Notes: generated by a model not told the origin, from the letters alone. Counted from the first letter of the stretch, positions 1-64,000 are shown. The stretch: 64,000 bases of DNA from Octopus bimaculoides (GCF_001194135.2 NC_068991.1:72613673-72677672); one strand, 5' to 3'. Translations and numbers: made by a program.

Positions 1-1236
1 ATGTATATGTACATATATATGTGTGTATATGTACATATACACACACACACACACATATATATAATATATATTATATATATTTATATAAGCATACAAAATC
101 AGGGTTGGTTTAGTGGCTAAACAATAATACTAATCTGATCTTAGGGGCTCCAACTAGCTATTGCAACATAGCTTGCTGAAGATCTTAGGATAGAGAACAA
201 GGAAGTAAACACAATTGTTGCTCTGATCTTATTTCACTAATATTAAAATACATCATATTTCACGAACCACTAGACAGCTTCTATGTCATTGCTTGTCCTG
301 CTAGGAATGGCAGCTAAAAATCACATCCAGCCAATTTAATATGAAGGACATATGCGTTGGATAATGTAGTTCCTGGTATACAAAAACATATATAAATAAA
401 TAAAAAGTAAAACAAACAGGATGGTCATTGCTGGAATATGTTTTATCAGGACTAACATGGGGCTAATGAAACAGCATCCCACAACAGGTGTTGCACTTTG
501 CGGATAAGTTACAAAGGTGCGGTTTCTCTAACTAAACTACTAATTTTATTTATTAGCCAGAAATTACACTGATGATGGTGATGAGAGAATCTTGGCATGA
601 TTGTGTAGTTAAAAGGGTTGTTTTGCCATTATACGCTTCTTGGGCAAGTGTTTTCTGCTGGTATCACCAATTGACTAAAAGCTGTGTCATATTTGGCCAG
701 TGGTGAACAATATAGAAGCTTATTATTGAGTAGACATAATATGTCTCCCTGTTTAACACCCTCACCTAGGGCTTGGTTGCCTTTAGCAAGAGTCCACTCT
801 GTTGTTGACATCCAAGCATGGTCTCCGATCTGAGGATCACTCTTTCGTTTTTTCCCATCAGTTGCAGAGGTTCTTAAAAAAAAACATCATGGCCACTGCC
901 CTTTTTCCTCCATTAAAATTCCTTTAAAAAAAATGTTTCTTCTTTTAACAAAGATTAAAAAAATTTAACCCAGCTAAAGATAATATTAGAACAATTGTTG
1001 GTGGATTGGCGAAATCATTTCAGCCCTTTATATTCTGAGTTCAAATCTTGCCAAAGTCGACTTTCTCTTTCATCCTTCAAGGGTTGATAAAATAAAGCAC
1101 TGGAGCTGTATAATCAAAGATATCCCTCCCACCAAATGTGTGGCCTTGGGACTCAGGTCAGAAATTATTATTTGAGCAAAACATGAAAGGGCAGATAAAC
1201 TCAGGAGAATCAATAGCCATCCAATAACATTATACA

Positions 1237-1314
<78 letters not shown>

Positions 1315-1965
1315 NNNNNNNNNNNNNNNNNNNNNNNNNNNNNNNNNNNNNNNNNNNNNNNNNNNNNNNNNNNNNNNNNNNNNNNNNNNNNNNNNNNNNN
1401 NNNNNNNNNNNNNNNNNNNNNNNNNNNNNNNNNNNNNNNNNNNNNNNNNNNNNNNNNNNNNNNNNNNNNNNNNNNNNNNNNNNNNNNNNNNNNNNNNNNN
1501 NNNNNNNNNNNNNNNNNNNNNNNNNNNNNNNNNNNNNNNNNNNNNNNNNNNNNNNNNNNNNNNNNNNNNNNNNNNNNNNNNNNNNNNNNNNNNNNNNNNN
1601 NNNNNNNNNNNNNNNNNNNNNNNNNNNNNNNNNNNNNNNNNNNNNNNNNNNNNNNNNNNNNNNNNNNNNNNNNNNNNNNNNNNNNNNNNNNNNNNNNNNN
1701 NNNNNNNNNNNNNNNNNNNNNNNNNNNNNNNNNNNNNNNNNNNNNNNNNNNNNNNNNNNNNNNNNNNNNNNNNNNNNNNNNNNNNNNNNNNNNNNNNNNN
1801 NNNNNNNNNNNNNNNNNNNNNNNNNNNNNNNNNNNNNNNNNNNNNNNNNNNNNNNNNNNNNNNNNNNNNNNNNNNNNNNNNNNNNNNNNNNNNNNNNNNN
1901 NNNNNNNNNNNNNNNNNNNNNNNNNNNNNNNNNNNNNNNNNNNNNNNNNNNNNNNNNNNNNNNNN

Positions 1966-2007
<42 letters not shown>

Positions 2008-3142
2008 AGAAATTTAGAGGAAAATAGATTGCACATTTTCTTACCATATCTAAATTTGGTTGCAATAAGTATCTTTTAAAGTTCTTATTGATGAAGTGTT
2101 TCAAAGCTTTGAGGTGCATCATTAATAAAGACTTATTTACATATATTTTTTAATGCTTCTCTGTTTGCACTCTAAATTAATATTTCTATTCTATTTAACC
2201 AGCTGAAAGAGAATCAGTTTAATTTCTGAATTTTCCTAAATACATTCGTGTGTACAGGCACAACTTAGAGATTCTTAGGCCTCTGGTGGTTGAAGTTGGC
2301 CACAAATCAATCTGCACATGTGTGTTCTGATGCATGGCCAAGGTGTTTTTTGAGAAAGATTAATAGTTGCCCATGCATATAAGTCCTCCCTTTTTGACAC
2401 CATTGAAGTTTACCCAAGAGAAAAGCCACTGATTCGGTTTTAATAGAACTTGGCATCAGTGTTGTTACAGGTGCTGCTATTAGAATCCAAAGAACCAGAA
2501 TAGATATCAAAGAACATCATGCTTGAGTCTGTAACAGTTTTTACCAATCCATCACCCTGGATTGGCATTTCTTTCATTGACCCCTAAAAGGATGAAAGGT
2601 AAAGCTGACCTTGGTGGGAGTTGAATTCAAAGCTCAATAATTACCATGAGGCATTCTGTCTAATGCATTCACAGTTCTGCCAATTGCTTTCGTGGTCAAG
2701 AAGTCTACTTCATAACTACACTGTTTTGAGTTCAGTCTCATTGCAAAGCACATTGAGGAAATGCCTCTCTCCTATAACATCAAGTTGACCAAAGCTCTGT
2801 GAGTAAAATTTGTTGGGTGGAAACTGTGTGGAAGCTCATCAGAGGGACTATTGTTATTCTTGAGTGATAAACGTAGACCATTGCTTCTTTAACACTCCTG
2901 ACCTTTTGAATGTCTTTGTCATTTAGACCAGATCTGAACATTACTTCCTTCTTCCTGTTAGGGCCAGAGATCCTGAAAAAAGGTCTTGAATGTTGGTCTT
3001 CTTTTCCTCGGGCCAAGTCACATAAAAAAAAAAAATTATTATTAATCTTTTGCCCTCGTTATCCCATTTATGCAAATTTTGATGAGCTGGCAGTATTAAC
3101 CCACACCCCCATCAAATCCATGTAATATATATATACACATAC

Positions 3143-3195
<53 letters not shown>

Positions 3196-5616
3196 CATAT
3201 ACATACCTTTATTTATATATATTATATGTATGTATACATGTAAAGCACATACACATGCATACACATACACAGGTTCATATAGTTTCTGTCCACCAGCTTC
3301 ACTCACAAGGCTTTGGTCAGCTTAGGTTATAGGAGAAGATACTTGCCCAAGGTACCATACATTAAGATTGAACCCAAAACCACATGCTGCCAAATGAATT
3401 TCTCAATCCCACAACCATATCTGCATTTGTTAATATTAATACTACTAACATTTATTAGTATTATATTACTTAATAAACAGATGATTAAACAAAAAAAAAA
3501 CAAATTTAGTTCTTAACACAAAGAGTTCAAAATCCTTCAAAGATTAAGCACTGGAATGGTGTGTTTGTTTATCATTCACATGTTATTGATGCTTTATGGG
3601 GAAAGGAAGAAAGGCCTGGTGGTATTTGTTCCAGCTCTTTATATTCCAAGTTCACATTCCACCAAGGTTGACTTCATCTTTCATCCCACCGAGGTTGATA
3701 AAATAAAGTCCCCAGTCAAATAACAGGGGTCAATGATATCAACCAACACCCTTCCTTCAGAATTCTTGGTCGTTTGCTTTTGAACCTAAATTTAAAAAAA
3801 AAATATTACTTAATTTATTTAAAGGCAGTGTCTGGGAGAAACAGACTGTTGAAAGAAATGCCTGGCAATATTTGTTCCTGCCCTTTATGTTTTGAGCTCA
3901 AATTCTGCCGAGGTCACCTTCATCTCTCATCCCTCCATGATTGATAAAATTTAGTACCAGTGAAGTGCTAGAGTTGATGGTTTTGACTAGATCCCCCCTC
4001 CCCAAGCTCAAAATTGGTGGCGTCGAGCCTAAATTAGCATCACTTCTTTAATTTATTCACTTATTTATTAGAAATGGTAGATTTCATCTAGATTCATTTT
4101 TATTATCAAAAAGAAACAAAATATTTTGTATTGCGTAAACAATACTTAAGAATGTAGATCGGAAGAATTGCTAAAGCAACAGACAAAATGCTTTCTGGTA
4201 TTTTTTCCAGCTCATTATACTGAGGTCAACTTTGTTTTCATCCCACTGGGGGCCAATAAAATAAAGCACCAGTTCATTACTGGGATTCTTATAATCAATT
4301 ATTATCCTTCCCCCCCAAATTCCAAGCCTTGTGTCTATATGTTTGAAACAATTATGTGAACAATGCATTCTTATAAGTTAATCTTTATTTTTTATTTCTA
4401 ATGAAAATTTCAATCAATATTCAAAGTAAATTGTCTTCATAAAGTGATAAATTTTATTTGAAACAGTAAAAGATCTTACCTCCAAAACTATTTGGAATCA
4501 GCCAAAGTTTTAGTTTGTTCCTTTATTTTTCATGGACTTTCATGCGATTGTTATCATTTCTAGTTGTTTCTTACAGATGATATGATTAACCCAGTAAGGG
4601 CTGTGGATTGGCAGAATGTTAGTGCCGGACAAAATACCATACAGCATGTGTTTTGGTTCTTTACCTTCTGAGTTCAAATCTCGCTCAGGTTAACTTTACC
4701 TGGGTTTCACAAAATAAAGTACCAGTCACACACTGGAATCATTTTAATCAACTAACTGCAACCTCCAAATTCCAGGCCCTTGTGCACATGTTAGCAACAA
4801 TTACTCAGTGATGCACATCATGGTTCATGTGGACCACTAGCTGTCCATACCAAAATTTTGGTGGCCCACAGTGAGTTTTATGTCCTGCTGTTTCATTGCA
4901 TAATATGACTAAAATTAAATTTATTTTTGGTGGCCCATCAAGTTTTCTTCATTAATTTTTTTAGTGGCCAACCTTCTGTAAAAAGTTTCTTACACTATAA
5001 ATGACCTATGGCCAATCAGGGCCTGTAAGAAAAGGTGGGAAGATCAGCTGGGACCTTAGTCTGGGACCAAAAGAGCCTAAGAAACGGCTTCAAGACAATC
5101 TGTCAGGCATCAGGTACCCTAAAAAAAAAAATTCTTTTTGATAATTCTACCCACCCATGAATTTGAGGCCCCTGAAAGCTCTTTTGCTCCCCCTTGCCAA
5201 CCCAATTTCTCTTAGAGGCCCTGGTGGCAGTGATCTCAAAGACAAAATATTCTTCTGAACCATGGTGTTGCTGCGTGCTGCATATATTATTTAATGATTT
5301 AAAGCAGTGATTTTTTAAAAAACTTTAATTGTAGTTTCTTATTAATGAATAAATACCTCAGTCCAGTCTAAATTAACACAATCAATCAATATCTCTTTAA
5401 ACTGAGTATCATATATAAAAAAAAAGAAGAAAAAAACTGAAGAGACTTAATTAATAAATGCAAGACAATATTTCACATAAATTATTAAAAATGAAATGTT
5501 TAACCAAACTGCCATTTTTTTTGTTGTTGTTGATAAATGTCTCTTGAGCTTTTCCAAATCCATTCCATAATCCCCATTTGCAGTGTCAACAGCAATTCAT
5601 TAGATTTAATACATAC

Positions 5617-5712
5617 CTGTCATCTTTTTCATAGATAGACGACATAATCCTGCAATATGATCTGTAGGTTTACACCACATAGCCACCATCAGAGGTGGTA
5701 GGTACTTAATAC
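5617..5712 (-). CDS. Candidate internal coding exon of an unidentified gene
   Basis: Minus strand catttag|GT...CAG|gtatgt. 96 nt, phase 1-1, open frame (G)IKYLPPLMVAMWCKPTDHIAGLCRLSMKKMT. Non-repetitive sequence. No protein family recognised. Confidence 0.35.
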
Positions 5713-6498
5713 CTAAATGTTAAGACCACATACAACCAACAAGAAATATACAGGTACATTAGATATTAATAGAATAATGCCTTTAGCCCAACTATGGTAG
5801 CAGTGCTTGGTTTGTTTCTCCTGTGTGAATTTTAGCCAGCAAAAAGTAAAGATAGAAGTAACTTCAAATGCCCCAAGCAATTATTTCAATTTTTATTTAA
5901 AACATGATGCTTCAAAACACTGTCAGAGATTAAAAAAAAAGAGAGAAAGAAGAAAAGAAAAGTAGAAAGGCAAGATAAAATTGTATATATGCATATATGT
6001 TTGTAACTAGTTGCTTGCATTTACTATACATACATACATATATATATACACATACATACATATAGACATATATACACAGTTATATACACACATATATACA
6101 TACACACACACACACACATAATGTACATATATATATTAATAAATCTCAGGGTAGCAAAGAAATTTAGAAATTCTTTTTGCTACCAGTGGTCTAGTGAGAA
6201 GAAAAAACTAGTCAATAGACTATATATTATTCATATAAATACATACAGTGTACATTTAAACACAAAAGAGATGTCCATAATAGGACATCTAACCCGCTAG
6301 AAGGTGTTTAAATGTGCACTGTATGTATTTATATATATATATATATATATGTATGTCTGTGTGTGTATGTAACAGTACAATTATTTCAGTATCTTGTATC
6401 TGTTTGAAACAAAAGAGATACATCAATGTATTAAAACAATTCTATTGTCAACCATTACCTAGTTAATAAAAGGCATCAATTGTTTGTGTGTGTGTGTA

Positions 6499-6548
<50 letters not shown>

Positions 6549-7172
6549 TCATTTATTATTTAGTATCCATTGTCCATGGTGGCACGGATGGGCCAAATGG
6601 TTTAACAGGACCCTGGTGACCTGCTGGCTGCATTAAGCGCCACTGTCTGCTTTGGCATGTTTTCCATGGCTGGATGCCCTTCCTAATGCCAACCACTTTA
6701 CAGAGTGTACTGGATCCTTATTTTTCCTTTGTGGCACCAGCACTAGTGAGGTCGCTAGATACCTTACAAGAGAATGAAGTACAAAAGTCAGAAAAGGAAA
6801 AAGTACCTTCAACTAAATGGGGAAACAGGAATATCAATGAAGTGAAAAACAGGGAGGTGGTGTATGCCTGGTGTATGCCAGGTGTATATACACAGGAACA
6901 CACTTGTTTGCAAAGAAATTCAAGTATAGTGAATTCCATAAATTTATTGAATGGTAGAAGCATCATAGAATTGTTAACTTTATTGTGTATCATCATCTTC
7001 ATCATTATCCTCACTATCATTACTGTTTTACATTTGATTTACTATGCTGGCATGGGTTGGATTGATTTTCCAAGGCAGTGTTTTATGACTGGATGCCTTT
7101 CCTGTTGCAAACCCTTCAATTGCCACTTATGACATGTACAGGAATGTGTATGTAGAGAAATAAACCAGGTTG

Positions 7173-7211
<39 letters not shown>

Positions 7212-7707
7212 TAAGGGCTCATTCTCAGTCAGAAGTTACATACAGCTCTGTACACATATGTGTAATTTATATAGGGAGAACTTATAGCTCAGGTTTAGAA
7301 ATGACTGTGTGGTTAAGAAACTCTCCTCACAACCATGTGGTTTCAGGTTCAGTCCTACTGCACTACACAATGGACAAGTGTCTTCTCTTATTGTCCTGGT
7401 CTGACCAATGCTTTGTGCGTGTATTTGGTAGATGTAAGCTATGTGGAAGCCCTATGGTATATATATATATATGTATGTGTGTTTGTCCTTGACACCTGGT
7501 GTTGCTTTGTTTATGTTCTTGCAACTTTAGTGACTGGTAAAATTATTACCAGACTTAAAAGAATAATTATTGGCTTTAATTTGTTCAATTAAAACCCTTT
7601 GGTGGTTAAGACAAGTAAAAGATAAAAGATGTAGGGCTGAATTAGCTGTTAAGGTTTTCAATGTACAGTGATTTTAGCCATCATCAACTCCCAGACCCTG
7701 CCCTAAT

Positions 7708-7917
7708 CTTTTCTACTAAAGGCACATAGTCTGAAATTTTGGGGGAGGGGTTAAGTCAATTACATCGACCCAGTACGCAACTGGTACTTAATTTATCGAC
7801 CCCAAAAGAATGAAAGGCAAAGTTGACCTCGGCGGAATTTGAACTCAGAACATAGTGAAGGACGAAATACTGCTAAGCATTTCGTCCAGTGTGCTAATGA
7901 TTCTGCCAGCTCACCGT
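7708..7917 (-). mobile_element. SINE family B
   Basis: Colinear with other family B copies. Confidence 0.85.
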
Positions 7918-8169
7918 CTTAGACCCTGCCCTACCATTCCAGAATATTGGCCTTCTGGAATTCCTTTACTGATTGTACTTTTCCTGCAGATGTTCACTTA
8001 CAAAGGTTCAACAGAAAAATTAAGGGCATCGACTGATGGTCAGACTTAGCATTTTGTGGACAACTGGAAATGACCGACATTGTTTGAATGATAGTACTGT
8101 GATGGTGCTGGACTCTATCTGCTCCTCTGTGCTCCTTGTTGACTCCAAGTTATTCAATTATGTATATAT

Positions 8170-8508
8170 ATATATATAAAAATAATATTAGGGACAAAAT
8201 CCAAAATTACAGGTAAAAACTCAATTAAAATCAATTTATAAAAAATTAAAATTAAATTGAGCCTTATAGATAAAATATATAGTTTTAGGGAAAATAACCA
8301 AGTTTCAAGAACTCATCGATGAAAATTCACTATCACATATAGAAAAATTAATAATTAAAAGCACAATAAATGAGTATAATATAAAGTAAAGTAAATATCA
8401 TAAGATAAATATAATAAAAAGATTACACGTGTTTCATAACTAATTTTCTATATGTGATAGTGGATTTTCATCGATGAGTTCTTGAAACTTGGTTATTTTC
8501 CCTAAAAC

Positions 8509-8514
<6 letters not shown>
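8170..8514. mobile_element. AT-rich interspersed repeat with internal inverted duplication (possibly Penelope-derived)
   Basis: Arms 8276-8350 and 8441-8514 differ at about 2 positions. The same family occurs at 42031-42280. Confidence 0.55.
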
Positions 8515-8546
<32 letters not shown>

Positions 8547-9712
8547 CACACACATACATATACATACATATATAAACATATACAAATACACACACACACA
8601 TGTATATATAAAAATATGTTTGGTATGTGCAACTGGGACAGTATTTTATTTAAAAAAGCCATCTATGTATCATACTTAATGTATACACACAATCAATAGA
8701 CTAGTTACTGCAATATTTATCCTGATATACCTCTCGTAGGTTTGCTGTGTTAAAATAACAATCAATATCAGAGAGAAAAATTCATCCCAACATCAGCCTC
8801 AGCAGCATTTCAGCTGTTTTGAGCCTTTTCAGTGTCGTGTGCTTGCATCCAACTCTGACAAGAATTCATCATCTCTGATATAGGAAAAAGTAAATAAAAC
8901 ATTCACTGATTTTGCAAATAGCTGCCAGGCTGATTAAAAATCTGGTATATGCAATTGAAGCTGTATTTAATTAAAAAGCCATCTGTCTATTATACTTAGT
9001 GTATATGTCTTTCATGGACTAGCTGTGTTAAAAGCAATAGCTATCAGAGACATGAAAAGTGGTGAGCAAGCCTGCCAGTCCCTTCGTGTTCCTTCCTGTC
9101 ATTAACAGTGATCACCATCTGTTACCCAAGAGGTTTTATTTTCTAGTGTCAGTTGGTAGCATTTGAACTTAGAATGTACAGAGCTTAAAGATATACCACA
9201 AGACTACAAGGTATTTCCTTTGACATTCTAACATTCTACCGATCTGGGAGTATTTTTATTCTGACTAATATTTTATTTAGCAATCATGAAAACTTGAAAG
9301 GCAAGGCTGACCTATGTCAGATTTGAATTTAAAGCACAAAGAGTTCACACAGTTAATTGAACAACTGAAACTGAGATTTATTTACTTTATGCATCTGTGC
9401 GTGTGTGCATGCCTGTCTCTAGGCATCATCATCATCACCCTTTTACGTCCTGTTTCCGTGCTGGCATGGGTTGGACATTTCATGATTGCCTGACTCATTT
9501 CTTATTTGGAGTTATTAACTTTCCTAAAGGGGTCAGAAGGCCCCATCTTATTCACATGTTTCATGGTTTCATGATTGTTTTACAGCTTGGTTCCCATCTT
9601 AACACCAAACATTTTACCTGAATGGCAGCAAATCGTTTGACTAAGGACTAAGTGACTTGGATAGCATAAACAAATAACAACCAATCACAATATTAATTTG
9701 TACCATTCCTAC

Positions 9713-9850
9713 CAGCAAATTGATGGCTGGGAACCAGGTCCATTCTTATGAGAGGGTTATGGACAGATACCAAATTCCTCATAAGAAATTTTTGCTGCCA
9801 CATTGACTCAAATCCACCACAATGGTTTCTAAAAACTGAACCAGATGTCT
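9713..9850 (-). CDS. Candidate internal coding exon, phase-compatible with 5617-5712
   Basis: Acceptor ttgtcacacctcag|, donor G|gtagga. 138 nt, phase 1-1, open frame TSGSVFRNHCGGFESMWQQKFLMRNLVSVHNPLIRMDLVPSHQFA. A plus-strand frame is also largely open, so the call is ambiguous. Confidence 0.2.
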
Positions 9851-11059
9851 CTGAGGTGTGACAAATGATTACAAAAGATGAATTATAAAGATTTGTTTTC
9901 TTTAATTTTGTATATAACAGTTGTAATGTCAGGACCCCCCCCCCCAAAAAAAAAACTAAGTATTACGAAAAGTAAGCCCAAGACACATTACATCTGGGTA
10001 ATCAAAACAAGAAGGTCACAGTATTCAATCAAGTGTTTGCTCACTCAGGGTTTATCTGGAGTTAAACAATTACTGTACCTCTTGCTAATTAAACACTAAT
10101 TACCAAATCTATTAATTGCCATCTAATCATACTGACTATTATGAAGCTGGTTGTTGCTTAGTTACACTGCTGCCAAGTTAGTTGTCCCCAAGCTGGTTTT
10201 CACCCAGTTATACTCCCTGATGCCAAACAAGTTGTTACTTATCTGGCCATCACCTAGCTGTATTGTCACTAAGCAAGCTGTCATCTGTTTCTACTGTCAC
10301 CAAGCTGATTGTCACCATATTATACTATCACCATCATTGATGTGACATAGTTATATTGTCTCATATCAAGTTAGTAGTCATTGTTCAGTTTTTACTGTTA
10401 CCAAGCTGCTGACCGTATGGTACCTATGTATAGAGTCATCATGCTGTTTACAACCCACTTATGACTGTCTGATACTAAACTGGTTGTCATCCAGTAATAC
10501 TGACTTGTTTTGTCTTTAATCAGGAAGGCAGGGAAATACCAACGCCTTGTCACAGGCATTTTGAGACTGGCAGGAGGGAAGAATTCCTCAAACCAGAAAC
10601 ATAACCAAAATGCTTGCAACAGAGTGGACTCTGCTAAAGGCTCTCAAGGTACCAGGTGATGGCATAAACTGAGCAATGGATTAAATCTCTCACCCAAGTA
10701 GGACATGGTGGGATTTGAGCTCAGAACATAAAGACCCAGAAAAATCACCAACAGGTATCCTGCCTGATGCTTTAAGATTTACAGCAATCCATTGCTTGCC
10801 ACCAGCACTTAATTTATCGATCCCAGAAGGATGAAAGGCAAAGCTGACTTTAGCAGGATTTGAACTCAGAACACCAGTGCTAGAATAAATTCTACAATGG
10901 GTTTTTTTTTCTGGTGTTGTATTGACTCTGCCAAGTTTTTAGAACAATGGGCAAAGCACCTGTTACCAAGCTAGTCATATTGTTACCAGTAATACTGTCA
11001 ATCAACTGCTAGTTGCATACTTGTCCTGACTGATCCCCTTTTATCCATCATAGAGTTGC

Positions 11060-11091
<32 letters not shown>

Positions 11092-11159
11092 ACTATACCA
11101 TATATATATATATATTTATATGTGTATTTGTATATATATATATACATATACGCACACAT

Positions 11160-11191
<32 letters not shown>

Positions 11192-11280
11192 ATGTAAACA
11201 CATACACACATATATCATCATCATCATCATCATTATCATTCTATACTTTCCATGCTGGCATGGGTTGGATAGGTGATTTC

Positions 11281-11502
11281 TTATTTCTTTATTGCACACA
11301 AGGGGCTAAACATAGAGGGGACAAACAAGTACAGACAAACGGATCAAGTCGATTACATCGACCCCAGTGTGTAACCGGTACTTATTTAATCGACCCCGAA
11401 AGGATCAAAGGCAAAGTCGACCTCGGCGGTGTTTGAACTCAGAATGTAGCAGCAGACAAAATACCGCTAAGCATTTCGCCTGGCGTGCTAACGTTTCTGC
11501 CT
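11281..11502 (-). mobile_element. SINE family B, young copy
   Basis: Reverse complement of the 49095 copy with CpGs intact. Confidence 0.9.
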
Positions 11503-12200
11503 GTTCTGGATAGGTGATTTCTGTTCTCTGAGATGTGTTAGGGAACCATACTTCACTTATAAGTTTCATTTTGGGCTTTATTTCTATAGTAGGATGCCCT
11601 TGCTAACCTTATTCCCTTTACAGAGTGTTTGGCATGCGTCTTCTTGTGGCCCGGGACCTGAGAGATTGCTGTGTTTTCAGCGTGACTGAAGTGTCCTCAC
11701 AACTCTAGTCTTTGCAGAATGAACAAGAAGCATTTTATTGTCTTCTACACTAGAGAGCACAGAAGTAAGAGAATGATATCCATATATAATTAGTGTGTGT
11801 TATTAAGTGACATAAAGATACAGCCCTTTACCTTCGTGAAGAGAAAGAAAGAAGAAAAGAAAAAAGAGAGAACTAGAAAATATTCATTGATATTTATGTG
11901 TGGAGAAAACCAAAGCGATAAGATGAATAAATATGTAATTTTTATATGGAACTGGCAATATTATAAATATTATTATTATCATTATTATTATTATTGTTAT
12001 AAATTTGTATCTACATCAGCTCTTAGTATTATTTACCAAATTATCCAAACAAGGAGCTTTTTGAGAATCTGAATGTTGTTTGTAAGATTGGAATAAATTC
12101 AACAAAGATACAAAGTAAATATTTGGAGAATTACCAAAATATTTCTGTTAGGAGTTTGTTGTGTATGATATGATGCTATGTATGTATGTATGTATGTACA

Positions 12201-12262
<62 letters not shown>

Positions 12263-12612
12263 GAGAGAGAGAGAGAGAGAGATAGAGAGGGTGAGAGAGA
12301 GAAAAATATATATATACAGGGAAAGATACATATAGATATATATACAGAGAGAGAGAGAAAGAGAAACACACACACATACTCACACGCATTCATATATGCA
12401 TGTATATTTCACATATATATTTAACTATATACAGGTGTGCATGTGTGTGAGTTTATATGTGTGTATATTTGTATATATGTGTATGCACATATATATATAT
12501 ATATATACATATATATATCTATATATATATTTGCATACATACAAATATAGTGTATTGTTTGTTTGTTGGCAGGATAAACAAAAAAGTAATCAATCCAGTG
12601 AGAGAAAAGTAT

Positions 12613-12817
12613 ATCATTTAATGAATACAAAAGTTTTATGTGAGCTACTTCAAGTTTCATGTTCAGATAATGCAGTAACCAGATGGGTTTGAGTAGCATT
12701 TCATGCATGATAGCCAGATCTTGAAATGGTAAGCTATACAAACTCATCTAAATACTGCACTATCTGAAAATGAAACTTGAAGTAGCTCTTGTATAACTCT
12801 TGTGTTTATCAAATGAT
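12613..12817. repeat. Imperfect inverted repeat
   Basis: About 85 bp arms; 16 mismatches counted over 83 bp; perfect 19-bp core gagctacttcaagtttcat; 35-nt loop. Confidence 0.85.
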
Positions 12818-13369
12818 GCATATATTCCCATTTATACATTTGTCTTTTTATCTCTCCCTCTCTCTGTAAATATATATATATATATATATATANNNNNNNN
12901 NNNNNNNNNNNNNNNNNNNNNNNNNNNNNNNNNNNNNNNNNNNNNNNNNNNNNNNNNNNNNNNNNNNNNNNNNNNNNNNNNNNNNNNNNNNNNNNNNNNN
13001 NNNNNNNNNNNNNNNNNNNNNNNNNNNNNNNNNNNNNNNNNNNNNNNNNNNNNNNNNNNNNNNNNNNNNNNNNNNNNNNNNNNNNNNNNNNNNNNNNNNN
13101 NNNNNNNNNNNNNNNNNNNNNNNNNNNNNNNNNNNNNNNNNNNNNNNNNNNNNNNNNNNNNNNNNNNNNNNNNNNNNNNNNNNNNNNNNNNNNNNNNNNN
13201 NNNNNNNNNNNNNNNNNNNNNNNNNNNNNNNNNNNNNNNNNNNNNNNNNNNNNNNNNNNNNNNNNNNNNNNNNNNNNNNNNNNNNNNNNNNNNNNNNNNN
13301 NNNNNNNNNNNNNNNNNNNNNNNNNNNNNNNNNNNNNNNNNNNNNNNNNNNNNNNNNNNNNNNNNNNNN

Positions 13370-13401
<32 letters not shown>

Positions 13402-13539
13402 CACACACACATATATATATATAACAAAAAATGTGTTACCAGTTACGCACTGGAGTCAATGTAATCGACATAACCCCTTTGTCTGTCCTTGTTTGTCCCC
13501 TCTATGTTTAGCCCCTTATGGGCAATAAAGAAATAAGAA

Positions 13540-13730
13540 ACGTTAACATACCGGGTGAAATGATTAGTGGTATTTCGTCTGACTTTATGTTCTGTATTCT
13601 ATTTCCGCTGAGGTCGACTTTGCCTTTCATCCTTTCAGGGTCAATAAATTAAGTACCAGTTGTGTACTGGGGCCGATCTAATCGACTAGCTCCCTCCCTA
13701 AAAATTTCAGGCCCTGTGCCTAGAGTAGAA
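13540..13730 (+). mobile_element. SINE family B, preceded by the 3' half of another copy from ~13440
   Basis: Colinear with other family B copies. Confidence 0.8.
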
Positions 13731-14214
13731 AAAAAAATATATTTATGCTCCACTTAAACAAAAAAGTCCCACAGCTCAATGGTTTCAACATACATGTACA
13801 GAGAATAGGATTAAGGCATTTTATTTGAATATAATCAAGGGTTGGCATCGACCTGTAGAATACTGCCCCAAGAAATCTCATCTGACTCATACCAACAGGG
13901 AAAAAAAAGCAGAACTAAAAATGAGGAAGTGATATGGATATGTATATTTGATGAGTGTCTGCTCTTGTCCAAGTATGACCATCCCTCACTAAAGGGATTT
14001 CAAGTTAAGTGCAGCAGAATTTTAGGACTGATAAGACTTGTACAACTCTTTATAGATTCTCTACACACTATTAGCAAGATATCTGGCATTAATAAAATTC
14101 ATTAGAACGAGTGTCAGGATCTTCAGATGATCCTTAAGACACCCAAAATGGGGAAGACTACTGAACAGTACACACACACACACACACACACGCACTATGT
14201 TTATCTACATGCAT

Positions 14215-14320
14215 CATCATCATCATCATCATCATCGTTTAACGTCCGCTTTCCATGCTAGCATGGGTTGGACGATTTGACTGAGGACTGGTGAAACCGG
14301 ATGGCAACACCAGGCTCCAA
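14215..14320 (-). mobile_element. RTE-tail-type repeat 3' end with (GAT)n tail
   Basis: (cat)n-cgtttaacgtccgctttccatgctagcatgggttggac. Related copies near 6550, 7040, 9425, 11215, 15110 and 20420. Confidence 0.65.
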
Positions 14321-15000
14321 TATATATATAAATAATTATAAGTTCACACATGCATATACTGTAGAGGATGACCAAATAAATTATCTATCTATATATATAT
14401 ATACACATATACATATATATATACATACATATACACACACACAAACATATATATATATTTATATAAATCTATGCGCATACACAACACACATGTATACTAC
14501 ATGTGAGTGTGATGTGTATATACATATATACATGTATATATCTATATATATATACACACACATATATATATATGTGTGTGTATGTATGTATATAAAGAAA
14601 GAAGACAAATGAGTTGGGGTTTACTACAGCTGTTTCGGGTGCATTTGTTATAGATGAATAAACCAATTACATCATGATAAAACCACTCACATACAAGTAT
14701 GATCTAGTGGCTTGGGCCACATTGTTACTAATAGTTCAGTGTCTATGTAGTCACAGGTGGACTTAAGCACCTTTTTGGCCCTACTTCCCTTGACCTTGTG
14801 GAACATTTAGGATTTGACAGTTCAGAAAGAGAATGCTGAACCAGCAATTGGCTGGTATTCATTTTCAGGCTGAGTAGAGATGAGCAGTGTGAACTGAAGA
14901 GATGTACTCAAAGACCTTGCATGTGACACCAGGTCCAGGAATTGAACTCTTTATCTCATGACCACGAGACCAACACACCTAACCGTTAGGCCACATGCAA

Positions 15001-15032
<32 letters not shown>

Positions 15033-15042
15033 GCATACATAC

Positions 15043-15094
<52 letters not shown>

Positions 15095-18000
15095 GCATCC
15101 TCATAATTATCATTATCATTTTAACATCCCCTTTTTCATGCTTGCATGGGTCAGGCAAAATTCCTTGAGGTAGATTCTCTATGGTTAGATGCCCCTTCTC
15201 TTGCCAGCCCTCACTTCTTTCCAAGCAAGTTAATATTTTCCTATTTCCTGACATGTTATCACTGACCATTGGAAATAAATAATGCAGCTTGTATGACTGA
15301 TTTATCCTTTAAAACTAATATGTGATGTCATAAGGAAGCATACACACACACACACGCATGCGCGCACGCACGCACACACACACACACACATATATACACA
15401 CACACTCCTTTACATATATATATATATATATAGGTATACACACAATCAGCTTCTCTCAGTTTCTATTTACCAAATCCACTCACAATGATTTGGTTGGCTT
15501 AGGGGGCTTTTGTAGAAGACTCATGTCTTGGATGCTACACAGTGGGACTGAACCTGGAACCATGTGGTTGGGAAGCAAAGTTTTCAACTATACAGCTATA
15601 CCTGCAGCTAGCTGGCTTGGGTTGAATGGTTCGACAAGCTTGAAGTGGTTGGAGGGCTGTGTCAAACTCCAATGTCTACTTTGAAATGGCTTCTATGGCT
15701 GGGTGCCCTTTCTAAAGCCAACCACTTTACAGAGTGTACTGGGTGCTCTTCCTGGCCCTAACACTAGTGAAGATCATCTCATAACAAGAATGAGGGTCCA
15801 AAGTGGTACTTGTAACAGGGAGGGAACACGAGAGAGAGATGGTGATGATTCTTATCTGGAACCAGAGAGGTTAAATAAGATGAAAGGAACACGAATAGGC
15901 TGTAGTCTACTCAGGCAGTAAGGATTCCATAATCTGCCCTTGTGTGTGAGTCAGCTGGGCCTAGGATAGTGATTGCAGCTTGTCAGTGGTCAGTGGTCAC
16001 ACAATCTCACTTGTAGCCCCAAACCATCAAAATAGTTGCTCCTATGTGATAACTATTGTGACTAATGTTTTCATATTTCATTGAATGATGACTGATCAGC
16101 TGACTAGCTATGCCACAACATATAGTGCCTGATACTATGAACTGGTGCTGCAGAATATACTATGCTGCAGCTTGTTATCAGTTCTGCACCAGCATCCTAT
16201 CAGCAACAAGTGGACTTGAAAATAAAGAAAATAACTGATATCATTTTATCACCCTGATAGCATTACAACCACATGATCTGAGCTGACCAATGGAAGTCTT
16301 ATCACCTAGAAACCATTTTGAATTTGTTTTAAAGTCTCTATTATATTCCATGAACATTTGACAAGGTGGATGTGTCCTGCACCCAAGAAACTTCAAGTAA
16401 TGTGGAGTTGAAACAAACAGTTACATGCACACACACATATATACATATACATACACACACTCTCACACACATGCACACACACTCATATGATATATATATT
16501 TATGTATACACACATTCATAAGTTTATCACCTGATTTCATTATGATTTTTGAAATCTCTCTCTCTGTCTATAAGCTTGTGCGTATATGTGTATGTATGTA
16601 TATATGTATATACATACATACATACATGCATACATAAATATATATATATATGTATGTATACACACATACACACTCATATAATATATATATTTATGTATAC
16701 ACACATCCACACTTTCATAAGTTTGTCAGTTGATTTCATTATGATCTTTAAAATCTCCGCCCTCTCTCTCTCTCTCTCTCTCTCTGTCTACATGCTTGTG
16801 TATATGTATGTACATATGTATATACATATATACATACATAAATATATATATATATGTATACACACACACACACACACACACACACATGTGTACGTGTGTG
16901 TGTGTATTGTACTCTTTGGTCATTACCTGTCACTTTTGCATTAAAATCTAAAACAAGAAACTCAGTTTTTTTTCCTTAGAATCACTCAATAAAGAAGCTT
17001 CAGTTGTTATTTACAAAATATCACTTGAAGCCTAGAATAGTATTTGAATCTTAGAAGATGAATGATTAATAGAGCATCAGGCAGAAAGCTTTGTGGTATT
17101 TAGTTATATCCCTTTGTGTTTTTCTTTTCTTCTTTTAGTTTCGTTCAAATTCTGATATGGTTGATTTTACTGTCTAGCATCAATGCTGAAGATAAAATTA
17201 CCAGTGAAGTACCGTGGTTGATCTTATCGACTGTGTATTTCCCTCAGAAATGTGTGGCTATGTGTTTACATATTCCCAGTTTACAAATAAATAATTATTT
17301 TGTTTGTTATTTCATTAGGCTTTTAGATATTACAGATATCAAATATTTTTTACGACATATGTTTCACATTAAATTAATGAAAAACACCTTTTCTTTTTCT
17401 TAGCTAAATAGAATTCATAGAGAAAATATAATATATAAGGAATTATATTTTATCGGTACAATTAAAACAGGGTTTTAAACTCTGGTTTAAATTTTAATAA
17501 ATGCAATAAATTCTTGTGTTAATGGATTTTGGATTTAACGGACTGGATAATAATTATACAAATCTGTGCTACCACTATTGTTTCAGCAAAATACACAACT
17601 ACTCTGTCAAAAAATGAAATAAAAATTACATATTTTTTGTTGCAATTTAATAGAAAAGTGTTGTATAATTTAATGATTTAGTGTATATATATATTGTATC
17701 AAATAATGTATATTGTATTAAAGGCTTTTTTTACATCAAAAGCATTAAAAAATGGCCCCTATGTTAACTTCAATTTAATGGACATATGGTATCAATGAAA
17801 GCACTTTCTTCCCTATTCAATCCATTAAATTGAGAGTTTACTGTGTTGATGATTGTTAGTTATGCATAGATACACTTCTGTATAGAACTGCCAAAAAATT
17901 AGTTCCTTAGAAACACCCTGAAACTAGTAAAGAAACTGATTGGTAATTTGTTCAATTTTAAATTGCGATTCACTAAAATACTGTTGTTATGAAAATATTG

Positions 18001-18260
18001 AAAACATTCTTTTATTCTTTTACTTGTTTCAGTCATTTGACTGCAGCCATGCTGGAGCACTACCTTTGTTTAATTTTATTTTTATAATTTTTAAGTTTTA
18101 ACCCAACAGTGGTGTAAGCAGTAACTGTTCCAACTCCGTTTGTAACTTAACTGATGAAAGAAATCTTTAGGTTTGTGTGTTTAATATTATTTGATTTGTG
18201 TGTTGGTTTTTGGTGCAACGTATGGTGTTATACATTAACAATTTGGTCTTTGATGTTTAG

Positions 18261-18326
18261 ATAATCCTGCTGGATTATCTCACACAGCATATGGTTCCTT
18301 CTAACAAACTGACCACAAAATACCAG
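18261..18326 (+). CDS. Candidate coding exon of an unidentified gene
   Basis: ctttgatgtttag|ATA...CAG|gttatt, 66 nt. Phase 0 gives IILLDYLTQHMVPSNKLTTKYQ; phase 1 would give a terminal DNPAGLSHTAYGSF*. Confidence 0.4.
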
Positions 18327-18864
18327 GTTATTTATTTCTTGTGATTTAAATAATCCATTCTTGTCACAAAGTAACAGATTTTTAAGTCAACTAATAGACA
18401 CACACACACACACACATACACATTTTCAAAGCAAGAGATTTATCTTGCTGTGAAAAATATAGTAGTATAACTGTTTCAAATTTGCAGTGGAGTTCTGTGT
18501 ACAATCATTATTCTTTATTTTAATTTTAGCCATAAAGTACAACGTTGGTTTTTGAAGTTGGTTCACTATATAATATCATCCTTGTGAAAAAGATATTCTA
18601 ACAGTCCATATTAGTAAAACAAAACAAGAGCTTATGTAAGAAACGGTATCATGTAACATGTGAGGTGATAAAAATAAATATATTTAAATATTTTTCGTTC
18701 TGTAAATTGAACCTAAGTTTGTTTAAGTAAATGTTAAAGCTTCAGTTCTTGTTGTACAAGATGAATAATTATATTTATTCAAATGGTTTAAACATCAAGA
18801 AAGAGAGGGAGAGAATGAGAGAGAGAGAGATATGTGGGAGACAGGAAAAGAGAAAGAGTAAGGA

Positions 18865-18942
<78 letters not shown>

Positions 18943-19466
18943 ACATTAAAAATCTCCTTTCTAATATTATTCCAGCTGAAGATTAAACTTATAATTTCTC
19001 TTAGGTATTATGGGTTTGTGTATATTCCCGTGTGTGTATGTGTGTGTGTGTGCATACACACAGACACACACACACACACACACACTCATATATATGCATT
19101 TATATACACATACATATGTTTGTATGAGTTCGTGCATGTATGTATATATATATGTATGTACATTTGTGTATCACTAATTATCAAAAACTGATTTACAATG
19201 AAAATTTGGCAAACTCACAAATATTCTATCAGAGAAGAGTTGATATTAAAAGCAGGAATGTAATATATGATAATGACAGTAGTTATGATTATCATAATTA
19301 TTACAATGATTAACAGCATCAAGTTGTTTTTTCTATTTTCTAATGAAAATAGACATTTCTTATAAAACTAACACCTTAGGATGAAATGAGAAAACATCAC
19401 CATTTAAATATCTGTGTTCATTCTAAATTATCATAACATCAAAACAGAAATGTATTAATATCATAA

Positions 19467-19499
<33 letters not shown>

Positions 19500-21110
19500 C
19501 TTTAGGAAATATGTAGTTATCTATTTATTGGGACTATATAACCAAATAGTTAAGAAGTTCTCTTCATAACCAGAAGATCCTGGGTTTGAACTCACTCTAT
19601 AACATCATGAGCAAATATAATTTTTTTATAGCCTTGGTTTGACCAATACCTTGTGAGTGAAACCAGGTAAATGGAAACTGTACAGAAACCTGTCTAGTGG
19701 ATTTTGCAGCCTTGTCACACACCGTGTCATGCTGTTTCTACTTCAGAATTACATTAAAGGTATATGTAATGTATGTATCGGGAATGCTCATTCACATATA
19801 TGTTAATTCAAGTGCAGGTAATTCAATTGAGCAATGGCAATCTGTTACCACGACCATGACCACCACCACCATAACCACAGTTATATATCTGTTGTATGTA
19901 TAATTGTAGTGGAGAAATGAATTTATTGTCAGTAGTTAGTAATTATGAAGATATCGTTAAGGTGAACATAAATAGCTCTGAAACATTGTTTTATTTAACA
20001 TAGATTTTCTAGTTAAATACATTTCAAAGTGAACCATATATTAAATATACACCTCTTCAACATCCAACAAATTAAAAAGTAAAAGAAAATTGAATGATCT
20101 TTAATACTTATATATTTTTATTTTCACATATTTGTTTTCAGTCTGTACTGAACTGTAATTTACTAAAGATCTACAAAACCATTTTTATAAAAGGGTGTCA
20201 TTTTGACTTTAATTTGAGAACATTTATTCAAAATGCCACCAAAGAGTAATTATTGTAAAGTTTTTTTTAAAAGTAATTTCTATTTTAAAAGAAACTACAT
20301 CATTTAATTATACAAAGCTGTTAAATTCATGGTTAAATATAAATTTATTTCAAGGGTTACCGAAAGCTTTGTCATGTGACTGCAACTTGGTCACTGATGA
20401 AAATTTTCACCCCTCTTTTTCCTCATCATTTTAAGGTCCACTTTTCCAAGCTTGCATGGGTCACTTTTCCAGGCTTACTTGTTGAGGCAGATTTTCTATG
20501 GCTGGTTGCCCTTCCTGTTGCTAAGCCTCACCTGTTTTCAGGTAGGGGAATATTTCCCCATTGGCCTGATGTGTTTTCACAAAAGATTGGAAACAAATGA
20601 CAGTGATGTTCGTTTGAAACCATCACATGATGTCATGATGAGGACATGCATATACACATACACACACATTTTTATATAAAGATGTACAGCTGGCTTCTTT
20701 CAGTTTCCATTTTCCAAATACTCTCACAAAGCTTTGGTTAGCCCAGAGCTATTGTAGAAGACACTTGCCCAAGGTGCCATGCAGCATAAGTGAACCTGAA
20801 ACTATGTGGTTGGGAAGCAAACTTCATAACTACACAGCCATACTTGCGCCTATTGAAATAAATTTAGATTCAAAGCTGTATGTTATATCAAATAGCTGTT
20901 TTATGATGTAGTTGCTTCTGTTTCAACATACTGTCTCAGATCAGGTCAAGTCACTTGCTAGACAGGTACAGCTCTGAAATTGTTTTTACAGCTATGATAA
21001 AAATATATTTTCTTTCCTTCTTTGGATTTGAATAATCCAATATAAGATGTATTTTATTTCAAATCTTTGAAAATTTAATTTAATTTTATTTCTTTTTCTA
21101 TTTTGGAAAG

Positions 21111-21155
21111 ATTGTGTCCTTTCCAACTTACTCCATGACTAATGGGAACAAATGA
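21111..21155 (+). CDS. Candidate terminal coding exon
   Basis: Long polypyrimidine tract ending ttttggaaag| (weak AAG acceptor). Phase 0 gives IVSFPTYSMTNGNK*, compatible with 18261-18326. An AT-rich UTR-like tract follows. Confidence 0.3.
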   Translation: MVSFPTYSMTNGNK

Positions 21156-21831
21156 TTAAAATAAAGAATAGTTATTACTTGACTTAAAAAAAGATGTGTG
21201 TCAACCATGTACACAAGAAATACTTAAAAAAATTTAAGTGACAGATTTACATTGAAAATAAAAAAGAAAAAGAAAAGCTTTCAGCTAAGAAGATACGACT
21301 AGGATTCTGTGATACGCAAACATACAAACAACTATGTATGTATGCATGAGAATATGAGTATCTCTTAAAAATTATATAATTATTATGTTAGATCTATGTT
21401 CAACCTCATTGCTTCAAGGTTGTCTTGTCGCAGTGCAGTATCATATTACACTAAACCTGCTGTTGCGAGTTATAAGTTGTTCACCTTTTTTATGTATATC
21501 TATTGGAAGATGAAAGCACAATTGTATTTATATATCCTAAGTTTTCGGTTAATTTTCAGTGAATTCCTTTCTCAAATGCTAATAGAGTTATTAGATTGAC
21601 AAATAAAATGAAAGTGAATGAATTATTTATGTAATTAATATAACTTTGTAATTTATAAACTTTATACATGGTTAATTTATGGTTATATTTCTTACATAGA
21701 TTTACAATTGTGTCTTCTGTTCGACCAAACAATTATCTTTAACAATTACCTTATTGAAATCTCCATCTGCACACATATATTATTTGTGTTCCTCAATGAT
21801 AGTTGAAGTCAGGAATAAATTATTATTATTA

Positions 21832-21877
<46 letters not shown>

Positions 21878-23785
21878 GATTATTATTATCATTATTATAT
21901 GAGCCACTTTTAGGAATATTGTGTTGGAAGATTGGATACATTTTTGTGTGATCTGATAAGTGAGCATGAAAGATGTTTACGAATGAATTCAGAACATTTT
22001 TCGTTTATTTTTTATTGTAACATTGCTAATGCTTTCTACTTGTTTTAAATGCCATGAATAATGGTAGAGTGATTTCTCTCAAGTTTAAACAAAACAAAAC
22101 AAAACAAAACAACAACAAAAAAAAACAAAAACAAAGTAAAAAAGAATCAGAAAACTGTTTGTAAGAAAGGGCTAAGGCAAAAAAAAAAAAAAAAAAACTT
22201 TCTTGCCATTTCCACCAACTTTGCCACAGACTGATAGCATTTGTGCCAATGTTTGGAGTATGAGCCTTTAATTTGATTATTTCTTTTATTTTTTTTATTT
22301 TTAAACGAATATTTTGAAGACCTCAGATACTAATTTCTTGTTCTGTGTTCAGTCTTAAAAAAAAAGCAACAACAAAAACTTATGTCAACAGTAAAAGACC
22401 CAACTTAAAGGGCAAATGTTATTATGGTAACACATTTTATCATTTTTTTTTTATTTGTAATTATTTATCGATTTATTCATTTATTTATTCCTTGTCAAGC
22501 AATAAGTTTTTTCTCTTTTCTTTGTTTATAAGAAAAACCTCAAACAAGTTGGCAAACCACATTTTTCTAATTTTTCATTTTTTTATTTTTGAGATTTACT
22601 TCTTTTGAGGAAGTGTTAGAATGTCGTTCCCCCATTAAATAGAATTTATTTGTGGGCAGCTGAATAACTTCTGTAATTACTTTCATTTTCTATTATTTAT
22701 TTTTTTGTGCCTAAAGCTAACGATTATATCACATAGTGTCCTTTGTCTTACTCATTAAATGTTTTCGCCTCAAATTACCGATTCTCTAAAATGTATTTCT
22801 TTTAATCAGAAGATTACAAAAGTGAAACAACAACCTATCAATAAACTGTACATCATTGCAAACATAAATTAGCAATTAGCTCTAAAAAAAATTAGACAAA
22901 CAGTCTATGCATTTTGTATCTGCGTTGGCTAATTCACTCGTTATGATTACAACATCATATGCTTTTGAATGTTTATCTTATCCCATTCAATATTTCTGTG
23001 ATATCATTGTTGTTTTCTGTTCTATTAATCCATACATGCTAGAAACTATCTAGAAGTTAGTTTATTGCATATACCTGTAATATATATTATATATATATAT
23101 ATATAAATAAATAATCAAAATAAAATAAAAAATAAATAAACAATTTAAAAAAAAACAACAACAAATTACTCCAAAATTGGTTTATCTTAGATGATGTAGT
23201 GAGCTTTCTGGATGCTTCAGTGATGGTAAATGGAACATAAATATATTAGAAAAATGGAAATTTCATTAAATTCCTGCTCTTCTGTTATGAAATCAAATAA
23301 GAAACATATAAATGACAATGGAAAAACATAAATTTGAATTTTCCTCCATGATTGGAAAAATCTTTGAATAATCTATTAAGAAATCTGAATATTTAATATT
23401 TATTGTCTTTGAATGATTTTTTTTTTCTTTGTAGAAAATCAAATTAATGAGAGTAGTAAATAACTTATATTAATTTCAAGTGATCCGTATTGATTTTGTT
23501 TGCCATTTCATATTTCAGATAAATTATCATCAATAAATTCTTTTTTTTATATTTGTGTAAAAATCAATGTAAAGGTGAAATCTTGAACAGTATCATCTAT
23601 GTTCTCTCAACATGGAACTCTCTCACTTACATTATACTTGCCTTTAGAAAGGCATGAACATTACAACATCCAGTCACCTAATGAATAGAAAAGGTTTTCA
23701 AACCAAATATTTCCCAATTAAATTGGTAAAAGAAGATCAAGGACAATCAACTATATTACTTTTATTATTATCATTATTATTATTA

Positions 23786-23824
<39 letters not shown>

Positions 23825-25100
23825 GAACAGTGATGGATTGGTAGAATTGTTCCTGCTCCTGGCATTCTGAGTTCCGATCCTATCAAGGTCTAGTTTGCCT
23901 TTTATAAAATGAAGTACCAGTTAAGTGCTGGAGTTGATGGTATTGACTAAGCCATTTCCCTTAAAATTGCTGGCCTTGTGCCTAAATTAGAAACCATTAT
24001 TATAATTTTCTTTTCTTTGCTTAAGAGAAATGGTTTAATATTTTGTTTCTTTTAGTTTTCATATATAAAAAAAAAATTATAATGAAATAGGATTAAAAAT
24101 GTTTTTAATCTTGGGCTGGTTGGTAGAATTGATCCATTGCCTGGTTTTTAACATTACCATCTGGCCCTTGAATACCTTTAGTGGAGTCCTCCTACCTGTC
24201 TCAGAAGCCCTGAAAAGGATCATGTGCACTGACCTTCTTCCTTTAACTAAACCCCTTTCTATGAAAACCTCTCATAAAAGACCCTCAAAACAAATTAAGG
24301 ACACTATGTGATATGTTAATCTTTTAGAGACAAATTGATTTGAGCTATTTTCTGCTCAAAATTGTCTCAATGCTATTTATTGCTAGCCTGGCTCTTTTCC
24401 CATTCATTTAAGCACTCATGTATGATAAAATTATACACAAAGTTGGCCATCACCTTTTCACCTTATTTTATTTTATTTCATTTTTATTCGCTATAAATAA
24501 GTAAAACAATTTGAAACAACCATCAACCCAGATGATAAGGCATAATTCTTAAGCTAACGAAAAAGGTTCATAAGCAAATATATATATATACATATATATA
24601 GAAAGTAAATTGCAATTTGTATTGTGAAAGGAAAATCTTACCATGTAAGGCCTTTCACAGTCATTTTATTTATATATATATATATTTTGGCATCATTTTC
24701 GGTTGTGTGAGGCTGAAAAATGACATCTTGAGAAATAAATCAATTATACCATATTTTGAAAAAAATTTTTAAAGATTTATTATATTCTACACTTCTCTCA
24801 TTTTAATTGGCCAAAAAACAAAACAAAAATACTCCCCCCTCAAGATAACAACCCTGTTCTTTGTATATATTTCTTTTGATTTTTTTAGCCTTCTCATTTA
24901 TTTTTCCTTTTCAAATGTTGTCATAAGTTTGAGATTCATGATTTTTACTTCATTTAGCGTTGACTTTTTTTTTTTTTTCCTGATATCCAAGATTAACTGT
25001 GTAATTGTTGAAAGGGCTATTGTTGCTGAAGTGTGAGAAATGTACAGAAAAAAAAAATTTCAAAAAACCTGCAATGAATAAATGATTCTTTGAATCTGGT
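21156..25100 (+). other. Putative long 3' UTR or gene-terminal region
   Basis: Very AT-rich, with homopolymer runs, several AATAAA and fewer SINEs than the flanks; follows the candidate stop codon. Inference only. Confidence 0.25.
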
Positions 25101-25364
25101 CTCAATTGTCTGATTCTAACAAAGTTTAAATTATTTTATTTAATTAGTTTCAGAATTTCAGAAGACTCCTGTGGCACCAAAAAACCATGTCGCCTGGTGG
25201 CTAAAGTATTGTATTCATGATCACTAGATTGTGGTTTCTATTCCTGGATATTCCATTGTGCTCTTTTGTAAAACACTTCATTTCACATAGATTCCATTCA
25301 TTGAGCAGTAAATGAGAAACCCTATGACAGAGGGAATGTTCTGATTTTGCTCCCTTACACTCTC

Positions 25365-25792
25365 TTTTCTACTCTAGGCACAAGGCCCAACGTTTTTGGG
25401 GAGAGGACCAGTCGATCAAGTACACAATTTGTACTTAATGTCTCAACCTCGAAAGGATGAAAGGCAAAGTCGACCTTGATGAAATGTGAACTCAGAACAC
25501 AAAGACAGATGAAGTAACGCTAAGCATTTTGCTTGGCGTGCTAACATTTCTTATTTCTTTACTGCCCACAAGAGGCTACACACAGAGGGGACAAACAAAG
25601 ATAGACAAAGGGATTAAGTCGATTACATCGACCCCAGTGCATAACTGGTACTTAATTTTTCGACCCCAAAAGGATGAAAGGCAAAGTCGACCTCGGCGGA
25701 ATTTGAACTCAGAACATAAAGACAGACGAAATACCGCTAAGCATTTCGCCCGGCGTGCTAACGTTTCTGCCTGCTCACCGCCTTGCTCCCTT
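25365..25792 (-). mobile_element. Two adjacent SINE family B copies
   Basis: The core gaaaggatgaaaggcaaagtcgacct occurs twice in the same orientation. Confidence 0.85.
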
Positions 25793-25989
25793 GCATTCTA
25801 TAGAAACCAGGTAACCAGCCCTATAAGGCCTAGAAACTCTAGACAGTAGTTATTGTGACAAAAATTGCAAATTAATATTACCATATTTGATGGTATAAAA
25901 GATGTGCAGGCATATAGGCACAAGTGTGACTGTGTGGTAAGAAAGCTGCTTCCCAAACACACGGTTCCAGGTTCAGTCCCACTGTATGG

Positions 25990-26902
25990 CACCTTGGGCA
26001 AGTGTCTTCTGCCTGGGTTGACTTTGGGAATGAGTTTGATAGACACGTAAAGTGTGTGGAAATCTGTCTCGTATGTGTGTATGTATGTATTATGTGTGTA
26101 TATGTGTGTGTCTTAATGTTTGTAATTACCACCATCGCTTGTGTGCCTTTTCTTACTATAGCAGTTTGGCAAACGAGAACCGATAAAATAAATACCAAAC
26201 ATTATGAAACATTAAGTACTGGGGTTTATTTGTTGGACTAAATCCTTCAAGGCGTGCTCCAGCATGACCACAGCCCAATGCTGAAACAAGCAGAAGATAA
26301 AAGGTTTAATTAAATGAAGAACTCAAATTTTCTTTTAATTTCAATTAATTACGGTAAATATTTCTTTTGGTCAAGTCAATAAAACGTTTCTGGTAATCTT
26401 ATTGATTTCCTGGTTCGTGCCAATATCATCGATTTCCTGGTTCAATTTCTATCGAACCCAACATGATTTGAACTCAAAACCAACCAGACCAGAATTTTCA
26501 CAATGTTCAATCCATTTATGTCGTGCTAAGTTGCTTCTGGAAATTTACGAAAATGAATCCAGAGTAAAATAACGCTAAATTTATAAGGGAGATAACTCTG
26601 ATGTTACCAACGAATTGCAAGGGAGAAAACTCTCCTTTCAGATTTAAATGAAACTATAATTTCGTAAAACAAGTTTCCTTCAATTTGTTCATAAATGAAT
26701 CTAACAATACCATGTTAACTCTGTTGTATGAGATAGCAATTCCCCTACGTTCTCTAAANNNNNNNNNNNNNNNNNNNNNNNNNNNNNNNNNNNNNNNNNN
26801 NNNNNNNNNNATCAAAGGCAAAGTTAAACCTCGGAAGTGGGATTTCAACTCAAAATATTAAAAGACAATAACTAAATACCTCAAAGCAGTTTGTCTGGCA
26901 CT

Positions 26903-26944
<42 letters not shown>

Positions 26945-27031
26945 ATACCACTACCACCACCACCACCACCACCACCACCACCACTACTACTACTGCTGCT
27001 GCGACTGCTGCTGCTGCGACTGCTGCTGCTG

Positions 27032-27069
<38 letters not shown>

Positions 27070-27118
27070 GCTATTACCACAACCACCACCACCACCACCA
27101 CAACCACTACTACTACTA

Positions 27119-27175
<57 letters not shown>

Positions 27176-27452
27176 GTAATAGTAATAATAATAATAATCC
27201 TTTCTACTATAAGCACAAGGTCTAAAATTTAGAAGGAGGGAACTAGTCGATTATATTGGCCCCAGTGTATAACTGGTACTAAATTATTGACACTCTCCCC
27301 CGAAAGGAAGAAAGGCAAAGTCGACCACGGCGGTTCAGATTTTATACGGGGTGTATAAGACGACACCTAGTTTGGGGTGGGTGGGTGATGTTTTAAAGTT
27401 CAAATTCCATCCTGTACGCTGGTATATACGGTATACAAAATGAATTAAATGA
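25990..27452 (+). repeat. Left arm of large inverted duplication
   Basis: Reverse complement of ~29245-30575: SINE A, ~500 bp unique sequence, SINE B parts, trinucleotide tract and a Tc2-like mini-element. Confidence 0.9.
26905..27197. repeat. Compound trinucleotide microsatellite (CTA/CCA/CTG/TAA)
   Basis: Directly visible. It is one of many SSRs, including (AT)n, (CA)n, (GA)n, (TATG)n at 35370-35700, (GATA)n at 41150-41400 and (ATT)n at 21820, 23760 and 63565. Confidence 0.95.
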
Positions 27453-27782
27453 GACATCCCAACACGGTGACAACCACCATGGGGGGGNNNNNNNNNNCAT
27501 CCCAACACGGTGACAACCACCATGGGGGGGGGGGGTCTATCAAGGAAGCTCATAGACTCTGACTATTGAGAATATATGCTCTTTCCGAAGCAGTCTCAAT
27601 TTAAAAGTGTTAATGTTAATAGTAACCCAATCAAGCAGGCCGTTCTCTTCATTCTCAAGTCCTTTTCAGCAAATTCATGCAAGGACAGCATTTCCCCCTC
27701 CTTACCATTACCATCGCCTTGGTAATGAAGACTTGGCCAAAGAGGAAAGTGACCGTCCTCAAGTATTTTAGTCTTGATCTGC

Positions 27783-28165
27783 GTTAATTTCGGCATTTAG
27801 GTTAGACTTCGCCCCATCACTCAACGGCCTAAGCTTAATCCGGCACTAACGCTAGACTGCTCCCCCCTACGACCGACGTTCAATCTGGCACTTAGACTAC
27901 CTGCCCTCTTCCTCCAACCTACGTTTAATCCGGCTCTGAGGCTATACTTCCACCCTCCACGGCCTATGTTTAATCCGGCACTAACGCTAGACTGCCCTCT
28001 CCACGACCGACGTTCAATCTGGCACTTAGACTACCTGCCCTCTTCCACCAACCTACTTTTAATCCGGTACTTAGGCTAGACACCCAACCGCCACGGCCTA
28101 CGTTTAATCCGGCACTAACGCTAGACTGCCCCCTCCACGGCCGACGTTCAATCCTGCTCTTAGAA
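27783..28165 (+). repeat. GC-rich ~45-bp minisatellite with three-monomer higher-order period
   Basis: About 9 monomers starting gtt(t/c)aatc(c/t)ggcact; every third monomer is most similar (~134 bp period). Confidence 0.85.
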
Positions 28166-28503
28166 ATAACCCCTCCTCGGACGCTGCACAGTGTCAAGGA
28201 TCCTAATAATGCTATCGCGATTCAGGACCATTTACTGAAAGAGCCTGGGTTTCAGTTGATCACAGCTTTGTCATATTCTCCTCAAGGACCTATACAAAGT
28301 CAATGTAGGTATTTTCCAATGAAAACTGGATCTCTTCTTGTCGAGAACACCAGACGAACCTACCTCGAAGTAAGAGGTGAAATGAGGTTGCGACATCAAA
28401 CTCCCTTATTCACGAGATGCCACATACAAGAGGATGCTCTCAATAATAACAGTGTAGCATAATGGCGGTGCCCCAGCATGGACACAGTTTTGAGCTGAAG
28501 CTA

Positions 28504-28535
<32 letters not shown>

Positions 28536-28538
<3 letters not shown>

Positions 28539-28594
28539 GCAGGAGTGGCTGTGTGGTAAGTAGCTTGCTCACCAACCACATGGTTCCGGTACAC

Positions 28595-28630
<36 letters not shown>

Positions 28631-28840
28631 ATGTTTGTGTGTCTGTGTTTGTGCCCCTAACATTGCTTGACAACCGATGCTGGTGTGTTTACGTCCCCGT
28701 CACTTAGCGGTTCGGCAAATAGAGACCGATAGAATAAGTACTAGGCTTACAAAGAATAAGTCCCGGGGTTGATTTGCTCGACTAAAGGCGGTGCTCCAGC
28801 ATGGCCACAGTCAAATGACTGAAAAGAGTAAAAGAGTAAA
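28536..28840 (+). mobile_element. SINE family A with internal deletion
   Basis: Head and 3' half match 56023-56431; the core segment is missing. Confidence 0.85.
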
Positions 28841-29244
28841 ATTATTGATTTATTTATTTATACATATATAATTGCCACCACAATGTGGCGGAACCATAAG
28901 GTCGACGCTACTGTTGTTTATAGCCCAGGAAGACATCTCCTCCAGCTGTCTAACGACACACTGTCTGTGTCCGATTAGTATTCGCGATGGGAAATTATCA
29001 TTCTCATCACTAGCCTTACGTGTAACACATAGACCCGGCTTTCTGGGTAGCAGCTCGCCTCCAACGTGTGACAATCATCCACTAGCGATGAGAACTCATT
29101 CCGTACTCAAAATACTATATGCTCTTTCCAGTGACAAACTGTCGCTGATCTCGAAAAAGGAGAAACGAGCAATAATAAATCTCTGAGCGAGACGTAAACA
29201 GTTGCGAAGTCTAGCCTAAATGCCGGATTAAACGTAGACCAAGA

Positions 29245-29602
29245 CTCATTTAATTCATTTTGTATACCGTATATACCAGCGTATAGGATGGAATTTGAAC
29301 TTTAAAACATCACCCCACCCAAACTAGGGGTCGTCTTATATGCCCCGTATAAAATCTGAATCACCGTGGTCGGCTTTGCCTTTCATCCGTTCGGAGGTTC
29401 ATAAATTAAGGACCAGCTATGCACTGGGGACTATGTAATCGACTAGTCCCTTCCCTCAAAATTTCAGGCCTTGTGCCTATAGTAGAAAGGATTATTATTA
29501 TTATTATTAGTTTTATTATTATTATTAGTTTTATTATTATTATTAGTTTTATTATTATTATTATTGTTAGTAGTCAGGTAGTAGTAGTAGCAGCAGCAGC
29601 AA

Positions 29603-29649
<47 letters not shown>

Positions 29650-30575
29650 ATAGTAGTAGTAGAGTGCCAGACAAACTGTTTTGCGGTATTTAGTTATTGT
29701 CTTTTAAAATATTTTGAGTTGAAATCCCACTTCCGAGGTTCACTTTGCCTTTGATCTTCCCAAGGTCAATAAATGAAGTAATAGTCCGATGTTGTGTAAC
29801 TCTATCTGATTTTAGTAAACGTAGGGAAATTGCTATCTCATACAACAGAGTTGACATGGTATTGTTAGATCTGTTTATGAACATATTGAAGGAAACTTGT
29901 TTTCCGGAATTATAGTTTTATTTAAATCTGCAAGGAGAGTTGTCTCCCTTGCAATTCGTTGGTAATATCAGAGTTTTCTCCCTTATAAATTTAGCGTTAT
30001 TTTACTCTGGATTCATTTCCATAAATTTCCGAAGCAGCTTAGCACGACATAAATGGATTGAACATTGTGAAAATCTTGGTCTGGTTGGTTTTGAGTTCAA
30101 ATCATGTTGGGTTCGATAGAAATTGAACCAGGAAATCGATAATATTGGCACGAACCAGGAAATCAATAAGATAACCAGAAACGTTTTATTGACTTCACCA
30201 AAAGAAATATTTACCGTAATTAATTGAAATTAAAGGAAAATTTGAGTTCTTCATTTAATTAAACCTCTTATCTTCTGCTTGTTTCAGCATTGGACTGTGG
30301 CCATGCTGGAGCACGCCTTAAACAATTTAGTCCAACAAATAAACCCCAGTACTTAATGTTTCAAAATGTTTGGTATTTATTTTATCGGTTCTCGTTTGCC
30401 GAACTGCTAAAGTAAGAAAACGCACACTAGTTGTCAAGCGATGGTGGTAGTTACAAACATTAAGACATACAAACACATAATACATACATACACACACGCG
30501 TGTGCGCGACAGATTTCCACAGTTTTCCAAGGCTTTGGGTCAACCCAGGTAGAAGATACTTGCCCAAGGCGCCGC
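29245..30575 (-). repeat. Right arm of large inverted duplication
   Basis: About 19 differences counted over ~300 bp of the unique segment. Confidence 0.9.
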
Positions 30576-31413
30576 GCAGTTGAACCCGAAATCACATGGC
30601 TGCAAAGAGAACGTCTTAAAAGCACAGCCATGCCAACACCACAAAACATATTTTGAATTTAAAGTTATGCATATTATCTATAAATTTCCTTACTTAATAA
30701 AATATATTATTTTAAAATTTAATTCAATTTTTATTTCTCTAAACATCTTTGCAATTTATCATATTTGTTTGGCGGATTAGAGGGTGTGGATTAGCAGCAG
30801 AAACATTAGGCAGCCGACGAAACGCTTAGTAACATTTCTTATGGCTTTATATATATTCAACTTCCACCGACATCGACTTTGCCTTTCAGTTTTTCAGTGT
30901 TGATAAAATCAATGACCGCCCGGAACTGGAGTCGGTGAAATCTACTAACACTCTCCTTGACATTCGGGTCTTTTACTTATATTTCAAAGAATTATATCTA
31001 GGCCTTGTGCCTATATTTTGAAGGATTGTATCTATTTCCCAGATTTTGTGATTTTTATTCACGCTTCTCTCTAGTATTTTCTTTATATGAAATACGAAAC
31101 TCTCACAATTGAATTGTTACAACAAAATGTGAGGTGAGCGTACATCAAGCGAGATGAAGCCGGGTCGCTGTCTAAACATACCAGATAATATTTAAACATC
31201 ACTTATAGAGACCCTAATATATCAAATAGGTTGCAGGGCTAAAAAGTGTGGACCATTCGTATCCTGACAATGCCAGGGATCGGAACAAAGAAGATGAGGA
31301 AAAGAAATAATGAATGGCGTAAATCAAATTTTCTAAGTAGGTTCGGAGCAACTTCATGGTCCCGTGAAAAATATTCTGGGGTTTTGACAGGTAAGGTGTC
31401 TTTTAATAATCAT

Positions 31414-31795
31414 TACTCTTTACTCTTTTACTCTTTTACTTGTTTCAGTCATTTGACTGCGGCCATGCTGGAGCACCGCCTTTATAGTCGAGCAAATCGA
31501 CCCCAGAGCTTATTCTTTGTAAGCCTAGTACTTATTCTATCGGTCTCTTTTGCCGAACCGCTAAGTTACAGGGACGTAAACACACCAGCATCGGTTGTCA
31601 AACAATGCTGGGTGGGGGGCACAGACAAACAAACACACACGTCGTATATACATATACGACGGGCTTCTTCAAGTTTCCGTCTACCAAATCCATTCACAAG
31701 GCTTTGGTCGGCCCGAGACTATAGTAGAAGACACTTGCCCAAGGTGTCACGCAGTGGGACTGAACCCGGGACCATGTAGTTCGAAAGCAAGCTAC
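31414..31795 (-). mobile_element. SINE family A
   Basis: Reverse complement of the 56023 copy along nearly its full length. Confidence 0.9.
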
Positions 31796-32094
31796 TTTAT
31801 TTCATTTCATTCATTATAAGAAAATAATATAAATGTAGTGAGAGATATAAAAATCACAAAATGACAGGACAGTCACGGCTGGAGCATCGTTGATCATATT
31901 TGTCTTTGATCAGGACTGACCTGAACTAAACAACTAGAACAAAACTATTATTTTTCCCAGTGTACTCTTCAAACAGAACTCAAACTTTTGTTCAATGATG
32001 TAAACCAAACTAATGTCAGCAGCTCTGCCGATGCCCCGCTGTGTCTTCTTACTAAACGTCAATCAACTGTTATGTATAATGGTTTCAAATTAAA

Positions 32095-32270
32095 GATTAT
32101 TCGCCAACATAACATGGCAGTCCAAGTTTAGGTCGAATGTTGCTGTAATTTAGCCCCAGGAGACATCGTCTCCAGCTGGCTATATGACACTATCTCTGTC
32201 CTTATTTAGGGCCAAATTACAGCAACATTAGTCCTAAACCAGGACTGCCATGTTACGTTGGCAAATAATC
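32095..32270. repeat. Palindromic MITE-like hairpin
   Basis: About 62 bp arms at 32095-32156 and 32209-32270. Confidence 0.8.
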
Positions 32271-33635
32271 CTTACTCTAGAGCACTGTTGCTAAATATCT
32301 CTCGTTGAGAGAGTAACAAATCGTAATTTTCTATGGTTTCAAATTCTTGCACATACCAGCAGTTTTTACGGCAGGGCGCCAATCAATTACATCAATCCGA
32401 GTACTCATAAAGTTGAAAGCGAAGTGGACCTCGGCGAATTTGAACTCACAATGTAGAAATCCGGAAGAAACGCCATTAAACATTTTATCCGGTGTCTTAA
32501 CGATTCTGCCAGCTCGCTACCTTTCTGTTATGTATGACATATAGCGTTTGTGTCACTCTGGTGTAGATAATAATGAACTATTCTAGGGAACTTTCCGAAG
32601 TAGAGAGCATAATATACCGGTCTGTGTGTCTTAAATATTTTTCCAGAGTTCTATTACGGTAAGAGCATGTAGAATATAATATATCGTCTTGTGTGTGTGT
32701 GTTGAATATATATTCAGGCTTCAATCACAGAGTATATACAACGAAAGCCAAGGGTCTGTATGTGTTAAATATAATCCCTACAGTTGTTTTGCAGAATATA
32801 CACAACAAAGTATATCGGTCTGTGTATGTTATATACGAAGCCAAACTTCTATTGCGGACGACAGAGCATATAAAGCACAGTGAGAACATTGACCAAGTGG
32901 TTTGGGTGTTGCGCGCACATCGCCAGATCGTGATTTCGATTCCTGGACCGGGAGATACGTTGTGTTCTTGAGCAAAACATTTCATCTCACGTTACTCTGC
33001 GATCATTTCGACACTGGACGTGTGGTACACCGAGAAAAGGTGACGAGCTGGCAGAAACGTTAGCACGCCAAGCGAAATGCCTAGCGGTATTTCGTCTGCT
33101 GTGACGTTCTGAGTTCAAATTCCGCCGAGGTCGACTTTGCCTTTCATCCTNNNNNNNNNNTGTCCTTGTTTGTCCCCTCTATGTTTAGCCCCTTGTGGGC
33201 AATAAAGAAATAGGTATTTCGTCTGCTGCTACGTTCTGAGTTCAAATTCCGCCGAGGTCGACTTTGCCTTTCATCCTTTCGGGGTCGATTAAATAAGTAC
33301 CAGTTATGCACTGGGGTCGATATTATCAACTTAATCCCTTTGTCTGTCCTTGTTTGTCCCCTCTATATGTAGCCCCTTGTGGCTAGTAAAGAAATAACAC
33401 CGAGAACCGGTTCAGATAACGTCGGTTTGATGGAGAGAGAGTGAGCGAATGTACAGCACAAGCATTTGCTCCTTGTAAACCTAGAAAATATCGTTCATAC
33501 TTGTGTAGGTTGTTCAGCAACAAATCGCCGAACCGTCTTTCGAGGACTACGACAGTCTTCCGTCTTATAAAACACAATGTATTCGCTCTGTCTGTGTTAA
33601 ATGTGTCTGCAAACTTCTACTGTAGAGTATACAAT

Positions 33636-33670
<35 letters not shown>

Positions 33671-33835
33671 TAAAAGTGTGAAGATGAAAGGCAGGGTGAA
33701 GTAGGTAGAAAGATGAATAGACAGCGATAGACCGAGAGAAATAGATACAAAGAAATAGATAAATAAAGAGAAGGAAAGAAACGAATAGAGAGCGAGAGAA
33801 AAATAGAGAGATACATAGAAAGAGAGAGAGAGAGA

Positions 33836-33872
<37 letters not shown>

Positions 33873-34391
33873 GAAATAGCGTTTTGGTATCTTAACTATT
33901 GAAATAGAACAAAAAAAGAAAAACGCAGGAAATCGATTCAATTAAAGGATTATGACGTCATAGTTGATAATTTTGAAATAAAAAAAAATTACGGAGCGAT
34001 ATATTTTTATGACCAAATGAAAACTTGAAAATATCATTGTATATAAAAGAAAGAGTGTTTAGAAATCTAGAGCCAGAAAGATCATTAATGTATTAACGCT
34101 ATTGTCAAAGAGAATGAGAAGTAGGAATGGATTTGTAATGGAGATAAGTTAACGAATTTGCGAAGAAGGCAAGAAAGACAGGGCGACGTCGTTATAGACA
34201 TCTTATCTTTTATATTTGATCAAATTTATTTTTATCGATTAGTCACTGGATTGTGGCCATGCTGGAGCACCGTCTCAAAGCGTTTTGGTCGAACAAATCA
34301 ACTCCAGTTCTTATTTTTTGAGCGTTGTACTTATCATATCTCCTCTTTTGCCGAACCGCTAAGTTACGGGAAGGTAAACAAACCAACATTA

Positions 34392-34705
34392 GTTGTATGC
34401 TGTCAACTTAATGTGATAGTCTCCTGAAAGGAATAATACTACTGTTGGTTAGACACCGGAAGCTTCACCGCTTCCTGTCGGCCTTGACACATTTCCTGTG
34501 TCCTTATGTTTACAAGGGGGAGACATAAGGACACAGGAAATGTGTCAAGGCCGACAGGAAGCAGTGCAGCTTCTTAGGTCTAACCAACAGTAGTATTATT
34601 CCCTTCAGGGGACTGTCACATTAAGTTGACAGCATACAACAACTTCATCATATCACTACTGCATAAATCTTTCTGAGACATTTAGAAATGTATTATTTCT
34701 AAACA
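34392..34705. repeat. Fold-back element (~118 bp arms) with asymmetric tail
   Basis: Arms 34392-34509 and 34523-34640, about 9 mismatches. A second, inverted partial copy lies at 36087-36326. Confidence 0.9.
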
Positions 34706-35577
34706 AACATTAGTTGTCACCAGTGGATGAGGTGACAAACACAAACGCAAAGTCTCTCTCTCTCACACACACGATGGGATTCCATACAGTTTCCGTCTGT
34801 TAAATTCACTCACATGGCAGCAGTCAGGCCAGGGCCATTGTATAAGTCACTTGCCTAAGGTACCGTACAGATGGACTGACCCAGAAACCACGTGGTTGTA
34901 AAGCGAGCTTCTTAATCACGCGGTCATACCAGCGACCTTCCAGTATCTTGTATATTTAAGAGGGAGTTAGTGTATACAGCGATTTCCATGTTGGAGGCCC
35001 ACGATTAGACACTAGTATTGGTGTGATAAGATCAACACTTGTTTATGCAAGACATCATAACCATCACTATAACTATAATTATCTGTTTGTTGCCATGGTA
35101 ACTATGGCAGCTGACAGTTTCAACTTCCGTTGGTGAGGACACAGGACTCATTTCATTGACTAAAAATATACAACTTTAAATGCTTCCATCTTGTTTATTA
35201 GTAATTTTTTGGCAATATTTGTCATCAACATGCAAATCTACATCTGAGCGAAAAATTTGAAAATAATCCATTGAGAATTGAAAAATCTTCAAGTGGTTAG
35301 AAGAAGAAAATGAAAAAAGATCCCAGAAGTAGAGAATTAATTCCTTGGAGATTAATCCTCGGTGTTAATGGTATGTATGTATGTATGTATGTATGTATGT
35401 ATGTATGTATGTATGTACGTATGTATGTATGTATGTACGTATGTATGTATGTATGTGTGTATGTATGTGTATGTATGTATGTATGTATGTATGTGTGTGT
35501 GTATGTGTATGTATGTATGTATGTATGCATGAATGAATGTATGCATGTATGTATGTATGTATGTATGTATGTATGCA

Positions 35578-35610
<33 letters not shown>

Positions 35611-35766
35611 CTATGTATGTATGCATGTATGTATGTATTCATGTATGTATGTATGTTTGTCTGTATGTAATGTATGCCTTTAAGAATGTATGTATGTATG
35701 TATGTGTGTGTGTCTCTCTCTCTATCTGTCTTCTATAGATTTATATAATTTGCTAAGGGAGAGAAC

Positions 35767-35798
<32 letters not shown>

Positions 35799-35809
35799 TA
35801 GAGAGATAG

Positions 35810-35844
<35 letters not shown>

Positions 35845-37830
35845 GAGTAATGGTAGAAGATAAAAAGAGTTTGAAACAACGTTCTAGTGACGTGATAGAG
35901 AGAGAGAAGAACCAGAAAAATATGTTTCAGTTAAAGTATCACGATGTCATACACAATATATCTTAAACATTTCATACAGATTCCTTTACTGTATTCTCCA
36001 TATTTTCCAATACTTTTCTGGATTAATGAAAGCTACAATTTCTTCAAAATGAGTTGGGTGGATCATTGTAAAACAAAATACATCCAGTTTAGAAATAATA
36101 CATTTCTAAATCTCTCAGAGATTTATGCAGTAGTGATACGATGGTGTAGTTGTATGCTGACAACTTAATGTGACAGTCCCCTGAAGGGAATAATACTACT
36201 GTTGGTTAGACCTAGGAAGCTGCACTGCTTCCTGTCGGCCTTGACACATTTCCTGTGTCCTTATGCTTGTCTCCCCCTTGTAAACATAAGGACACAGGAA
36301 ATGTGTCAAGGCCGACAGGAAGCGGCGCATATGTGTAGAAGTATGTACGGTGTGTGAGTGTGAGTGTGTGTATGTGTGTGTGTGTGTGAGAGAGAGAGAG
36401 TGGGGAGGAAAGAAGGAGGGAAAGAAAGAGCAGGAGAGAGAGAAAGATAGTGAGAAGGGCAGATAGGATGGAGAGAGAGAGAGAGAGCGAGAGAGAGAGA
36501 GAGAGAGAGAAAGAGAAAAGAAAGGGAGAGACAGAGGCGAATAATATAGGAAGATATAAAATATTGATCTTGTATCCTTGGGCAAGTGTCTTCTACTAGA
36601 ATCTCGGGGCGAGTAAATTCGGTAGATAGAAACTGAAAGCACCCGCTTGTTGATTACTCACCTGTCTTTGTCTTTTGTTTTCTGTAAATTTGAACTACAC
36701 ACACACACACACATATATACACATACACACACATAGAAGATGTCTTTTCAGTTGAAGTATTATGACGTCATAGTTGACATAATCTTAAAAATTCAACTAA
36801 ATCCTCGAAATAAATTCTCGATGTTTTCCTATATTTCGATGGAGAAACGAAAGCCGTAATTCCTTCAGAATGAGTTGATTGAAACTTTGTAGTCATGAAG
36901 CCCAGCCCCATTAGGGGCTGCATGACTACGTATCAGCGGTGTTTATTCCCTTATGAACAGTCTCAGTTCTTTACCCCACCTTAATGTGTGTGTGTGTGTG
37001 TGTGAGACAGAAGGAGAGAGAAAGAGAGAGATATCAAGAGATATGAAAAGAGAGAGGGAGAAGAAGAGAGAAAGAGAGAAAGAGAGAAAGAAAAGATGGA
37101 AGGAGAGAGGTACAGTGAATGTCGTTGTTGGTGTTTTGACAATTGATGGAGAACTGTAGAAGATGCAGGGAAATCCCTGTTTCATCCACAGAATTATGAC
37201 GTCATAGATATTTTGAAAATAATTCCTCCAAATTCACCCACTATATTCTCAATATTTGCCAATATTTTATTGAATAAATAGAATCTTGAATGTATTAATA
37301 CTATGAACAATATGGCTGCAGTAAAAATACTCCAGAGAAGCTTTTTATATACTCAGTAATATGACTCCATGTATGTTGAGAATGATTTTCGGCATAGAAT
37401 GATGTTCCACAGTTTAATTTTCTTCCATATTTCAGGGACATCATTTAATTACACATTGATCGAAGCTTTTGTTGTTCTTTATCTCCAAGTGAGTTTTGAT
37501 CAAACAAAAGTATGGCGAATGGCAACCCAGCAATGACTAGTCCATTTTATATTTACGCAATATGTAGATGCCAGACTATATTTTAAATGTGTCTTTCCCT
37601 GCTAAGGACAGTAAGGTATGATATAATGGCGACTTAGATTCCTCGTAGATACACTGATGGTCATGAAATATAAACTCATTACGAAGTTTAGATTAATTGT
37701 TATGGATTATACGTGACCGCAGTGTTACTTTTTCGTAAATGATAACAGCTAAATTGTGAAATAATCTGCAAACTAGAGAGCATAATTTATCTGTCTATCT
37801 ATATGTGCCTTCGTCTATAGATTTATATAA

Positions 37831-37870
<40 letters not shown>

Positions 37871-38810
37871 NNNNNNNNNNNNNNNNNNNNNNNNNNNNNN
37901 NNNNNNNNNNNNNNNNNNNNNNNNNNNNNNNNNNNNNNNNNNNNNNNNNNNNNNNNNNNNNNNNNNNNNNNNNNGGAGAGAGAGAGAGAGGGAGGGAGAG
38001 AGAGAGAGAGGGAGGGAGAGAGAGAGAGAAGCGCGTCTGCGAGAGAGTGAAAGAGCGCAAGAGAGAGGGAGGGAGAGAGATAACAATTCGGGAAAATAAA
38101 TTATAAAATACCGTTCTTTCACCTTGATTGCGAGTGAACTAAAGAAGACGCAGGAAGATGTTTTATTGAGTTAAACTATTCTAACGTCACAGACGATATA
38201 TTTTAAATAATTAATCAAATTCCTGACCCACAAATCAATGTTTTCTACTATTTCCTTGCGTTAAGAAAATCCGAATTTTTCATCAATATTGTAAACGTAA
38301 AAAAACATCCTGCCGTGACAGTCGAGCCTGTTGTGGGAGCTGCAAGAGTATATTATGTAGATGTGCCATCGCCATTTGTAACTCAGCTTGATGTGATACG
38401 AGGGAGATTTGGCTGCTATTTCTAGCAGATGGATCGGCCACGTAGTTAACCACATTGGCTACCATAGTCACAATTCATGCAAAATTAAAACGAAACGAAC
38501 ATCACTAAACGAACAAACTGTGTCGTAACGTGAAGCGTTCAAAGCAGTTTGAAAATATGAAAGGAGAATGGTTCAAGGGTGATAACTGAAAATGAAATCT
38601 TGTGTCGATCTCTTTGAGTTATCGTTTTTTCTAGAACAGAAAATTGGACCAAATTTATAAGCGGACTAAATGTTTGACCCATTGATTTCTGCTCGGAATA
38701 AGCAACTCTTTGTTTCATTGAAATGTCGGTATATGTTAAATAAGAATTAAGTAAAAAAAAATGTAAAACAAAAGTGAAATAAAAGAATTGGTGGATCAGA
38801 TTACAAATTA

Positions 38811-39420
38811 GGCGCAGCTGTGGCTGTAGGATAAGAAGTATACTTCCCAACCACATGGTTCCGAGTTCAGTCTCATTGCGTGGCACCTTGGGCAAGTATC
38901 TTCTACTAGAATCTCGGGGCGAGTAAATTCGGTAGATAGAAACTGAAAGCACCTGCTTATTCTTCCCTCAGCTGTCTTTGTCTTTTGTTTTCTGTAAATT
39001 CGAACTACACACGGACACACACACTCTCTCTCTCACACACACACACTCACACACATACACACACACATATATACACAATACCCACACATATACACACATA
39101 CACACACACACATATAAACACACATACACACACATTCACACATACATACATACCCACTCGCATAAATACACACATACATATATATCCACTTATGTATCTG
39201 TCTTTGGTATGCGTGTGCTTACGTCCCAGTAACTTAGTGGTTCAGCAAAAGAGACCAAAAGAATAAGCACGGGGCTTAAAAACATATAAGCACTGGCGTT
39301 AATTCATTCGATTAAGAACTATTGAAGGTGGTGCCTCAGCGATTAAGAACTATTGAAGGTGGTGCCTCAGCATGGCCGCAGTTTAATGACTGAAAAAAGT
39401 AAAAGACAAAAGATAAAAGA
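38811..39420 (+). mobile_element. SINE family A variant with expanded (CA)n
   Basis: Head, core and tail present; carries a 31-bp tandem duplication at ~39310-39371. Confidence 0.8.
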
Positions 39421-40070
39421 CCAGTTTTGTAACTGTTTTTAATTCTCTATGCAACATTAAATACAAGATGCTACAGGAAATTTTAACTCTCAAACAATGT
39501 GTATAATTTTTAAAGTGAATTTTATAATTTCCTAATTTGGAAATATTTGAAATCCTCTTGGTAAAGTAAATTAGCTGTGACCAACAAAAATCTTTACGTC
39601 GGATGAAACCCACATCTCAACTGATTTCTATGTGGCTCGGGTCCCTTAGAGTGTAAGAAGTTAAGGACCGAGGCCTTGCCTGACTGGGGTGTGTTCTCTG
39701 AAGACCTTCTGCTGTTCAGCTGTCTTGAGAGTTTCTTATTATCAACTGGCCATATGTGAACATGCTAGCTGTATTGTAATGAATGTGAGTTATTAGAATT
39801 TAACAGAAAAAAGCAGCTAAAGCATAAATAGAAAAGCGAATATTTATTTGTTAGTTTTCTTGAAGGAAATTTAAAAACGAAGATTCATAATTTTCTTTCC
39901 GTATGGCGATAAACTTCTTTTAAGAGAAGTGGTAGCTTAAAGTGTTTAGAGATAGTGTTGAGAAATACGAGTGTCAGTGTGCATACGTATATGACTGCAT
40001 ACACAAACACACACGCATACAAACATGAGTACATAAACACACACACATATATACATGCATACACACACAC

Positions 40071-40113
<43 letters not shown>

Positions 40114-41983
40114 NNNNNNNNNNNNNNNNNNNNNNNNNNNNNNNNNNNNNNNNNNNNNNNNNNNNNNNNNNNNNNNNNNNNNNNNNNNNNNNNNNNNNNN
40201 NNNNNNNNNNNNNNNNNNNNNNNNNNNNNNNNNNNNNNNNNNNNNNNNNNNNNNNNNNNNNNNNNNNNNNNNNNNNNNNNNNNNNNNNNNNNNNNNNNNN
40301 NNNNNNNNNNNNNNNNNNNNNNNNNNNNNNNNNNNNNNNNNNNNNNNNNNNNNNNNNNNNNNNNNNNNNNNNNNNNNNNNNNNNNNNNNNNNNNNNNNNN
40401 NNNNNNNNNNNNNNNNNNNNNNNNNNNNNNNNNNNNNNNNNNNNNNNNNNNNNNNNNNNNNNNNNNNNNNNNNNNNNNNNNNNNNNNNNNNNNNNNNNNN
40501 NNNNNNNNNNNNNNNNNNNNNNNNNNNNNNNNNNNNNNNNNNNNNNNNNNNNNNNNNNNNNNNNNNNNNNNNNNNNNNNNNNNNNNNNNNNNNNNNNNNN
40601 NNNNNNNNNNNNNNNNNNNNNNNNNNNNNNNNNNNNNNNNNNNNNNNNNNNNNNNNNNNNNNNNNNNNNNNNNNNNNNCAGAAAAGAAAGAAACATCATA
40701 AAATGCTTATGTAATACTCTTACTCATTTACTCTTTTACTTGTTTCAGTCATTTGACTGCGGCCATGTTGGAGCACCGCCTTTAGTCGAGCTAATCGACC
40801 CAGGACGTATTCTTTGTAAGCCTAGTACTTATTCTATCGGTCTCTTTTGCCGAACCGCTAAGTTACGGGGACGTAAACACATCACCATCGGTTGTATTAT
40901 TTGTAATATTGTATTATTAGTTTACAAAAAAAAAAAATATAAGATGAAAAAATTGTCGACTTTTATTTTATTCATTATATATATTGTTTCCGGTACAAAT
41001 TAATATTACGAAGAAATATTACCGGTCCCTGGAACATTGGAAAAAGAAACTGCCGGGACGCCACATCAGATCGTTTGAGAAGCACTGATCTAGGTTACTT
41101 CTGCATTGGATGAGAGATCGGGGAAAAGAACGTGATAGGTAGACAGACAGACAAACAGACAAAGAGATAGATTGGTAGGTAGGTAGGTAGATAGGTGGAT
41201 GTATAGATAGATAAATAAATAGATAGATAGGTTGCTCGGTAGGTAGATAGATAGGTAGATAGGTAGATAGATAGACAGATAGGTGGATGTATAGATAGAT
41301 AAAAAACTAAATAGATAGATAGGTTGTTCGATAGATAGATAGACAGTTAGATAGATAGGTAGATAGATAGATAGAAAGATAGATGGATAGATAGATAGAT
41401 AGATGGGATTTCTTATTGTGAAGGAAGTATTATTGCTATGAAGAATACAGTTTCAGTAAAAACACCCCAGGGGAGCATTCTACATATTTAATAAGATTAC
41501 TCCTTATAAGTTGAGAATAATCTTCAGCATAGAACGATCTTCTACTATTACATTATCTTCTATATTTCGGAGACTTTCTTTAATTGCACATTCATTGTTC
41601 TTGTTGTTGCTGCTGATCTCCGTATCGAATGAAACGAATATATGACGCAAAGCAATCCGAGGCAAGATTATCCTGTCATTATCTAGGTGTCAGACTACAT
41701 GTGTCAACATGTTCCAATGTATCTCACCGTGTTAAGGACCCCTAAGGTGTGATGCAACGGCTATTTAGCTTCCTCGTAGGCACATTAATGGTTATGAAAT
41801 GAAGACTCGTTGACAGTTATCCAGTCTTACAGTGTAGATAAACTGTTATGACTGCAGTGACACTATTTCGTACATGATAACTAGATTGTGAAATAGTCTA
41901 GAATCTAGATAACATAATATATATGACTTCTGTATGTTGAATATATCTGCCGTCTTATTTAGATTTATGTAAATTGGAGAGGA

Positions 41984-42020
<37 letters not shown>

Positions 42021-42030
42021 CATACATACA

Positions 42031-42273
42031 TAATAATATTAGGGATAAAATCCAAAATTACAGGTAAAAACTCAATTAAAATCAATTTATTAAAAATTAA
42101 AATTAAATTAAGTTTCACAGTATAAGATATATATAAATATATAGTTTTAGGGAAAAGAACCAAGGTTCATGAACTCATCGATGAAAATCCAGTCACATAT
42201 AGAAAAATTAATAATTAAAAGCACAATAAATAAGTATAATATAATACAAAGTAAATATCATAAGATCAAGATA

Positions 42274-42280
<7 letters not shown>
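42031..42280 (+). mobile_element. Second copy of the 8170 repeat family
   Basis: taataatattaggga.aaaatccaaaattacaggtaaaaactcaattaaaatc... is colinear with 8178-8410. Confidence 0.7.
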
Positions 42281-42305
<25 letters not shown>

Positions 42306-43075
42306 NNNNNNNNNNNNNNNNNNNNNNNNNNNNNNNNNNNNNNNNNNNNNNNNNNNNNNNNNNNNNNNNNNNNNNNNNNNNNNNNNNNNNNNNNNNNNNN
42401 NNNNNNNNNNNNNNNNNNNNNNNNNNNNNNNNNNNNNNNNNNNNNNNNNNNNNNNNNNNNNNNNNNNNNNNNNNNNNNNNNNNNNNNNNNNNNNNNNNNN
42501 NNNNNNNNNNNNNNNNNNNNNNNNNNNNNNNNNNNNNNNNNNNNNNNNNNNNNNNNNNNNNNNNNNNNNNNNNNNNNNNNNNNNNNNNNNNNNNNNNNNN
42601 NNNNNNNNNNNNNNNNNNNNNNNNNNNNNNNNNNNNNNNNNNNNNNNNNNNNNNNNNNNNNNNNNNNNNNNNNNNNNNNNNNNNNNNNNNNNNNNNNNNN
42701 NNNNNNNNNNNNNNNNNNNNNNNNNNNNNNNNNNNNNNNNNNNNNNNNNNNNNNNNNNNNNNNNNNNNNNNNNNNNNNNNNNNNNNNNNNNNNNNNNNNN
42801 NNNNNNNNNNNNNNNNNNNNNNNNNNNNNNNNNNNNNNNNNNNNNNNNNNNNNNNNNNNNNNNNNNNNNNNNNNNNNNNNNNNNNNNNNNNNNNNNNNNN
42901 NNNNNNNNNNNNNNNNNNNNNNNNNNNNNNNNNNNNNNNNNNNNNNNNNGGTAGGATGTATAGGGATGGTGGTGTTAGAATGTGTAGGGATGGGGTAACG
43001 AGGGAGAGGGGTGACGATGAAAAGAGAGGGTGGAAGGGAGAAGGTGGATAGGAGTGAAGAGAGGAAGTAGGTGCT

Positions 43076-43128
<53 letters not shown>

Positions 43129-45319
43129 CAGAGAAAGAGAGAATGGGGTGAGAGAGAAACTGAAAATCGCTGTTAGTTGACAATTAATAGAAAACCAAAG
43201 AGAAAGGAAGAAAATTGTTTTATTTAGGAAATTTTGACATCATAGATATTTTGAAAGATAATAATTCATCTCATCCAGGGTCCTCCATTATATTCTCAAT
43301 GTTTCCCAATATTTCATTGAATAAGTAGAAGCTCCAATGTAAATGCTGTTGTTAATGTCTTTAACAATTGATGGAGAACGAAAGAAGACGCTGGAAAATG
43401 ACAGTTTCATTCACGGAATGATGACGTTATGGATATTCTGAAAATATTTCATTCAAATTCCTCCACCATCTACTATAATATTACTTGCCAATATTTCATT
43501 GAATAAATAGAAGCACCGATATATTAGCGTTATGAACAATATGGCTCCAGCAAAAAATACCTCACGGCACCATTTTATACACACAGTAACATCACTTTAT
43601 ATAATTTGAGTATGAAGTTCAACTTTGAATGATCTTCCAACGCTTCAGTTTCTCCCATATTTCATGGACACCATTTAAATTGCTGTTGTTGTTTATCACC
43701 AAGCCAATTTTGATCAAAGAAATGCATGAGAAAAGGCAATCTTTTATTTGTGCAATGTGTAGGTGGAAGACTACATTTTCTCAGGTTTCTTTCTGTGTAA
43801 AGGAAATTTGGGTGTGATATGACGGCGATTTAACTTCCTCGTCGGCTCCAATATGGAGTCGATGATGGATATTTATTTTTTTACGAATTGCAGATGAATT
43901 TTTATGGATTTATACATGGTTGCAGTATCACGTTTTCGAACATGATAACACCGATATTCTGGAATGTTCTAGCAACTAGCGGGCGTAATATATCTATGTT
44001 CAGTATATCTGCCGTGTTTTGTAGGTTTAGGTAAATTGCACAGAGAGCCCGAGAGAAGGAGAGCGAGATGGAGATAAATAGATAGATAGATGGAGAGAGA
44101 GAAACAGAGAGAAAGAGAGAAAGAGAGAAAGAGAGAGAATGAGCGCGAGGAAGAAAAATTGAAGGGAATAGGAAGTAGAGACAGGAGAAAGAGAATAGCA
44201 GAAAATAGACTCTGAAACGCCATTTTGGTATTATCAATAGAGAAGATACAGGTATTTTTTCATTTGACTTATTATGACGTCATATACAATATATTTTAAA
44301 CAATTAATCGAAATTCTCGAAGCATATCGTCAATATTTTCTAAGGTGAAATAAATGAGTGAAATAATCATCAGAGATGCTTTGGATACAGGCAGAAACTG
44401 CAGAAGCTACGAAGAGGTTTTGCAAACTCTTCTAAATTCATTGCAATGTTGGAAATTCTTCCGTATCGTCAGCAGGTATCTAAGGGTCACAAACGTTTCG
44501 CCCTATTTAGCTTGTACACTTCCCATCAATTATGAAAAACTGCAATTGCTTCAGAAGAAGTTGGTTGTAAGATTATAATATCAGAAGACCTCCGGCCGTG
44601 ACAGTCCAAACTTTTACCGGGTCTGCAAGAGTACATTATCTGTTGCGCCATTTCCATATGGGACAATCATCTGTGTAATTTTTTTAATGTAACACAGCAG
44701 GAGTTATACAATGTGTGTATTTAATTGGGTTGTTTGTGAGATCCTTTTGGTAAATTAACTTTGACTGGCAAATGTCCTTACGTCCGTTGGATCCTAAATT
44801 TTACTGAGAGCAACATACAATTGAACACATGTGAACACGTGGTTGAGTCAGAGATCAAGCTAAAAGCAGCGATAGACAGACAGACACATGGGTAGAGAAA
44901 TAGACAGACAGACAGATAGATAGATAGAAAAACAGACAGACAGAGAGAAACACAAATAGACTGAAAGATAGATAGATAGATAGAAAGACTGATAGATGGA
45001 AAAACAGATTAATAACATCTCTTATTGTAAAGAGAGTAACTTATTAAAATTTTACTGACTAAAATTAATATTTATTCGTAAGTTGTGTTTTGTTAAATTA
45101 AAAGAGTGAAAATTCGTTTTTTTGTGAACTAAACTTTATTTAAAAGAATTAGCAACTTAATGTCTTTATTAGAAATCGCTTTGAGAAATATATTAGCAGG
45201 CGTATGTAAATGCATACATACGCATACACACACATATATACACTCGCACAAATACATACACACTTACACACACACATACAAAATACATACATATATGCAT
45301 ACATAAATGCATACAAATA

Positions 45320-45367
<48 letters not shown>

Positions 45368-45865
45368 GAGGAAGAAGTGCATTGCGTCACTGTCTTGACT
45401 TTGTGAAATTGCACGGTTTTTATTCATGAAAAACTGTTCAATAATGAAATTATGAAATGATTAAAAAAAAAAAGATGATTACTCAACAATTTTCTGAAAT
45501 GATTGAACAGAAGAAACTGAAGTGGACGATGACTGTGAGTCGTCTAGATTACTTGCGTATTTATTGGATGACATATCGAGTGAAAAATAGTGATAGATGG
45601 ATAGACAGATAAATAGATGTAGAGATAGATACATGGCGTTCCTTATTGGGAAAAAAAGCAAGTTATTAAAATCTATCAGAGAAAAACGAATGTTTTTAAG
45701 AAAGATTTAAACGAAGATACATAACTTTCTTTCCATTTTGTTATAAATTTCGTTTAAAAGAAGTTGGAGCTTAATGTCTTTAAAGATTGTGTTGAGAAAT
45801 ATATATACATGCGTGGATGTGTACACGCATGCATACATACATACATACATACATACATACATACA

Positions 45866-46480
45866 TGGTAACCTAGAATACATGCTCGAAGAAGTCACAC
45901 GACTCCACCGCAACGTATCATCAGATGAAAGAATGAGACTATATGAGCAGAAGACTATGCATAGATATGTTAGTAGAAAGCTCCGTGATGATAGTAACAT
46001 CGATCATCAAAGCAGTTTATCATGGACCAATAGCCGGATTACTACCTCCCACTTTGAAGGGCATGCATTTGCAATCCAGGAACAGGAAATATCAACCAAG
46101 TACTTGATGCGCAAAAGGGATAGAGATGCAGGGAAAGCCGTAAAATGTGACAACTGATGCAGACTTTGGGGAGTTAACACCGAAGATATCACCCACGTCA
46201 TAAGCAGTTGTTCGAAAATGTAATCACGATGTTATCTACTGATGAGACATGATGTTGTAGCTAGGACATTCTATAATGAAATCCGTCGGAAAGATAATCC
46301 CGAGGACAAAGAAATAAGAACCCACAATATGGTAGAAACCATAGCCACTCATAATAAAAAAGGAGTATTGGTGGAATATACCTGTGAAGACCTCAATAAA
46401 ATGTAAGCATATAAACACGACAGACTTGATATAATGATTTGGGATAAAGAAGAGAAACTGTGCATAATTGTGGAACTTAG
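45866..46480 (+). mobile_element. Degraded R4/Dong-type (RLE-encoding) non-LTR retrotransposon fragment
   Basis: Translation gives AIQEQEISTKYLM, zinc-knuckle-like CRLWG..EDITHVISSC, RHD, and RLDIMIWDKEEKLCIIVEL (PD-(D/E)xK-type endonuclease). Contains stops and frameshifts. Confidence 0.8.
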
Positions 46481-46889
46481 TTGAAGGAACCTTAGATCTA
46501 AGTTAGAAACCGGTTCTTTCTCTATTGGCAAGAAATCTTGAAATAAACTGAATAATGACGTACACATATACATACATGACATGACCAAATAGACTCCGAA
46601 GAGGTTGGCATTGGTCTGTGTCGGCAAGACATACTATATAATGAATTTGCTACCGGGAGTGGAAAATTCAATATTTCGACTAGAATCTTTTTTCAGGGTA
46701 AGGTTGGTAGGATAGAAATTAAAAAGAGACATATTTTTGGGCTTCATGTATGAGTTTAAATTCTGCCAAAAGCGATTTTCCTTTTCATCCTTTTGAGGTC
46801 AATAAAATGAATACCAGTTGAGTACCGGGATCGATGTAATCGACTCACCCCTCCTCCCAAATTTCAGGCATTGTGTCTATAGTAGAAGT

Positions 46890-47495
46890 GATGCATACAT
46901 ACATTGTTTTATGTACCCAGGCCTATTCCCCATTTCTTTTAGGAGTGGGTAGCCACAACAAGACACACATCTGGCATTCCATTCATTTCCCAGCCCCAAG
47001 AGGCGAGCCACGTTCCATGCTTGGGTCGAGGCATAGAATGCAACCCCCAATATCAGCAGCGGGGCCCGACAGCATATGCTGGTTTACCCCCGCTGCATGA
47101 TGCTGGTTCCGTACCCCTTTGAGCAACATCAAATTCACTCATCTGTCCACAAACATTTTCCAAGCTTTCCTATCATTTATAAACTCTCTTGCCTTTCTCA
47201 CTCCAAGACCTCTAACTACCAAAGCTTTCCTCACTCCATCCATCCACACAAACCGAGGTCTGCCTCTGGTTCTGCTGACTATTACTTCAGCCTTCATCAC
47301 CCTCCTTACCATCCGTTCCTCATCTATCCTTTCCATGTGGCCAAACCACCTCAACATTCGTCTATCTATTTTAAGAGTTGCAAGAGTTAATTTTTCTCTC
47401 GTTCCTGCTCGCCTTCGCACTTCCTCATTCCTCATCCTCTCCATCCGTGTCACACCAACCATAGCCCTCAAACAACTCATCTCAAACACATCCCA
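46890..47495 (-). mobile_element. 5'-truncated RTE-clade LINE (ORF C-terminus and 3' UTR)
   Basis: FEMSCLRAMVGVTRMERMRNEEVRRR..LRWFGHMERIDEERMVRRV..RGRPRFVWMDGV..DRKAWK is the typical RTE-type RT C-terminal region. Confidence 0.85.
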
Positions 47496-48556
47496 TACAT
47501 ATTGGACAAATTTTATAACGGATTTGGCTGCTACCAACGAAGAAGTTAGTCAATGGTAATTATGGTTTTGCTAGACATAGCAGCTGCTAAAAAAGACTGA
47601 AGTCATCGCTGTATGTGTGCAAAAAGGAAGGACAAAATAGATTATGTAGTCTCCGATAAACAATGCCTAAAAACGATGAACTGGCTCGTGCACCGTCAGT
47701 AATACCGTGTTTAGTAAATGTAACATATTCAGTATGTGTGTGTGTGTGTGGATATGTGTATGCATATTAAGTGTGCTTGTGAGTGAGTGTGCATGAGTGA
47801 AAGGGAGAGAGAGAGAGAGAAAAAGAGAAGGAGAGAAAGAGGGAGAGAGATATGATAGGATGTTAGAAAAATTGTGAACATCGTTATTAATGCCTTTACA
47901 CTTAATGGAGAACTAAAGGAAACGCTGGAAAATTTGTTTCATTCTCGGAATGATGACGTTATAGACATTTTGAAAATATTTCATCCAAATTCTCCCACTA
48001 TATTCTTAATATTATTCTCCAATATTTCATTGAATAAATAGAAGCTGCAAGGTATTAATGTTATGAACAATATGGCTGCAGTTAAATACCCCAGGGAAAC
48101 ATTCTATATACACGGTAACATCATGATTTTCACCTGCATTTTCCTCCATTTAATTACACATTGAATATTGTTGTTCATCACGAGGTTAGTTTTGGTCAAA
48201 CAAATATATGGCAATCCAGTCATGACTATTCTGTCTTTCACGCAATATGTAGATGGTGGACAGAATGTCCTCGTGTGTCATTTCGTGTGTAGGAAAGTTG
48301 TGTGTGATATAGTGACTATTTGGCCACCTCGTCGGCACACTGATGGTTATGAGATGTAGACCCACTGATTGTTATACTTCCTTACGAAGTGTAGATGAGC
48401 AGATATGGATTGTACATGGCTGCGGTGTCACTTTTTCGTACATAATAACAATTAGATTCTGGAATAGACTGGAATAGACTGATATCTTTCTATATGTTAA
48501 ATATATCTGCTGTCGTCTGTCGAGTTATACAACTTGCAGAAATATTTATAGAAAGG

Positions 48557-48639
<83 letters not shown>

Positions 48640-49094
48640 TAGGTAGGAGAGAAACCGAGGAAGATAAAGAGAAATAAGAAAAACCGTTGTGGTATCTTAC
48701 TGAGAGAGAAGTAAAGAAGACGCAGGAAAGTATTTTATTCCGTTAAAGTATTATGACATCAGAAACGATATATCTTTAATAATCCATCCAAATTTCTGAA
48801 CTATATTCTCAATATTTTCCAATATTTCCATGGATTAATGAAAACCACAATTCCTTCAGAATTTTTCGATTGTAGTATAGTAAAATGGAAAAACTCCTAG
48901 TCGTAACAATCCAACTTTTTACCGAGCTTGCAAGACTACGTTATTTGCTGTATTTTGTTAAGATTATTTCTAAATATAGTCTATGGAAATTATTGCCAGC
49001 ACTGACTTTTGCTACAACGTTTCGTATACGAGACGCCAGATGTAAACAAACAAACAATGAGATCGAATGCGTTTAATATATAAATTGGTAAATA

Positions 49095-49330
49095 GGTCGG
49101 CGAGCTGGCAGAATCGTTAGCACGCCGGGCGAAATGCTTAGCGGTATTTCGTCTGCCGTTACGTTCTGAGTTCAAATTCCGCCGAGGTCGACTTTGCTTT
49201 TCATCCTCTCGGGATCGATTAAATAAGTACCAGTTACGCACTGGGGTCAATGTAATCGACTTAATCCCTTTGTCTGTCTTTGTTTGTCCCCTCTACGTTT
49301 AGCCCCCCCCCGTGTGCAATAAAGAAATAA
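49095..49330 (+). mobile_element. tRNA-derived SINE family B
   Basis: GGCGAGCTGGCAGAATCG..GAGTTCAAATTCC (B-box-like), then GTCGACTTTGC.TTTCATCC..GTCGAT..AAGTACCAG. Many degraded copies near 1000, 2530, 3590, 3830, 4150, 4600, 17130, 23830, 32360, 46740 and 51972. Confidence 0.9.
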
Positions 49331-49410
49331 ATATGTAAATTGGTATATCCAATAACTTTACACTACTATGTGTGGTGGTTATTTAATAAATGTGTTCGAG
49401 GATGAATAAT

Positions 49411-49473
49411 GGGTTAGATGGGTGCTGATGAAGGGGCAAAACCCCTCGAAATATGGCATATATGCTCATTACC
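49411..49473 (+). ncRNA. Type I hammerhead ribozyme motif (Penelope-type minimal HHR)
   Basis: CTGATGA at 49425-49431, then A-GGGG-caaaacc-CCTC as stem II, GAAA at 49448-49451, near-palindromic stem III ATATG-G-CATAT, AUA cleavage triplet at 49460-49462. Stem I pairs gatgggtg with tgctcatt. Confidence 0.65.
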
Positions 49474-50457
49474 TATGTTTCATCTTCGAGCTCATTGTTT
49501 GTTGGTTTACATCTGACGTCTCGTATACAAAATGAATGAATGAATGATTCAACAGGATCCAATGAGTTGAGGGACTGTGTTCTTCTCCAGTACCTGCTTT
49601 GGCATGCTTCTAAAGCCGAATGACCTTCCTAATAAACTACTTTACAGGGTGAACTGTGCGTATTTTTCAAAGTATCAGTACTTGTACCAAAAATCGGTGT
49701 GGGCTATAATTTCTATAGATTATCTATAGAAATATTCTTAACAAAATAATATAAAACGCACTGCTAACACAGTAGAACGAGGTACTGACTTATAAAAGCA
49801 TTTGATATACTTTATAGTATTTTCTGTTTGCATAACGAAATACAACGTACCTCCATATGATTATTATTTGCTGTGTCATTTCCTTTTGAGATTATCATCT
49901 GTGTCACTATTTTTTATGTAACATAGCAGGATTCGATGTAGAGGAAATTTGGCTGCTACTTCTTGCAAATCTAGCGACCATGTAGAGTTTTCCTCCTTGG
50001 CTGTCATAGTAGCTGTCGACATCGTATTCTTTTATTCTTGTACATGTTTCAGTCATTTGACTGCAGCCATGCTGGAGCACAAAAAAAAAACTAAGCTAAA
50101 TGAGCATCGCTAAATGAACAACATATCTTGATTTTGGAATAGTCAAGAATTAATTATCTTTATTATCAAAGCTGCAATGATAATAATAATGATAAATTAA
50201 TGCAATGAAAGTAATAAAAATAATAAAAAATTATACAAAAAGTAAAACAAATTAATAAAAAATCCATTCGGGTATTCGATATCTTTAAAACTCATTTAGG
50301 GCGATTGTAGATGCACTTTTATAGATGTGCATTAAAAAAATCAACGTTGAGAGGTATTTTATGGGTTAAATTGCAATGTAAAAAACAATCATGTGGTTTG
50401 AAAACGTGCATTTAAAAGTAATAGTTACAATAAAATAATGAAAATAAAAATAATAAA

Positions 50458-50820
50458 AACAAGAGCACTCAGAGAGCGCAAACCTCTACCAAAGCAACGC
50501 CAACGATTAGCCAGAGATGATTTTTAAAATGATAATATCTGAAATAAACTCGACTGCTCTCACAAATGAGAATACTAAAAATGAACCCGACCGCTCTCAA
50601 AAATTAAGTAAAACAACAGCAAAAATAATCCAGAATCCTTGTCCGGTACTGGATCAATCCCAAAATCTATTCGGTTCGTACCAGTCATGAGGCCAAACAT
50701 CCCTGAAAGTTTCATCCGAATTCATCCAGCGGTTCTTGAGATATCTTGTCCATGGACAAACAAATAAACAAACAAACACGGCTGAAAACAATATTTCTGC
50801 CTTCGCTAAGGCGGACGTAA
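50458..50820 (+). mobile_element. Non-autonomous DINE-1/HINE-like (Helentron-associated) element
   Basis: Starts AACAAGAGC, has an internal (CAAA)n tract and a 3' stem-loop GCCTT-cgct-AAGGC. This architecture matches molluscan DINE-like elements. Confidence 0.55.
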
Positions 50821-50829
50821 TAATAATAA

Positions 50830-51270
50830 AAATAGTTTGTATCCAGTCGAAGGTTTTCATGGAAGGCGAAAATGTAAAATGAATGTTATAATGGTGCCCG
50901 TTTTTAGGTGAAAAAGTCAAGTTCAAATGCGAAAGTCAATGTTACCCGTACGGTATTTTTCCGCTTCACATTTTATACTTCGTGGTATGTCTGCAGGAAT
51001 TTAAAGGCTGCCGTCTTTGGTTCAGTGCGTATTTATCCTGCAACAGGACGAAAAACTTTTCAGTCAGGCACAAATTGTGCCTCATTGGGCCTCTATATGC
51101 TCCATGTTTATATGGTGCTGCTTTCTCCAAGATTGTCCAGCTGATTTTGAAAGGACGAGTATCACTTTCTTTTAACTGCCAGACATATTTAGCGAGACTC
51201 GTTGCTGTCCTATTTTCAGAGTATCGAAATGAATTTCGATGAGAATATAATGTAGTCTTGAAGGAATTTT
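50830..51270 (-). mobile_element. Penelope-like element, C-terminal GIY-YIG endonuclease fragment
   Basis: [51 protein letters not shown] resembles the C-terminal half of Penelope/Neptune endonucleases. Confidence 0.8.
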
Positions 51271-51328
51271 CCATCCATCCATCCATCCATCCATCCATCC
51301 ATCCATCCATCCATCCATCCATCCATCC

Positions 51329-51390
<62 letters not shown>

Positions 51391-53003
51391 TTGTCTGTCT
51401 GTCTGTCTGTCTGTCTGTTAAATATATGCCATCTTTCATTGATATATATATATACATTACGCACATAGGAAGTGTAAACGAAAGAAAGAGAAAGAGAGAG
51501 AGCGAGCGTGAGAGAAGGAAGGTTGGAGTGAGGAAGATAAAAAGATAATGAAATACCATAAAGAAGACATGAATTCTTTTTTCAGTAAAAGAGTTATGAC
51601 GTCACAGACAATTTATTTTAAATATTTCAATCAAATTACCGAAATGTATTCTAAACTTTGTTGTGTCTAGGGAGAGTCATTAAACAGTAAGTCATTTGTT
51701 TTGGTTTTACTTGTCAAAGCTCTTTCGTTGTTACTTGCAACCTTTTCCATGACTTTTTTTTTACCAAAATAAACAGACAATCGATTAATTAGTTGCTGGC
51801 TAATAATAAAGTAGTGAAATTGAATCAGTGCGTGTGTTAGTAGTAGTGACACAATGACTTCCCTAGACACAACAAAATTTGTTTTAACACACGAGTTCAC
51901 ATAAAGAATCTTGCAAACCAAATACAAAAGCAATGTATTCTAGATATTTTCCAATATTTCCATGGATTAAGGTGGCGAGCTGGCAGAATCGTTAGCACGC
52001 CGGGAAAATTATTTAGCAGCATTTCGTCTGTATTTACGTCCTGAGTTCAAACTCCGCGGAGGACGACTTTGCCTTTCATCCTTTCGATGTAGCAAAAATC
52101 TTGACGTTTGGTGGATCCTCAGTTGTACTGATACTAACATGGAAACTATATGTGGACGCTATAAGTTGTACTGTACGGAAAGTATCTCATTAAAATTTAA
52201 CAATGGTAAATGAATATTTATTTGTAAGTTTTGTTGAGAGAAAGATTCATAATTTTCTTTCCTGTTTTTGTTATAAATTTCTTTTAAAAGTAGTGGTGGC
52301 TTAATTTCTTTAAAGGTCGTGCTGAGATGTATGTGTGCGTCTGTGTAGACACATAACCACATATACACATTCCCACTCGTGTACATACACCCGCATTCAT
52401 ACAAACACATACATACATACATACATATATACATCAGGTAAGAGTGAGAGATTGCAGAAAGAAACAGTGATACAATGCTGTGAAATTGTACGTTCTTTTT
52501 TTCACGACAAACTGTTCAATAATAAATTGAATCGTAAAATGACTGGGAAAAAAATAATCATTCAAGTGTTTTTCGAAATGATTGAATGGAAGAAACTGAG
52601 GTGAACTGTGCTCATGAGTCGTCTAGGTTACTTGCGATATATAGCTAGATAGATAGATAGATAGAATAGCTAGATAGACAGACAGATAGAAAGACAGACC
52701 AACATACAGGCGGACTGACAGATCAATAGATAGATGGGATTTCCCATTGTGATGAAAGTAACTTATTAAAATACAAGAGAGGAAAATGATTGGTTGCTGT
52801 TGTTGCCGTTTTTGTTTATTTCCAGGTTAGTTTTGGCCAATCTAATGCACGATGAGAGGCAATCCAGCCATGTCTCGCCTGCTTATTTTATTCACGCAAT
52901 GTGTCGGGGTAAGGACTACATGCTCCATTCTGCGTTTTCGTGTTAAAATGTTGGATATGATATGATGACGATTTAGTTGCCACAGAGATGGCTACGAAAT
53001 ATT

Positions 53004-53178
53004 CTTTTCTACTCTAGGCACAAGGCCCGAAAGTTTTGGGGAAGGGGTCAGTTGATTAGATCGACCCTAGTATGCAACTGATACTTAATTTATCGACCCC
53101 GAAAGGATGAAAGGCAAAATCGACCTCGGCGGAATTTGAACTCAGAACGTGCTAACGTTTCTGCCAGCTCACCGCCTT
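53004..53178 (-). mobile_element. SINE family B with 17-bp target-site duplication
   Basis: gatggctacgaaatatt occurs at 52987-53003 and 53179-53195. Confidence 0.9.
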
Positions 53179-54059
53179 GATGGCTACGAAATATTGGCCA
53201 ATTCATGAGTATCAATTGCTATAAAGTGAAGATGAATTGTTTTGGGCTATACATTGCTGTTCGTACAAAACAGCTATACTCTGGAATCGCCTAGAAACTA
53301 GGCAAAATAATACATCTGTCCATTTATGTTAAAATATCTCTCGTCACCTATAGATTTATGTATATTGCAGAGAGAGAGAGGGAGGGAAGAAGGGAGATAG
53401 ATAGATAGATAGAGAGAGAAAGAGAGGGAGAGAGAAAGTGTGAGAGAAAACGGAGAAGGACTGAGTAGAAGAGAGAACGGAGAGAGACAAAGCGTGAGAA
53501 AACGAATAGTTGCAGACGAGAAAGAGACGATAAAACACCTTCCCGTGCCTTGCTAGAGAAGTAGAGAAATTCCGTTTGGTGTCACAGTTTTAAAACGTCA
53601 TAGACGGTATATTTCAAAGCGGTTTAAAAGTATGAAAATTAAAATATTCAGGGGCGGTAACTCGAAAGGAAATGTTACATTGTCTCTCTCTTTGAGAAAC
53701 CCTGTCTTCTGGGACAAAATTTGGAACGAATTTCATTATGAGGTTGGCTGGTGTCAACGTGGAAGCTTCTTTGTTGTCTTTATGAATTCATCAAAATTCC
53801 GGAACTACATTCTGAACAGCTTCCAATATTTACATGATTAGCTAAAAGCTGTAATTTCTTCGAAATGAGTTTGCTGAACATTGTAAAAACAGGAAACCTC
53901 CTGCCGTATCAATCCATTCTTTTAGTGGTGATGCAAAACTACATTATCAACAATATCATTTCCTTATGTAACACAGTATGAAATGATACAAGAGATATTT
54001 GACTGCTACTTCTAACAGATCGCGTGACCACGTGGTATTTTCTTCATTGCTTCACAATG

Positions 54060-54520
54060 GTCACTATGGGTAAATAATAACCTTAGCATATCCCAATCAC
54101 AGTAAAATGAACAAAAGCAGTATTATAAAAAAACTGAAGCAACTCAAAGATCCATCCCAAGAAAAATATTCGATATCACTAGTTTTGATTAATGGGATCT
54201 TCTCGAGAATCTCAACCTTTATTCCCTCCAACGCCGCAGCATCAAATGATGTTGGCATCAACTTTCAAATTCATCTACGGCTTGGTCCCCGTACCATCCG
54301 TCCTCTATAAAAATCATACTCGCATCACATCACAACACTACGACCGAGCAATTTCACCTCAACTGGCCCTGCTCTCTTTAACATCATGCCAAGACATAAG
54401 AGGAGAAAAAGATTTTATAACATTCAAACAGTTCCTGGATGAATGTCTCCAACAAATTCAAGAGAAACCACCTACACGCGGGCAATAACTCTTTACTACA
54501 ATGAGTTATGGAGCCCAAAG
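54060..54520 (+). mobile_element. Degraded CR1/L2-like LINE 3' end
   Basis: TFKFIYGLVP...FKQFLDECLQQIQEKPPTRG followed by NSL-like sequence. Interrupts the module array. Confidence 0.55.
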
Positions 54521-54702
54521 AATGACTGTAATATGAAACTTTATTAGTTTTCTCGTCAGCATTTTGAAGGTTAAGAAAAATAGACTCATTGACGGATATC
54601 TATTTTTACGAAGTTTAGATGAACATATACTTAGCTGCACTGTTACTTTTCTCGTACATACCAGTTATATTTTGGGATAATTTACAAACTAAAGAACATT
54701 AG

Positions 54703-54756
<54 letters not shown>

Positions 54757-54781
54757 GTCTGTCTTTCTGTCTGTTTTTCTG

Positions 54782-54844
<63 letters not shown>

Positions 54845-55065
54845 CTTCTCACGGACGTGCTGTCACATCGGCTGCGAAGGTAAACGTTTATTTGACCTTT
54901 TACTGTCCACATTTTGTTGGAATTTTTTAATAATTTTGTTGCGAAGCACCTAGGCTTCATTTGTGTGTATTTTCAAGGGCAGGAATTGACNNNNNNNNNN
55001 NNNNNNNNNNNNNNNNNNNNNNNNNNNNNNNNNNNNNNNNNNNNNNNNNNNNNNNNNNNNNNNNT

Positions 55066-55115
55066 AGAGAGAGAAAGAGAACGTGTGTGTGTGCGTGTAT
55101 GTGTGAATGTGTGTG

Positions 55116-55146
<31 letters not shown>

Positions 55147-55229
55147 AAGAGAACGTGTGTGTGTGTGCGTGTATGTGTGAATGTGTTTGTGTGTGCGTGC
55201 GTGTGTGAGAGAGAAAGAACGTGTGTGTA

Positions 55230-55262
<33 letters not shown>

Positions 55263-55278
55263 AAGAACGTGTGTGTGT

Positions 55279-55315
<37 letters not shown>

Positions 55316-55325
55316 GAGAGAGAGA
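55066..55325. repeat. Compound minisatellite of (GA)n-aagaac-(GT)n units
   Basis: gaaaga(ga)acgtgtg recurs 4 times at ~60 bp spacing. Confidence 0.8.
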
Positions 55326-56022
55326 GTGTGTAATAGTGGGAGATAAAATGATTATGAAATAGCGTTTTGGTATCTGCCATTGAAAGCGACTAAAGAAGAC
55401 GCAGGAACATATTTTATTCCGTTTAAACTATTCTAACGCCATAAACGATGTATTTGAAATATTCCATCCGAAATTTCCCAACTACATTCTCAATATAATA
55501 TTTTCCAATATTTCCCTGGATAAATGAAAACCGCAGTTTCTTCATCATCGTATGAATGCAATATTGTAAAATTAGAAGACTTCCAGCTGTAAGAACCCCA
55601 CCTTTTAAGGAGCCGACAAGACTACATTATCAGCTGTGTCATTTCCTAACATAATGCAGCATGATGTGATGTAGTGAAGATTTAACTGTTAATTTAGTAG
55701 ATTTAGCATCACTTAGTTTTCCTCATGGGGTGTCATAGTCACAGTAGAACCTGTAAGCAATAAAACTAAACTTCAATCGTCGCTAAATGAACAAATAAAA
55801 TACCATTGCTCTGTAGAAATGTACAGCGGTCAAAGCGGTTTGGAAATATGGAAGTCGTGAAAGATTCAGGGAAGATAACTCCGGATGAAACGTCTGAATT
55901 GCCATTTCTTCTTGGACGGAGTGTGGGACGAATTTTATAGGGGAACTGGCAGCGGTAGCATCGATAAGAACTGCATCAATGATAATGGCAACAATAACAA
56001 CAGCAACATCAACAATAACATA

Positions 56023-56431
56023 GGCGCAGGAGTGGATGTGTGGTAAGTAGCTTGCTTACCAACCACATGGTTCCGGGTTCAGTCCCTTTGCGTGGCACCT
56101 TGGGCAAGTCTCTTCTTCTATAGCCTCGGGCCGACCAAAGCCTTGTGAGTGGATTTGGTAGACGGAAACTGAAAGAAGCGCGTCGTATATATGTATATGT
56201 ACATGTGTATATATATGTTTGTATGTCTATGTTTATTCCCCCAACATCGCTTGACAACCGATGCTGGTGTGTTTAGGTCCCTGTAACATAGCGGTTCGGC
56301 AAAAGAGACCGATAGAATAAGTACTAAGTTTACAAAAGAATAAGTCCTGGGGTCGATTTGCTCGACTATAAAGGCGGTGCTCCAGCATGGCCGCAGTCAA
56401 ATGACTGAAACAAGTAAAAGAGTAAAAGAGT
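56023..56431 (+). mobile_element. tRNA-derived SINE family A (CORE-like segment), near full length
   Basis: tRNA-like head GGCGCAGGAGTGG..GGTTCAGTCCC, CACCTTGGGCAAGT core, internal (TA/TG)n, (GTAAAAGA)n tail. More degraded copies near 3270, 7285, 15440, 20690, 34240 and 40715. Confidence 0.9.
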
Positions 56432-57228
56432 AATAATAACAACAACAACAACAACAATGACGAAAAGGACAACGATGACAAATCCTGACGAAAGATTAGA
56501 CTCGATTCTGTCCTCGTATCTGCATTAAAATGAATTTCTGCTGAAGAGGTCTAATAATACACAAACATGCTACCAGTTTTCTCCCTGCATGCTAAACATA
56601 AAGTAAACTCGCTTACTTCATATCCTTATTGAAATTCATTTTCACTGATTTCAATTTGTCGTGCGTTGTTTTGCCGGTTGTTTTTAAGTTCGTTATCGCA
56701 AATGTCTCTCATTTATTAGCCTAGTAAATTGTATAAATTAAAAGTTTAAAGAATATATATTTTCAGCTCATTGTCTCATGTATGACAGGCTGCACTTAAC
56801 TTTGAGTTCTCTATGCAGAGGGTTGCCTTTGTGTAATAATGCATGGGCCTTGGTTAGTGTAGCGTTGCTGATGTGTTAGGTATTGTAACGTAACCGGGAT
56901 GTATGTGTGGATGTTTGTACAGTATATGTGTGTGATGCGTATGTGTGTGTGAGAGTGTGTGTATCTGTGCGTATCAGTGTGCATCTNNNNNNNNNNTGTG
57001 TAACTGTGTGTGAGTGTGTGTGTGTGTGTATGTGTGAGTGTGTGTGAGTGTGTGTGTGTGTGTGAGTGTGCACGTGTGTGTGTGCGTGAGTGTCGGTGTG
57101 TGTACGCATATAAGAGATAGAAACAGAGGAGGTAAGAAAAAGAAAGGAAGAAGGGAAGAAAGAGAGGGAGACAGTGAGATAGAGGGGAAGAGAGAGAAAG
57201 AAAGCGAGCAAGAGGGAGATAGAGATAG

Positions 57229-57278
<50 letters not shown>

Positions 57279-57844
57279 TGTGTATGGGACGATAGGGAAA
57301 CTATGAACATCGTTTTTGGTCTCTTCACAATTAAATCCGAACTAAAGAAGAGACAAAGAAAGGATTGTTTCAGTTTACGGAATTATGACGTCATAGGTAC
57401 ATCAAATATAATTCCTCCAATTCCTTTACTGTATTCCTACTATTTACCAATATTTCATTGAATAAGTAGAAACTCCAATGTATTGTTATAGACAATATGG
57501 CTGCTGTACAAATACCCGAGGGGGGCGTTCTATATTCTGCGTTACATCACTCCATGTAATTATATTAACTTTTCAGCATAGAAGGATCTTCCACAATTTC
57601 GTTTTTTTTCCATAAGTTAAAGGATATTATTTAATAATACGTTGATCGAAGTTGTTGTGGCTGTTCTTCACCTCCAGGTCAATTTTTGTCAGTCAAATGT
57701 ATGATGAAAAGCAATGCAGCCATGGCTGTTCCGTCTTATATTCGCACAATGTGTAGGTGTCGGATTGTGTCTTTCCGTGTCAAGGACAGTAAGGCTTGAT
57801 ATGGAAGCAATTTAACACATTGGTTGTTACGATATATTATCGTG

Positions 57845-58100
57845 TTGATGGCCGTCCATTTTTACGATGTGTAAGAATGGTGGGTGCCACCGCTCACAAA
57901 CAAGATTGCAAAGGAACAAAGAATACGCGAGCTGGGCAAATCCAGAGCCAAATAATCGCCAGCAGACTATTAATGCCCGACCTGTGACAGATCCTTCCGA
58001 GCAGGCATCGGACCGATCGGCCACAGCCGGGCACACCGTACTTCATCTTCTCCCATCTGATGTCCTTGGTCATCGTCTGCAACGACGGATGAACTAAGAC
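57845..58100 (+). mobile_element. RTE LINE 3' end inserted in an array module
   Basis: C-terminal zinc-finger-like CPTCDRSFRAGIGPIGHSRAH, then a short 3' UTR gtcatcgtc..gacggatgaac. Confidence 0.7.
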
Positions 58101-58302
58101 GAATTGTTATGAAGTATAAAAAGCTGAACTGTCACTTTTTCGCATCGTGATTACAACTACATTCTGTAATAATCTACAACCTAAAGAACATGATCTATCT
58201 ATCTATCTATCTGACTGGCTTGCTGGCTGGCTGGCTGGCTGGCTTTCTGTCTGTCGTCTCCTATAGATTTATATAAATTGTAGGGAGAGCAAAACAAAGA
58301 AA

Positions 58303-58396
<94 letters not shown>

Positions 58397-58859
58397 AGAG
58401 AGAGAGAGAGAGCGCGCGTAAGAGGGAGAGAGAGTAAGTGTGTGAGGCAGAGATAGAATGAGAGAAGAAAGATTGGAAATAAGAGAGGAAAAGAAAGGTA
58501 CTATGAAATACCGTCCTCGTATCACGACTGAGAAGACGCCGGAAAAATTTCATTTTGAGTTAAAAGTATTATGACGTAAGACATGTGGTTTGTAAACATG
58601 AAAGTTGAAAGATTCCAGGAAAATAACTCAAAATGAAACGTTCCCTATCCTCTTTAAGTTACCTATTTTTACTGGGACAGAATTTGGAACGAATTATATA
58701 ACGAGTTTGGTTACATCTAATGAGGAAGCCTCTTTGTTGACCTTACGGATTCATCTAAATTCTCGGAACTATATTCTCGATATTTTCCAATATTTCTATG
58801 GATTATGAAAATCCGCAGATCTTTTCTGTTGCTTTATTTTTTAATTTTTAAAAAAATTT

Positions 58860-59340
58860 TTGTTCTAATTGATTTCAAATTCGGTTTACCGATTTGGTCC
58901 TGTATGCTAATTATGGAAATGAAATTCATTTTTGCCGTAAATTAATAAAGAAAAAGTTAGTAGCTTTTAAAATTCGCAAATTTTAGGTAATTTTAGCCAA
59001 TCAAAAGTCACAGACACATTGGTGCCTGTTTATAGTAAACAAGCGAAGCTGTAGTCTGTTACCCGAACCACCGCCACCACGACCACGACCACGTGTATTT
59101 TTTTTCTTGCCTGTGACGACGAGTTCCAGTGTATTTTCGTGACCTTCGTTGTCTCATATTCAATATCTTCACCTGCACTTTCCAGAAACGGAGAACCTTC
59201 CCGATTGCTGTCGCTACTGATTTTGTTTGAAATTTTCATCAACTCATTTTCATAATTTTGAAAATTCATTAATTATTTAGATGAACTGAACTATTACTAC
59301 AGTATAATGCAGTCTCTTTTTGTAATTTTTCGCGAAAAAA
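58860..59340. mobile_element. Probable non-autonomous DNA-transposon-like repeat
   Basis: Composition is distinct from the array modules. The minus-strand ORF 59030-59269 has no recognisable domain. Family assignment not possible by eye. Confidence 0.3.
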
Positions 59341-59375
59341 TTTCGTTGAAGATTTTTCTCTTTTAAATTGCTTAC

Positions 59376-59482
59376 ATGCTCGTTCGATCGTTTCACATGA
59401 CTTTATGAATGAAATGGTATACAAGGTATGTAATACAGTTCGAGGAAGTCCACTTTCTACGGCCGTTTCCAGAGTTCATGTC
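59376..59482 (-). other. Exon-like segment with strong splice signals but a stop in every frame
   Basis: Branch-like tactaat, acceptor ttcttctacag|, donor CAT|gtaagc, 107 nt. Confidence 0.35.
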
Positions 59483-59769
59483 CTGTAGAAGAATTAGTAA
59501 AAGACTCAATAGGTTAATGCATGTGTTCCACCATTCCATGCTTTCCACTCATTTGCATACGTAAGAATGTATTTTTTTTGTATATATCCATCACTCTGTA
59601 AGAATAAAAAAAGTGTCAAGAATTTGATTTTATGAGGATACCTTTCCTGATNNNNNNNNNNNNNNNNNNNNNNNNNNNNNNNNNNNNNNNNNNNNNNNNN
59701 NNNNNNNNNNNNNNNNNNNNNNNNNNNNNNNNNNNNNNNNNNNNNNNNNCTCTTTCACCACAACTTTCT

Positions 59770-60005
59770 CTCACTCTTACTTCCTGTTTCTGTTGTGCCC
59801 GTAATTCAAAGGGTCAGTCTTGTCACACTCTGTGTCACGCTGAATATCCCTGAGAACTACATTAAGGGTACATGTGTCTGTGGAATGCTCATCCACTTGC
59901 ACGTTAATTTCACGAGCAGGCTGTTCCGTTGATCGGATCAACTGGAGCGCTTGACGTCGTGAGCGACAGAGTGCCAACAAGAAGAAGCTGTGTGCACGAA
60001 CCAAC
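59770..60005 (+). mobile_element. Third SINE-like family (3' part)
   Basis: attaagggtacatgtgtctgtggaatgctc..cacttgcacgttaatttcacgagcagg..; a degraded match lies near 19720-19850. Short (CAA)-like tail. Confidence 0.55.
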
Positions 60006-60838
60006 AAAGTAACATCGATGAGTCGTTCAACCTACGAGAAATAACAGCTAAATCTCCTTCGATTCTCACCTTACCGTCTTAAACAAAAAGAAACAATACA
60101 TTAGCTAATGTAGTCTTTGATATACAAAGAGACGAGATAGTCAGTGCTGGAGAGTCATTGATCACAGATATCTGCTCGATCAAATTTGCCAGGAAGCTAA
60201 ACAACAACAGCTTCAACAAAGAACTTTTAAATATGAACGGAGAAGCAGTTAGTAGATGTCACTTTGTGTGTGTGTGTTTGTATATGCTTGTCTGCGGTGT
60301 TTATCGTTGTATGTTATATTTTCCGGTTTCTTTTCATTTTTTATTCGTTCATTTGATAAATGAAGTTAATTGTGTATTTATTTAATGGTGCTTGTGTGTC
60401 TCAGTTGAATTTGTCTTCTTCCTCTAATTTCTTCTAGGAAAGTATCGAGTTTGTCGGCGTTAATAGCTCGTTTTTTCTTCTGTTTTTCTCTGGAATATTA
60501 CACTAAAATACTAAAGTTATTAAGTCCGTCCATTTTACGTAGCCTTGTTTTGTGTTGTTGTTTTGCCTTTGTTTCTCTGTTGATTTTTCGTTAGATTTGT
60601 TTCTGTTGTCTTCTGTAATATTTCATTTCTTTTAGGTTTGTATTTTTTCTCAATCAATTTCAAGCGACTGATAAGAAAAAAAAAGAGTATTTTCTTTTCG
60701 TGTTGTTATGGTTTCTTTTTCTATTTTTTTGTTCATTGCACACACACACACGCACACATACACACACATGCACACACACAGACACACACAAACACACACA
60801 CGGACGCATATATATATGCTTACATTTCTCTCTCTCTC

Positions 60839-60869
<31 letters not shown>

Positions 60870-61349
60870 NNNNNNNNNNNNNNNNNNNNNNNNNNNNNNN
60901 NNNNNNNNNNNNNNNNNNNNNNNNNNNNNNNNNNNNNNNNNNNNNNNNNNNNNNNNNNNNNNNNNNNNNNNNNNNNNNNNNNNNNNNNNNNNNNNNNNNN
61001 NNNNNNNNNNNNNNNNNNNNNNNNNNNNNNNNNNNNNNNNNNNNNNNNNNNNNNNNNNNNNNNNNNNNNNNNNNNNNNNNNNNNNNNNNNNNNNNNNNNN
61101 NNNNNNNNNNNNNNNNNNNNNNNNNNNNNNNNNNNNNNNNNNNNNNNNNNNNNNNNNNNNNNNNNNNNNNNNNNNNNNNNNNNNNNNNNNNNNNNNNNNN
61201 NNNNNNNNNNNNNNNNNNNNNNNNNNNNNNNNNNNNNNNNNNNNNNNNNNNNNNNNNNNNNNNNNNNNNNNNNNNNNNNNNNNNNNNNNNNNNNNNNNNN
61301 NNNNNNNNNNNNNNNNNNNNNNNNNNNNNNNNNNNNNNNNNNNNNNNNN

Positions 61350-61406
<57 letters not shown>

Positions 61407-61827
61407 TATATATTTACACACACACACATACACACACACAAACACACACGCAGACACACACTCACACATATACTTTTATATTTTTTTTGGTACTTTGCTG
61501 CATGTTGCACTACTGCTCTGTTCTCCGTTCTCCGTTCTCCATTCTCCAGTCCATCATATCTCTAATCGATGACACGGGTTGGGAAGGAAGGTGAACAGAG
61601 AAACTAAATCAAACAACTTAACAACTACCAACAACGTAATCGATCGTAATTCTTGTTTTCGTTTAATTTATGTATTTTTTCTTCTTCTTCCGAGGGAGAT
61701 CTCTGCAAGACTTGATGACATATAGGCGACTGCATCAGTCTTCATTTATATTCACCAGGCAATTTCTAATGGAAACACTTTGAACCGAGACAGCAATTAA
61801 GAAACTTTCTTCTTTTCCGCTGTTTAC

Positions 61828-61845
61828 CGCGATCCGCGCAGCCAT
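61828..61845 (-). CDS. Candidate first coding exon, MAARIA; alternative ATG|gtaagt at 61895-61897
   Basis: Minus strand gtaATGGCTGCGCGGATCGCG|gtaaac. A second option, tttcaATG|gtaagtc, lies 50 nt upstream. Confidence 0.25.
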
Positions 61846-62044
61846 TACTGGATTCCTGTATTCACGTCTGCCGTTAGTTCATTAATTGACTTACCATTGA
61901 AACTGTACAGCTTTTTACATCCTATTTGATTGTAGGATTTTTCAAAAGCTGTATCTCAGCTTAATGTGACAAGGCGTCGGTTATAGCAAAACGGAAATGT
62001 GAAGGCGGACTATTAATATTGAGCGAATGAAAAGACCGGGAAAG

Positions 62045-62073
62045 ATGGCGGAAACAGCAGAGCGCTGGATTAA
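62045..62073 (+). CDS. Candidate first coding exon, MAETAERWI(K/N)
   Basis: aaagATGGCG start context, donor AA|gtaaat. An in-frame upstream ATG would add MKRPGK. No downstream exon found in the window. Confidence 0.35.
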
Positions 62074-62334
62074 GTAAATGACTAAGATATTTAGTTTCGT
62101 TGCTATCTAATCTATGTATAAATACCAGCGATGTCAATTTTGTCTATTATTCCTTTGTGGTCGATGAAATAAATACCCCACGTGATATTGAGATTGACAA
62201 AGTCCTTCGCAATTTAGCAATTTCAGTTCCTCACTATCTTCTTCATTATATCATTGCAATTGTACTACTTCCATAATATCGTAACCATGATATCACGATC
62301 CGATATTCCAGTCAGCGAGTCAGTCAGCGAGCCA

Positions 62335-62488
62335 ACCAGCGAACCAGTCCGAGGGTGGCCATACATGGACATTGAAGGAAAAGGCGGCCTAACAAACATG
62401 GAAATACTAAAGAAAAGTATAGAAGTAGAAACTATTGACGAACTAGCAATATATATGGAGGACCGAGATATTTATAAGCGCTGGCCTA

Positions 62489-62545
<57 letters not shown>
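62335..62545 (+). mobile_element. Strongly 5'-truncated RTE-like LINE with (TAA)n tail
   Basis: GKGGLTNMEILKKSIEVETIDELAIYMEDRDIYKRWPK* runs directly into (TAA)n. Confidence 0.55.
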
Positions 62546-62720
62546 CCTTTCTACTAGAAGCGCAAGGCCTCAAATTTGGGGGAAGGGATTAGTCAATTGC
62601 ATCGACCCCAGCACTCAACTGGTACTTAATCTATCGACCCCGAAAGGATGAAAGGCAAAATCGACCTCGGCGGAATTTGAACTCAGCACGTAGCGACGGG
62701 CGAAATACCGCTAAGCATTC
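62545..62720 (-). mobile_element. SINE family B sharing the (TAA)n tract with the adjacent LINE fragment
   Basis: Colinear with family B, tail-to-tail with 62335-62545. Confidence 0.85.
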
Positions 62721-63408
62721 ATTCGTTTCCCGAACTCGTCAAGACGAAATCAAAATGGTAGAAACAGAACGTTTCGTTATTCATTTATATGAATCNNNNN
62801 NNNNNNNNNNNNNNNNNNNNNNNNNNNNNNNNNNNNNNNNNNNNNNNNNNNNNNNNNNNNNNNNNNNNNNNNNNNNNNNNNNNNNNNNNNNNNNNNNNNN
62901 NNNNNNNNNNNNNNNNNNNNNNNNNNNNNNNNNNNNNNNNNNNNNNNNNNNNNNNNNNNNNNNNNNNNNNNNNNNNNNNNNNNNNNNNNNNNNNNNNNNN
63001 NNNNNNNNNNNNNNNNNNNNNNNNNNNNNNNNNNNNNNNNNNNNNNNNNNNNNNNNNNNNNNNNNNNNNNNNNNNNNNNNNNNNNNNNNNNNNNNNNNNN
63101 NNNNNNNNNNNNNNNNNNNNNNNNNNNNNNNNNNNNNNNNNNNNNNNNNNNNNNNNNNNNNNNNNNNNNNNNNNNNNNNNNNNNNNNNNNNNNNNNNNNN
63201 NNNNNNNNNNNNNNNNNNNNNNNNNNNNNNNNNNNNNNNNNNNNNNNNNNNNNNNNNNNNNNNNNNNNNNNNNNNNNNNNNNNNNNNNNNNNNNNNNNNN
63301 NNNNNNNNNNNNNNNNNNNNNNNNNNNNNNNNNNNNNNNNNNNNNNNNNNNNNNNNNNNNNNNNNNNNNNNNNNNNNNNNNNNNNNNNNNNNNNNNNNNN
63401 NNNNNNNN

Positions 63409-63561
63409 GTATTTGTCTGAATATTTTTTTATTATACCTAAGGCACCTACTATAATAGGAATTGTTTCTGTTTTTAGATTCCACATTCGAGTTACCTCTA
63501 TTTCCAGGTCTTTGTATTTTGAAAGTTCTTCCATTTCTTTTAGGGAAACGTTGTCATCTGC

Positions 63562-63563
<2 letters not shown>
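63409..63563 (-). mobile_element. R4/Dong-type RLE retrotransposon C-terminal fragment adjacent to (TAA)n
   Basis: ADDNVSLKEMEELSKYKDLEIEVTRMWNLKTETIPIIVGALGIIKK contains the KE.EK..KY and IPIIVGALG motifs. Truncated by an assembly gap. Confidence 0.8.
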
Positions 63564-63624
<61 letters not shown>

Positions 63625-63739
63625 CATTATTATCATTATTATTATTGAGTGAAAGAGCAGTGCATGCCATCGAAGTGACATTGAGGTAAAATATAGTAGA
63701 AGACACTTGTCCAGCATATTTCATTTTCTTTTTCATGTA

Positions 63740-63892
63740 CTAGATGTCTGTACTCTAGGTGTAAAAGTTGAGAACTGACGCGGCCTACCAGCGCGAAAAT
63801 TCTCGCGCATACGCCAGAAGAGTGGCGCCACCACTTACCCAAAGGTTTTGCGAGAAGTTATAAAGTCAGATACTTTTTGAACTCACCTCGTA
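63740..63892 (-). mobile_element. Mariner-like DNA transposon terminal fragment
   Basis: Minus strand TA|CGAGGTGAGTTCAAAAAGTATC resembles mariner TIRs with a TA target. No second TIR or transposase seen. Confidence 0.45.
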
Positions 63893-63921
63893 TTAAAAAC
63901 TATATTGGATACATACATACA

Positions 63922-64000
<79 letters not shown>

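What the first reader, a model, noticed from the sequence alone, without database searches (positions are those of the whole stretch)
33540..58820. ~25 kb array of degenerate modules with a fixed order, not matching any element family I recognise
Seen: a long module Y (about 37115-37835, 43345-44040, 47865-48540, 57295-58280; tails at 41400-41980, 52735-53370, 54520-54700) is repeatedly followed by (GA)n and then a shorter module X (about 33870, 35850, 38085, 44200, 48670, 53520, 55345, 58495). X and Y share their first ~150 bp. Further modules recur at 39860, 45010, 45630, 52200 and at 45395, 52470. All copies point the same way, are strongly diverged, and carry later SINE and LINE insertions, so the array is old. 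No copy occurs in the first 33 kb. Inference: an ancient tandem amplification that may be a regulatory array, a decayed gene cluster or a complex satellite.
Basis: partly seen in the sequence, partly recalled or inferred. Interest (0 to 1): 0.75.

Follow-up and report, generated by a model that had tools for sequence, protein, structure and literature searches.

The report
Old decayed non-coding tandem repeat array
A 25-kb stretch is an ancient head-to-tail multiplication of a non-coding block built from four recurring modules, now 25-30% diverged and invaded by mobile elements; it is real, but nothing shows that it does anything.

Summary
From about 33.7 to 58.8 kb the + strand carries 7 copies or part-copies of a ~750-bp module Y and 8 copies of a ~700-bp module X, plus two lone X-type heads. 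There are also 4 copies of Z and 3 of W. All point the same way, and Y -> (GA)n -> X holds wherever the sequence is uninterrupted. X and Y are old paralogues. They share a ~170-190-bp head and a second ~90-bp block in the body. All four module types are about equally diverged (K2P about 0.25-0.4), so whole blocks were copied in one period and then decayed independently. Dated later insertions exist, including a SINE with a perfect 17-bp target-site duplication inside one Y. No module shows an open frame, codon periodicity, a Pfam domain, an Rfam or tRNA match, or a conserved RNA fold. Best reading: an old, decayed higher-order tandem repeat (macrosatellite-like), probably neutral. One open hint is the head, which is modestly better conserved (p=0.002) and holds all six TGACGTCA octamers of the window. 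No eukaryote genome or repeat library was available, so genome-wide copy number and TE membership remain untested.

The parts
33701..58830 (+). Whole directional array of modules Y, X, Z and W with (GA)n spacers
   Evidence: Of the 25.5 kb, about 10.6 kb is array-specific direct repeats, 3.5 kb is dispersed repeats (SINE-like, foldback), at least 1.5 kb is microsatellite, 1.4 kb is gaps and 8.5 kb is unassigned, including LINE fragments.
37111..37842 (+). Y1, full length, followed by (AG)n and gap 37871-37974
   Evidence: nhmmer E 2e-223, profile positions 4-758
41423..41984 (+). Yp, 5'-truncated Y (profile 181-758), preceded by (AGAT)n and a W remnant
43160..44046 (+). Y2 with a duplicated head (43160-43341), then full Y (43338-44046)
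47869..48542 (+). Y3, full length
   Evidence: E 4e-191
52799..53375 (+). Y5, partial Y (profile 355-758), split by a 174-bp SINE at 53006-53179 with a perfect 17-bp target-site duplication GATGGCTACGAAATATT
54529..54742 (+). Y6, tail fragment of Y (profile 513-716), running into (TATC)n
57297..58288 (+). Y4, full Y interrupted by a ~235-bp GC-rich insertion (about 57801-58035)
33867..33979 (+). X1, head only
35859..36087 (+). X2, head plus the start of the body (profile 7-249)
36736..36955 (+). Lone X-type head h36 (profile 70-314)
38086..38750 (+). X3, long copy; a tRNA-derived SINE follows
44201..44698 (+). X4, with an internal ~180-bp insertion
48663..50121 (+). X5, in two pieces (48663-49085 and 49863-50121) split by a SINE and other repeat insertions
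51559..51653 (+). Lone head h51
53510..54123 (+). X6, rearranged: head part 1, then block E (53614-53736, X profile 495-616), then head part 2 and the body
55342..56008 (+). X7, long copy; a SINE follows at 56008-56433
58495..58821 (+). X8, with the same rearrangement as X6 (E block at 58585-58701)
39773..40072 (+). Z copy 1, ending in (AC)n at gap 40114-40678
   Evidence: E 2e-66
45024..45868 (+). Z - (GA)n - W (45402-45695) - Z' (45652-45868) block of the Y2 unit
52170..52795 (+). Z (52170-52434) and W (52479-52795) of the Y3 unit, abutting Y5
41086..41428 (+). Partial W, expanded by (AGAT)n
31861..31942 (-). Short Y-like fragment (profile 359-441), inverted, 1.8 kb before the array
   Evidence: E 1.6e-5
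60030..60232 (-). Fragment like both Y and X (Y profile 336-544; X profile 281-374), inverted, 1.2 kb after the array
   Evidence: E 9e-11
45870..47560 (.). LINE fragments inserted between Z' and Y3: a + strand zf-RVT-like tail at 45870-46640 and a - strand RT C-terminal ORF at 47142-47549

Best explanation
The region is an old, locally amplified, non-coding higher-order tandem repeat, i.e. a decayed macrosatellite.

Inferred history:
1. A primordial unit of (GA)n, a ~180-bp head and a ~550-bp body duplicated and diverged into the X and Y types.
2. Blocks containing Y-(GA)n-X were then copied head to tail several times within one period. In the central zone the blocks also carried Z-(GA)n-W.
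3. The likely mechanism is unequal exchange or replication slippage seeded by the microsatellites that sit at every module junction, or a single rolling-circle-type burst.
4. The copies were not homogenised afterwards. They drifted to about 25-30% difference and lost parts by deletion and microsatellite expansion.
5. They were later invaded by SINEs, LINE fragments and a foldback element.

Shown here: the structure, the common orientation, the equal divergence of the module types, the non-coding nature and the later insertions. Inferred: the duplication mechanism and the present lack of function.
For: - Orientation: 108 direct against 16 inverted self-matches inside the array, compared with 148 against 142 elsewhere.
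- Order: six of the seven Y copies are followed by an X copy; in five the intervening sequence is an uninterrupted GA-rich spacer or has a gap lying inside (GA)n, and in Y6 -> X7 a (TATC)n tract, unassigned sequence and gap 54991-55064 intervene. The seventh (Yp) runs into an (AT)n run, a dispersed repeat and a 644-N gap. X->Z(->W) recurs in three units.
- Divergence is equal across linked modules: K2P for Y is 0.27-0.36, X 0.31-0.43, Z 0.23-0.38 and W 0.25. This is expected if blocks were copied together.
- X6 and X8 share the same internal rearrangement, and their similarity runs from the Y tail across (GA)n into X.
- X and Y are paralogous in the head and in a second block.
- Not coding and not a known RNA.
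- Insertions are younger than the array. One SINE has a perfect 17-bp TSD inside Y5. SINE copies are 82-92% alike, while modules are about 70-75% alike.
- It is not an assembly artefact of duplicated reads, because the copies differ by 25% or more.
Against: - No eukaryote genome, Dfam or Repbase library, or reads were available. I could not test whether Y or X also occurs as a dispersed family elsewhere.
- Two short inverted Y-like fragments lie just outside the array. These would fit a once-mobile family or local rearrangements.
- Y is flanked by (GA)n on both sides, and three Y copies lack their 5' part. This also fits insertion of a retroposon into a microsatellite.
- The head is modestly more conserved than the body: mismatch 0.224 against 0.305, p=0.002. 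That is not expected for purely neutral decay.
Confidence: 0.6

Rival explanations
1. Y and X are non-autonomous retroposons that share an end and target or prime on GA/TC microsatellites, as Kibi LINEs target (TC)n. Repeated strand-specific insertion into one long (GA)n tract built the array.
For: - Every head is preceded by a GA-rich tract, and every Y tail is followed by one.
- All copies share one orientation relative to the purine strand.
- Truncated copies exist: tail-only Yp, Y5 and Y6, and head-only X1, X2, h36, h51 and Y2a.
- X and Y share one end, as LINE/SINE partners do.
- Two inverted fragments lie outside the array.
- Microsatellite-specific non-LTR elements, including (TC)n-specific Kibi, are documented (PMC3812793).
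Against: - The strict Y->X alternation, and the co-occurrence of the unrelated modules Z and W in a fixed order with the same divergence, are not expected from independent insertions.
- Truncations occur at both ends, so there is no clean 5'-truncation signature.
- No RT or endonuclease ORF and no partner LINE sharing the end is seen in the window.
- No further copies occur in the other 38 kb, although (GA)n tracts exist there, for example at 18.8 kb.
Confidence: 0.13
2. The array is functional. It would be a tandemly multiplied cis-regulatory or promoter module ((GA)n + CRE-like TGACGTCA + CCAAT-containing head), or a unidirectional source of non-coding or small RNAs.
For: - The head is the most often retained part: 15 copies, in both X and Y.
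- It is better conserved than the body (0.224 against 0.305, p=0.002).
- All six TGACGTCA octamers in the 64 kb lie in heads, where about 0.7 would be expected by composition.
- The array lies in a CpG-retaining domain (o/e about 0.5-1.0) next to a strongly CpG-depleted, probably gene-body-methylated, domain.
- The copies are arranged in one direction.
Against: - The octamers are inherited from one ancestral head, so they are not independent events. Only 6 of 15 heads keep the full palindrome.
- The difference in conservation is small and could reflect composition.
- There is no conserved RNA structure and no Rfam family.
- Many heads are truncated or rearranged.
- No expression or chromatin data could be consulted.
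Confidence: 0.1
3. The modules are the internal tandem repeats, or fragments, of a large or composite mobile element, for example a Helentron/HINE-like satellite carrier or nested LTR-type ends.
For: - Mollusc Helentron derivatives carry tandem repeats next to microsatellites (PMC7492417).
- The Y consensus has a weak, imperfect ~26-bp terminal inverted repeat: score 14 against 8.2 +/- 1.7.
- Inverted fragments lie outside the array.
Against: - Units are 0.7-5 kb, not 140-180 bp.
- No subterminal inverted repeat is seen for X; a 3' palindrome was not scanned for.
- No transposase, Rep/helicase or RT domain belongs to the unit.
- The array ends within the window with no recognisable element termini.
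Confidence: 0.1
4. It is a decayed cluster of tandemly duplicated protein-coding genes.
For: Tandem units of 2-5 kb are typical of gene clusters. A few short ORFs fall in the same frame in several X heads.
Against: - Every frame of every Y has at least 7 stops, and no third-position periodicity is seen in Y or in the 15 heads.
- No Pfam hit in six frames of a Y+X unit.
- The head ORF has no relative in the 5.8-billion-protein index.
Confidence: 0.03
5. It is a scaffolding or assembly artefact.
For: There are five gaps inside 25 kb, all at microsatellites.
Against: - Copies differ by 25-30% and carry private insertions. Collapsed or duplicated reads cannot produce that.
- Five units are read Y->(GA)n->X without interruption or with a gap lying inside the (GA)n spacer.
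Confidence: 0.03

Closest known systems
Macrosatellites / higher-order tandem repeats (e.g. human D4Z4, DXZ4; from general knowledge)
   Same: Kilobase-scale units arranged head to tail at one locus. The units are composite, built of sub-modules, and microsatellites sit at the junctions.
   Different: Known macrosatellites are kept homogeneous (usually above 90% identity) and vary in copy number. Here the copies are 25-30% diverged, truncated and invaded, so the array stopped turning over long ago. No ORF like DUX4 is present, and no chromatin data are available.
Cg_HINE / pearl: Helentron-derived non-autonomous elements carrying satellite-like repeats in bivalves (PMC7492417)
   Same: A mollusc genome, tandem repeats combined with a microsatellite, and non-coding sequence.
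   Different: HINE monomers are 140-180 bp, arrays mostly have 5 monomers or fewer, and the microsatellite has a 4-nt motif and sits in the left flank only. HINEs also have subterminal inverted repeats and a 3' palindrome, and are dispersed in both orientations. Here the units are 0.7-5 kb, (GA)n precedes every unit, the arrangement is one 25-kb array in one direction, and there are no clear termini.
Microsatellite-targeting non-LTR retrotransposons (Kibi in (TC)n, Koshi, Waldo, Mino, Dong; PMC3812793)
   Same: Elements flanked on both sides by the same microsatellite, in one orientation relative to the repeat strand, with some truncated copies.
   Different: No RT or endonuclease ORF and no partner LINE. 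The order is fixed and includes the unrelated modules Z and W. Truncations occur at both ends.

Membership tests
Macrosatellite / higher-order tandem repeat | Units of about 1 kb or more repeated head to tail in one orientation at one locus | tested here: met
   7 Y, 8 X plus 2 lone heads, 4 Z and 3 W, all on the + strand within 25 kb.
Macrosatellite / higher-order tandem repeat | Sub-modules recur in a fixed order (higher-order unit) | tested here: met
   Six of seven Y copies are followed by an X copy, five of them across an uninterrupted or gap-in-(GA)n spacer. X->Z(->W) is seen in three units. Divergence is equal across module types.
Macrosatellite / higher-order tandem repeat | Copies confined to one or a few loci; array homogenised and variable in copy number | not testable with these tools
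   No genome of the species and no reads were available. Within the window the copies are not homogenised (K2P about 0.3).
Classical satellite DNA | Many near-identical monomers in long arrays | tested here: not met
   About 7-10 units at 25-30% divergence. TRF finds only microsatellites.
Microsatellite-specific non-LTR retroposon (Kibi-like) or its SINE | Flanked on both sides by the target microsatellite | tested here: met
   (GA)n lies on both sides of the full-length Y copies Y1, Y2, Y3 and Y4.
Microsatellite-specific non-LTR retroposon (Kibi-like) or its SINE | Constant 3' end with variable 5' truncation | tested here: inconclusive
   Three tail-only Y copies, but also five head-only copies.
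Microsatellite-specific non-LTR retroposon (Kibi-like) or its SINE | RT/APE ORF, or a partner LINE sharing the 3' end; independent insertions in other microsatellite tracts | tested here: not met
   No domain in six frames. No copies in the other 38 kb of the window. The genome-wide test was not possible.
Helentron/HINE-borne satellite | 140-180-bp monomers between flanks that carry subterminal inverted repeats and a 3' palindrome | tested here: not met
   Units are 0.7-5 kb. Only a weak imperfect inverted repeat in Y (z about 3.4) and none in X. Compare PMC7492417.
Tandem protein-coding gene cluster (decayed) | Residual ORFs, codon-position bias of substitutions, protein-domain similarity | tested here: not met
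Tandem structured-RNA genes (tRNA, snRNA, miRNA, hammerhead retrozymes) | Match to an RNA family, or a conserved fold with covariation | tested here: not met
   Rfam at the gathering threshold gave 0 hits. Sub-threshold hits fall only on microsatellites and the foldback element, none in a module core. ARAGORN gave 0. RNAalifold on 13 heads predicted 0 pairs.

The most novel reading that the evidence does not exclude
The ~15 heads ((GA)n + TGACGTCA palindrome + CCAAT-containing block) are a tandemly multiplied cis-regulatory or promoter module that has been under weak constraint since the amplification. Under this reading the array is an ancient cephalopod enhancer/promoter cluster, or a unidirectional non-coding or small-RNA source, lying beside a methylated gene body.
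Probability: 0.1. Interest if true: 0.6.

Novelty: new member of a known kind. Interest (0 to 1): 0.3.

Why it matters
If it is only a decayed macrosatellite, it matters little. It would be one more example of how microsatellite-bounded blocks are multiplied and then left to erode in a repeat-rich mollusc genome. It would also be a useful caution for repeat annotation, because such arrays look like unknown element families. It would matter more if the better-conserved head with its CRE-like site proved to be bound or transcribed. It would also matter more if Y and X proved to be a microsatellite-targeting retroposon family, which is not known to me from cephalopods.

Tried and rejected
There are no read-depth, gap-closure or RNA data.
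- External homologues:
  - The 60-aa head ORF against the protein index gave no candidate.
  - Exact look-up of 10 window ORFs found none in the collection.
  - A conserved 25-mer of Y gave 0 hits in metagenome, prokaryote-genome and viral contigs.
  - The pattern CRE + gap + CCAAT block gave 0 hits in metagenomes.
  - The RT-tail ORF of an inserted LINE hits only unnamed ENA metagenome proteins at 59% identity or less, so it did not identify the organism.
- Coding: the consensus translates to stops in all frames. Pfam on six frames gave nothing above noise. No codon periodicity.
- RNA: Rfam at the gathering threshold and in E-value mode, ARAGORN and RNAalifold gave nothing in the module cores. 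The sub-threshold miRNA hits are CA/TA microsatellites, apart from hairpin matches on the foldback element at 34.5 and 36.2 kb.
- 'Y is younger than X': the first MSA-based distances suggested this. It disappeared with pairwise alignments, so it was rejected as an alignment artefact.
- Shared SINE after X3 and X7 as a marker of block duplication: the junctions are not alignable, so it is undecided.
- Literature searches for cephalopod satellites or tandem arrays found nothing specific.
- The bacterial promoter/terminator scan was not used, because it does not apply to a eukaryote.


Full report
**Context.** The window is AT-rich (about 36% G+C) draft eukaryote sequence with 13 N-gaps. It contains tRNA-derived SINEs in many copies and both orientations, and LINE reverse-transcriptase remnants. 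From memory, the SINE consensus resembles the abundant octopus SINE. That is a lead only, and I could not confirm the organism. The best protein hits of the LINE ORF are unnamed metagenome sequences at 59% identity or less.

- Y is about 750 bp. Full copies lie at 37111, 43338, 47869 and 57297. The last is split by a ~235-bp insertion.
- Y part-copies lie at 41423, 52799/53152 and 54529.
- X lies at 33867, 35859, 38086, 44201, 48663, 53510, 55342 and 58495, with lone heads at 36736 and 51559 and a duplicated Y head at 43160.
- Z lies at 39773, 45024, 45652 and 52170.
- W lies at 45402 and 52479, with a remnant at 41086-41428.

E-values run from 1e-223 down to about 1e-7. Inside the array, direct self-matches outnumber inverted ones by 108 to 16 (22.7 kb against 1.7 kb). 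The inverted ones are all dispersed-repeat pieces (SINE-like, foldback). In the rest of the window the ratio is 148 to 142. About 42% of the 25.5 kb is array-specific direct repeat. The rest is dispersed repeats (SINE-like, foldback), LINE fragments, microsatellites, gaps and unassigned sequence.

**Gaps.** As asked, I looked at the gaps first in terms of sequence.

- 37871-37974 has (GA)n on both sides. It sits exactly where ungapped units have the (GA)n spacer between the Y tail and the X head.
- 56987-56996 lies in a GT-rich tract.
- 40114-40678 follows a (CA)n run.
- 42306-42949 follows an (AT)n run.
- 54991-55064 precedes a GA/GT compound microsatellite.

Nothing in the module order is broken across any gap. 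The array cannot be a duplication artefact, because its copies differ by 25-30% and carry private insertions.

**Anatomy.** Every unit begins with a GA-rich microsatellite, often preceded by (GT)n. A ~170-190-bp head follows and is shared by X and Y. The head contains a palindromic TGACGTCA. About 70 bp downstream lies a conserved block, TTTTCCAATATTTC.

Beyond the head, X and Y share a second block. Y consensus 465-551 matches X consensus 281-369, with a local score of 23.5 against 13.2 +/- 1.8 in shuffles. The same block is hit by both profiles in the inverted fragment at 60.0-60.2 kb. X and Y are therefore old paralogues of a single unit of (GA)n, head and body.

The array has three zones:
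- 33.7-37 kb: X-type heads only.
- 37-53 kb: units of 4.3-6 kb in the order Y-(GA)n-X-...-Z-(GA)n-W(-Z').
- 53-58.8 kb: plain Y-(GA)n-X dimers, 1.6-3.3 kb apart.

X6 and X8 share an internal rearrangement, with the E block moved between the two halves of the head. Their similarity runs from the Y tail through (GA)n into X.

**History.** With pairwise alignments, all module types show the same divergence: Y 0.27-0.36, X 0.31-0.43, Z 0.23-0.38 and W 0.25 substitutions per site. An earlier impression that Y is younger than X was an artefact of forcing poor multiple alignments. Equal divergence together with fixed order is what block duplication predicts. The roughly star-like distances suggest amplification within one period and no homogenisation afterwards.

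Later events are visible:
- A 174-bp tRNA-type SINE sits inside Y5 with a perfect 17-bp target-site duplication.
- SINEs interrupt or follow X3, X5 and X7.
- LINE fragments lie between Z' and Y3.
- There is a 235-bp insertion in Y4.
- A young foldback element lies at 34392-34640, with a second copy at 36087-36329.

SINE copies are 82-92% alike, while modules are about 70-75% alike, so the array predates them.

**What it is not.**
- Not coding. The consensus and every copy carry stops in all frames, at least 7 per frame per Y. Substitutions show no three-base periodicity in Y or in the 15 heads. Six-frame Pfam found nothing, and the head ORF has no relative in the protein index.
- Not a known or structured RNA. 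There were no Rfam matches at the gathering threshold. Sub-threshold hits fall only on microsatellites and the foldback element, never in a module core. There are no tRNAs, and 13 heads give no consensus fold.
- Not found in any collection I could scan. That says little, because none of these collections holds animal genomes.

**Best explanation and rivals.** The best-supported reading is a decayed higher-order tandem repeat (macrosatellite-like). It would have been made by unequal exchange or slippage between the microsatellites that bound every module, or by one rolling-circle-type burst, and it is now eroding neutrally (confidence about 0.6).

The main rival is a retroposon pair that primes on GA/TC microsatellites, as Kibi LINEs do on (TC)n (PMC3812793).
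- In its favour: Y is flanked by (GA)n on both sides, some copies are truncated, and two inverted Y-like fragments lie just outside the array.
- Against it: the strict Y->X alternation, the co-amplified unrelated modules Z and W, truncations at both ends, and the absence of any RT or partner LINE.

A Helentron/HINE-type satellite carrier (PMC7492417) differs in monomer size and in its overall organisation. A weak imperfect 26-bp inverted repeat at the ends of the Y consensus (z about 3.4) remains unexplained.

A functional reading cannot be excluded.
- The head is somewhat better conserved than the body, 0.224 against 0.305 mismatch, p=0.002.
- All six TGACGTCA octamers in the 64 kb lie in heads.
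- However, these sites are inherited rather than independent, only 6 of 15 heads keep the palindrome, and the effect is small.

**Verdict.** 'Ancient tandem amplification' is supported, 'decayed gene cluster' is not supported, and 'regulatory array' is untested. In kind, this is an ordinary if elaborate old tandem duplication in a repeat-rich genome. Its sequence family could not be compared with repeat libraries. Interest is 0.3.

Noticed in passing
window 1-64000 (boundary at about 24-28 kb): There is a sharp CpG boundary. CpG observed/expected is 0.15-0.32 in every 2-kb bin from 1 to 24 kb, while GpC o/e stays near 1 in nearly every bin. It then rises through 0.42 and 0.63 to 0.5-1.27 from 28 to 64 kb. 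This looks like a germline-methylated domain, possibly a gene body, abutting an unmethylated domain that contains the whole array.
   Followed up: partly
window 25988-27453 and 29245-30573: A large inverted repeat: 25988-26758 against 30573-29811 (89% over 785 bp), continuing at 26811-26957 / 29755-29605 and 27029-27453 / 29662-29245. Long trinucleotide runs lie at 26.85-27.23 kb, and gaps at 26759-26810 and 27488-27497. It sits at the CpG boundary.
   Followed up: no
window 34392-34640 and 36087-36329: A young foldback (MITE-like) element with 118-nt arms that are 92% complementary and a 13-nt loop. A second, partial copy is 94.6% identical in inverted orientation, and the two bracket X2. It accounts for the sub-threshold miRNA-like Rfam hits at 34.5 and 36.2 kb.
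   Followed up: partly
window 53006-53179: A tRNA-derived SINE on the minus strand with a perfect 17-bp target-site duplication, GATGGCTACGAAATATT, inserted in Y5. Related copies lie at 7.7, 11.3, 13.5, 25.6, 33.2, 49.1 and 62.6 kb.
   Followed up: partly
window 57801-58035: A ~235-bp GC- and CpG-rich insertion inside Y4, of unknown origin. It has no Pfam hit and no similar sequence elsewhere in the window.
   Followed up: partly
window 50966-51334 (minus strand): An ORF remnant of about 120 aa containing ...[13 protein letters not shown]..., preceded by a (GGWMD)n-coding repeat. It has no Pfam hit and is probably part of an unclassified mobile element inserted between X5 and the next Z.
   Followed up: no
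window 38751-38958 and 56008-56433: Both long X copies (X3 and X7) are followed by the same tRNA-derived SINE family, in the same orientation and at a similar distance. The junctions do not align, so it is undecided whether this is one shared insertion or two.
   Followed up: partly
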